This document shows, piece by piece, positions 1 through 64,000 of a stretch of DNA of 64,000 bases (position 1 is its first letter; every line of letters starts with the position of its first letter). The notes below the pieces were generated by a model, which was not told the DNA's origin, searched no databases, and saw only the letters and a list, made by a program, of their open reading frames with translations. This DNA comes from Malacoraja senta (Eukaryota): contig CM075982.1 of the NCBI GenBank assembly GCA_038087875.1, positions 15,872,001 through 15,936,000 of the forward strand, read 5' to 3'. Both the position numbers and the translations under genes were made by a program.

Positions 1-1579
1 ACAAAAAGGCTGGAGGAACTCAGCGGGCGAGGCAGCATCTATGGAGAGAAGGAATAGGCGACGTTTCGGGTCAGACTGACAGTAATGTCAACTCATGATG
101 GAGTGCTTTGAGGTCAGGCAGAGGTGAGAGTGAGGCAGCTTGGCATATTGGTGAAAATCAATACACAATAGATAAGAACGAGTACAACCAACGGGTTATC
201 CATACAACCAAGCCAGGTTACTTTCACCTTTGTGATCAGTCATCCCCAGAAAGATTTAATTAAACCCCGCCACCTTTCTTCTCTTGGTCTAACTCTGTCT
301 CTGAAAGTGCTGTCATCCCTATACTCTAAACTCCATTCAGTTTTCATTACTTTTATTCTCTCCTTAGAATGGGTCTCACTGGTAAAGCCAGCATCTAGTA
401 GGTTGTGGAAAATCACCTTCTGGAGCCACTGTAGTCCATCTGTTGATGATGCAGCCACAGTGCGGTTCTAACAGCCCTCTAAAAGGTGGCATACGTAAAT
501 TAATTTGTATGCTTCTAGGTTTATGTTCAGTCATAGTTGACTACCCTGGACCATTGCACCCATATGTTTCAAACAGGAAGTCAATTGCAGAGCTGTTTTG
601 TTGTGGAGAAAGGAGGATGAATGGAGGATTGGCTCCTTCCTTCACTCCACTACATGGAGGAATGGTCAGATTCTCCACAATTTCCCTGTGTGCATCGTTC
701 TCAGGTTTGACCCTGAGCCTCCTAGTAATTCAAGAAGGAATACTGGGGTTACCTGTGCTGCATTGGATGTTCTGCCCACAAACAGTACTTTCCCACAGGG
801 CCAATTAAACCACCTATCTTGCATTTGCCGCCAACAGAACAGCCCATGTTTTATTGCCACAAGTCCCCGAATTTACAAGAATTCAGCAGTAAAGAGGAAG
901 GTTCTGCGTTATTTGCCTTATATAGTCATTTTAGAAATACAACATCAAAAATAATTCTGATCATATAACCGTTTGGGCCCATAAAAACTATGAAGGCAAT
1001 AAACATCACATGAATGCCCCCTGCTTTATTTATGTTCAGAAACCTATGATAAAATTCAGTTTTGCGCCAATAAAATTCTGTTTATAGCTCAGCTCGTTGA
1101 TATACCTAATTAAACTGGGGTGGTTACAGTTGTGAAGACAACTAACAATGGTCAATCTCTGCAAATGTTTACTCAGAGTCAATAAACCTACTTAGAAATC
1201 AGAGAGGAATAAATCAGCAAACGATCTGAATGATGTATCGCAGGAGTTGTTGACAAGGAGTGGTTTCTGCAGTATCCAACTTCACGTTTACTGGCCATCA
1301 GTTTTAATAGCAGAACCCAAAGGGGTTACGCAGCCAGAATCAATGACACATCATTCTGGATGATCAGCCATGATCATATTGAATGACGGTGCTGGCTCGA
1401 AGGGCCGAATGGCCTACTCCTGCACCTACTTTCTATGTTTCTAGGTAAAATACGTTGGTGTGATTGATGAGGATTGATGCCAAAGTCCTAAATGATTTGA
1501 TGTTCAACACCTCAGGTTCTACTCACAGTCATGTACATAGAAATCGAAGTGTGATAAGAATTGGCGCAAACCACAATTG

Positions 1580-2700
1580 CGGCAGCATGGAGCCACAGCT
1601 GCCGGAGCCTGTAAGCCTCATAGCTCCAGAGACCTGAGTTCGATCCCGACCTTGGCTGCTGTCTGTGTGGAGTTTGTACAATCTCCTTGTGACTGCATGG
1701 TTTTTTCTTGGGTGCTCCAGTTTCCTCCACATCCCAAAGACCTGTGGGTTTGTAGGTTAATTGGTCTCTGTAAAATGCCCTAGTGTGTAGGGAGCGGTTG
1801 CGAAAGTGGGATAACATAAAGCTAGGTAGACACAAAATGCTGGAGGAACTCAACGGGTGAGGCAGCATCTATGGAAAGAAGGAATTGGCGACGTTTCTGG
1901 TCGAGAGACCTTCTTCAGATTAATGTCAGGGAGGTGGTAGGACAAAGAAATAATGTGAGCAGGGACAGTGGGATTAGTGGGAGAACTGGGAACGGAGGGG
2001 GGTGGATGAAGATGGAGAGCAAGGGCTACCTGAAGTTAGAGAAGTCAATGTTCATACCGCTGGGGTGTAAACTGCCCAAGCGAAATATGAGGTGCTGTTC
2101 CTCCAATTTGCGCTGGGCCTCACTCTGACAATGGAGGAGGCCCAGGACAGAAAGGTCGCATTGGGAATGGGAGGGGGGGTTGAAGTGCTGGGCCCCCGGG
2201 AGATCAGCTTGATTAAGAAGGACTGAGCGGAGATGTTCAACGAAACGATCGCCGACCCTGTGCTTGGTCTCGCCGACTTAGAGAAGTTGACACATGGAAC
2301 CGCGGATGCAATAGATGAGGTTGGAGGAGGTGCAAGTGAACCTCTGCCTCACTTGGAAAGACTGTTTGGGTCCTTGGATGGAGTCGAGGGGGAGGTAAAG
2401 GGACAGGTGTTGCATCTCCTGCGGTTGCAGGGGAAAGTACCTGGGGAGTGGGTGGGAAGGGACGAGTTGACCAGGGAGTTACAGAGGGAACGGTCTCTGA
2501 GGAAAGCAGAAAGGGGTGGAGATTCCTTCTCTCCAAAGATGCTGCCTCACCCACTGAGTTTCTCCAGCATTTTGTGACTACCTTTGATTTACCAGCATCT
2601 GCAGTTCTTCCTTTAACATAAAGCTAGCATGAATGGGTGATCAATGGTCGGTGTGGCCGGTTTCTATACTGTGTCTTTTAAACTAAAACTAAAATTAAAA
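1580..2700 (+). mobile_element. HE1/V-SINE-type tRNA-derived SINE, split by the PLE insertion
   Basis: B-box gagttcgatcc, V-domain-like tgtgtggagtttg...gctccagtttcctc core, (ctaaaa)n tail. Confidence 0.75.
1826..2613 (-). mobile_element. Penelope-like element (PLE) 3' fragment: frameshifted GIY-YIG endonuclease C-terminus, 3' pseudo-LTR and an inverted pseudo-LTR piece, inserted in an HE1 SINE
   Basis: Minus strand across frameshifts gives a GETK..GDRFVEHL-like segment and LHCQSEAQRKLEEQHLIFRLGSLHPSGMNIDFSNF. pLTR at 1826-1920 recurs inverted at 2521-2613. Flanked by a 14-bp duplication taacataaagctag (1812-1825, 2614-2627). Confidence 0.85.
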
Positions 2701-5042
2701 ATAAAACACAGGCTGTTTTGTTAGCAGATTATGCACAGATATTAGTGGTCTTTATTTATTGTGACTCTCCTAACCACAGAAAATTTTGGCAATTTTGAAA
2801 ATAAAATTACTGTACAGTGGAATCATTGTTGTCACTGGAGGTGTGTGTTTCTAGGATAGGTGCGATTTTATTTTCAGTCATATGATGGTAGGCATCTAAG
2901 CTTCTAAGCAGTTTTTGCAATCATCCAGATCTCCTTACAGGAGTGGTCTTGCATCAACAGTTTATTTCTGTGTTTGAAGTCAAATAAGGTTTTGTTTCTT
3001 TGTGAAACTTGATTTGGTGCTTCACCTCTTGGCACCTGTGTTGAATCCAATTCATGAACAAATGTTTCAGCATTGACACTTAGTTCATCTCTACAGAGAT
3101 CACCAGCTTCTGTCACCACTGTCATCCAATGTCACCTGTTGTCCACTAGCCTCCATTATTGTTCCTACCTCTCAGCTATATGAGCTCAACTCGCTGCAGT
3201 TGGGGTTACGGTAGAGTGTGAGATGAATGGGAAAGGAGACAAATGAGCCTAGACATTGCTTTCTTGTAACTCATGCCACAGCTCTTGTTTTGATCCAACT
3301 GCTGCTGATCAATGCTAGAAACAATATGTAGTTGAAGTAGAGCCAGTATGTTCTTAATCTTCTCTTCTTCAAGAGTTCTTCAGATGTATAACGCATGTTA
3401 ATGTGCAGAATAGTTTCATGCTTTCGCATTAAAGTTGTCTTGGACAGGTACATGGATAGGAAAGGTTTAGAGAGATATGGGCCAAATGTGGACAAATTGG
3501 ACTAGCTCAGATGGGGCATCTTGGTCGGTGTGGACATGTTGGGTCGAAGAGCTTGTGCTGTATGACTCTATGACTCTATGATGAAAAAATTGTGCTGATC
3601 TAGAATATCCCTGCAATACCTTGTGAGCTTCCATAGCTATTCATACTGACCTGACCGTTTTGGCTAGTAATTAAACATTCAGGCACTTGCCAGAGATTCA
3701 GTATTGTGTTATATTTAAAAAAATGCTGACACACCACAATGCTCTTCTGTCCAGCAGGGTCATGGTACAGGATATCCATAGATACACAGATGGATAGATA
3801 CACCACAAAAGGCAAACAGGGTTGTCCAAGAAATCTGGTCTCCCGGTGATGCCCACATCTCACAAAATGAATTAAAAGAAGTTGATTTGTACATTTTGGC
3901 CAATGTGCTTTAGCTATCTTTTTGATACCTATAAGGTGGTGTATGGTATCGTCAGACTCTGAAAATTCGTCAATTTCTGGATCATTGAGAATGGATAGTT
4001 AGCCTTCCTCCCTACTTGATCCCTATTTAAATATTTAGGAAGGAATTGCAGATGCTGGTTTAAACCAAAGATAAACACAAAAAGCTGGAGTAACTCAGTG
4101 GGTCAGACAGTATATCTGGAGAATGGGTGACGTTTCGGGTCGAGACCCTTCTTCTTCCATTTCTCCAGAGATGCTGTCTGTCCCGCTGAGTTACTTCAGC
4201 TTTTTGTGCCTATCTTCCTATTTAAATAGTTATGCTGATTGTTGTATCCTGGTGGCAGTGTTCACCTTGTGTGAAGGGCATTGCATATTGCAGAGCAAAA
4301 CCAGGAGTCCCTATAGGACTGGTTCTGGTGACCGTTGATATCCTGGGGCTTGTTATAAACAAGAAATGTAATTGGACGAGTCACAGAAATGCAAGAACAG
4401 GTCTGCAGCAAGTGACTCACCTCCCCCCCCCCCCCCCCCCCCCCCAAGGCCTTTCCAGCGACAGAGCAGAAGCCAGGAATATGATGGAATACTCTGCACT
4501 TGCCTAGATGCGTGCAGCACTCAGAAGTTTCAAGAAACTCAATAACTTCCATCCAGCACAAAGCAGCGTTAGTATTCTGTGCGTTTCCAGCATTAAGTCG
4601 GGTTGATTCTTTCCACTACAAACAATGCAAAGGTGAATAAGAAACAAACCGCTGGAGGAACTCAGAGGGTCAGGCAGCAACTGTGGGGGCAAAGCGATGG
4701 GTAAACATTTCAGGTCGAGATCCCTGCCTCAGAACAGAGAGTGTAGAGGGGAGACTGCCAGTAAAAAAGGGGTAGAAGAGGGAGAGGTGAGGCATTGGAA
4801 GGATGATGGATAGATGTAGCCTGTTTTGACAGGAGTGAGGGAGGGGGAGGGGGGGAGGGGGGTGTTGGGGGGAATAGGAAACCCTGTGGGTTGTGTATGA
4901 GTGACAGGCAGATGGAGCCTGAACAAAACAGGGGAGCGGGGGTTGTGTGAGTTGGAAAAATGTGTGAGGGAGGATGTAAGACGTGGGGTGGATTAGAAGG
5001 ATAAAAGTAAGGAACACAAGGGGTGCAGGGTGGTGATAGAGC

Positions 5043-5345
5043 AGCACTGCGGTGCAGCGGTAGAGTTGCTGCCTTATAGCACCAGAGACCCAGGTTTGAT
5101 CTTGACTGCGGGTGCTGTCTGTTCGGAGTTTGCACCTTCTCCCCGTGACCGCATGGGATTTCTCCGGGTGCTCCGGTTTCCCCCCACATTCCAAAGACGT
5201 GCAGGTTTGTAGGTTATTTGGCTTCTGCAAATTGTCCCTAGTGTGTAGAAGCAGAACTATTATATGGGTGATCACTGTCGGTGCAGACTCGATGGGCTGA
5301 AGAACCTGTTTCCACGCTGTATCTCTAAACTATAAACTAAACTAA
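5043..5345 (+). mobile_element. HE1-type SINE
   Basis: ggtgcagcggtagagttgctgcc head, ggtttgatct B-box, conserved core, (taaac)n tail. Confidence 0.85.
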
Positions 5346-6685
5346 GCTGCAAAAGGCTTTAAAAGTCCTTTCATTGCATCGGTAAGAGCCGAATAATAAG
5401 TGTTAGCCTTGTCAGTGATACCTAGCTCTAGAGAACGAAATTGAACTAAGGTACTTATGCCACAGATTTCCCCAATCCTATTGCTTTTCCCGTACGTGCA
5501 GCGGGATGTATTAATGAGTGCCCAGGAGTGATTTATGGTCTGTGATATCATCCTGAGATGGAGAACGTGATCCAATTCCTCCATGGCACTTACAGTATGG
5601 CCTTTTAATCACCTGCAGCGCCCTGCTATTGTGTAGTCAATGTATAAACTGCATCAGATCCCAGGCAATCTCTACTCCCCGCGGACCAGTTTATAAATCA
5701 GGCCTGATGATAGAAGTCATTGATGAACTCCTCGGTGATGAGCCCGTCGCTATTAAGAGTGGATCTTCCAGAGTGGCATTTCCCTCGGCAGAAGAAAGAA
5801 AACGAACACGGCCTCGCATTAATCAGAAATACTGATAACAACTCAGAAATAGTGTGCAGGACTAGAATAAATAACCTTCACTAGGCATCGCTGACAGGGA
5901 CAATAAAATACAAACCATATTACCAGCAGTGTGCAAAACAGTCATTACCATACATTACTGTCAGTGGGACATACTTTACGTCAACGCAATTGAAACCTTT
6001 TATTTTCACTTCAGCATTAGGCAGGAAGGAGAAATCATTATCCGATGAAATTATCCTGCAAAGCAGCAAAGTGCATCAGGATGGTTTCAAAAGCCCAGAT
6101 TGTAGCCCCTGCCATCCCTCCCCTGCCTGATTTAACTTGTTATTTTACAGAAATAATCCCTTAATACCCATTGCAGAAACAGGAAAATCCAGTGTTACCC
6201 AGGCTTAGAGTCGTTCAGTGAAATACAGTGTGAATGTAACTCAGGCTAATAATGGTGGAAGGAGGGAATGAGGGATCTAGGTATGATTGCCCCTAGAAGT
6301 GGGCTGGGGGTTGCACTGTTTGATTAAACTGCACTCAGTGTGTTGACACCGATAGCATCCCAGCTTCACACAGTCAATACTAACAGCATTGTTTATTTTG
6401 GCTTCACAGAGGTCTCGATACTGTACTGTAATAATGAATGGTGAGGTAAAGCTATTCTGCTCCACCAAATGCCAGAGGGAAAGTTAAGGAATATGCAGCG
6501 GTAGTTCTTTGGAGTTCATATCTGCAGCCGTGCTCAGGGTAATTAATTTATGATCCACCGGTGTCCCTCTGCCGATGCTGTCCCTCAGCCAGTGACGGGT
6601 AATAACTTGCCTTTGGGACGGTGGTGCAGTCCAGACCCTGAGTCAGGCCTTCTCTTAACATTGCTTGATGTTGTCTTCAATGTGA

Positions 6686-6892
6686 GGGAAGGAACTGCAG
6701 ATGCTGGATTACACCGTAGATAGACACAAAATGCTGGAGTAACTCAGCAGGATAGGCAGCATCTCTGGAAAGAAGGAATGGGTGACGTTTCGGGTCAAGA
6801 TCCTTATCCAGACGTCTTTTTCAGAGTCTGAAGAAGGGTCTCGACCCGAAACATCACCCGCTGAACCGCTGAGTTACTCCAGCATTTTGTGC
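6686..6892. repeat. Fold-back PLE pseudo-LTR insertion; representative of copies at 1-80, 4036-4218, 17373-17487, 21884-22060, 33350-33467, 39213-39310, 41855-42012, 53887-54030 and 58771-58830
   Basis: gctggagtaactcagc...gacgtttcgggtc is followed by its reverse complement. Degenerate hammerhead core at 6828-6855. Confidence 0.8.
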
Positions 6893-8387
6893 CTGGCTGT
6901 CTTCAATGTGAATCTGCGCCTTCACACTGAACATTAGCAGCATTCCATCCAACATTCTGCAGCTACTGCGGCAGCATCACACAGAAGTCCCAGCTAAAGC
7001 CTGGAAGAAAAGTACTGAGTGAATGATTTGAACTGAAAATCAAAAAGCCGCAGATATTGGTCATCTGAACTGTAAACAGAAAATGCTGGCAACACCCGAC
7101 AGGTCAGGTAGCATCTGTAGAGAGAGAAACTGAAATAACATTTCAGGTTGAAAATCTTCCACCAGAAAGATTCTGATTTCTTGGGTCCCCTTCTACAGAT
7201 GTTGCCTTGCATGTCGACATTTCAGGCATTTTCTGTGATCAGTCGAAGCTTCCAGTCAATCAGCCATGCTCTGATTTCTGGACTTGTTTTTGGATATTTA
7301 CGAGGTGCTGGACTTTAGTATGATGGCCAAGTAGAAGCTGCAGTGGGCAATGCTGGAGGAACACTTTAGAAACATAGAAAATAGGTGCAGGAGTAGGCCA
7401 TTCAGCCCTTCGAGCCAGTATCGCCATTCAATATGATCATGGCTAATCATCCTAAATCAGTACCCCATTCCTGCTTTCTTGGATGTATTCAAGAGAGAGT
7501 TAGATATAGCTCTTAGGGCTAACGGAAACAAGGGATATGGGGAAAAAGCGGAACAGGGTACTGATTCTGGATGATCAGCCATAATCATATTGAATGGTGG
7601 TGCTGGCTCGAAGGGCCGAATGGCCTATTCCTGCACTTAATTTTTTCTACCGACATATTAACTGTTTTGCTGCTTCGCTCCTCGTGAAAGCTGTCTGAAT
7701 TGCTTTGTACCAGTTTTTTTAAATGCTTTTTCTTTTTTACTGGAGTCGGTCTTTGAGCCACAGTGATCCATCTGAATCTGATTCAATTTGACCTTAAATA
7801 AAAGTCATAGCCATAGAAAAATAGGTGAGGAACAGTGATAAATAGGCCCATTTCTGGACAATTACTGTCTTTGATTTGCTTCCTGCTGACAGGCAAATAA
7901 TAATTAGCAAAAGAAAATCTTTAGGTAATTGTTATTTGCCCATTAGTGCTTTTTAATGAGGAAAATAGAACCCACACCAGGGAAATTATGAATGTTAGAA
8001 CGTGAGGTTTGCAGTGCACTAAGCCATTGAACCTGTTGAGCAGGCCTGCCATTCAATTTGTTCATGGATGATGTTATCAACTCCAGCCATCTACTTGATC
8101 TCCAACCTTCAAGGCAAACCATCAACTCCTGAAACATCGCCCGTCCCTTTTCTCCAGAGATGCTGCCTGACAAGCTGAGTTACTCCAGCACTTTGTGTCA
8201 ACCCTCGGGGCATGTCAAGTCTTTTGATGTTAGGCAATGATTGAGATTTAGAATTGGCAACAATGGATGTGCATGCTTATTCCTTCATTGTGTTGGGAAA
8301 AAGTGTTAGGACTCCCTACCCAATAGTCCTTCACACACAGATTGGAGCAAATCATGAAGAAGACCCATCACCATTTTCTCTGCGGCA

Positions 8388-8690
8388 ACTGTGGCATAGC
8401 GGTAGAGTTGCTGCCTTACAACGCTTTCAGCTCCGGAGAACCTGGTTCAATCCTGACTACGGGTGCTGTCTGTATGGAGTTTGTACATTCTCCCCGTGAC
8501 TGCGTGGGTTTTCTCCGAGATCTTCAGTTTCCTCCCACACTCCAAACACGTACAGGTATGTAGGTCAATTGGCTTGGTGTATGTGTAAATTGTCCCTAGT
8601 GTGTGTAGGATAGTGTTAATGTGCGGGGATCGCTGGTCGGTGCCGAAGGGCCGTTCTTTGCTGTATCTATAAAACTAAGACTAAAAAACT
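8388..8690 (+). mobile_element. HE1-type SINE
   Basis: Same head, core and tail; ggttcaatcc B-box. Confidence 0.85.
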
Positions 8691-8869
8691 GCTGGTGGAC
8701 AAAATTATCTAATATATATGATGGTGCACCCCTATATTCATGACGATCTTTCTTCAGATTGCTCCTTATTCACCCTCCAGAGCTCTTAGACTTAGAGACA
8801 TGTGGTGATAATTGTTGGATTGTAGAGGAGATATCAGACGGCCAGCTACAGTGAAAGTGAATTATCTCA

Positions 8870-9340
8870 GCGAGACTATCCCTGCCCTGCACACAAAGCA
8901 ACCTCCCTTCCATTGACTCCATTTACACCTCAAGTTGCCTCGGCAAGGCCAGCAGCATCATCAAAAAGAAGTCACAGCCCGGCCACTCCCTCTCTCCCCT
9001 CTCCCATCGGGCAAAAGTTACACGTGTGAAAACGCACACCTCCAGATTCAGGGACAGTTTCTTCCCAGCTGTATCAGGCAACTGAATCATCCTACAGCAA
9101 CTATAGAGCAGTCCTGAGCTACTATTTACCTCATTGGAGACCCTTGGACTATTTTTGCTCAGACTTTACTGGACCTTATCTTACACTAAACATTATTCAC
9201 GTTATTCCCTTTATCATGTATCTGTACACTGTGGATGGCTCGATTGTAATCATGTATTGTCTTTCCGTTGACTGGTTAGCTCACGACAAAAGCCTTTCAC
9301 TGTACTTTGGTACACGTGACAATAAACTAAACTCAAACTC
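8870..9340 (+). mobile_element. Rex1/Babar LINE 3' fragment
   Basis: SPLPSGK..., FRDSFFPAVIRQLN-type C-terminus; 3' stem-loop ttcactgtactttggtacacgtgacaataaa. Confidence 0.75.
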
Positions 9341-10479
9341 GTGAGGCACTAATACTTACCTAGACTGAGACCATCCAAGGGGGGAGGGGGAGGGGGGGGG
9401 GTTAAGAGGTGGCAGCCTGTGCACAGATCACCAACAGGGACTCTCAACTATAAGAAGTTTGCACACTGCCGCCCTGGGGAACTATTTCAGCTTTCTGTTC
9501 CAGCAATAGCATTTCAATAGCATCTCAAACTTGTCTACCTCGCCAGCTCAGTAATAGGCGGGCACATAGAGTCTACACATAGAATTTACATCTTCAGTGT
9601 CAACCAGCATCTGCAGTTCCTTCCTACACATAGAGCCTATCACGTGGCTGCCAACAGTACCTCAGTAGGTTATCTTATCCCATGGATTTCTAATAAGCTG
9701 CACCCATGGGTGAAAGTCGTGCATGGTTGGCAGCAGAGATGCATCATCGCAGATTTTTTAGACATTAATATTATCAAGTAATTTGAAGGCGGAAGGAACA
9801 CTGCCTCAGGAGGGGCTGGCTCTGTGTAGAGTATCATGGTTTCAAGCTATTAATCAGACGCAGACGTTCTGCAGCTATCGATGCACTCGCTTCAACCCAG
9901 CACATCCGATTTGTTTTGCGTGGATGTTGCAGACACACGGAGGCTGCCGTACGTGAAGCCCGACGTTGCTGCACCTCACAGCTGCTGCACGATATGGAAG
10001 GTCGTACGGTCGTACGTGATAGGAGCAGAATTAGGCCATTTGGCCCATCAAGTCCACTCCGCCATTCAATCACGGTTGATCGATCTCTCCCTCCTAACCC
10101 CATCCTCCTGCCTTCTCCCCGTAACCTCTGACCCCCGTACTGATCAAGAATCGGGGGAAGAAAGATGCCAGCCTGCCTGCCTGACGATTAACTGAGCAGC
10201 CGGAAGGAGCTGCAGTGGGGAGTCTCTCACACAGGCTTCTCCATCTCACCGAAAGTCTCGGGTACCTCAGGTGTCCCTTCTCTGGGGGTGGGCTGCGGGG
10301 GAGGGGGCGGGGATTGGCACGGACCCACTGCCCTGCAGGGAAGTTCCTGCTCCCCACCTGCTTTCCAGTACCACCTCCACATATACAGTAAAGGAATAGA
10401 TTTATAAACAAAACAGGTTTTGGGGGGCACTCATTTAAAACGTGTTTTGTTTTTGCGGTACACACGTCCCCACTCACTT

Positions 10480-10880
10480 TTAACATCTCTCACTCCCACT
10501 CAATGCCTGCCCTCCCTCTCACCCTCCCTCCACTCAATGTCTCCCTCCACTCAATGTCTCCCCCCACTCACCCCCCCATTCACTCACCCCCCCCTCACTG
10601 TCTTCTCCCCATTCACTCTCCCCCATTCACTGTCTCCCCCCCATTCACTGTCTCCCCCCATTCACTGTCTCCCCCCATTCACTGTCTCCCCCACACTCAC
10701 CATAACCCCCAATTCACCATATCCCCCCACTCACTGTCTCCCTCCCACTCACCATCATCTCCCCGTTCACCTCCTCTCCCCCACTCACCTTCCTTTCCCC
10801 CTACAGTTACTGTCATCCCACCACCGCCGCCCACCGTCCCCTCCCCTCACCACCTCACACTGGACCCTCACTGCTTCTGT
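10480..10880. repeat. C-rich minisatellite with a unit of about 18-20 bp (cccccattcactgtctc); G-rich on the minus strand
   Basis: Directly visible tandem units at 10600-10700. Confidence 0.85.
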
Positions 10881-11564
10881 CCACACTCACGCCACCTCGC
10901 TTCCAGATAATAAAAGACCTGGCAGTTCATTCCCTTCCTGCCTCTGGTTCTCACAGTGAAATGAAACTGGATGCGGTGGCAAATTAAAGCACTCAATCTC
11001 CGCCAACTTGTTTTCAACAGACCTAGACATGAGCCGTGGAAAATCCCAGTGGTAAGAGGCTTTGGGAATCATAAATTCAGGGTCCCCTGTTTCTCTTAAT
11101 CATGTCCCACTTAGAATATTTCGTGCTGCACTTCACTTATATGCTGCCTCCCAAAATATAATTTTCAGAAAGAAATCTATTTAATTTGCATTTGAATGAA
11201 GCAATACCAACTGATTCCATTCTCTCCCTCAGGAGCCTGTTCCTTTAGATTGAACACTTACTCACTGAAATAATGTTTCTGTGGATTCGTTTTTAATTTA
11301 CACTCCTTTGAGCACAGGCAGTATTTCCTAACACTACTGGCGATGGAAGATGGAACGGCTTGCTTTGGTTTCAATATTACCGAACACATCTCTTCGCAGC
11401 ATTCTCTTCTCCCCCAAAATTGACCCCAACATTCCTCAAAATGCTGATCCTCCACCTTTTACAATCCTAGAGGCCTCTTTAAGGCCGTCTGAGTGGTTGC
11501 TGGATGCTTTTTATTTTATAGCAATCAAAACTATTCACAGTGTTGCAAGTGAAGTTGAACTGGT

Positions 11565-11836
11565 TTAGTTTAGTTTAGAGATGCAGCGCGGAAACAGGCC
11601 CACCACATATTAACAGTATCCTACACACACACACTAGGGGTAATTTTTACATTTACCAAGTCAATTAACCTACAGTGTGGGAGGAAACCGAAGATCTCGG
11701 AGAAAACCCACGCAGGTCACGGGGGAGAATGGACAAACTCCGTACCAACAGCACCCGTAGTCAGGATCGAACCCTGATCTCCGGCGCTGCATTCACTGAA
11801 AGGCAGCAACTTTACCGCTGCGCCACCATGCTGCCC
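11565..11836 (-). mobile_element. HE1-type SINE
   Basis: Reverse complement of the same consensus with (gttta)n tail. Confidence 0.85.
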
Positions 11837-12699
11837 TTAAAGCAGGATTAATTCTCTACTGATCTATTCGCAGTATTGTGATTAATTGTCAATCAGATTT
11901 CCTGGATCTCTCTGTTTACAGACCCAATTCTAACTAGGTTGAAATCCTTCTTGGCAATCTACTTCAACCCGGCTTCCAACAAACTGTAACCAGGAGAAGG
12001 CTATTAGTCCTCAAGCCTGCTTTTAGTCAAGCACCAAAGTGTATTCATGATCCCCAGCTTGTTTTATTGCAGCTTGATGACGTGGTATTTCACTTTGACT
12101 CAAAATGGACTGTTTAACTCTCACTGCATAGCTTGGGACAGGGGGATGATAGTTACAAGTGGCGTTATTGAGGTGATATACTGTTTGCTAAGCTTCTCTC
12201 TACATGGAGGACACGGTGTCTTCAGCTCGGATCCACAATCAGTCAGCGGAGTGATCTAGTGATCATCCGTTACATGTTTAACCTGGCCTCGGGGCAGAGT
12301 TATTTGCAACAGGAGCGAGCCATGCTCTCTGCCACCTGGCCCGACTGATCCTCTGTTCCTTTCCCCGTCACGTCTGTCTACTTGAAGGTGCTGCGAATTT
12401 GGCTCGGTGGAGCTGGGTTGCATGGCAAGAATTAGCAGGAGATGATCATTCATGAGATGAGATCAGCATTGCGTCTTGGTGGTGGGCAAGAAACTGGTTA
12501 TCATGTAAGAGGTGCACTCAGTGTTGCTGCACCTGGCGCGAGTGTGGCCCACTGTTTCATCTGGAGATCCAGGATGGATTGCACTTGTCGAGTCATGATG
12601 CACAAGTCTCCAGAGGGGAAAATGTACCCCATACAGTTTTCATCCTGGCTACCTTTGTGAATGGCTGCAGCAGGCTGTGCTCAGTACTGAAGTACACGA

Positions 12700-13636
12700 C
12701 CGATGTCGGGAAGCTCCAACGATGCAGAAGGTTCGACTAGCCCCGACCCTGGATCGATCGCCTGGCGCGGGGTGATGAGATTTCCCCCCCCCCCCCCGAT
12801 GCAGGAGCTTGATCGCCCCGACGCGGAGGGCCCGACCGCTGGCTATGGGAGCCAAGTTCGTCCTGTCAATGGGAGGCTCAAGGCCCCCGACTGCAGGAGA
12901 ACAAAGAAGGGAAGAGATTGAACATTTTTTCGCCTTCCATCACAGTGAGGAATGTGGAGGAGTTACTGTGGTGGATGTTTATGTTAAAATGTATTTTGTG
13001 TGTCTTGTTGCTTTTTATTGGTATGACTGTATGGAAAATCAATACAGGGAGCTCCAGGTCCCTGGTGGGAGACGGCGTTTCGGAACTCCCGCAACGGCAA
13101 CCTCTCCCGCTGGAATCGCGAGGTTCAAAGGACACGGACGGGACTTACCATCGCCCGCCGGGGGCTCTAACATCGGAGCCCCAGTTCGCCTAGACACTGC
13201 AGTTGGACTGCGGGTTGGACTGCTTGAACCGCGGGGTTTGAAGGGCGCGGAGCCGGGGCCTAGCATCGCCCGGCGTGGCTGAATGTCCACGGGACTTGCC
13301 ATCGTCTGCCGGGGGCTTTAACACCGGAGCCCCAGTTCGCCTAGATGCTGCAGTTGGACTGCTGGACCGCGGGTGAAGAATAAAGGGAAGAGATAAGACT
13401 TTGCCTTCCATCACAGTGAGGAGGTGTTGGAGACTCACTGTGATGGATGTTTATGTAAACTGTGTTAAGTGTGGGTCTTGGTTTTTTTTGTAATGTGTTA
13501 AAAACCGTAGTAATGATATTTCGTTCAAGCCTAGGCTTGAATGAGAATAAATAGCATTCAATTCAAAATTCCTTGTGCTGTATGTTGCAAAACATACTTG
13601 GCTAATAAAGTATGATTATGATTATTATGATTATGA
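12700..13636 (+). mobile_element. Two nested GC-rich non-autonomous retroposons with a conserved hairpin and Rex1-type tails (inner copy about 13043-13566)
   Basis: Hairpin at 12932-12978 and 13403-13450. Tails: stem-loop + aataaa + (attca)n and (tatgat)n. Confidence 0.7.
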
Positions 13637-13699
13637 CGAATGTCACTGTGTGCTGAGGTTCTACCCATCCCTGGTGTTGGACTCATTGTTATGCAATGT

Positions 13700-14560
13700 T
13701 CCACTCAGATGGACATTGCCACACGGCCTGTCCTTCAGTAAAATAACACTCTCCAGCTAAACACCTTTGACCACGTCCATCAGGCAGTGGTTGAGCAGGG
13801 ACTATCCGGCAGGTCTGTGGAAATAGGACACTGTGGATCCTGTGGGATTGTTCCCCAAGCAGACTACCAAAGTTATTTGGCAGAACGCCTCAATCACCAG
13901 AACTCATGAGCAAGCAACTGGACCCTTTGCTTGCTTGGTGGTGAGAAGGGCCCTCTCTGTGCAGAACCGTTTCCACCAGGCCCTTCATGTAGAGCCTCAT
14001 GGAGATTGCTGTGGTGTGAATGAAACCACGGTCTTTCTCCTCAAGGACCAGGCATGTGCCGAGAAGGTTTGAACCAGAATGCAAAATCTTGTCAAGGTTC
14101 GGCCTGAGCATCCGCGTAACAGAGGACACTTTGATCTACCGGCTGTTCCCAGGAACGCACGTTAAGACAAACATCAACCACTGCTGGACGCTCGTCAACT
14201 TGGTGAAAGACACACTTTGCTCTGCCCAATGCTTGTTTGTTTTCCAGTGTAAGGAGATATCCACAAGTGAATGTGCCAATTGGCATTGTTCCAGTCTGCC
14301 GCAACACAGGCTGAGGGACACACTGAAGCTCGGTGCAGCCAACACAAAGGCTTGGTGGGATAGGACACCTCTGCCACTTCTGATCACTGGGGGCCTAACT
14401 ACAGAGCAACAGTGTCTCAAGTGGTGCGTTGTTTTATGGAGGAAACAGGATCAGTGTTGTGGATTTTACGACAATGTACTGAAATTGATGTTATAATGAA
14501 AGTAGAGAAAGGCAAGTCTTAAATGTATTTACTGTATATTTGGTGAATTAATTTATATAT
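13700..14560 (+). mobile_element. Tx1-clade (L1-group) LINE, ORF2 3' fragment, decayed
   Basis: WQNAS...LVVRRALSV...CCGVNET zinc-knuckle remnant; LIYRLFPGTH...VKDTLCSA...LRDTLKLGAANTKAWW. Confidence 0.75.
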
Positions 14561-15157
14561 TTAAAATAAAAATGACTCCCCTGTCTGTGCAATAGCCACA
14601 CAAGTGCATGTGGTTGAAATCATAAGCAATGTATCCCACTGAAATGTGCTCTTTAGTACACCGTCTAAGTGAACTTTGTAGACAGTCTATACTTATCCCA
14701 AAGTCCTGCTTTAGCATTGTTTCCTTCAATGACTTGCCCATTTAAATGGTTGCCTAAATGCCTCTTAAATGTGATGATTGTATTTGATTCCACCACTTCC
14801 TCTGGCAATGCGTTCCAGATACCTAAAATTGAGAATTCAATGTTCATACCATTGGATGGTAGGCTACCTAAGTGGAGTACCCAAGTGCAAAGACTTGCTT
14901 CACTTGCAATCCAACATCATAATCTGGTTTATCAAGAAATACTCATAATTTAGTGTATATTTATTTGCTTTGTTGTTGTCCTCCAGCAACAGCTAAAATA
15001 TCCTTAAACAACTAAAGAAAACAAAAACTCTGCAAAGATTAACAGTAATTTTTGTTTTTTAATTCTCAGTTCATAAAGTTAAACTAATTAAAAATGTACA
15101 TTAATTTCGAAATAGGAAAAGAAACAATACTATTGGTCTGAGGAAGGGTCTTGACGA

Positions 15158-17375
15158 GTATTTACCGAGGAGAAAGACAGTAGGACGGAGGAACTTGGGG
15201 CAGTCAATGGAAAGGGCCTGTCTCACTGCGGAGACCTAATTTGCGAGTTTAGAAGAGTTTGCGCTCGCCTCGAACTCGAAGCATGGTCGACACGTGGTCC
15301 TAGGAGGTCTATGTAGCTCTCCTTCATGCTCGAGAGAAGTTCCCGCATACTCGAGTTGTCAGTTTGGTCGAGGAGTATTTTATAGCATGCTGATAATTGT
15401 CCGCGAGTAAAAATTGGTCGGCATGGAAAAAAATCAATATTTTATTTACTCGTAGGTTTAGTCAAAGTAGGTCGTAGTAGGTCGGCATGTTATTCGTAGG
15501 TAATCAAAGGCAATCGAAGGTAATCAAAGGTAGTCGAAGGTGGTCGTCTTCACTCTCCACTAATTGGTGTCCAATTTTCCCGAAGCTAGTCGAAGCTAGT
15601 CTTCAACATAGTCGAAGGAGGTCGAAGGAGATCAAAGGAGGTCTTCTACATAGTCGAAGGAGGGTCTTCTACATATTCGTAGGAGGTTCTCAACATAGTC
15701 GAAGGAGGTCGTAGGAGGTGTACTAATTCGGCGATACAACAAGACCATGACACATTTTTTAACTCTCCTAAACTCTTCTAAACTCGCAAATTAGGTCCCC
15801 GCAGTGGGACAGGCCCTGAAGTGTCTTGAGAGCAGTCAGTGTTACCGTCGAAGAAGTACTGAAGGTACTGACAGTATGATGGTAGACAAATCTCTCGGGC
15901 CTGATTAGATATCTCTGAGGACATTGTGGGAAACTAGAGAGGAAATTGCGGGAGTCCTGGTTGAAATTTACGAGTCGTCCTTAAATACAGGAGAGATGCC
16001 GGAAGACTTGAAGATGGCAAATGTTGTGCCTCTTTTCAAGAAGTGCTGCAGGGAACTATAGGCTGGTGAGCTTAAAATCTGTAGTTGGAAAGTTACTAGA
16101 GAGTATTCTGAGGGATAGGTTATACAGACATTTAGATGGGCACGGGCTGATTTGGGATAGTCAGCATGGTTTTATACGTGGGAGCTCACAAATCTGATAG
16201 TTTTTTTGAAGATGTGACCAAAAAGGTCAATGAGAGCAGAGCTGTAGATGTTGTGTACATGGATTTCAGTAAGGCATTCGACAAGGTTCCGCATGATAGG
16301 CTGCTCTGGAAGGTTAGATTGCATGGGATCCAAGGAGAGATAGCAAATTGGCTCCATGGAAGGAAGCAGAGGGTGATGGTGGAAGGTTGCTTCTCGGACT
16401 GGAGGCCTGAGACTAGTGGTGTGCCTCAGGGTTCAGTGCTGGGCCTGTTACTGTTTGTCATCTACTTCGATGATTTGGATGGGAACATACAGGGCAAATT
16501 AGCAAGTTTGCTGATGATACAAACGTTAGTGGTTTTGCAGATAGTGAAGATGGTTGTGAAGGATTGTAGCAGGATCTGGATCGATTGGGCCAGATGGGCT
16601 GAGGAATGGTTGATGGAATCTAATACAGAGAAGAGTGAGGTGTTGCATTTTGGGAAGTCGAACAAGGGCAGAACCTACACAGTGAATGGTAGTACAGGTG
16701 CATGGTTCTTTGAAGGTCGAGTCGCAGGTAGATAAGGTGGTCAAAAAGGCTTTTTGGCACATTGGCCTTCATCAGTCAGGGTACTGAGTATAAAAGTTGG
16801 GAGGTCATATTGCAGTTGTATAAGACGTTGGTGAGACCGCATTTAGAATATTGTGTTCAATGCTGGGCACCATGTTACAGGAAAGATATTGTCAAGCTTG
16901 AAAGGGTTCAGAGAAGATTTACGAGGATGTTGCCAGGACTAGAGGGTGTGAGCTATAGGGAGAGGTTGAGTAGGCTGGGTCTCTATTCCTTGGAACGCAA
17001 GAGGATGAGGGGGTGATCTTATACAGGTGTACAAAATCATGAGAGGAATAGATCAGGTAGATGCACAGTCTCTTGCCCAGAGTAGGGGAATCGAGGACCA
17101 GAGGACATAGGTTCAAGGTAAAGGAGAAAAGGTTTAATAGGAATTTGAGGGGTAACCTTTTCACACAAAGGGTGGTGGGTGTATGGAACAAGCTGCCAGA
17201 GGAGGTAGTTGAGGCTGGGACTATCCCATCGTTTAAGAAACAGTTAGACAGGTACATAGATAGGACAGGTTTGGAGGGATATGGACCAAGAGCAGGCAGG
17301 TGGTAGCTGGACATGTTGACCGGTGTGGGCAAGTTGGGCCGAAGGGCCTTTTTCCACAATGTATCACTCAATGAC
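15158..17375 (+). mobile_element. CR1 LINE (RT to 3' end), decayed, interrupted by a MITE
   Basis: [55 protein letters not shown]; multiple frameshifts. Confidence 0.92.
15213..15817. mobile_element. Non-autonomous TIR element (PIF/Harbinger-like) with internal 9-bp repeats
   Basis: TIRs of about 48 bp agggcctgtc(t/c)cactgcgg...aatttgcgagtttagaagagttt; 3-bp TSD gaa (15210-12, 15818-20); host CR1 continues on both sides. Confidence 0.85.
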
Positions 17376-17925
17376 CCGAAACGTCACCCATTCCTCCTCG
17401 CCGGAGATGCTGCCTGTCCTGCTGAGTTACTCCAGCATTTTGTGTCTATCTTTGGTTTAAACCAGCATCTGCAGTTCCTTCCTTGACAAAACTATGAGCT
17501 TCATTTATCTTTTGACTGAAGCTTGGTGACCCTATTCAGAAGAATATTAGTCCAAATCTCAGGGGGACAGGTACAAAGTATGTCCAACCCTTGGTCAGGA
17601 GTCAGGACAGTTCACAACTGCTCCTGGACATTGGCAAGTCCAGCCGTGGGAGAGAGCGGACAGATGGCTGCCACCCAACTTCAGTGCATCCTGTTCTTCA
17701 ACTCCACATCGCATGGACACGGAAGTCCAAATTGCCCGAGCAGCTGTGCTCCAATTAACTGGCGAATCCCAGCAGAACTTCCGACTTAAAATCAGCGTAA
17801 TAGAGCCTGTTGTCTTCAGTGTAAGAAGGAACTGCAAATGCTGGTTTAATCCGAAGATAGACACAAAAGCTGGAGTAACTCAGCGGGACAGGCAGCATCT
17901 CTGGAGAGAAGGAATGGGTGCAAGT

Positions 17926-17953
17926 CTGAAGAAGGGTCTCGACCCGAAACGTC
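17926..17953 (+). ncRNA. Minimal hammerhead core in a fold-back PLE repeat (17820-18021)
   Basis: CTGAAGAA GGGTC TC GACCC GAAACGTC. Confidence 0.6.
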
Positions 17954-19174
17954 CCCCATTCCTTCGCTCCAGAGATGCTGCCAGTCCCGCTACGTTACTC
18001 CAGCTTTTTGTGTCTATCTTCTGTTGTCTTCAGTGCCTGTCATCTATCTTCTGTCTTCAGTGCATGTCACACAACATTCACAGCCATCTTCACTCATCCA
18101 ATCTCGCACATTCCTTGGCCAAAGCTATTCATTTCCCATTGATCGATGTGGCCTTGAGATGAGCTTCCAATCACACTATTGCCGTCTCCTTAACCTGTTC
18201 ACTGCCAAGATGTTTTTTCACTTGTATACTCTGACCCGTGTGTACTCGGGGGTGGCACTGAACAGGTTAACCTCAATACCACTGGCTGCTCCTCCTATTG
18301 CTGTAGTCTGGAACTGTTTCTTCTTGAGTTAATTGTTTCAATCTCCTCCTGACCACTCCTTCCTCCTGCCAGTGTTAGTATTACCTCATCCGTGGGTGGG
18401 TTGTACCCTTGGGTCCTACTTGGGTAAAGTTTGCATAAAGCTCTTTGTGACCACCGAGTGTTTCAATCCTCTCCCACATCTCAAAGGTTCGATGAGCTAG
18501 TGTTATTGCCTTTGGGACAGATCGGTGGCTAATTTGACTACTGGAACCGATGGGAATACTCTTAAGTGCTGGTATTGGCTCAATGAGCCAAATGGACCTG
18601 ATCTATGTTGTGAGAAACATAAGAAAATATATGCCTCTGTGATCTATAATTTTTGCATACTCTTGATTTTGCCAGTGGCTGCCATGCATTCAGTTGCTGG
18701 GACTTACCTCCCTATATTTCTCTGGCTTTTAACCTCACCATCTTTTTAACCTTTTTAACCTCACGAGGCACCCTGAAGCTTATCTCTGTGACCAAGCTTT
18801 TATTTTTTCTCTCCCAATACAGGGCTGCCAAGTCTCACGCTTTGAGCGTGAGAATCACGCATTTGAATGAACTCTCACGCCCTCACGCTGATCAGAAATT
18901 TCTCACGCTCTGTGGTGAGAAATGTTGTGATCAACGAACATTTCAAAACTCAGATACACTGCATGGTCCGCGGGTGTTGGAGAGCCGGGGCTGAGGGAGG
19001 GATGGAAGCAGCGGGCGGATACAGATGCGGGGAGTCGGGGCTGGCCAGTGTTTGCGGGGCTGGCGAGTCGCTCGCTGGAGCTCCGGCCATGGAGCAGCCC
19101 CAGTGCGAGAGTCCCGGGCCGTCGGAGTCGTCGGAAGCGTTGCGCCGCTGGCTTCGGCACAGAGACTCTCAAAG

Positions 19175-20265
19175 GTAGGTAGAGAGAGAGGGGAAGGAGA
19201 CAGGGAGACGGGGGAGAGAGGGTGAGAGGAGAGAGAGGGGAGAGACAGAGGGGGAGTGAATGGAGCGAGAGAAGAGGGAGAGGGGGGGAAGAGGGAGAGA
19301 GAGGGGGAGAGTGAGGTGGGAGGGGGAAAGAGAGAGAGGGATGAGAGGGAAGAAAGAGGGATGAGAGAGGGAAGAGAGGGGGTGGAGAGGAGGAGAGGGT
19401 AGGAGAGAATGTGAGAGAGAGGGGGAAGAGAGGGGGTTGGTAAAAGAGAGAGGGGAAGAGGGGGAAGAGGGAGAGAGGGGGAAAGAGAGAAACAGGGGAA
19501 AGAGAGAGAGAGATGGGGGGGCAAAGAGAAATAGGAGATAGAGACAGAGGAGAAAGAGAGCAAGAGGGAGAGTGAGGTGGGAGGGAGAAATGGGGGAGAG
19601 AGAGAGGAGGAGAGAGGAGGAGAGAGAGAGAGAGAGAGGGGGGAAGAGAGAGAGGCGAGAGAGAGAGAGGAGAGACACAGAGAGAGGGGAGAGTGTGTGG
19701 AGNNNNNNNNNNNNNNNNNNNNNNNNNNNNNNNNNNNNNNNNNNNNNNNNNNNNNNNNNNNNNNNNNNNNNNNNNNNNNNNNNNNNNNNNNNNNNNNNNN
19801 NNNNNNNNNNNNNNNNNNNNNNNNNNNNNNNNNNNNNNNNNNNNNNNNNNNNNNNNNNNNNNNNNNNNNNNNNNNNNNNNNNNNNNNNNNNNNNNNNNNN
19901 NNNNNNNNNNNNNNNNNNNNNNNNNNNNNNNNNNGAGAGTGAGGCGGGAGGGAGAGAAGGGGAGAGAGATGGAACAGAGGAGAGAGAGGGGGGGAGAGAG
20001 AGAGAGGGGGAGAGAGAAAGAGAGAGGGGAGGGGAGTGAGTGAGGGGGAGACAGGGGAGAGAGAGGGGGTGAGAGGAGAGACAGAGAGGAGAGAGAGAGA
20101 GGAAGAGAGGGGAGGGGAAGAGAGAGGGGGGAGAGGAGAGAGGGAGAGTGGGGAGAGAGAGAGGGGAGAGAGAGAGAGAAAGAGGGGGAGAGAGAGAGGG
20201 GGAGAGAGAGAGGGAGAGAGAGAGGGGGAGAGAGAGAGGGGGAGAGGGGGGGAGAGGGGTAGGAG
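19175..20265. repeat. Polypurine (GA-rich) tract containing an assembly gap (N 19703-19934)
   Basis: Directly visible. Confidence 0.95.
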
Positions 20266-20755
20266 GCAGGCTGCCAACTCCCATGCATTGAGCCTGAGAA
20301 TCCCGCATTTCGTCAAATTCTCACGCTGATCACAAATTTCTCTCGCTCTGTTGTGAGAAATTCTGTGATCAACGAAAATTTCAAAACTCATATCAACTGC
20401 ATGGGCCATGGGTGTTGGAAGCAGTAGCAGCGGCGGGGACAGATGCGGACGGGGAGCGGGGCTGGCGAGTGTTTGCCGGGCTGGCGAGTCGCTCACTGCA
20501 GCTCCGGCCATGGAGCAGCCTCAGTGCACGGCGTCGGATGCGTTGCGCCGCTGCCGTGAGAGTCTCTGTGCCAAATTCGCCCAGGTGACCGGCATGGATC
20601 AGGCTGCAGCTCGGTGCATCCAGGAGGACAACCAGTGACTGCTGGAAGTAAGTACCAAGCACTGGGTAGAAACGGTGGAAGATAGTGGACTTCAAATGGG
20701 GGTGGTTGGAGAAAGCACCCTGCTTGCCTGCTAGATTTTCACTTACTGCAACTGC

Positions 20756-21390
20756 AGGAAAAATGTTCCCGATGTTGGGGGAGTTCAGAACCAGGGGTCA
20801 CAGTTTAGGAATAAAGGAGGGGCCAGTTAGGACTGAGATTATACTTTCTTCACACAGAGAGTTGTGAATCTGTGGAATTCTCTGCCACAGAAGGCAGTTA
20901 AGGCCAATTCACTGGATGTTTTCAAGAGAGAGTTACATTTAGTTCTTGCAGCAAAGGACACCAAGGGATATGGGGAAAAAACAGGAAAGAGGTACTGATT
21001 TTAGATGAATAGCCATGATCATATTGAATGGGAGTGCTGGCTCGAAGGGCCGATGGCCTATTCCTGCACCTATTTTCTATGTTTCTATGCTTGAGTATAT
21101 GGCAATAAAACTAGATCACTTGATTTTGAAGCATTCATGCATGGTGGAGGTATAATGTAGTCATAGAGTGATACAGTGTGAAAACAGGCCCTTCTGCGCA
21201 ACTTGCCCACACCCGCCAACATGTCCCAGCTACGCTACCTGCTTTTGGTCCATACCTCCAAAACCTGTCCTATCCATGTATCAGTCTAACTTTTTCTTAA
21301 ATGTTGGGATGGTCCCTGCCTTAACTACCTCCTCTGGCAGCTTGTTCCATACACCCATCACCCTTTGTGTGCATAAAGTTACCCGTTAAA
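20756..21390. mobile_element. Two CR1 3'-end fragments (20756-21090 +, 21160-21390 -)
   Basis: FFTQRVVNLWNSLPQ-type end and CR1 3' UTR stem-loop with short-repeat tails. Confidence 0.8.
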
Positions 21391-22589
21391 AAGTTACCTC
21401 TTAAAAATACTTCATACAAAAAACATTGAAATCATACTTCTACAATGCACTAAAACATGATTTTATTACATCAAATTTCAAAATGTTCCTACCCTGGGAG
21501 GGGGGACACCCTTCCTCCACACCCTCTCCCCACTCGGTTGCACCACTCCCTCACCGGGTACCCCCAAGGCCAGTGATCAGTGATCGCTCAGCCTCCCCCC
21601 TTTCAAAAATGCTCCAATCCAATTTAAAGCATATATATTGCATTCAAGTGTAAGTTAAAAGACTCGTTACAGTATGCACCATATTGCACAATTTCAAGCT
21701 GAAAAATGCAAAAGTTCCATACCAATGGGAGGGGGGACACCTTCCTCCCCCCCCCCCCCCCCAGTCGCTATGCTCCCTCAGGCTTGGTCTTTCGCAATTT
21801 CTCACTCCCAACTCTCACCCAATGTTGGCAGCCCTGCCTAATATCTCCTTATGTGACATGAAATCAAACATATTTTAACAATGTGTAGGAAGGAACTGCA
21901 GATGCCGAGGTTAGACACAAAATGCTGAAGTAGCTCAGCAGGACAGGCAGCATCTCTGGATAGAAGGAACGCGAAGGGTCTCGACCCAAAGCGTCGCCCT
22001 TTCTTTCTATCCAGAAATGCTGCCTGTCCCGCTGAGTTACTCCAGCATTTTGTGTCTATATTATAACAATAGTGCTGTGAAGAGCCTGGAGATGTTTTAG
22101 CATGAAATAGGTGGCATACAAACAAAAGTTGTTGCTGTCTAAATAGGTTGACACCATTGGTAAACTAACACAACAGGCTGGCATTTATAATCAAATACGA
22201 TGTACCACTGAAGAGAAAAATACGAATTTGTGACTCTTGACATTTCATGGCATTTGCGGTTTAATTAGAAAAAACTAGCTGTCTTTCATTTGACTTTCCA
22301 GTGGTAATCTATCTCATGTGTTTTTTGTCTCTGAATGGAATGATTGTCAGTTCTGTCACAAGCCACTTTTCAGCAACTGTGGAAGGCATATCGCAGGAGG
22401 CATTGTGTATGGTCATTTTCTTGCTATTGCCACTAATGTATTTCTGGTGTAAATTCATGCATAGAAAATATATGATATGACCTCTCCAGATAAATCACAC
22501 AATAGATAGTGATTTATTCACTAAAGCATGAACCATCTCTCTGCAATCTTCCCGGGTCCTTTGCAACAGGTGAAGAGGAAAGCAGTTTC

Positions 22590-23180
22590 ACTTTCCCCCC
22601 CCTCCCATTCCCACAATGAGCTTTCTGGTCTGGGCCACCTCCACTGTCAGAGTGTGGCCCAACGCAAATTGGAGGAACAGCACCTCATATTTTGCGGTAT
22701 GAATTATGATTTCTCTAACTTCAAGTAACCCTTGCTTTCCCTCTCTCTCTGTCCCTCCCCCACCATAGTTCTCCGACTCACTGTCCTGATTAAATTTACT
22801 GTTTGTTTGCCTCATTGACACCTTCCCCTCAGCCAACAATGAACCATTGTACATCTGCCTACTATGTTCTGTTGTGCTCAAGCAAAGCAAGAATTTCATT
22901 GTCCTACCAGGGACACATGACAATAAACTCACTTGACTTGACTTGACATTTTCTTGATCAACATCTGTTTTGATCTGTCCTTTTCACACCTTGCATGTTC
23001 TTTGTACCCTTCCATATTTCTAATTTCCCTCCCCCCTTGACTCTCAGTCTGAAGAAGGGTCTCGGCCCGAAACGTCACCCGTTCCTTCTCTCCAGAGATG
23101 CTGCCTGTCCCGCTGAGTTACTCCAGCATTTTGTGTCTATCTTCTGTGTAAACCAGCATCTGCAGCTCCTTCCTACACAT
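22590..23180 (+). mobile_element. PLE 3' end (GIY-YIG C-terminus, UTR, pseudo-LTR), interrupted by a Rex1-type tail at about 22855-22947
   Basis: ORF 22528..22728 ends LHCQSVAQRKLEEQHLIF...DFSNFK. It is followed by a pyrimidine-rich UTR and the same pLTR repeat found throughout the window. Confidence 0.85.
23049..23076 (+). ncRNA. Minimal type I hammerhead ribozyme core in PLE pseudo-LTR
   Basis: CTGAAGA-A-GGGTC-TC-GGCCC-GAAA-CG-TC: CUGANGA, helix II, GAAA, palindromic ACGU helix III and GUC cleavage triplet. Helix I is weak (gt/ac). Confidence 0.65.
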
Positions 23181-25939
23181 CCTTCATCAACATCTTCACC
23201 ACAATTAAATTGACCCATTAATTTGTTTTCTTTTAGGTAATATTGAGATTGATGCAAACGTTCATCTCTGTTTAATTTAAAGTCACTCCACTGTTAAACC
23301 AGTGCAAATCAGTGCAGACACGACAGCATTGGAGATGAACACAGAAATACATTCATACACTGATTCTGAATACCTCATTGTTGCACTGACTAATGTATGT
23401 TAGAAAACTATTTCCTATATTAACTGTAGAGCAGAACTCCATTTGCTATTAATGACATGAGATGATTTATGTTTAATTTGCTCACTGACAGTCCCTTGAT
23501 TGCTCTGTGAGCAGCGGTGATAATTAACATATTTAAAAACTCACCAAGAGTAATCTCTAGCCATGAACTAAATGAGCCAGGTACCACTGATATCCTGTAG
23601 ATACAATCACAGAGCCCATAACACCACGGTAATTCAATTGTCTAGACCATGGATGAAACAACACAATATTTCCACAGATTTTTAAGACATGTTTAAAGTA
23701 TGTAATAGCATGGCAGTATTTTGCTTACTGCCTATATAAAGTGTGTGTGTGTGTGTGTATGCGCACAAGAGATCTTGTGCTGTACTCTGTGCTAGTGATG
23801 AAGAGAATGCGTGGGTGTGAAGATGTAAGTGAATGTATGGAATGTGAATTAGTGGCTGTGTTTATACCTTATCAAGCCACACTAATGTGGAGCTACATTA
23901 TGAAAAGAATGATGGAGGTAGTCTTACCCTGTATGTTCTCGTCCAAATCATTGACGGAGATGACAAACAGTAACGGGCCCAGCACCGAACCCTGAGGCAC
24001 ACCATTGGTCACAGGCCTCCAGTCCGAGAAGCAACCTTCCACCATCACCCTCTGCTTCCTTCCATGAAGCCAATTTTCTATTGAAATGGAGCCAGGGACA
24101 GGTTTAGAAGGATATGGGTCAAATACAGGCAGGTAGGACCAGTTTAATTGGGGCATGTTGGTTCACGCAGGTATGTTGGGCTGAAGGGCCTGTTTCCACA
24201 ACGTATGTCTCCATGGAGATATTGCAGCTTTTTCTTTTATTTGCAAATTCTCTAATCTGCTTTTTTTAATTTCTCATACTTTCAGGCAGAAATTTCTTAG
24301 TTGGGAGGATGAGGAAAGATGACTGTTTACACACACTACCCAATGTTATTAGTTGGACAATTAAAGGCCAAAGAATTGGGTGTCGGTCCAATCCATATTT
24401 ATCTTGTTTTTACAAGGATTTTATGTTGGTTTGGAATTGTCTTGAGGCAGCAAAAGATCATGGGACGAGGCCAGCATTCCTCAGGTTGAAAGCACCTCTA
24501 TTGAGTTCGCATCAATTTCTATGCCAATAGACAACCAATCGCAGCCGAGAAAGGAAGGAAAACTTCCTGAAAACTATCCTGGAGCCCAAACAAAACAAAA
24601 AAAGGCCGGGCTTCCAAAGTAAATGTGCTGCATTTTGAAAGAGACTGCAGATGCTATAACCTGGAACACAAATCAAACTGTTCGAGGAACTCAGCAGATC
24701 AGGAAGCTGTGGTTAGGTCAATGTTTTTAGTCAAAACCTGCAGCCCCTGACCCACTGAGTTCTCCAGCAATGTGTGTTTGCAGTGTGATGCATTTTCAAT
24801 CTGCTTGAGACCGTCTGTTGAGTCCCAGACAGTGGATTATACATCAGACTGCAACAAGTTGAGATTACATTGGACAGGTGAGGTCTTCTCCACTCCCTCC
24901 CTAGCGACAAATGTTGTTTCAATGGAAGATATCTTAAAGTGAATTGGGCAAAAAGACAAATATGCAACTTTAAGCGTAGACAAATTGATAAAATATTTGT
25001 AACAATCAAGTCATCAATTGGATCATTCCTGGGTTTTTCTTGAATGGAAATAAACTGTTTGCATCTCATAGGGAAAACTGAGACACAAAAGCCTCGATAT
25101 CTTTACTCATGATACAGGTAAATGGACATAATGGTTGTTACATAAAGAAACAAACAATACTTAGTAAGATGGAGGAAGGATTGCCTAGAAGTAAAGTAGA
25201 AAGAATTTAGTCAGAGCTGGCTAGAAGTTGATGCATTATCCACTCTGCACAGAGCAACCCAAACAGAAGAAGTGTGTAAGCCACCAAGAGGAAGCCAAGG
25301 AGTTCGTGGACTACTCTGAGAAACATAGTCATCATCACTTTGCCGGTTGCCTTTACCATGTTGGCAAATCCAGAAAGCCTATCTCACCAGATGGAGCTGG
25401 AAGTGAAATTGTTCTAGAAGAAGAGAGAGTGAAAAACAGTTAAAGTCAACATCACATCCATGAACCAATGAACATGGTATAAAAATCACACTTAATTTCT
25501 GACATTGAAAATGTGGCCAGTAGGAAAATAATTAAGTTTGCAGTACGGTAATGACAAAACTACTTACAGTAGCTCACATCCTCTAATGCTAATCTATTCA
25601 GTGACAGGAGAAAATGCCCATAGGTAGTGCTATTTTATATACCCCGTTTCAAAATAAGTAGATCATTGTATTATAGATTCATTTGATTCTAGCTCATGGC
25701 TCACACAAAGCATTAGTCAATACCATAGAGAATAGAAAGACCAAACCTAACAATTCTGTCGCACGAGCACAAAGTGGTAACTAAAGAGGTTTAGATGAGA
25801 TAAGGAATTGCCAATGTTCTAACAGGCACGTCTGCTGGTGCCTTTGTTAGTATTCAGCATTCATATTTTTCTTGCTCAATGATCACATTCTTTCCTTGGC
25901 CAGTAATAAAGTCCAGATATCAGGGCATCCCATTTTGAT

Positions 25940-26895
25940 AACTGGATGTTCTCCACTGAACCATATCAGTTCGGTCATAGTGCGAACTCCATCATCAAGT
26001 TCGCTGACAACACCACTGTTGTGGGACGTATCACTGATGGGGATGAGTCAGAGTATAGAAGAGAGATCGAGCGACTGTCCATATGGTGCCAGCACAATAA
26101 CCTGGCCCTCAACACCAGCAAAAGCAAGGAACTGATTGTGGACTTTGGAAGGAGTAGGATGGGGACCCACAGTCCCGTTTATATCAACGGGTCTATGGTT
26201 GAAAGGGTCAAGAGCTTCAAATTCCTGGGCGTGCACATCTCTGAAGATCTTTCCTAGTCCGAGAACACTGATGCAATTATCAAGAAAGCTCATCAGCGCC
26301 TCTACTTCCTGAGAAGATTACGGAGAGTCGGTTTGTCAAGGAGGACTCTCTCTAAATTCTACAGGTGCACAGTAGAGAGCATGCTGACTGGTTGCATCGT
26401 GGCTTGGTTCGGCAACTTGAGCGCCCTGGAGAGGAAAAGACTACAAAGAGTAGTAAACACTGCCCAGTCCATCATCGGCTCTGACCTTCCTTCCATCGAG
26501 GGGATCTATCGCAGTCGCTGCCTCAAAAAGGCTGGCAGTATCATCAAGGACCCACACCATCCTGGCCACACACTCATCTCCCCGCTACCTTCAGGTAGAA
26601 GGTACAGGAGCCTGAAGACTGCAACGACCAGATTCAGGAATAGCTACTTCCCCACAGCCATCAGGCTATTAAACCTGGCTCGGACAAAACTCTGAACATT
26701 AATAACCCATTACCTGTTATTTGCACTTCATTTTATTTATTCATGTGTGTATATATTTATATAATGGTATATGGACACACTGATCTGTTTTGTAGTCAAT
26801 GCCTACTATGTTCTGTTGTGCTGAAGCGAAGCAAGAATTTCATTATCCTATCAGGGACACATGACAATAAACTCTCTTGAACTTGAACTTGAACT
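25940..26895 (+). mobile_element. Rex1/Babar LINE, 5'-truncated (RT C-terminus, 3' UTR, (ttgaac)n tail)
   Basis: IIKFADNTTVVGRITDGDESEYRREI...LNTSKSKELIVDF; FYRCTVESMLTGCIVAWFG...LPSGRRYRSL. Same UTR at 41347-41633 (-); related tail at 50806-51135 (-). Confidence 0.85.
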
Positions 26896-28701
26896 CAGTT
26901 CAAAGACAAGTGGGAGTCAAATCTGAGTTTGAACCATGGCTGAGTAATTCAGCATCGTTCCTATGGCTGAACTTCAGTACCGTTTGCAAAGGGGGAATTA
27001 CTACAAACAATCGATTTTCGTTTGGGTGGAAATGCATGTGAGAAGAGTCGACTGAAAGATGATCTCCATTTCCATGAATGAAGATTAGGAGATGTTGAAG
27101 AATTAGAGAGAAGGTTAAAAAAAAGTCCATGACCGGATATGAAATTGGCTGCTGCAGAAATTGTTGTTGCTGAGCCTGAACGTTCTTTAAAAGCACCAGT
27201 GATGGGTTCTGGAAAAAAAAAGTTTGGAGACGAGTAGGAAAGTAGGAAAGGATTCATAGCGAGTACGTCAGCAGCCTTGCTGGCCCCATGCCCCGTCTAT
27301 GGTTTGACATTGCATGACTGGAAATTATGTGGAGGTGTTCTGCAGTTAGAAGTTCAAGAATGCAAAGATTTCATTAGACTCCTTGCCTGGCAAAATGAAA
27401 TACTCAATCAAAATCCCACATTGGATTCCAGTCAGACAGGGTGTTTGTTTTCTCCACACTTCTGGCAGGGTACCAAACTACCAAGATGTGGGTTGACAGA
27501 TTCTGTACAAAGGCTGTATTATTCATATTGCAACAGTGTTGGAAGAAGCATTTTGACAGGGAAGGAAGAGATGCAATTTAAATTGATACCATTTTAAAAG
27601 TAGCACAGGAACAGCATGAAACTTGAAACCTGCAGGAGCGCTTAACAAGGCTGTTGAAAAGCACAGACCCATGGTTTAATTAATAAGAGGCACAGTGAAC
27701 AAATACTGTTGTCTTCATTTCTGTGCACCATGTTCAAGGTCAAAGAGATGATGAAGGGATTTATTAGCGGGGATGAGAGACTTCAGTTATGTAATGAAAT
27801 TGGAGACGATGGTGTTCACTTGAGAGCAGAGACAATCAAGGGTGGATTTGACAGGAGTGCTCAAATCATGAACACTTTTCATTGAGTAAATAAACAGAAA
27901 ATGTTTCCAGTGATCACCGAGCTTGTTATCAGAGAATACAGACTTCAAGTGGCTGGCAAAAGGATGAGATGTGACACTTTCTCAGGCAGTTGTTTGGAGT
28001 GGATAAATAATGAAAGGAGGAAAATACAACAAGCCAAGGGGAACGGGAAGGGGTGTGGGACCAGCTGAAAGATGCCAAGGCCTGGTGAGCTAATTGGTCT
28101 CACCCCCAATATATGGTTATTCGGTATTTCGAAGCCTCCTGACATATGGGGTGGAGGGGTTCCTTAAACGTCATGATATTCATGATATTCAGCTTGATCA
28201 GATGAAGCCAGGAATTTGAATGAATGAATGAATTGGCCAAGTATTCACATACAAGGAATTTGCCTTGGTGCTCCACCCGCAAGTGACAACATGACCTACA
28301 GTGACAGTGAGGATTTGTTCCCACAATGAAAGCAGGTGGCGTTGTGCTGCTGAAGTTCATTTAAGTTCGTGCAGACTGGTTCTGTCCGCATCTCTGGGTG
28401 CCATTGACTGAGGACATTTGGCCCATCTATTTTGGCTGGATTTTCATTTTCCCTGCCAGCATTTTCTCTTATGTAAAACTTCCCCAAATATTAAAAATAT
28501 TTTTAAAAAATAGGAAAACAGCCTGCTGTGAGATTTTCAACTTCATTGGTCAGTTCATCACAAAATACTGACCTCCCCTTCATCGAAGTCACTGCCTCAA
28601 AAAGGCAGCCAGCGTCATCCGAGACACACACCATTGTGGCTACACTCTCGTTTCTCTCCTGTCATGGGGAAGAAGGTGTAGGGGCCTGAAAACTATTACA
28701 T

Positions 28702-31700
28702 TGTAGCAGGGACTCGCAGGAGTCCACCTAAAAACTAGTCGGACACGGGTTGCGTGCACTAGACGTGTTTATTCTCTCCAATACAGCTCCCTACTCTCTC
28801 CAGGTCCTGGGCGTTGCCCGGCCTTAAATACCAACTCAGGTACCGACCCAATGACTAGCGCCTCCCACACCAAGACACCGCCCTCGAGAGCCGATGGTTC
28901 GTTGTGCCCTTGGGTTGCCACCAGGTGCCGCCACATGACCCCCCCCCCCCCAGAACCAGAGGCACTGAACCGGACGGGACGCCGAACGAGGTGGCCCGAA
29001 TGCGTAGATACAATCCCACGCCCTGGGGGCTTGCTTGGTTCGGAAGAATCTCCGGGAGCCCGGGACGGCGGACGCCTGCGATGGTGCGTTTGAGCCACAT
29101 GGACTGGCTCGCTCAGGTCCAAGTGGGCCGGTTTCAAACGAGCCACAGACACCGTTTCACGCCGGCCGTCCAAATCGAATGTAGTAGGCCCGTGCCGCAG
29201 CACGCGAAAGGGACCTTCATACGGGCGCTGCAAGGGCGACCTGTGGGAGTCACGGCGAAGAAAAACGGATGTGCAGCCCATCAGCGGCAGTGGCACATGG
29301 GAAGGGACCACTCCATGAAGCGACGTTGGGATGGGAGACAGGGCGCTGACCCTCTCCCCCGAGTGGATCAGCACGGATGACGGGGGTTCCTGAGACCCAT
29401 CTGTGGCAGGGACAAACTCCCCGGGGACGGTGAGCGGAGCACCATACACCAACTCCGCGGAGGACGATGACAGATCGTCCTTGAGGGCCGTCCGAATACC
29501 CAACAGGACCCATGGCAACTCGTCCATCCACCCAGGGCCTGTGAGACGAGCCTTCAGGGCAGCCTTCAGACGGAAGTTGAACCTCTCCACCAACCCATTT
29601 GACTGGGGATGGTACGATGTCGAGTGGTGGAGCTGCGTCCCCAACAGGCGGGCCATGGCGGACCACAGTTCGGACATGATGTGAAGTGGATCCCCAAAGC
29701 GGGCAATCCAAGTTACCACGAGGGCACGACCGAGTTGAAGTGTCCGTGAGCGAGATGGCCTCCAGCCACCGCGTAAAATGGTCCACCACAATAAGCAGGT
29801 GCAAAACACTCTGGGACGTAGCCAGTGGCCCCACGATGTCCACGTGCACGTGATCGAACCGCCGGCGTGGCACTGTGAAGTCTTGAACGGGCGCCCGGAC
29901 GTGTCGATGCACCTTCGAAGTCTGGCATAGGATGCATGCCCGGGCCCAGTGAGCGAGCTGCTTCCGAAGTCTGTGCCACATAAATCTTGCGGCCACCATG
30001 GCGACCGTGGCCCGGATAGATGTGTGGGCCAGTCCACGGATCACCCCAAACACACGACGGCGCCAGGCCACCGGAACGATAGGCCTCAGCTGATCTTTGG
30101 ATACGTCGCAGAGGATGGAACCCGAGGGACCCAACGGCACATCCTCAAGCACCAAGCCAGAGATCGCGGTGCAGTACGCCGGCATCTCATCGTCCACCAG
30201 CTGGGCCGCCGTCAAGGCGGAGTAATCTATTCCTGAGGCCGGGTTAAGCATGGCTACAATTGCTGGACGGGACAAAGTATCCGCCACTAGATTGCATATC
30301 CCGGCGATGTATCGGACGTCCGTTGTATACTCCGAAATAGCCACCGTAGCCATCCGCGGACCAAGGATCTGAAACCTTTGCAAAAGCAAACGTGAGGGGC
30401 TTGTGGTCCGTGAAGGCTATGAATGAACTGCCCTCGAGGAAGTACCAGAAGTGCCGCACTGCGAGGTGTAAGGCGAGCAACTGCTGGTCGAAAGCGTTGT
30501 GGCGTTGCTCCGCAGCTCTCAGGTGATGGCGAAAGAAGGCGAGAGGCCGCCAATGGCCGTTAACCGACTGTTCCAAAACGCCGCCGACCGCAGTCCGATG
30601 CATCCATGGTAAGGGCTGTGGGGGCGCCGGCCGACGGATGCATGAGCATAGTCGCCCGAGCCAAGGCCTCCTTCGTCCCTTTAAACGCGGCCGTGGCAAC
30701 AGTGTCCCCCTGTATCTCCCGTTGCTTGCCCGTCAGCGACTGGAAAAGCAGCCGCAAAAGTTTGGCAGACACTGGAACGAACCGGTGGTAAAATGCGACC
30801 ATCCCTCCGAACTCCCAGAGGCCACTTACAGTAGCAGGCCGCTGGAACTGGCGGATTGCCTCAACCCTGTCCGGCTGAGGCACTGCTCCGTGCTGTGTCA
30901 CCCGATGCCCCAGGAAGTTGAAGGCCGAAGGCCGAACTGGCACTTGCCAGGGTTAATTACGAGGCCATGGTCACTGAGGCGCTGGAAGAGTAGACGCAGG
31001 TGGGCGCAGTGTTCCTCTCGCGAGCGATTTGCCACGAGGATGTGGTCCAAGTAGACAAACAGGAAGTAAAGCCCGTGCACCACGGTGTCCATCAGGCACT
31101 GAAAAGCCTGCACGGCGTTCTTGAGGCCGAAGAGCATCCGCGGGAACTCGAACTACCCAAACTGGGTGATAATTGCCGTCTTGGGGGCATCCTCCGGTTG
31201 CACGGGGATCTGGTGATATCCCCGGACTAGGTCGATCTTAGAGAAGAACCTAGCTCCGGCCAGATGTGCTGAGAAATCCTGTATGTGGGGAATAGGGTAA
31301 CGGTCAGCGGTCGTGGCCTCGTTAAGGTGGCGGTAGTCCCCGCACGGCCTCCAGCCGCCGGATACCTTCGGCACCATGTGCAGTGGGGAAGCCCATGGGC
31401 TGTTGGAGCGTCGAACGATTCCCATGGCCTCCATAATCCGAAACTCCACCTTTGCTATGAGGAGCTTGTCAGGAGTGGGCCTGCGGACGCGGGCGTAGAG
31501 CGGTGGATCCGATGTCAGAATATGGTGTATGACACCGTGCCTCAGGCTGGCGAAGCCGAACTTGGGGGTGACAATGTCCGGAAACTCAGCCAGTACCTGG
31601 GCGTAGACATTGCCCACCGTCGCTACGGGATTGCTGACCATCGCGGTGGGCGCAGTACAACGCAAGGAGATCTTCTCAAAAGTTGACGCGTGGATGAGAT

Positions 31701-33047
31701 GTTGGCCCACGTCCACAAGGTGCCCACAAGAAATCTGCGCCCAGCAGCGGCTGGACCACGTCCTCGTTGATGAAAGAATGGGCAGGTGAAATGGCACGCG
31801 CCCAAAATGATGGGAACCGTGCGGATGCCATATGTGTGGATCGAACTGCCATTCGCAGCAATTAACGAGGGGCCCCTCTTACCAGCACAAAGGTCGAGTC
31901 CAGATGGGGGCAATACGCTGACATCCGCCCCGGTGTCCACCAAGAACCTGAGCCCCGAGCGCCGGTCCCAGACATAGAGTCGCTGGATCCTGCTGGCCAC
32001 CGTGGTGACTATCGGCAGCCAGCGCTGCCGTTTCCTGGAAACTAACATGGCTGGCGGCATTGGCGGGCTGCTGAACCCCAGTGTGGGTGGTAAAAACCCC
32101 ACATCCTTTTCCTTGGATCTCCTGGGTCCTGCTCAGCCATCCTCCTCTCCTGTGCCACTTGTCTTGTCTGTGGCTCTTGTGGGCGTGGTCATGGGTCGCT
32201 GGGCCTGCCAGGGCGTTGAATCAATCCGGCCCAGCAATTCTGGGGACTCCAGCGGTTCCAGGTCTCCCAGCGCGCCCACCTGCTGCTGGTCGGAAATCCA
32301 CAGCTCATCAGCGCTGCAGTTAGGTAAATTCAAAGTGCGGGCAGGGCTGATGATCGCCCATGAGCATGAGCATCTCGCTCATGAGGGCCGAGGGCATCTG
32401 AGTCCCTGAGCCCTCCCATGTTGAGGACCTGAGCAGCTCCTTGAGGCCTGTGTACTACCCGCCGCCGGCAGATTATCCAGGTAACGATACAACGATACAA
32501 CGATACAAGTTATTTGTTGTCATTTGAACAGAAATTTGGTTTCTGCAGTCATACAAACAAGAAAATGAAAGGAATGACCCGACCGGCCGTCTGCTGGTCA
32601 AAGGCACTTACCACATAGTGGTAACGAGTCTCGTCAGCCATGACGCCGCGAATGAAGAATTGGGACTCGGCCTGTCGAGGTCGAGAATGTAGGCAGCTTC
32701 AGGGAGACCGCATTGAGTTCGGCCACGTCTGCCTCGTAGGTGGTAGTGGCAAAATGCTTTTTTTTTCCAAATTTCCCTTCCAGGATTACACTCCTGGGTG
32801 TCAGGGTCATCATTGTAGCGGGGACTCGCAGGAGTCCAGCCAAAAACTAGTCGGACACGAGTTGTGTGCACTAGACGTGTTTATTCTCTCCAATACAGCT
32901 CCCTACTCCCTCCAGGTCGCAGGCGTTGCCCGGCCTTAAATACCAACTCAGGTACCGACCCAGTGATTAGCACCTCCCACACCAAGACACCACCCTCCAG
33001 AGCCAATGGTTTGTTGTGCCCTTGGGTTGCCACCAGGTGCCGCCACA
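28702..33047 (-). mobile_element. Full-length decayed Ty3/Gypsy LTR retrotransposon
   Basis: 234-bp TG...CA LTRs at 28702-28935 and 32814-33047. PPT G-run next to 28935. PBS remnant tgatgaccctgac (tRNA-Trp-like). Gag AVSLKLPTF; PR FLVDTGADVS; [32 protein letters not shown]; RH FTDHKPL; INT HVDIVGPL, YHPQSNGLVER, GPF. Confidence 0.96.
28960..32740 (-). pseudogene. Gypsy gag-pol, frameshifted; gag interrupted by a short retroposon tail (about 32484-32573)
   Basis: Domain order PR-RT-RH-INT spread over ORFs 31623..32102, 31153..31797, 30898..31137, 30560..30943, 30244..30699, 29250..30389 and 28769..30037. Confidence 0.92.
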
Positions 33048-34287
33048 ATGTCCAGGTTCAGGAGCAGCTTTTTCTCAACGACCGTCAGAATCTGAATCAG
33101 ATGGGAGAGTCGTCATTGCACTGTGTTGGAACAAGGATAAAAGTGGGGACAGCCCAAATTATTATACAAGAAAGTATCTTGGAAAACTTGAACCTAATTT
33201 TTTTTAATTTTAATTTTTGTGTTGGCTGCTAAAAATTAAACGCTACAACCTCCAACTAAGCTCCGAACTGCATAGACTTGAGGATAATTGTTTTGTCTAA
33301 GCTCTATTTTTGTTTGCTTGTCTTTTTTATATATATACTGAACTTCTTTTGTGTAGGAGATGCTGCAGATGCTGGTTTACATTGAAGATAGTCACAAAAT
33401 GCTGGAGTAACTCTGCGGGGCAGGCACCATCTCTGGATAGAAGGAATGGGTGATGTTTCAGGCCGAGTGATCAGCCATGATCATATTGAATGGCAGTGCT
33501 AGCTCAAAGGGCCGAATGGCCTACTCTGCACCATAGAGTTTTCTATGTTTACTCGTCCATACTAATCCTAGTTTCCAGCGTTTGGCCCATTGTGTTCCAT
33601 GCATTGGTGATTCAAGTGCTCATTTCAATGCTACTTAAACTTTGCAAGAACCTCTCCTTTAGACAGTGCGTTCCAGTTCCCAATCATCCTCTGACTGAAA
33701 ATATTTTCCTTTGCACTCCCTGAAAACCCCCTAGCCCTTATCCTAAACCTCTCATGCTGCGTTTAGCATCTCTTCTCTGAGGAAAGGGTTCTTACTATCT
33801 ACCCTATCTATAACCATATAACCATATAACCATTACAGCACGGAAACAGGCCATCTCGGCCCTTCAAGTCCGTGCCGAACACTTTTTTTCTTTCTTTTTT
33901 TAAAATTACTTCCCCCCTAGTCCCATCTTCCTGCACTCAGACCATAACCCTCCATTCCTTTCCCGTCCATATACCCATCCAATCTATATTTAAAGGATAG
34001 AATCGAACCTGCCTCCACCAATTCCACTGGAAGCTCATTCCACACAGCTACCACTCTCTGAGTAAAGAAGTTCCCCCTAATGTTACCCCTAAACTTCTGT
34101 CCCTTAATTCTCAAGTCATGTCCCCTTGTTTAAATCTTCCCTACTCTCAATGGGAAAAGCTTATAGAAACATAGAAACATAGAAAATAGGTGCAGGAGTT
34201 GGCCATTCGGCCCTTCGAGCCTGCACCGCCATTCAATATGATCATGGCTGATCATCCAACTCAGTATCCTGTACCTGCTTTCTCTCC

Positions 34288-34601
34288 TGGAGGGCCGTGG
34301 AGTTTGAACCGGATTCAGCCGCGGGACTGACTTACCATCACCCGGCGGGGTCACAACATCAGAAGCCTGGATCGCCACAGCGCAGTGGGAGAACAAAGAG
34401 GGAAGAGACAGAGACTTTAAGACTTTTGCCTCCATCACAGTGAGGAGGTGTCTGGTGAACTCACTGTGGTGGATGTTAATTTGTGTTTATTGTGTGTTTT
34501 GTTATTTATTATATGTATGACTGCAGGCAACGAAATTTCGTTCAGACCGAAAGGTCTGAATGACAATAAAGGAATCTAAATCCAAAAAAAAAATCTAAAA
34601 A
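34288..34601 (+). mobile_element. GC-rich hairpin retroposon (5'-truncated) inserted in a CR1 3' UTR
   Basis: Interrupts CR1 ttctctcc|ataccccc with tcc duplicated. Hairpin 34428-34476; tail ttcagaccgaaaggtctgaa-tgacaataaa. Confidence 0.8.
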
Positions 34602-37070
34602 TCCATACCCCCTGATCCCTTTAGCCACAAGGGCCACATCTAACTCCCTCTTAAATATAGCCAATGAACTGGCCTCAACTACCTTCTGTGGCACAGAATT
34701 CCAGAGATTCACCACTCTGTGTGAAAAATGTTTTCCTCATCTCGGTCCTAAAAGATTTCCCCCTTATCCTTAAACTGTGACCCCTTGTTCTGGACTTCCC
34801 CAACATCGAGAACAATCTTCCTGCATCTAGCCTGTCCAACCCCTTAAGAATTTTGTACGTTTAGAAGATTGAGATCCCCCCTCAATCTTCTAAATTCTAG
34901 CGAGTACAAACCGAGTCTATCCAGTCTTTCTTCATATGAAAGTCCTGACATCCCAGGAATCCGTCTGGTGAACCTTCTCTGTACTCCCTCTATGGCAAGA
35001 ATGTCTTTCCTCAGATTAGGAGACCAAAACTGTACGCAATACTCCAGGTGTCGTCTCACCGAGACCCTGTACAACTGCAGTAGAACCTCCCTGCTAATAC
35101 ACTCAAATCCTTTTGCTATGAATGCTAACACACCATTCACCTTTTTCACTGCCTGCTGCACCTGCATGCCTACTTTCAATGACTGGTGTACCATGACACC
35201 CAGGTCTCGTTGCATCTCCCCTTTTCCTAATCGGCCACCATTCAGATAATAGTCTACTTTCCTATTATTGCCACCAAAGTGGATAACCTCACATTTATCC
35301 ACATTATACTGCATCTGCCATGCATTTGCCCACTCACCCAGCCTATCCAAGTCACCTTGCAGCCTCCGAGCATCCTCCTCACAGCTAACACTGCCCCCCA
35401 GCTTCGTGTCATCCGCAAACTTGGAGATGTTGCATTCAATTCCCTCATCCAGTTCATTAATATAAATTGTAAATAGCTGGGGTCCCAGCACTGAGCCTTG
35501 CGGTACCCCACTAGCCACTGCCTGCCATTGTGAAAAGGACCCGTTTACTCCCACTCTTTGCTTCCTGTTTGCCAGCCAGTTCTCTATCCACATCAATACT
35601 GAACCCCCAATACCGTGTGCTTTAAGTTTGTATAGTAATTTCTTATGTGGGACCTTGTCGAGAGCCTTCTGAAAGTCCAGATACAACACATCCACTGGTT
35701 CTCCCCTATCCACTCTACTAGTTACATCCTCGAAAAATTCTATAAGATTCGTCAGACATGATTTACCTTTCATAAATCCATGCTGACTTTGTCCAATGAT
35801 TTCACCACTTTCCAAATGTGCTGCTATCCCATCTTTAATAACTGAGTCTAGCAGTTTCCCCACTACCGAAGTTAGACTAACTGGTCTGTAATTCCCCGTT
35901 TTCTCCCTCCCTCCCTTCTTAAAAAGTGGGGTTACGTTTGCTACCCTCCAATCCTCAGGAACTACTCCAGAATCTAAAGAGTTTTGAAAAATTATCACTA
36001 ATGCATCCACTATTTCTGGAGCTACTTCCTTAAGTACTCTGGGATGCAGCCTATCTGGCCCTGGTGATTTATCGGCCTTTAATCCATTCAATTTACCCAA
36101 CACCACTTCCCGACTAACCTGGATTTCACTCAGTTCCTCCATCTGCTTTGACCCGCGGTCCCCTGCTATTTCCGGCAGATTATTTATGTCTTCCTTAGTG
36201 AAGACGGAACCAAAGTAGTTATTCAATTGGTCCGCCATATCCTTGTTCCCCGTGATCAATTCACCTGTTTCTGACTGCAAGGGACCTACATTTGTTTTAA
36301 CTAATCTCTTTCTCTTCACATATCTATAAAAACTTTTGCAGTCAGTTTTTATGTTCCCTGCCAGTTTTCTTTCATAATCTATTTTCCCTTTCCTAATTAA
36401 GCCCTTTGTCCTCCTCTGCTGGACTCTGAATTTCTCCCAGTCCTCTGGTAGACTGCTTTTTCTGGCTAATTTGTGCGCTTCATCTTTTGTTTTGCTACTA
36501 TCCCTGATTTCCCTTGTTATCCATGGATGCACTACCTTCCCTGATTTATTTTTTTGCCAAACTGGGATGAACAATTGTTGTAGTTCATCCATGCAGTCTT
36601 TAAATGCCTTCCATTGCATATCTACCGTCAACCCATTAAGAAGCAATTGCCAGTCTATCTTGGCCAATTCACTTCTCATACCCTCAAAGTTACCTTTCTT
36701 TAAGTTCAGGACCCTTGTTTCTGAATTAACAATGTCACTCTCCATCCTAATGAAGAACTCAACCATATTATGGTCACTCTTGCCCAAGGGGCCACGCACA
36801 ACAAAACTGCTAACTAACCCTTCCTCATTACTCAATACTCAATCTAGAATAGCCTGCTCTCTCGTTGGTTCCTCTACATGTTGGTTTAGAAAACTATCCC
36901 GCATACATTCCAAGAAATCCTCTTCCTCAGCACCCCTGCCAATTTGATTCACCCAATCTATATGTATATTGAAGTCACCCATTATAACTGTTTTACCTTT
37001 GTTGCACACATTTCTAATTTCCTGTTTGATGCCATCCCCAACTCCACTACTACTGTTAGGTGGCCTGTAC

Positions 37071-37997
37071 CAATTACCAATTACCAATTACCAAGCACTT
37101 TATTTGTCCCCGAGGGGCAATTTAAACAAACAATACATTTAATCTGCACCGACCGGTCGACCGCATGAGCAGCGACCCGGCAATGGATTGGGTTGTCAGC
37201 AGCGATACAATAAAAAAGAACACACAAAAGGTAACACAAACATCCACCACAGCATTCATCACTGTGGTGGAAGGCACAAAAATTTGGCCAGTCCTCCTCC
37301 ATTTCCCCCCCGTGGACAGGACCAGAGTCCAAGTCAGTCCAGGATCGGCTCTTCCTCACCGGAGACCGCGGCTTTAGATTGTTGTGGGCCGCAGGCCGGC
37401 GGTCAAGATTTAAAGTTCCCTGCCGCAGCCAGAAGCACCGTAGACTGCAGGGCCGGCGGTCGAAGCTCCCCTCCAGGGGTGATGGTAAGTCCATGCCGGC
37501 CCCGCGGTAGAAGTTGGCCGCGGGCCGGCAATGATGGCTTCTTCTTCTTCCCCCGGGTCCCCCACGAGGGATCCCGGGCTGTAGACGCCGCACCAGCTGG
37601 AGCTTTGCAGACCGCGGCTTCAGACTGCGACTTCAGGCTGCCGGCTGCCCCGGGCCAGCGAAACGGAGCGCTCCCCTCCCCTCCAGCGAGCCCCAGCGAG
37701 GGTTCACCCGCTCCATGCCGAGAGTCCACGCTGCGCCCGCCGCTGAAGCCCGGGCACGTCTCCGGGAAAGGCCGCGCCGATCCTTGATGTTAGGCCACGG
37801 GGGAGGCGACCTGGAAAAAGTCGCCTCTCCATGGAGGAGGCGACCGAAGCGGTTTCCCCCTTACCCCCCCACACCACCCCCCACACAAGACATACAAAGA
37901 AACATTAATTACACACTTTAAAACATACTAAAAATAAAAAATAAAGTTGAAAAAACTGACGCACTGCTGACATGGCTGCTGCCAGAGCAGCGCCCCC
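37071..37997 (-). mobile_element. GC-rich hairpin retroposon, probably full length, inserted in the CR1 endonuclease domain
   Basis: Interrupts ctgtac|acaac (compare 61729-61740) with tac duplicated. Hairpin 37240-37275; Rex1-like end aattgcccctcggggacaaataaagt + (ggtaatt)n. Confidence 0.8.
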
Positions 37998-40900
37998 TAC
38001 ACAACTCCCACTTGCGTTTTCTGCCCCTTAGTGTTTCGCAGCTCTACCCATATCGATTCCACATCCTCCAAGCTAATATCCTTCCTTTCTATTGCGTTAA
38101 TCTGCTCTCTAACCAGCAACGCTACCCCACCTCCTTTCCCTTTCTGTCTATCCCTCCTGAATATTGAATATCCCTGGATGTTCAGCTCCCAGCCTTGGTT
38201 ACCCTGGAGCCATGTCTCCGTGATCCCAACTATATCATAGTCATTAATAGCTATCAGCACATTCAACTCATCCACCTTATTACAAATGCTCCTTGCATTG
38301 AGACACAAAGCCTTCAGGCTTGTTTTTACAACACGCTTACCCCTTATACAATTATGCCCTGGACTTGTCTGCCTGCCACTTTTACTTTTCACCTTGCTAC
38401 CTATTGCTTCTACCCTCATTTTACACCCCTCTGTCTCTACGCTCACACATTTAAGAAACCCTTTCCCTTTAACTCCATCCTCAACTATCCCATTCGACAC
38501 CCCACCCCCCTTATTCAGTTTAAAACCACCCGTGTAGCAGTGGCAAACCTGCCTGCCAGAATGCTGGTCCCCCACCTGTTAAGATGCAATCCGTCCCTTT
38601 TGTACAGTTCCCTTTTACTCAACTCTGTCTAACGTCAACTCTGTCTAACCCGCTCATAATTTTACAGACCTCTATCAAGTCCCCTCTTAACCTTCAGCGC
38701 TCCAAAGAATAAAGACCTAACTTGTTCAACCTTTCTCTGTAACTTAGTTGCTGAAACCCAGGCAACATTCTAGTAAATCTCCTCTGTACTCTCTCTATTT
38801 TGTTGACATCCTTCCTATAATTAGGCGACCAAAATTGTACTCCATACTCCAGAATTGGCCTCACTAATGCCTTGTACAATTTTAACATTACATCCCAACT
38901 TCTATATTCAATGCTCTGATTTATCTATCCCCTTGTCATTTAGTATCCCTCAATCAGAATTCCCCATTCGCTGCTCCAAGAAAGATAACCAAGAAGACAA
39001 TGCTGTGAAATAAAATAAAATACAAAATAAAATGCAGATTCTGGAAATCTTAAACTAAAACCAAAAGTAATGGAAACACTCAACAGGTCAGGTAGCATCT
39101 GTAGAGAGAGAAAGACAGTTAAAATGTTGAGCCCAATCTGACAAATATACCAGACCTAAACAAGTAACTGTTTCTCCATCCACAGATGCTGTCTGATCTG
39201 CTGCATGTTTCGATAGACAAAAAAATGCTGGAATTACTCAGCGGGACAGGCAGCATCTCTAGATAGAAGGAATGGGTGACGTTTTGGGTCAAGATCCTTC
39301 TTCAGACTGACTTCTTCTACAACAGACCTACTCTAATTAAATGTTGTTCTCTCCACACACTCCCATCAATTCACCCGCCTCCCAAATCAAACCACTCACC
39401 TGCAGAGTAGGGACAATTTGGAGAGGCCACTTATTCTACCAATTCGCATGCCCTTGGGATGCGTGAGGAAATGGGATCACCCAGAAGGAGCCTGTGTAGG
39501 GGCAGGTAGAGCACAGGTACCACCAGAGGTCAGCATTGAACAGTGTGGTGGAGGCAGTGGCTCCACCAGTTGAGCCACTGTGCCACCCAAGCATAAAATG
39601 GCAGATGAGGTCCCATCCCTTGTCCTATCCCTACATGGCTAGGATGAGTTTGAAGGGATATGGACCACATACAGGCAGGTGGGACTAGTGTAGCTGGGAC
39701 AAGTTGGCCATTGTGTATATGACTCTATGAAGACCAGAATCAGGAAGCAGGACAGGCTGACATCGGCAGCATGTGTGCAATTAGTCGGAGATCTCAGGAG
39801 GTGACGAACAACGGTCTGAGGAAAGTTAGCAACCACACGGATGTCTAGTTAATCGTAGGTGGATCAGAATCATGGAGGTTGCAATGTGGGCTGCAATGTA
39901 AATCAGAGCTGGAGACAGTCAGCGAGCAAAGCGACGTGGGTGTGGAAGTAAGATCTGAAATCCTTAATAATCTTATCAACTGCAAAGTGTACGTCAAAAT
40001 AACACTTTTTTAAAATCAAGACACCTCTTTAAATCACATAGGTGTTGAGGGTGAAAAACAATTCCCTCCCACGCCAAAGACTATTATGGAAGCCATTGTG
40101 CACTGTGCCCACATGGAGCCTAATTGTGCCGGCTACACAGGTAAGTGCACAGCGCCACCCACCCGACTAATGTTTATGAATGTCGGGTGGATACACCCTA
40201 CACACTGAGTATTCCAGAGCAACTACAGCCTCCGTTTTATTCCCTCAGCTGCTGTAGTGCTTTTATAACTGCAGGAAATGTGCTTTCTTCATTCAATGTC
40301 TCTGAGATGCAGATGGGGGTCATTTAACAATTATCTGTATGCAAATTAATGGTAACAAAGATTAATTCTTTGATAAGAATGTTTTGCAACTCCATAAACA
40401 AAGTGCCTGTTTTATCAATGGTAAAAGAACAAGATACAACACTCCCCATAAATTTTAATTGTCAATTCGTCAAAATATAACATCCTACAATGATCATAGT
40501 GGAAAATCTTTGATCTTGCTTGTCCTTATCGCCTACACTTAGTGTCATACTTTTATCCTCCTGAGCTGGCTCATTGCTCAATCAGTGTGGCTGCTCCCAA
40601 ACCTTCAATGGATGCACATTGGTTTGACTTCTCAAATGCAACACCTCATACTTATCTGCATTAAACTCCATGAACCCCACTTGCCCGACTGATCAAGATC
40701 CTGCTGCAATTTTTGATGACCATTTTCGCTCTCTATGATACCACCCACTGTAGTGTCTTCCCCATATTTACCAATCATGCCTTCTACACTTTCATCCAAA
40801 TCTCGAATCTCTACCAATGGTGAATGTCTTCACTTTGCCTGTATCTGAAATATCCTTTCGACGATTCCACTCCAAGGAGTGGGGTCAAGGGCAACTCTTG

Positions 40901-42109
40901 TTTAGATGCATTAAAGGTTAAGCATCATGATCTCTGGGATAGTTGGATATGGTCGATACAGTGGAGAAGGACCTCACATTTGTTTAATGCACCATTTTAA
41001 TGTCCTGATCTTCTTGAGGAGCTTGTGGCAATGGCATCATGATGCTTAACCCACTGCATTTCACCTCCAACCGCACTGCCTGGTCCCTCTTTCCATGAGG
41101 AAAACATGTTAAATTTCCTGCAGAAGATACAGAGTGCTGGAGTAGCTTCCGACTTTCTTTCCCAACTGCCTTCCCATACAATCAGTATGCAGAAGGGTCC
41201 CGACCCGAAAAGTCACATATCCATGTTCTCCTGAGATGCTGCCTGACCTGCCGTGCTCGCCCAGAACACTGTGTCTTCCTTTTGTTAACCAATGTCTGCA
41301 GTTCTAGATCTCCTGAGGAAGTGGGGGCATTGGTATTCTTCCATGGCATAAGATTCAAGAGAGTTTTATTGTCATGTATCCCTGATAGGACAATGAAATT
41401 CTTGCTTTGCTTCAGCACAACAGGACATAGTAGGCATGACTACAGAACAGATCAGTGTGTCCATATACCATTGTATAAATATATACACACATGAATAAAT
41501 AAACTGATGAAGTGTAAATAACAGATAATGGGCTATTAATGTTCAGAGTTTTGTCCGAGCCAAGTTTAATAGCCTGATGGCTGTGGGGAAGTAGCTATTC
41601 CTGAACCTGGTTGTTGCAGTCTTCAGGCTCCTGTTTCTAATGTTATTTATTGTTATTGTGGTAGGAACAGGTCAAATTGATGGTGATGTTTATCCCCAGG
41701 ATCTTGAACCTCTCAACTATCTCCACCAGCACCTTTGATGCAGACTGAGTTGTGTGCACCATTCCACATCCATGACTAGCTCCTTGATTTTGCTGACATC
41801 GAAAGGAGAAGTGTTCTAGATTAATATTTATCTCTTAACCTACAGCTCTAACAGAGATAGACACAAAAAGCTGGAGTGTCATCACCGTCTCTATCTGTTT
41901 CCCTTATCACCAACCAGTTTGAACATGCGGGTCTCGACCCGAAAAGTCACCCACTCCTTCTCTCCAGAGATGGTGCCTGTCCTGCTGAGTTACTCCAGCA
42001 TTTTGTGTCTATTTTCAGAGTAATTATTGAATGTGTTCAGCCATGATCACAGTGAATGGCGGTGCTGGCTCGAAGGATCGAATGATCTATTCCTGCACCT
42101 ATTGTCTAT

Positions 42110-42968
42110 AGGGAGGTTTCACGAAAGGTCACCGGTTCAAAGTGCTTGACGCAAGGGGCCTCTCAATCCATCTGGAAGACACCCGTCACTTCCGGTATAT
42201 GTTATTAATGCAAGAAACACGTACTTTCCTACCCGTTAAAAAGCGCTAAAATAGTGGATTTTTTCGCTGTAAAAAATTGTGGAAGTCGGGGTAAGTGTGA
42301 GAGACATGTACCCAACTTCAGAATTCCAAAAGTGAAGCGAAATGAAGGTAAAGAGAAGCGAGAGCTGAAGGGACAGTAACAGCTAAAGTGCTTGGCGAAC
42401 ATTGGCCGTGCAGATATCGGAATTGAAAATATCGGGATTTATCGCGTTTGTTCGCTGCATTTCATTAACAGTAAGGCATTATTTGTTTTGTTTTTTATTT
42501 CTTTGGTATCTAAAAAGTCTCAGAAGTGGTAAATCTGGTTGTAAATTTTGCTTCAGAGGCGTTTTATTTTTGTATGTAAAAACCCACGAGAACCAGATTT
42601 ATCCCTTCTGAAACTTTTTAGATGCGAAAGGAATCAAGAAAAAACACAAATAATGCCTTAGTTGATGAAATGCAGTGAGCAAACGGCCAATGTTCGCCAA
42701 TGTTGTCCTTTCAGCTCTCGCTTCTATCTACCGTCATTTCTCCTCACTTTTTGAATTCTGAAGTTGGCTAAATGTCTCTCACGCTTATCCCGATTTCCAT
42801 AATTATTTACAGCGCAAAAATTGACCATTTCGGCGGGTTTTAACGGGCCCGCTACACTGGAAACAATGGTAAGTGCTTCCCTGCAGTTCATCGCGTGTAA
42901 TCCATTTGGCGTAGCATAGCAACAATACGGGTCATGGGGTCGTGACCCGACTGCCGTGAAACCTCCCT
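42110..42968. mobile_element. Palindromic non-autonomous DNA transposon (ISL2EU-like ends)
   Basis: TIR agggaggtttcacg...cgtgaaacctccct; 2-bp AT duplication restores gtctattgt; long diverged internal inverted repeat 42232-42570 vs 42600-42848. Confidence 0.75.
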
Positions 42969-43409
42969 ATTGTAAACCAGCCTCTGCAGTTCCCTCCTAA
43001 ATATTAACTATACAAATGCAACTTTACACAAATGATCTGTGATTGCAAATGCAGTTTGACTTTACAATATGGGTCGATGTTTGCCTTTATGAATTCTGCT
43101 AATCAAAAGAGTATAGGCATGCTTGGAGTCGGGATTTGTTCAGTTTGCATCAATGAGAGACTGCAGTTCAAACTGCAATGGTCACTCACTGGGCGCCCCA
43201 TGTCTCAACAGCACCATCTGCTGCCCAAGTGCAGCATCACAGACCCAGCATTTTTCTCACAGGCAGAGAGGTTTCCTCTCTCTCCATCAGAGAACTTTTA
43301 TTATTTGTGTAAGAAGGAACTGCAGATGTTGGTTTAAACCGAAGATAGACTCAAAAAAGCTGGAGTAACTCAGCGGGACAGGCAGCATCTCTGGAGAGAA
43401 GGAATGGGT

Positions 43410-43437
43410 GACGTTTCAGGTCAAGACCCTTCTTCAG
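43410..43437 (-). ncRNA. Minimal hammerhead core in a PLE repeat (43306-43440)
   Basis: Reverse complement ggt-CTGAAGAA GGGTC TT GACCT GAAACGTC-acc, with a 3-bp helix I ggt/acc. Confidence 0.55.
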
Positions 43438-43445
43438 ACCGGTTG

Positions 43446-43840
43446 GTTTAGTTTAGTTTAGAGATGCTGCGCAGAAACAGGTCCTTTGGCCCATCGAGTC
43501 CATGCCATCCAGTGATCCCCTTACAATAGCACTATCTTACACACTCGGGACAATTTACTTTTTTTTAAACTGAAGCCAATTAAACCTGGACAGACACAAA
43601 ACGCTGAAGTAACTCAGCGGGACAGGCAGCATCTCTGGAGAGTACTATCTTCGATTTAAACCAGGATATGCAGTTCTTTCCTACCAATTAAACCTCTTTG
43701 AAGTTTGGGAGGAAACCGGAGCACCCAGAGAAAATCCACGCAGTCATAGGGAGAATGTACAAACTCCGTGTTCGAACCCGGGTACCTGTCCGCTGTAAGG
43801 CAGCAACTCTACCGCTGCGCCAACGTGCCACCACTGCCCT
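43446..43840 (-). mobile_element. HE1-type SINE interrupted by a fold-back PLE repeat (about 43590-43685)
   Basis: Consensus match on both sides of the insertion. Confidence 0.75.
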
Positions 43841-45009
43841 TGTCTTGTGTGAGGGCTGTACTCCTTTCATCAGTCCTTGTATTTCAGATTTTCAGCAACT
43901 GCTGTATTTTGCTTTTTTTTTAAACATAGTTGCCTTAACTTATTTAGTATTTTAGATTTGAAATACTCAGTGAGACCCTTTGGCTAATGTTTTACTTTGT
44001 AAACTCTAAAATGGAACTTTTGTTTGCAGTGATGCAAGGTGGAACATAGTGAAGACGCAAGGGACAATGATATTTCATATGAGACAAAAGGGGACTATTC
44101 TGACCGTTTCCCCACTTTTCACGCCCTCCCTTCTAACTTACTGCAAGGCACTGCGGAGCAAGGGAGAGAGCCGCCAAGACGGTCCATGCTCGCCCCCCGC
44201 GGCTGAACGCAAGACCCGGTGGACCGCGACCCATATGCCGGCCCCTGCTCAGCCTCCGAAGACCGGAAGGATGGAGCCGGTGACAGTGAGGGATGCAATG
44301 GGTGAGGAGCAGGGCTTGTAGGAGAGGGAACCTCTATTGTGTTGGACTTTATTTTTAAGCAAACGATCACAGGACATTGAGAAAATTGTAGCATGTGGAC
44401 TTATTTGAAAATAAATCGCGATGCATCAAGGGTTCACCAGATTGATTCCCGGATAAGGGAAGAATGAGATGTGACCTCGTTGAAACATGCTAAATTCCTA
44501 ATGGACTTGGCAGGTTAGAGACTGGGGAATGGGGAAAGGAGTGGGAGCCACTGGGGTGGGGATCAGCTTGTTCAGAAAATGTCAAAAAGGATGGGTAGGC
44601 TGAGAGGAAAACTGGAATCTGGCATCAGGCAATGGAAAAACAAAACACAAAAGAAGAGCTAGTATTGAACAAGATTAAGAACATGCAAGTACAGTGCAAT
44701 GTACCGGTGCTACATTGGACAGGCTTAAAGCTTTGGAGTTCCCTCAATGCATCCTCCTCACACCTCCTGTCCTACCCTTAGTATTTCATCAAAAAACACC
44801 TCAATCATATAAACATAATCAGTTAACACAGCAATCATGTTGCACAACAATTTTAGAGTTACTTGAAGCTTTCTCAGAACTTTAACAGTAGTTTCCCTTT
44901 GTTTAATTCTCAATTAGTATTTAAATTGAATAATTTTGTATTTTAGTTGAAATATCTTACAGATAGAGAGTGCTGGAAGTTTCTCTGAACTGATGCCACT
45001 CTCAGTGAT

Positions 45010-45445
45010 GAGGCCTCTCTCAGTCCTGGAGTATCTCAGTCCCGGAGTCTCACAGTGATGGAGCCGTTCCCAGTGCTGTAGTCTCTCCCAATGCCGGAGC
45101 CTCTCAGTCCTGAAGTCTCTCTCAGACCCAGAGCCTCTCCTGACCTGGAGTCTCTCACAGTGAAGGAGTACCTCAGACCCGGAGCCTCTCCCAGACCTGG
45201 AGTCTCTCTCAATGCCGGAGTCCTGGAATATCTCGGTCCTGGAGTCTCTCCCGTTCCCGGAGTCTCTCCCAGTCCCGGAGTCTCTCCCAGTCCAGGAGTC
45301 TCTCTCAATGCTGGAGTCTCTTTAGTCCTGGAGTATCTCAGTCCCGGAGTCTCTCCCGTTCCCGGAGTCCCTCCCTGTACAGGAGTCTCACTCGGTTTCT
45401 CTTCCAGCGATGGAGCCTCTCTCAGTCCCAGAGACTCTCTCAATC
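45010..45445. repeat. 18-bp-unit minisatellite (cccggagtctctcccagt)
   Basis: Tandem degenerate units; open frames on both strands (PGVSPS / ETPGLG). Confidence 0.8.
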
Positions 45446-46229
45446 TGCTTCCTTCAGATCAGGAGTGCGGTTTGGAGATTAACTGGTTCAATGTCTGATT
45501 TATAACCATCGTGTAAATAAAGCTATTCATTCTTAAATAAACAAGTATTACATCACTCACCCATTCTCGGCTTTCACCATTTTGTAAACATTGCTGATTT
45601 GTATCCATTTCCTTTCACATCAAAGGGTTGATAGTCACAGTAATGAAAGGCCGAGTTCTGGATTAATTTGAAAAGTGACAGGTTTTAGTACTGGGTTACA
45701 ATACCTCGCACGTTAATGCCAAGCAGTCTGTTGGAGAAGAAATTATGCCTCTCCATTCTGCCTCAGAAGAATCGTGCCTGCAGGGAGTGGGCATTAGGTA
45801 AGTGTGCCAACTCTCGCTGGACGTGGAAGTGGTAGACAGTGAGAGAATGGGAAACAGGCAGAGAGGGGAATGGATAGGGGTGGAGGGCGTCCACTGTAGA
45901 ATGAGATTCAGGACAATGCTATTCTATGGTTGAGGAATGGGGGTGAGGAGTGAGATTGGAATGAGGACCAAGGCCAGGAGTGATGGAGTCTGGGGAGTGG
46001 AGTCAGCAGTGAGGGAGGCTGGGGAATGGGGAGGGAATGGGGAGAGGAGTGAGGAAGACTGATGTATGCTGAGAGGAGTGTGGGAGACTCGGGAAAGGGT
46101 TTGGGTTGTGAGAGAGACTGGGTGGATGGAGATGAGCTTGCTCAGAGAATGTTAGCAAGGATGGATAGGCTGAGAGGAAAACTGTGGAATCTGGCATCAG
46201 GCAAAGGAAAAAAAAATAAGGAAAGATAG

Positions 46230-47035
46230 TATTGAATAGTTTTGAACGAGAATATGAGTCCTTCAATGAGAACATGCATGTAACAGTGCAATTTGTTGGT
46301 CCTGCATCACACAGTTTCCCCATGATAAGTGTAGTGAAGCAAGACTGCATCCTAGCTCCCACTCTGTTCAGCATCTTCCTATCTGCCCTTATAGAGTCAT
46401 AGAGTGATACAGTGTGAAAACAGGCCCTTCAGCCCTACTTGCTCACACCAGCCAACATGTCCCAGCTACACTAGTCCCACCTGCCTGCGCTTGGTCCATA
46501 TCCCTCCAAATTTGTCCTATCCATGTACCTGTCTAGCTGTTTCTTAAACGTTGGGATAGTTCCAGCCTCAACTACCACCTCTGGCAGCTTGTTCCATACA
46601 CCCACCACCCTTTGTGTGAAAAAGTTACCCTTCAGATTCCTATTAAATCTTTTCCCTTCACCTTGAACCTATGTCCTTGATTCCCCTACTCTGGGCAAGA
46701 GATTCTGTGCATCTACCCGATCTACTCCTCTCATGATTTTATATGCCTCTATAAGTTCACCCTCATCCTCCTGCGCTCCAAGGAATAGAGACCCAGCCTA
46801 CACAACCTCTCCCTACTGCTCACACCCTCTGGTCCTGGCAACATCCTTGTAAATCTTCTCTGAACCCTTTCAAGCTTGACAATATCTTTTCTATAACATA
46901 GTGCTCAGAACTGAACACAATATTCTAAATGCGGTCTCACCAACGCCCGATAAAACCCTTCTGTCCTTTGCCTTCCCGACAGACATACCAGAAGCGACAG
47001 GAAGCTCTTCAATCTAGCAGGGTTGAAAGTCAACA
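46230..47035 (+). mobile_element. RTE/BovB-like RT fragment split by a CR1 3' fragment (46393-46946, -)
   Basis: SFNENMHVTVQF...VKQDCILAPTLFSIFL before the insert; RKLFNLA-like after it. Confidence 0.65.
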
Positions 47036-47081
47036 TGCCATTCCCTACATGTAATGTGCCTTTAATAAAATAAAATATTTA

Positions 47082-47390
47082 GGCGGCATGGTGGTGCAAC
47101 AATAGAGTTGCTGCCTTACAGTGCTTACAGTGCCAGAGACCTGGGTTCGATCCCGACTGCGGGCGCTGCCTGTACGGAGTTTGTACGTTCTCCCTGTGAC
47201 CGTGTGGGTTTTCTCTGAGATCTTCGGTTTCCTCCCACACTCCAAAGAAGTACAGGTTTGTAGGTTAATTGGCTTGGTATTGTCCCTGTCTGTGTAGGAC
47301 AGTGTTTAATGTGAGGAGATTGCTGGTCTGTGCGGACTCGGTGGGCCGAAGGGCCTGTTTTCACACTATACCTCTAAACTAAACTAAAAA
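47082..47390 (+). mobile_element. HE1-type SINE
   Basis: Full head with A and B boxes, core and (taaac)n tail. Confidence 0.85.
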
Positions 47391-47399
47391 CTAGATCTA

Positions 47400-48350
47400 A
47401 AAGCCTCTTTAATGCCACCATCATGTCTACCTCCGCCACCACTCTTGGCAACGCCTTCCATGCATTCACCGCCTCTGTCTGAAAAAACTTGCCCTGCATG
47501 CCTCCTTTCAACTTTCCTCCTCTCATAAAGCTGTGCTCGCTGGTCTTTGACATTTCCACCTTAGGAAAAAGTTCTGACCGTCTATCTTATCTATGCCTCT
47601 CATAATTTAAAATACTTCTCTCAGGTCTCCCCTCGACTTCCAACATTCCAGAGAGAACAATCCAAGTTTGTCCAACCTCTCCTTATCGCTAACATACTCT
47701 AATGCAGGTAGTTTTCTGGTAAACCTCTGCTGCATCCTCTCAAAAGCCTCCATGTCATTTCTGTAAAGGGGTGACTAAGATTACACGTAATACTCCAAAT
47801 GCAGCCTAATCAAAGTCCTATAAACATAGAAACATAGAAAATAGGTGCAGGAGCAGGCCATTCGGCCCTTTGAGCCTGCACCACCATTCAATATGATCAT
47901 AGCTAATCATCCAACTCAGTATCCTGTACCTGCCTTCTCTCCATACCCCCTGATCCCTTTAGGCTCAAGGGCCACATAAACTCTAAAAAGGCCACATCTA
48001 AATATAGCCAATGAACTGGCCTCAACTACCTTCTGTGGCAGAGAATTCCAGAGATTCACCACTCTCTGTGTGAAAAATGTTTTTCTCATCTCGGTCCTAA
48101 AAGATTTCCCCTTTATCCTTAAACTGTGACCCCTTGTTCTGGACTTCCCCAACATCGGGAACAATCTTCCTGCATCTAGCCTGTCCAACCCCTTAAGAAT
48201 TTTGTAAGTTTCTATAAGATCCCCCCTCAATCTTCTAAAGCTGCAACATGAAGTCCTGACTCTTATACATTATGCCCCAACCAATGAAGGCAAGCATACC
48301 TTACACCTTCTTTACCACTACTTGTGTTGCCACTTTCAGGAGCTATGGAT
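47400..48350 (-). mobile_element. Older CR1 fragment with a younger CR1 3' end nested at 47823-48238
   Basis: RGDLIETYKILKGLDRLDA...FFTQRVVNLWNSLP; (catagaaa)n tail. Confidence 0.85.
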
Positions 48351-48480
48351 TCCTTGCACATTCATGTGCCTATTTAAAAAGCCTCTTAAGTCACTATTGT
48401 ACCTGCTTCCACCGCCACCACTGTCAGTGTTCCAGGCTCCTACCACACTCTGACAAAAACTTGCTCTGCACATTTCTTCA

Positions 48481-48790
48481 GACTTTACTTTAGAGATACA
48501 GAACAGAAACAGGCCACATCGACCCACCGAGTCCACGCCGACCAGCGATTACTCCGCACACTAACACTATCCTACACACTAGGGACAATTTACAATTTTA
48601 CCAAAGCCAATTAACCTACAAATCTGTATGTCTTGGGAGTGTGGGAGGAAACCAGAGAACCCAGAGAAAATCCATGCAGATCACGGGGAGAACATACAAA
48701 CTCCATACAGACAGCACCCATAGTCGTGATCGAACCCGGGTCTCTGGCGCTGTAAAGCAACAACTCTATCGTTGTGCCACTGTGCCACCC
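48481..48790 (-). mobile_element. HE1-type SINE
   Basis: Consensus match. Confidence 0.85.
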
Positions 48791-49494
48791 TTTAAAATTT
48801 CCACCTTTCACTTAAAAGCCATGTCCTCTGGTCTTTGACGTTTCCACACTGCAAAAATGTTGTTGTGATAGATCCATTATTGTACTTCCAACAAGCTTTG
48901 GTGGTCCAGCTACAAAAATATGGATGCAACATGAGTTAGGCCACAAATTCAGAATGCTGGTTGGATCTTGAGTCACATTCTTTGCATGTGTCCCTGAAGC
49001 CAGCAGTCACCCGCCTCCTATCTCACTGGAGAATGCAGCTGGTGGCTCCCATTCAGCCAATTTGATTTGATGAATTAACTGCATTAACCAACAGGCCAGT
49101 TGGATTTATACCACAAGGTTATCATTAAACACAAGCACCGTGACCTATTTCCTGCTGGAGAGAATGATGGCACACGACAGTTCATTTGATGGATTATTCT
49201 GGCGGGATGAAGGTCTGATTATATTTACTGATGAAGTAACGTTATTATTTTAATTTCTAATTGAGCAGCCTAATGACCCGCTGTACAGTGTCTGATAGCC
49301 ATTATCTAACAGTACACACACCAGTCGGGCACTAACAATACGCTTGCCTGTGAACTAAGAAACAGACTTGGATTAAATCATATTGATGTAGGTTGGTCAG
49401 ACAGGGAAAGGCTTGCCAGTTAGAATGAGAGCACGGCCAATAATCGGTTACTCCATGCACTGGAGATCTCAGAATGACGTGTTGATAAGATGCT

Positions 49495-49606
49495 CAGTGA
49501 GTGAGTGAGTTATTGAGTGAGTCAGAGAGAGCGTGAGTGAGTGAGTGAGTGAGTGAGTGAGTGAGTGAGTGAGTGAGTGAGTGAGAGAGAGAGAGAGAGA
49601 GAGAGA
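49495..49606. repeat. (GTGA)n(GA)n microsatellite
   Basis: Directly visible. Confidence 0.95.
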
Positions 49607-49854
49607 TAAACTAACAGAAAAGATGCTGAGATGGGGAATAGTAATCCAACTGAGACCTCGCCTACGGAGCAGGGTGGAGTCTGGCAAGTGGCTGGTTGCT
49701 CTAAGATGCAACCCTAATATATAATTGGAGCACCTTTCCCCTCGTGTAGAACAATCTGTCCGGCAATGCGACAAGTAGGGAGCTGGTTCAGAGGGAGAGC
49801 TTGCTGTTACCATTTTGGACTTGAAACCTGGATTTGATCAGCAGTACAGTAGGG

Positions 49855-50152
49855 TGGGACAGTGGCACAGTGGTAGAACAGCTGCCTTACAGCACCAGAG
49901 ACCCGGGTTCGATCCTGACTATGGGTGCTGTGTGTGCGGAGTTTGTATATTCTCCCAGTGACCATGTGGGTTTTCTCTGGCTGCTCCGGTTTCCTCCCAG
50001 ACTCCAAAGGCGTACAGGTTCGTAGGTTAATTGGCCTCTGTAAATTGTCCCTAGTGTGTGGGATAGAACTAGAGCATGGGTGACCTTTGGTTGGCGGCGT
50101 GGACTTGGTGGGCCGAAGTACCTGCTTCCGCTGCATCTCTAAACTAAACTAA
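49855..50152 (+). mobile_element. HE1-type SINE, with an inverted partial copy at 50397-50592
   Basis: Consensus match; gggttcgatcc B-box. Confidence 0.85.
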
Positions 50153-51956
50153 ACATAGCTAACAGTGTGGAGGCTGGATCAGAAGCTATTGCAGAAAACG
50201 CTCTGGCCGCAGCCTGGATCGTGGAACTGAATGAGGCAGTCCCACTGTACTGAGCAACTTCAACCAGATTCCCCTTCCATCCAGTTATCAAGCTGCTTAT
50301 GAATTTTATATGCTTGAAAGACATCGCCTCTCCTAAACCTAAAGGACAAAGACCTCGTCTGCTCACTAATACTATTTATGCATGAATTAAATTGCCACTA
50401 GGGACAATTTACAATTTTACCAAAGTCAGTTAACCTACAAACCTGTACATCTTTGGAGTGTGGGGGGGAAACCAGAGCTCACGGGGAAAACCCACGCGGT
50501 CACTCATACAGACAGCACCCATGGTCAGGATTGAACCCAGGTCTCTGACGCTGTAAGGCAGCAACTCTACTGTTGTGCCATCATGCTGCCCCACATGTGT
50601 CAGTGAGCAATGTGCATGGTGGACCCAAAAGCAGATCACCAAAAGGAATTTGTTCAGGAAGTGCGTAGCAAGTACACAATCTCATTTTAACAATCAATTT
50701 ATGATAAACTCTGATCTAATTGTGCACGTCAATATAATGGCACACAGCAGAGTTACTCAGCCTGTGACTGGTAAAGGGTTGAGGGCAAGTTTCCCAGGCA
50801 ACCTCAGTTCAGTTCAGTTTATTATCACATGTACCGAGGTACAGTGAAAAACTTTTATTGCGTGCTAACCAGTCAGCAGAAAGACAATATATGATTACAA
50901 TCGAGCCACTTACAGTATATAAGATACGTGATAGGGAATAAAGTTTAGTGCAAGGTAAAGCCAGCAAAGTCCAATCAAAGAAAGTCTGAGGGTCACCAAT
51001 GAGGTAGATAGTAGTTCAGCACTGCTCCCTGGTTGTGGTAGGATGATTCAGTTGCCTGATAACAGCTGGGAAGAAACGGTCCCTGAATCTGGAGGTGTGC
51101 GTTTTCACACTTCTAGTCCTTTTGCCTGATGGGAGTTTGCCAGAAACAGGATGTACACTTTGGTTGACGTAAAACATAAGCCCAATACTCAAGTAGAACC
51201 ATTGCCAAAGAACCTGGAAACCAGAAAGCTTATCGTTTACAGAGTAAGACAGCAAATACTGAGTGGAAACATTTCTCTACATCAGAAGCAGTGCAAAGTC
51301 ATTGCGGATATGTCTCGATTCCAAAGAGGCGGTAATGAATTATGATTTATTTGTGCCACTCCCTCACTATTGCCTGCTTAGTACGAATGGAATCTGTATT
51401 AACTACTTGAAGACCAGCAAATCATGGTCCAGCATTGTTCTGATTCATCAATAGCCTCGGGCACCAGTATAGAAATATAACCATCTGCACCAATCGAGTG
51501 ACACTAACAATTGAACAAATGGGGCAGTTTGAAGGGAAAATGTTACTTGGACATTTTGTAATTGTGGTGCTTGGGGTTGACTCTCTGGAGATCAAAAAGG
51601 GAGACGCAAATGCAGTTCATTATGCATCACAGGAGTTCTGGAGACTCCATTATAGTAATATTTGGAGATCAATGTTGTATGCTTTGGTTAAAGGGTTATC
51701 CAACTTACTCACTTCTGACCACCACTACCAAGAAACATAGAAACATAGAAACATAGAAAATAGGTGCAGGAGGAGGCCATTCGGCCCTTCGAGCCAGCAC
51801 TGCCATTCATTGTGATCAAAGAGCCCAACCCTCCGTAATGAAGATTTTAAGGTGGTATTAATGAAGGAACTGCAGATGCTGGAAAATCGAAGGTACACAA
51901 AAATGCTGGAGAAACTCAGCGGGTGCAGCAGCATCTATGGAGCGAAGGAAATAGGC

Positions 51957-51984
51957 AACGTTTCGGGCCGAAACCCTTCTTCAG
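51957..51984 (-). ncRNA. Minimal hammerhead core variant in a PLE repeat (about 51860-51987)
   Basis: Reverse complement CTGAAGAA GGGTT TC GGCCC GAAACGTT (GUU triplet). Confidence 0.5.
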
Positions 51985-52202
51985 ACTCGTAGATGGTCAC
52001 TGGTTAGTGATAACCCCTTTAGAAGAAAAGGCAACCTCTGTTTCCCATTAACGTCACATTGCTTAACTTTCGGGGGTTAGATATCCCAGAATGGTGCTCT
52101 ACACCTACAAAGGAATTATTTCAATATCTGTTTAAGGATAAAGAGGCCAACAGAGTGAAGGTAACTTGAAGGTCATGTTAGGAGAGGCATTTGATAGATT
52201 TA

Positions 52203-53705
52203 CAGTGCCCTCCATAATGTTTGGGACAAAGACCCATCATTTATTTATTTGCTTCTGTACTCCACAATTTGAGATTTGTAATAGAAAAACTCAACTGTGG
52301 TTAAAGTGCACATTGTCAGATTTTGATAAAGGCCATTTTTATACATTATAGTATTTTGTTGCCTATCCTTTGCACGCAATGGCTGCTTGAAGTCTGTGAT
52401 TCATGGACATCACCAGTTGCAGGGTGTCTTCTCTGGTGATGCTCTGCCAGGCCTGTATTGCAGCCATCTTTAGCTTATGCTTGTTTTGGGGGCTATTTCC
52501 CTTCAGTTTTCTCTTCAGCATATAAAAGACATGCTCAATTGGGTTCAGATCAGGTGATTGACTTGGCCACTCAGGAATTGACATTTTTTTGCTTTGAAAA
52601 ACTCCTTTGTTGTTTTAACAGTATGTTTGGGATCATTGTCTTGCTGTAGAATGAACCGCCGGTCAATGAGTTTTGAGGCATTTGTTTGAACTTGAGCAGA
52701 TAGGATGTGTCTATACACTTCAGAATTCATTATGCTACTATCATCAGCAGTTGTATCATCAATGAAGATAAGTGAGCCAGTACCTTCAGCAGCCATACAT
52801 GCTCAGGCCATAACACCCCCACCACTGTGTTTCACAGATGAGGCGGTATGCTTTGGATCTTGGCAGTTCCTTCTCTCCTCCATACTTTGCTCTTGCCATC
52901 ACTCTGATGTAAGTTAATCTTTGTCTCATCTGTCCACAAGACCTTTTTCCAGAACTGTGGTGGCTCTTTTAAGTACATCTTGGCAATCCTATTTTTGCAG
53001 CTAACCAGTGGTTTGCATCTTGCAGTATAGCCTCTGTATTTCTGTTAATGAAGTCTTCTGCGTACAGTGGTCTTTAACAAATCCACACCTGACTCCTGAA
53101 GAGTGTTTCTGATCTGTCGGACATGTGTTTCAGGATATTTCTTTATTATAGAGAGAATTCTCCTGTCATCAGCTGTGGAGTCCCTTTGTGATTAGTAAGC
53201 TCACCAGTGCTCTCTTTCTTCTTAATAATGTTCCAAAATGATTTTGGTAAGCCTAAGGTTTGTCTGATGTCTCTAACAGTTGTATTCTTGTTCCTCAGTC
53301 TCATAATGGCCTCTTTGACTTTAATTGGCACAACTTTGGTCCTCATGTTGATAAATATCAATAAAAGTTTCCAAAGGTGATGAAAAGACTGGAGGAAAGA
53401 CTAGGTGCTGAGAGCTCTCTTATACCTGCATTAAAGAGTCATTTAAACACACCTGAGCAATTACAAACATCGGTAAAGCCATGTGTCCCAAACATTATGG
53501 TGCCCTGAAACGGGGGGACTATATATAAGCACAGCTGTAATTTCTACATGGTGAAACCAAAATGTACAAAAATACCTTTTAATAAAATCTGACAATGTGC
53601 ACTCTAATCACATGTGATTTTTTCTATTACAAATCTCAAATTGTAGAGTACAGAGGCAAATAAATAAATGATGGGTCTTTGTCCTAAACATTATGGAGGG
53701 CACTG
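52203..53705 (-). mobile_element. Tc1-family DNA transposon (IR/DR type), decayed
   Basis: TIR cagtgccctccataatgttt; TA at left flank (right flank GA); inner DR at about 53480-53506; left TIR lacks its inner part. Confidence 0.95.
52363..53346 (-). pseudogene. Tc1 transposase (DD34E type), frameshifted
   Basis: MRTKVVPIKVKEAI HTH region; FILQQDNDPKHT; WPSQSPDLNPIEH. Confidence 0.92.
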
Positions 53706-54029
53706 GAGGTGAGGTTTATTCTACAAGGTATAGCTAGTTGGAGTAAAGGTAAACATGATTTTTTTTTTAGGTCAGACCAAGGATAATAAAACTAATCATG
53801 AGACGAGGATTCATTGTTCCATTGTCGGTTCATATGACAATTGAACACTCTTGACTCTCTAGCCTCTTGATTCCACAGAGGTACAAGTCTGAAGAAGGGT
53901 CTCGACCCTAAAGGTCACCTATTCCTTCGCTCCAGAGATGCTGTCTGACCCGTGGAGTTACTCCAGCTTTAGTGTCTATCAACAATTTTCTCTTGGTCTG
54001 AAGAAGGGTCTCGATGTGAAACGTCGCCC

Positions 54030-57000
54030 ATTTTACTTCGGAGTCACTCACGTGACTCCGTGAAGAACCCCGCCAGTGCGCCTGCGCGTCACTACGTCAG
54101 ACGCATTGGCGCAAACGGACGCGAGGAGCAGAGCTCCTCTAGTGGAATTGTAGTTTTTAAACTACAAGTTAAGTATAAACTTTTTTGGAAGTATTTCCGT
54201 GTCCGTTTGCTGTGGGTCTGTGGGGATTTTTTCCACAGGCGCCATGGAAAAAACGGGCAAGGGGAGGAGGCGAGCGACTCAGCCGGTAGAAAGTCGCGAG
54301 ATTGCGGTCGGCGACCAGCCGCCTCTGACCACGGTACAGTCGCCAGCAGATAGCATAGCAACTGGGGATATTGGGGCTGAAGTGAATTTAGTCAGCACCA
54401 GTGGGGCAAGGCAAAGCCGATAAAAAGCTGCGGGAATGCGGTCGGTAAAGGACTGCCTCATACCCTACAACAGTCGCCGGCTGGGAGCGGGGAGAGCTGT
54501 GGACTTGTGCATTAAAGAAAAGAACGGAGCCAGCGTCAATTGGGTGCTAGGCAACATACAAGTCAGGGCCATGGAGCAAGAGTCAGTTTGGGATTCACCT
54601 CCAAGGCTGGATACCACTTTCTGAGTGGATATTCCAAATGGATAACCTGTACACAGGTTGCTCCAACAAAACATACTCCAGGAGGAGTGATGTCAGAACC
54701 AGGCTCCAGAAGCCAGGTCAGCAGCACCTAGTAAAGGGCTGCTTGATAGCACCCTCATTGATGAGGCGCGTGCACAGGGTCAGCAGAGTTTCCAAAACAA
54801 GCGAAGACGGCAGCTGCCAGATGGGCTATTCCTGGCAGTACGATTTGCTGCTCTGTGAGAGTTCTGACCCTGAGTCTGACGGTGAGGCTGATACAAGCGA
54901 AGACGGCAGCTGCCTGATGTTTTATTCCTGGTAATACGATTCGCTGCCCCGTCAGAGTCAGGAGAGCCACTGGAAAGGACGTGGTCTCTGTGATCAACTA
55001 TTGTGTCTGCCATCAGCTCTAGTAGCTTACGATGGATGAAAATGCCAAAAAAGCACGAGATCCCAAGGAACTGCGTATTGCTGAAAGTACTAGCAGTGAA
55101 CCAAGATAAGGGGTCAGATGGGCGAAGGCATGTAAGCCTAAGGAAAGTAAACTGCAGAGAATATTGAAGCTGCAATTTGCAAAACGATGGATGGAGGCCA
55201 TGGATGGAATGCATCAAGTGGCACTAAGGTTGCTATGTAGCGCCCACTTCAAGATGAATTGTTTCAGGAAGTATGCCATTCGGTCCACCATCAACCCAAA
55301 GTTGCAGCAACTCTGTAAAAGACCAGCAATGTGCAGTCATTCAACTTATTCTTCAGAGAAAAAACCTCATGAATCGTGGGAAAGAGTTGGATAATGAGGC
55401 AAAAACAGCAAAGTTGATCACAACATCAATGGTCGTCAAGTCTGCAAAGAGGACGTATCCTTTCAGACATCATACAAAATCCTGGACCGACATCAGGATC
55501 AAATCGACCATTGAAGCAGGTAAGCAGTTGATGTCCTGCAGCAGGAAAACGAAAAAGCGTGGGTTTTGCCTGCCAGGAGCCAGGGACCACAGGTCACTCA
55601 GATGACAAAGGAGGTAGGTGGACCTGGTTCTTATGGGAACATATTAAGGCAAAAACAGCCAAATATTGGAAGCAAATTACTTCAGTTATTATTCTGAGTA
55701 TTATAGAAAGGTTTCTAATTGATTCGATTCAAATACTGATTTGCCATCCAGCATGTTCCAAGCAGAACACTCCAATTTCACATAAAAATAATTGATGGAG
55801 GTTCAAGCTGAATTGAAAACTTGTTTCTAAACAAGTAATTGAAAGGTCGGTTTATCAAAACCACCAAATTGTGTTTTAAATTTCTCAACCTAAAAAGGTG
55901 AGGAGTATTTTAGATCTGACAAGTCTTTAAAATTTTGTGAAGTATAGACACTTCAAAATAGAGATTTTGAGACTGCCAAACAATTTATTTCAAAAAAGAT
56001 GTTTTATGGCACTTATAGATCTGAAAGATGTATATTACTTAGTGTTTGTTCATTTATAAGATAAAATTATCTAAAGGAACAATTATGGCAATTCAAAGTT
56101 CTGTCTAACGGGTTAACTTCAGTCCCTAGAAATTCACTAAATTGGTAAAACCAATTTTGCGGCTAATTAGAGTCCAAGGACAGATGTGGATGGCTTAACT
56201 GGATGATGTCCTAATTAGGACGAACAAGAGAATTCGTGAGTTACCTCTCTCAAATTATTCAAACCACTTTTGAAAGTTGGGTTTAATTCATCCAGAGAGA
56301 AATTAAGTTAACGATACTTACAACAATTGATTATTTGATTCAATTGAAAAGGTAGTAATTTACCCAGGGTAAAGGGTAAAGCTAATTGATGGTTGTATTA
56401 AGCAGTTGGAAAAGCACCAATCTTTAATTAAGACAGGTGGCCAGCTTGTTAGGAGAATTAGTGTTATTTCCAGCAATACAATATGGGCCATTGGACTACC
56501 AGCAGCTGCAGACTGCAAAAAGAAAAAACACTAAGATGCATGATGGCCATTTTTTGATAGGCCATGCAATTAAACAACAAATGCTGCTTCTGATTGCAGT
56601 AGTGGATTTAACATGTCTTCAGTAGTTCAAGCAAGATACGGATTGAACAGCCTTCCATGGTCTTAATAGACTGATATCAGTGTACTAGGATTGGTGCCAC
56701 TGAAAATGTATCCATCTGTGGACAGATGGAATATGGAAGAAGTATTATTTTACAGATATGGAGAATCGACGTTTTAAAGTCTATTGGAAGGCTTATGAGG
56801 TACAAGCTTGTTGTTAAATACAACTAATCTGCATGTTCAGTTTCAAATTAACAACACTACAGCAATGGCATGTATTAATTGTATGGGTGGAATTTCCATG
56901 ATAACAAAGAATGGATGTTTAACCTTAAGATTTTTTAATGATATAATAGTCAGATTTAGGAAGGCAGATATGACTTGTTTCCATCCAGACTCAATCACCA

Positions 57001-58770
57001 GTTACAGAGATATGTGTTATGGGACTACATCGGGAGACGGTAGCGATGGATGTTTCTCGCTATATTAGGATGGTAAGTTGTTATAAGCATTTTACTTCAT
57101 CCTGTCTCATAAATCAGTGTCTGCTTAAAACGAAGCAGTATGCTGCCTCTGGGGTATTCGTGGTACCAGACGGGTCTACGCAGCCATGGTTCCCTTTGAT
57201 ATTGGAATTTATGACAGTTTCTGATAAATGTTCCCAAAAGAAGGAAGTTACTGGTGTATTCGATAATTGGAGAGTAACATCCGTCATATGCCTGTATGGA
57301 TGCAGGTTTTTAAAAAGAGGATTGTCTGGGCATGCTGGGGACATGCTTACAGCAGTCTGGCGGAAGAGTACTCAAAAGCAGTACATTTGTGAATCTGAGT
57401 TGTGACTCTGTAAATACTACTTTCCCATTATGTAAAGAATGAGGGGAAAAAATTTCTGTGTATAAAAGAATATGGAATGTTGTACGGCACATGTCTCAAA
57501 TATCTTGGATTGACCTCTATTTAATGGGTTGAGGTATAGTGAGATTTATTCACACAGAAGTATATTATTCCTCGTTTTTATTTGATGAGGTTGGAAAGAC
57601 ATCCTGTTGAGGCTCGTTCTTTTATTTCCAGATTAATGAAAGGAATTTTAATTCCAGACCTTCTAAACCTAGGAGGGCATCTGGAATATAGAATTGTTTT
57701 AAGCTACTTCATCAAAGGAGTCTTGGTACGGTTCTGATTTGGCCAAGTTCAGCATGAAGGTAGTCATGTTTATGGCACTTGTAACATTACAAAGTTACAG
57801 ATACACAGAAGTACCTCAGGATTATGTTATGTTTTACATTTTATGAACTACTCAAATGAAGTAGGATCAGGTGTGACAGGATTCAAGATTGTTTTATTAA
57901 CATATTCTATGGATCCATGTCTATGTTAAGATATTTATTGCAAAAAATTGAGGCTACAAAGATCTTATGAAATATGAAAACAAGATTGTTTATCATTCAC
58001 GAAAAAACATACAAGATAGTATCAGTTTAGACTATTTTAAGATGGTTAAAAACAAGTTTTAGTTGCTGCACGTGTGAACATTGATGGTTTTACATTCCAT
58101 TCAGTTTAGCAGCAACATTGACGACCAGGGCGAAGGAAGTCCCGTCGATCATATTCTCACAGCCGCCGGGTGATCTAATAAGTTGGTGTTTCAACACTTT
58201 TACCATCGGGCTATTGCCAATACGGGGCTGTTTGCAGATACTATATTAAGTTCTGCTTAATTTTCCCTGGGTTGAAGGGGATACTATTAATTCTTTTATT
58301 CAAATAAATGAATTACTGCATTTGTGGTACAAATGTTATTATTAATGCATTATTGAATATTCTCGTTCCGAGTCAATCAATGCAGTGAGAAGCCAGGATT
58401 TGTCTGCGGCATGAAATCACAAAGCTTTAAAATCTTCACGTAGTCACTCACGTGACTCCGAAGTAAAATAGTAAGATTAAACGAGAACTTACCTAAGTTT
58501 GAAGTTTGATCTTTATTTTATGAGGAGTTACGTTGGTGATTACGTGCCCACCACGACCCAACCCTCTATCATAAAGGTCAGATGGAAGTCCTTGTATTAC
58601 TCGTTTTATTATGATACTATATTACTTCGCTTGTTGTTTTTTGTGATTTCACACCGCTGCTTCGAAGATTGGCGCACTGGCGGGGTTCTTCACGTAATCA
58701 CCAACGTAACTCCTCATAAAATAAAGCTCAAACTTCAAACTTGGGTAAGTTCTCGTTTAATCTTACTATT
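54030..58770 (+). mobile_element. Full-length decayed DIRS1-type tyrosine-recombinase retrotransposon
   Basis: 24-bp ITR 54059-54082 / 58671-58694. ICR 58433-58546 is complementary to both termini. RT remnant DLKDVY (about 56018); RH QINNTTAMACINCMGG; MT-like VVPDGSTQPWFP; YR remnants FHS, ILTAAG*, FQHFYHR (58090-58210). Confidence 0.93.
58433..58546 (+). other. DIRS internal complementary region (ICR)
   Basis: 58433-58468 matches the reverse complement of 54031-54066; 58467-58546 matches the reverse complement of 58691-58770. Confidence 0.92.
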
Positions 58771-59203
58771 CCTTCTCTCCAGAGATGCTGCCTGCTCCGC
58801 TGAGTTACTCCAGCATTTTGTGCCGATCTTTGGAACAAGTTTCACTGAATTTATCTTTTATCATTTTGCACACCGCATTGTAGTTATATTCTTTTGATTA
58901 ATTATTGTTACATCTCTCATCTTTTTTTTGCCTTTCGTGATTACCTGCTGATTTTGTGGAAGTGAACATTCCTGATTTTAGTTCCTAATTTAAAAGTACA
59001 TATAAATGGGTTCTCTCATTATAGATAAATCAGGAATCCTTGGCTGCCTGCCAGCAGCAATCTGAAAGTTAAAGATTGTCGCACCCTTATCTCTGCCAAT
59101 CCTCCAGGATTATACAGTCCAGGAACTCTGGAATATTCTCTTGTATCACCATTGCACTAAATTCATGTCTTTGTTTACAGATTTTAGTTTGGAGATAAAA
59201 AGA

Positions 59204-62200
59204 TACATAGAAAATAGGTGCAGGAGTAGACCATCCGGCCCTTCGAGCCTGCACCGCCATTCAATATGATCATGGCTGATCATCCAACTCAGTATCCCGT
59301 ACCTGCCTTCTCTCCATACCCCCTGATCCCTTTAGCCACAAGGGCCACATCTAACTCCCTCTTAAATATAGCCAATGAACTGGCCTCAACTACCTTCTGT
59401 GGCAGAGAGTTCCAGAGATTCACTACTCTCTGTGTGAAAAAGTTTGTTCTCATCTCGGTCTTAAAGGATTTCCCCCTTATCCTTAAGCTGTGACCCCTTG
59501 TCCTGGACTTCCCCAACATCGGGAACAATCTTCCTGCATCTAGCCTGTCCAACCCCATAAGAATTTTGTACGTTTCTATAAGATCCCCTCTCAATCTCCT
59601 AAATTCTAGCGAGTATAAGCCAAGTCTATCCAATCTTTCTTCATATGAAAGTCCTGACATCCCAGGAATCAGTCTGGTGAACCTAACTCCAGGTGTGGTC
59701 TCACCAAGACCCTGTACAACTGCAGTAGAACCTCCCTGCTCCTATACTCAAATCCTTTTGCTATGAAAGCTAACATACCATTCGCTTTCTTCACTGCCTG
59801 CTGCACCTGCATGCCTACTTTCAATGACTGGTGTACCATGACACCCAGGTCTCGCTGCATCTCCCCTTTTCCTAATCGGGCACCATTTAGATAATAGTCT
59901 GCTTTCCTGTTTTTGCCACCAAAGTGGATAACCTCACATTTATCCACATTGTACTGCATCTGCCAAACATTTGCCCACTCACCCAGCCTATCCAAGTAAC
60001 CTTGCAGTCTCCTAGCATCCTCCTCACAGCTAACACTGCCCCCCAGCTTAGTGTCATCTGCAAACTTGGAGATGTTGCCTTCAATTCCCTCATCCAGCTC
60101 ATTAATATAAATTGTAAATAGCTGGGGCCCAGCACTGAGCCTTGCGGTACCCCACTAGTCACTGCCTGCCATTGTGAAAAGGACCCGTTTACTCCTACTC
60201 TTTGCTTCCTGTTTGCCAGCCAGTTCTCTATCCACATCAATACTGAACACCCAATACCGTGTGCTTTAGGTTTGTATACTAATCTCTTATGTGGGACCTT
60301 GTCGAAAGCCTTCTGAAAGTCCAGATACAACACATCCACTGGTTCTCCCCTATCCACTCTACTAGTTACATCCTCAAAAAATTCTATAAGATTCGTCAGA
60401 CATGATTTACCTTTCGTAAATCCATGCTGACTTTGTCCAATGATTTCACCACTTTCCAAATGTGCTGCTATCCCATCTTTAATAACTGACTCTAGCAGTT
60501 TCCCCACTACCGATGTTAGACTAATTGGTCTGTAATTACCCGTTTTCTCTCTCCCTCCCTTCTTAAAAAGTGGGGTTACATTTGCTACCCTCCAATCCTC
60601 AGGAACTACTCCAGAATCTAAAGAGTTTTTAAATATTATCACTAATGCATCCACTATTTCTGGAGCTACTTCCTTAAGTACTCTGGGATGCAGCCTATCT
60701 GGCCCTGGTGATTTATCGGCCTTTAATCTATTCAATTTACCCAACACCACTTCCCGACTAACCTGGATTTCACTCAGTTCCTCCATCTCCTTTGACCCGC
60801 GGTCCGCTGCTATTTCCGGCAGATTATTTATGTCTTCCTTAGTGAAGACAGAACCAAAGTAGTTATTCAATTGGTCCGCCATATCCTTGTTCCCCATGAT
60901 CAATTCACCTGTTTCTGAATGTCAATTCACCCGTTTCTGACTGCAAGGGACCTACATTTGTTTTAACTAATCTTTCTCTTCACATATCTATAAAAACTTT
61001 TGCAGTCAGTTTTTATGTTCCCTGCCAGTTTTCTTTCATAATCTATTTTCCCTTTCCTAATTAAGTCCTTTGTCCTCCTCTGCTGGTCTCTGAATTTCTC
61101 CCAGTCCTCTGGTATGCTGCTTTTTCTGGCTAATTTGTACGCATCATCTTTTGCTTTGATACTATCCCTGATTTCCCTTGTTATCCACGGATGCACTACG
61201 TTCCCTGATTTATTCTTTTGCCAAACTGGGATGAACAATTTTTGTAGTTCATCCATGCAGTCTTTAAATGCCTTCCATTGCATATCCACCGTCAACCCTT
61301 TTAGAACTAATTGCCAGTCAATCTTGGCCAATTCACGTCTCATACCCTCAAAGTTACCTTTCTTTAAGTTCAGAACCGTTGTTTCTGAATTAACAATGTC
61401 ACTCTCCATCCTAATGAAGAACTCAACCATATTATGGTCACTCTTGCCCAAGGGGGCACGCACAACAAGACTGCTAACTAACCCTTCCTCATTACTCAAT
61501 ACCCAGTCTAGAATAGCCTGCTCTCTCGTTGGTTCCTCTACATGTTGGTTTAGATAACTATCCCGCATACATTCCAAGAAATCCTCTTCCTCAGCACCCC
61601 TGCCAATTTGATTCACCCAATCTATATGTAGATTGAAGTCACCCATTATAACTGTTTTGCCTTTGTTGCACGCATTTCTAATTTCCTGTTTGATGCCATC
61701 CCCAACTTCACTACTACTGTCAGGTGGCCTGTACACAACACCCACCAGCAGTTTCTGCCCCTTAGTGTTTCGCAGCTCTACCCATACCGATTCCACATCC
61801 TCCAAGCTAATGTCCTTCCTTTCCACTGCGTTAATCTCCTCTCTAACCAGCAACGCTACCCCACCTCCTTTTCCTTTCTCTCTATCCCTCCTGAATATTG
61901 AATATCCCTGGATGTTCAGCTCCCAGCCTTGGTCACCCTGGAGCCATGTCTCCGTGATCCCAACTATATCATAATCATTAATAGCTATCTGCACGTTCAA
62001 CTCATCCACCTTATTACGAATGCTCCTTGCATTGAGACACAAAGCCTTCAGGCTTGTTTTTACAACGCTCTTACCCCTTATACAATTATGTTGAAAAGTG
62101 GCCCTTTTTGATTTTTGCCCTGGATTTGTCTGCCTGCCACTTTTACTTTTCACCTTGCTACCTATTGCTTCCGCCCGCATTTTACACCCCTCTGTTTCTC

Positions 62201-62355
62201 TGCTCACCCATTTAAGAACCCCACCACCTCTTATTCTCTGTTTATTATTGTTTTCTTCTTTCCCCCCTACATGTTGGGTCTGAGTGCTTTCCTTCTCGGC
62301 CTCCTGCACTGTCTAATAGCTTTCTCTATTTGAGTCCCTCCCCCCAACCATTCTA
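59204..62355 (-). mobile_element. Young CR1 LINE, ORF2 nearly complete but frameshifted
   Basis: ORFs 60963..62309 (endonuclease), 59887..60903 (RT), 59669..59995 and 59289..59660; highly similar to the 34-38 kb copy. Confidence 0.96.
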
Positions 62356-62655
62356 GAAACAGGCCCTTCGGTCCACTGTGCGTTCTGACCCACTGTGCGC
62401 TCAGACCAGCGCTCAGACCAGCGCTCCCCGCAAACTAACACTATCCTACACACATTTGGGACAATTTACAATTTTACCAAGCCGATTACCAAACCTGTAT
62501 GTGTTTAGTGTGAGAGAAAACAAGAGCTCCCGGACAAAAACCCACATAGGTCACCGGGAGAACGTACAAACTCCGTCCAGACAGTACCCACAGTCAGGAT
62601 CGAACCCGGGTCTCTGGCGCTGTAAGGCAGCAGCTCCAACGCTGCCCAACCGTGT
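62355..62655 (-). mobile_element. HE1-type SINE abutting the CR1 5' truncation point
   Basis: Consensus match. Confidence 0.75.
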
Positions 62656-63325
62656 CAGTAAGAAAAAAAAAGAAAAGAATCCCTTGAATTCCTTTATTCA
62701 ATTAAGTGTACAAGGAACATGGTTGGTAGGCTGACATTCAAAATTATGTAGTTATATAACAAAGCAATTATTCAGTTGCAATTGGGTTGATTAGCAGGTG
62801 GATCATGAGTCAGATGGGAATGGTTGATGATAAAAGGCCAATTGATAACACCTCCAGCAATATGTCCAACCGGTTCATCTGGGTTATTTCAACATTACCG
62901 GAACAATGAGAATGGTAAAAGGACCTAAGGGGATGGTACGGTTGTGATGCAAATAATTTCTCTATTCCACTCCCTTAAATCATGCAGATTATTACAAAAA
63001 TGTAAAATGATGGGCAGATTTACAATTGCCAAAGACAGTGCAGAATATTTCCTATCTATCTTCGTTATAGTTAAAAGTTAACACTCACCTATAATTTTAA
63101 GAAGTCCTTTTATTATTTTATAGTAGGAATAAGTTTACATTTTACATATATGACAATCCCCACAGCATTCAGAACAGACCAGAAGAACCACAATATACAA
63201 AAGTGTTTCATAACATATTATGTTGAAGAAACGTTGTTTTATAAAATTACTTGATGCATCAACCTACCACATATCTGAGACTAATATCTTCCAATGATGA
63301 TGCATTGTACAAGCTTACCTGAGAG

Positions 63326-63643
63326 TTTAGTTTTAGTTTAGAGAAACAGCGCGGAAACAGACCCTTCGACCCGCCGAGTCTGCACCAGCCAGCGATCCCT
63401 GCACATTAACACTATCCTATACACACTAGGGACAATTTACACTTATACCAAGCCAATTAATCTACAAACCTGTATGTCTCTGGAGTGTGGGAGGAAACCA
63501 AAGATCTCTGGGAAAACCAATGCAGGTCACGGGAGAACGTACAAACAACATACTAACACCACCTGTAGTCGGGATCGAACCTGGGTTTCTGGTGCTGCAA
63601 GCACTGTAAGGTAGCGACTCTACCGCTGCACCACCGTGCCACC
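63326..63643 (-). mobile_element. HE1-type SINE
   Basis: Consensus match, (gttta)n tail. Confidence 0.85.
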
Positions 63644-64000
63644 CTACATAGGTGTGTGTTAAAATTGCAGAAGCCTCCAGGAAGAACTGAGCACTCGCAT
63701 GTCAGCAGCAGCAGCAGAGACTGACTTCCCTGCATTTGTGCTCCCAAGTGCTCGCAACATCACATGTACAATAAAGTGTTTTCTGGAACGCAGGTTGCTG
63801 GGTGTTTCATATTTAGAACTCTTTGGAAAATTCAATCGTAATTGTGCTGAGAATTTCGGAAGGCATCAACCTGCAAGGTCTAACTCTAAAGGTTCAGGTA
63901 GAGACGCTATCACACTAATAATGTGCTCATGCTAGAAACATAGACCTTTGTGAGTTCAAGCTCATTGTCACTTCACAGCACCATTCACAGGTTTATTGAC

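What the first reader, a model, noticed from the sequence alone, without database searches (positions are those of the whole stretch)
12700..37997. GC-rich non-coding retroposon family with a covarying RNA hairpin and interchangeable Rex1-type tails
Seen: four otherwise divergent inserts (12700-13636 outer, 13043-13566 inner, 34288-34601, 37071-37997 minus) share GCC(T)TCCAYCACAGTGA-loop-CTGTGRTGGATGT followed by a TG/T-rich tract. The loop varies freely, while one stem pair runs U-A (13403), U.G (12932, 34428), C-G (37240), which is the pattern expected from selection on RNA structure. Each copy ends in a different stem-loop + AATAAA + microsatellite tail, of the same architecture as the Rex1/Babar tails in this window. 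No tRNA A/B-box head and no ORF is visible. Inference: a non-autonomous family mobilised by Rex1/Babar RT that carries its own conserved structured RNA domain. I do not recognise it as a named SINE.
Basis: partly seen in the sequence, partly recalled or inferred. Interest (0 to 1): 0.72.

Follow-up and report, generated by a model that had tools for sequence, protein, structure and literature searches.

The report
Abundant gene-less skate retroposon with hairpin
These are copies of a very abundant, protein-less jumping element of skates that most likely borrows the copying enzyme of a Rex1-like LINE through its tail; its internal hairpin is strongly conserved but is not shown to covary, so this is an unusual form of a familiar genomic parasite that the scan has met many times.

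Summary
Four inserts share a 45-nt hairpin block followed by a T/G-rich tract, far above chance. No other copy with the hairpin exists in the window. A fifth, 5'-truncated, tail-only copy lies at 32483-32576 (minus). The assembly gap (19703-19934) touches none of them.

Public skate runs laid on 12600-13750 give the hairpin block a depth about 10^4-10^5 times that of the unique flanks and 5-100 times that of either GC-rich body there. PolyA RNA reads are about 9:1 strand-biased.

The claimed covariation in the internal hairpin is not supported. One pair runs U-A/U.G/C-G, no pair changes on both sides, and 374 of 500 shuffles do as well. Real covariation sits in the tail stem-loop. The inner and 34 kb copies share one tail type with three Rex1-like LINE 3' ends in the window (3 pairs changed on both sides, 0/500 shuffles).

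The bodies are CpG-island-like subrepeat arrays. T-runs before the tail argue against Pol III. No tRNA, Rfam or Pfam match was found.

Best reading: a Pol II-type, non-coding retroposon that depends on a LINE. It resembles SVA or CORE-SINEs in design, a new variant of a known kind. Other windows of this scan hold the same family. Repeat catalogues (Dfam, Repbase) could not be checked.

The parts
12700..13042 (+). Outer copy, 5' part: GC-rich subrepeat body (12700-12905), purine-rich tract, hairpin 12936-12975, T/G-rich tract ending in GGTATGACTG
   Evidence: Read depth rises from about 76 to more than 20,000 within 12678-12716.
13567..13636 (+). Outer copy, 3' part after the nested insert: tail stem-loop (GUAUGUU-GCAA-AACAUAC), AATAAA at 13604-13609, (TATGAT)n microsatellite at 13611-13636
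   Evidence: The joint 13042->13580 in many contigs of other copies shows the uninterrupted form. The tail bin has a depth of 1.5 million.
13043..13566 (+). Inner copy nested in the outer one. It is 5'-truncated relative to the family RNA. Its body has a 151-bp internal duplication (13138-13214 / 13289-13365, 90%). Hairpin at 13407-13447, tail stem-loop at 13519-13546, AATAAA at 13546-13551.
   Evidence: Loose-end consensus upstream of 13055 in RNA reads (table 7).
34288..34601 (+). 34 kb copy, 5'-truncated, inserted in the 3' region of a CR1-like LINE. Hairpin at 34431-34473, tail stem-loop with GAAA loop at 34538-34563, AATAAA at 34565-34570.
   Evidence: (the intact target is seen in the second CR1 copy at about 59350)
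37071..37997 (-). 37 kb copy, 927 bp, inserted in the endonuclease domain of the same CR1-like LINE, so both ends are exact. It has a 127-bp AT-rich head with a small hairpin and a T/G tract, a 571-bp GC-rich body, a shortened hairpin at 37271-37243, its own tail, AATAAA at 37104-37099 and a (TGGTAAT)n microsatellite.
32483..32576 (-). It is a tail-only, 5'-truncated copy: the end of the T-rich tract, GTATGACTGCAG, a tail of the 34 kb type whose stem-loop is deleted, and (GTATCGTT)n. It sits inside a gag-like ORF.
   Evidence: score 36 against the 34 kb tail, 0 of 1000 shuffles
25988..26895 (+). Rex1-like LINE fragment (RT C-terminus, 3' UTR, tail, (CTTGAA)n). It is the candidate partner type for the tail of the inner and 34 kb copies.
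22826..22947 (+). Second Rex1-like LINE 3' end with the same tail, ending in (ACTTG)n
41345..41800 (-). Third Rex1-like LINE 3' end with the same tail

Best explanation
The inserts belong to a very abundant, protein-less retroposon family of skates, 0.3-0.9 kb long.

Each copy has five parts: (i) a GC-rich, CpG-island-like body made of variable subrepeats; (ii) a purine-rich tract; (iii) a conserved 45-nt hairpin; (iv) a U/G-rich tract with UGUA motifs; (v) a LINE-type tail (stem-loop, AAUAAA, short tandem repeat).

Shown here: modular anatomy, nesting, 5' truncation, very short (3-4 nt) target duplications, huge copy number, presence in polyA RNA with a strong strand bias, and a tail stem-loop shared with Rex1-like LINE 3' ends and kept by compensating changes.

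Inferred mechanism: the element is transcribed by RNA polymerase II, perhaps from the CpG-rich body. The reverse transcriptase of a Rex1/CR1-group LINE recognises the tail stem-loop and repeat ('stringent' 3'-end recognition) and copies the RNA into a nicked target (target-primed reverse transcription). Incomplete copying gives truncated copies. Tails are exchanged between subfamilies.

The internal hairpin is a conserved core inherited by all subfamilies. Whether it is kept by selection, for instance for RNA stability or particle assembly, is open. I put that at about one in three.
For: Four hairpin copies plus one tail-only copy.

Depth of laid contigs (run X1): unique flanks 43-76, hairpin bins 1.3-2.6 million, outer tail 1.5 million, inner tail 0.11-0.16 million, GC-rich bodies 0.02-0.47 million. 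Runs labelled as several organisms hold about 30% of the 31-mers. Most laid contigs are 90-99% or more alike.

PolyA RNA raw reads: the first mate lies on the minus strand about 9:1 across body and hairpin.

No coding or known RNA.

Tail of the inner and 34 kb copies against three Rex1-like LINE ends: 97.8% of cells paired, 3 pairs changed on both sides, 0 of 500 shuffles reach the covariation score, and slid controls give 18-51% paired. Folds have z -5.4 and -4.6.

Bodies: GC 0.61-0.67 and CpG o/e 0.80-0.89, against 0.47 for the window. T runs of 4-8 lie between body and tail in every copy.

Exact insert ends come from the interrupted CR1 ORFs.

Literature: stringent 3'-end recognition and SINE/LINE tail sharing (PMC3747384); Rex1 has a conserved 3' UTR followed by short repeats (PMC6274825).
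Against: No autonomous LINE in the window carries the outer-type or 37 kb-type tail.

The assignment of the partner fragments to Rex1/Babar rests on my memory of the C-terminal peptide (...SGRRYRSLKTATTRFRNSYFPTAIRLLN) and on only 26.5% identity to the CR1-type RT here. It was not checked against a repeat library.

Pol II transcription and a promoter in the body are inferred. No transcript starts or ends were seen (table 6), and the strandedness convention of the RNA library is assumed.

Summed contig depth is not a copy number.

Only four or five copies could be studied base by base.
Confidence: 0.75

Rival explanations
1. The internal hairpin is a functional structured RNA domain kept by selection on pairing. 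It would define a new 'core-domain' superfamily.
For: The hairpin block is 88-96% identical between copies whose bodies align poorly. 98% of stem cells pair, and all three stem substitutions keep pairing through G.U. Loop indels are common in the family (table 4). The one odd stem base of the outer copy (12964 T) is C in about 98% of other copies, which restores a G-C pair (table 3). The G.U pairs fit an RNA structure on the sense strand rather than a DNA palindrome.
Against: No pair changes on both sides, and 374 of 500 shuffles do as well. Three pairing-compatible transitions have about a 1 in 8 chance under neutrality. The unpaired flanks (GCCTTCC, GGATGTTT, the T/G tract) are conserved too. 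The block has no CpG, whereas the bodies are CpG-rich, so unequal decay and common descent from young masters explain much of the contrast.
Confidence: 0.33
2. The copies are ordinary 5'-truncated 3' ends (long 3' UTRs) of an autonomous LINE. The hairpin block would be part of that LINE's 3' UTR.
For: The depth profile rises toward the 3' end as in truncated LINEs. Truncated and tail-only copies exist. The tail matches LINE tails.
Against: The three Rex1-like LINE 3' UTRs in the window share only the last 35-45 nt and lack the hairpin block and GC-rich body. The 927-bp copy has exact ends and no coding similarity. Other copies' contigs begin near 12704-12705 like the outer copy, which hints at a defined 5' end (table 8).
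Confidence: 0.1
3. Origin variant: the family is an internal-deletion derivative of a Rex1-like LINE, with the LINE's 5' UTR repeat array (promoter) fused to 3' UTR sequence. This resembles RTE-derived MAR4 and RTESINE1.
For: ORF1-less CR1-group LINEs, Rex1 included, can carry arrays of 100-500-bp subunits near the 5' UTR (PMC13343379, section 15). The bodies here are subrepeat arrays (a 151-bp unit in the inner copy) and are CpG-island-like. PMC3747384 (table 1) lists SINE-like elements that use a LINE 5' end as promoter.
Against: No full-length Rex1-like LINE is in the window, so nothing could be compared. The hairpin block is absent from the Rex1-like 3' UTRs present here.
Confidence: 0.2
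4. The palindrome acts at the DNA level, either as a recombination-signal-like CACAGTG/CACTGTG heptamer pair or as the inverted ends of a tiny DNA transposon.
For: Both arms contain the heptamer CACAGTG or its complement.
Against: Only 13-15 bp (3 bp in the 37 kb copy) lie between the heptamers. No nonamer-like element follows at 12 or 23 bp. The flanks are inverted, not direct, so no target duplication exists. G.U pairs would be C.A mismatches on the other strand. The block always sits at the same place inside a retroposon.
Confidence: 0.02

Closest known systems
CORE-SINEs, V-SINEs (including HE1 of sharks and rays) and Deu-SINEs
   Same: A conserved internal domain of unknown function is shared by subfamilies that carry different LINE-derived 3' tails. 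They depend on stringent-type LINE partners of the CR1/L2 group (PMC3747384, table 1).
   Different: Those have tRNA or 5S Pol III heads and are under about 500 bp. Here there is no such head, T-runs would stop Pol III before the tail, the body is a GC-rich subrepeat array of up to 570 bp, and the core sequence matches no Rfam family.
SVA/LAVA/PVA composite retroposons of hominoids
   Same: Non-coding, with a GC-rich VNTR-like centre of variable length and an AATAAA near the 3' end. They are found in polyA RNA, mobilised in trans by a LINE, and often 5'-truncated.
   Different: SVA rides on L1 through a poly(A) tail (relaxed recognition) and is built from Alu and HERV-K pieces. The skate family ends in a stem-loop plus microsatellite tail of the stringent type and has a conserved hairpin core.
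UnaSINE1/UnaL2 and other stringent SINE-LINE pairs
   Same: The 3' stem-loop and terminal short repeats are shared between the non-autonomous element and the LINE. The stem is kept by compensating changes (PMC3747384).
   Different: The partner here looks like Rex1/Babar rather than L2. The 2013 compilation (PMC3747384) lists only one Rex1-tailed SINE, in a sea anemone.
Rex1/Babar LINE 3' UTR
   Same: The last 35-45 nt match: UUUC(G/A)UU, helix, AUGACAAUAAA, then a microsatellite.
   Different: The rest of the LINE 3' UTR and all coding sequence are absent from the family. The LINE lacks the hairpin block.

Membership tests
Non-autonomous LINE-dependent retroposon (SINE-like, stringent type) | No protein-coding capacity of its own | tested here: met
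   No Pfam hit in the 170- and 199-aa ORFs of the 927-bp copy. No tblastn similarity to the window's RT and EN proteins. All three frames are broken by stops.
Non-autonomous LINE-dependent retroposon (SINE-like, stringent type) | 3' tail shared with an autonomous LINE (stem-loop plus terminal short repeats) | tested here: met
   Met for the tail type of the inner and 34 kb copies against three Rex1-like LINE ends. Not testable for the outer and 37 kb tails, because no matching LINE lies in the window.
Non-autonomous LINE-dependent retroposon (SINE-like, stringent type) | Dispersed, high copy number, with insertion signatures (nesting, 5' truncation, short target duplications) | tested here: met
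   Depth 10^4-10^5 times that of the flanks and empty-site joints. Inserts split CR1 ORFs exactly. A tail-only copy exists.
Classical SINE (Pol III) | tRNA-, 5S- or 7SL-derived head with an internal Pol III promoter | tested here: not met
   ARAGORN finds none. Rfam finds none at gathering score or at E up to 10. T4-T8 runs lie upstream of the tail in all copies.
Structured RNA family under selection (covarying hairpin) | Significant compensatory covariation in the internal hairpin | tested here: inconclusive
   Four sequences, 0 pairs changed on both sides, and 374 of 500 shuffles as good. More copies could not be obtained.
Rex1/Babar-dependent element | The partner LINE belongs to the Rex1/Babar clade | not testable with these tools
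   The C-terminal peptide matches my memory of Rex1/Babar. Its RT is only 26.5% identical to the CR1-type RT here. No repeat library or named relatives are available.
SVA-like composite retroposon | Pol II transcript with a VNTR-like GC-rich centre and a polyadenylation signal, mobilised in trans | tested here: inconclusive
   The subrepeat, CpG-island-like body and AATAAA are shown. Strand-biased polyA RNA is shown. No transcription start was mapped, and mobilisation was not tested.

The most novel reading that the evidence does not exclude
The purine tract, hairpin and U/G tract form a selected, structured RNA core. It would define an undescribed superfamily of Pol II-driven, CpG-island-bearing retroposons in skates, present at some 10^4-10^5 copies. 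The family would swap tails among CR1-group LINE partners, and the hairpin would serve RNP assembly or RNA stability independently of the RT-recognition stem-loop.
Probability: 0.25. Interest if true: 0.55.

Novelty: new variant of a known kind. Interest (0 to 1): 0.38.

Why it matters
If the family is indeed uncatalogued, it is one of the commonest repeats of skate genomes. It would also be a rare vertebrate case of a head-less, probably Pol II-transcribed retroposon riding on a stringent-type (Rex1-like) LINE. Thousands of CpG-island-like bodies and AATAAA signals scattered through genes could affect methylation maps, promoter calls and 3'-end formation in skate annotation. The contrast between a covarying tail stem-loop and a merely conserved internal hairpin gives a clean experimental handle on what a CR1-group reverse transcriptase actually reads. 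The element is not a new class.

Tried and rejected
- Collecting more copies largely failed. A word-based protein search with a spurious ORF across the hairpin returned one 55-aa protein (P0001, an outer-type copy).
- Exact-pattern scans of metagenome, viral and prokaryotic genome contigs gave 0 hits.
- The reads table was cut before the Y/R positions of the hairpin, so family-wide pair frequencies are unknown.
- Rfam gave nothing at gathering score. At E up to 10 it gave only chance hits, such as mir-324 at E 0.43 with 18.9 bits against a 70-bit cutoff. I reject a microRNA precursor: the stem is only 11-14 bp.
- A longer stem between the purine tract and the T/G tract is predicted in three copies but is not consistent, with z -0.1 to -2.9. 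I leave it open.
- RSS-like or MITE readings of the CACAGTG palindrome are rejected on anatomy.
- Sequence similarity of the outer or 37 kb tails to any LINE end in the window is at chance level. The only exception is a 13-nt identity of the outer tail (13572-13584) with a CR1 3' end at 3552-3564 (E 0.047). Together with GTATGACTG resembling the CR1 (TATGACTC)n repeat, this hints at stacked old and new tails but is too short to claim.
- The literature searches found no description of this family.
Full report
**What is there**

The window comes from a skate genome (scan notes). The motif pair TCCAYCACAGTGA and CTGTGRTGGATGT occurs exactly four times in hairpin arrangement:
- + 12936-12978 (outer copy)
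- + 13407-13450 (inner copy)
- + 34431-34476 (34 kb copy)
- - 37271-37240 (37 kb copy)

Hit counts exceed all 100 shuffles. A covariance model built from the four copies and run without filters finds no further copy in the 64 kb.

Each copy folds into an 11-14 bp stem, with z -2.6 to -4.6. The 37 kb copy has lost the apical part.

The assembly gap at 19703-19934 lies inside an AG-rich low-complexity tract, more than 6 kb from any copy. It is irrelevant to the finding.

**Boundaries**

- The 37 kb copy (927 bp) splits the endonuclease domain of a CR1-like LINE between ...VGVVY and RPPNSS. Both of its ends are therefore exact.
- The 34 kb copy splits the 3' region of the same LINE. The intact target is visible in a second CR1 copy near 59350.
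- The inner copy sits inside the outer one. Many contigs and reads from other family members join 13042 directly to about 13580, so the uninterrupted outer form exists (table 5).
- Target duplications are only 3-4 nt.
It is a 94-bp tail-only copy at 32483-32576 (minus) inside a gag-like ORF.

**Anatomy**

From 5' to 3' each copy has five parts.
1. A GC-rich body built of subrepeats. The inner copy has a 151-bp unit, and the motif GGACTTRCCATC recurs in three copies. GC is 0.61-0.67 and CpG o/e is 0.80-0.89, against 0.47 for the window.
2. A purine-rich tract.
3. The hairpin.
4. A T/G-rich tract with TGTA motifs, ending in GTATGACTG.
5. A tail made of a stem-loop, AATAAA and a microsatellite.

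Every copy has T runs of 4-8 between body and tail. These would terminate Pol III before the tail is transcribed. There is no tRNA, no Rfam family, no Pfam domain and no similarity to the window's RT or EN proteins.

**Abundance and RNA**

I laid public runs on 12600-13750 at 80% likeness or more. Depths in run X1 were:

| Region | Depth |
|---|---|
| Unique flanks | 43-76 |
| Hairpin bins | 1.3-2.6 million |
| Outer tail | 1.5 million |
| Inner tail | 0.11-0.16 million |
| GC-rich bodies | 0.02-0.47 million |

Summed contig depth is not a copy number. Even so, the hairpin module is clearly a very high-copy repeat, and it is much commoner than either of the two bodies laid here. Several differently labelled organisms hold about 30% of the stretch's 31-mers.

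In polyA RNA raw reads, the first mate lies on the minus strand about 9:1 over body and hairpin, and about 3:1 over the tails. In the usual stranded libraries this means sense-strand RNA. No discrete starts or ends appeared (table 6).

**The covariation claim**

On four sequences, however, no pair changes on both sides, and 374 of 500 column shuffles reach the observed score.

The three stem substitutions all keep pairing through G.U, which has roughly a 1 in 8 chance under neutrality. The unpaired flanks of the block are conserved as well. The block also lacks CpG, while the bodies are CpG-rich. The hairpin is therefore conserved, but covariation is not shown.

I could not enlarge the sample:
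- The word protein search gave a single spurious ORF.
- Three collection scans were blank.

**Where covariation does exist**

Aligned with the 3' ends of three LINE fragments in the window (22894-22927, 26838-26871, 41365-41398 minus), they share UUUC(G/A)UU ... AUGA(C/G)AAUAAA. The inner helix has different sequences in each:
- CAGACC/GGUCUG (34 kb copy)
- CAAGC/GCUUG (inner copy)
- GUCCU/GGGAC (LINE fragments)

Over 9 pairs, 97.8% of cells pair and 3 pairs change on both sides. None of 500 shuffles reaches the covariation score, and slid controls pair only 18-51%. Five sequences are few, but this is the pattern expected of a 3' recognition stem-loop shared by a stringent-type LINE and its parasite (PMC3747384).

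The LINE fragments end in ...SGRRYRSLKTATTRFRNSYFPTAIRLLN. From memory I take this for the Rex1/Babar C-terminus. Their RT is only 26.5% identical to the CR1-type RT in the window. Rex1 is described as having a conserved 3' UTR followed by short repeats (PMC6274825). No repeat library was available to confirm the clade.

The outer-type tail (the commonest by depth) and the 37 kb tail have the same architecture. No matching LINE for them lies in the window.

**Mechanism**

Shown: a modular, non-coding, high-copy, nested and truncated retroposon with a LINE-shared, covarying tail stem-loop, present in polyA RNA with a strand bias.

Inferred: Pol II transcription, possibly from the CpG-island-like body. 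Recognition of the tail by a Rex1/CR1-group reverse transcriptase, followed by target-primed reverse transcription. Tail exchange between subfamilies.

Open: what the internal hairpin does.

A possible origin is fusion of a LINE 5' UTR repeat array to 3' sequences. ORF1-less CR1-group LINEs are reported to carry 100-500-bp subunit arrays near the 5' UTR (PMC13343379).

**Comparison and novelty**

In design the family combines two known patterns. One is the conserved core with exchangeable LINE tails seen in CORE-, V- and Deu-SINEs. The other is the head-less, GC-rich-VNTR, polyA-signal design of SVA. It fails the defining test of a classical SINE, because it has no Pol III head.

I file it as a new variant of a known kind. 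Earlier notes of this scan describe the same family in several other windows, and they disagree on whether the hairpin covaries. Here it does not demonstrably do so. Dfam and Repbase could not be consulted, and three literature searches found no description.

Noticed in passing
window 34200-38600 (minus): A CR1-like LINE (EN ORF 37997-38575, RT ORF 34844-36835) was hit twice by the same retroposon family, once in the EN domain and once in the 3' region. A second, less interrupted copy lies at 59300-62309 (minus), with RT parts about 94% identical at the protein level.
   Followed up: partly
window 3400-3581 (+) and 34163-34260 (minus-strand element): CR1-type 3' ends with 8-nt microsatellites ((TATGACTC)n and (ATAGAAAC)n). 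The outer-type tail shares a 13-nt identity (CTTGTGCTGTATG) with the end at 3552-3564. The family's GTATGACTG also resembles that repeat unit. This may be a relic of an older CR1-type tail under the present one.
   Followed up: partly
window 28769-33000 (minus): A GC-rich (0.55-0.61) LTR/DIRS-like retroelement with integrase zinc-binding and core domains (ORFs at 28769-30389) and a gag-like ORF near 32600-32800. The tail-only copy interrupts the gag-like ORF.
   Followed up: no
window 19181-20256: A long AG-rich low-complexity array on both sides of the assembly gap (19703-19934). The long ORFs listed there (up to 522 aa, minus strand) are artefacts of the repeat and the N run.
   Followed up: no
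window 10484-10801 and 45015-45393: Two minisatellites: a C-rich 17-bp unit (CTCCCCCCACTCACTGT, about 14 copies) and an 18-bp unit (CTCTCTCAGTCCTGGAGT, about 21 copies).
   Followed up: no
window 37871-37997 (minus): The 5' head of the 927-bp copy repeats the design of the 3' module in miniature. It has a small GC hairpin (GCUGC-UCUG-GCAGC) followed by a T/G-rich tract with T5-T6 runs. This could be a remnant of a second unit or a template-switch chimera.
   Followed up: no
window 13602-13750: A contig of a run labelled as a different organism (X3, organism B) covers the outer copy's 3' end and unique flank with only 2 differences in 149 nt. That label is therefore the same or a very close species and carries the same insertion.
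   Followed up: no
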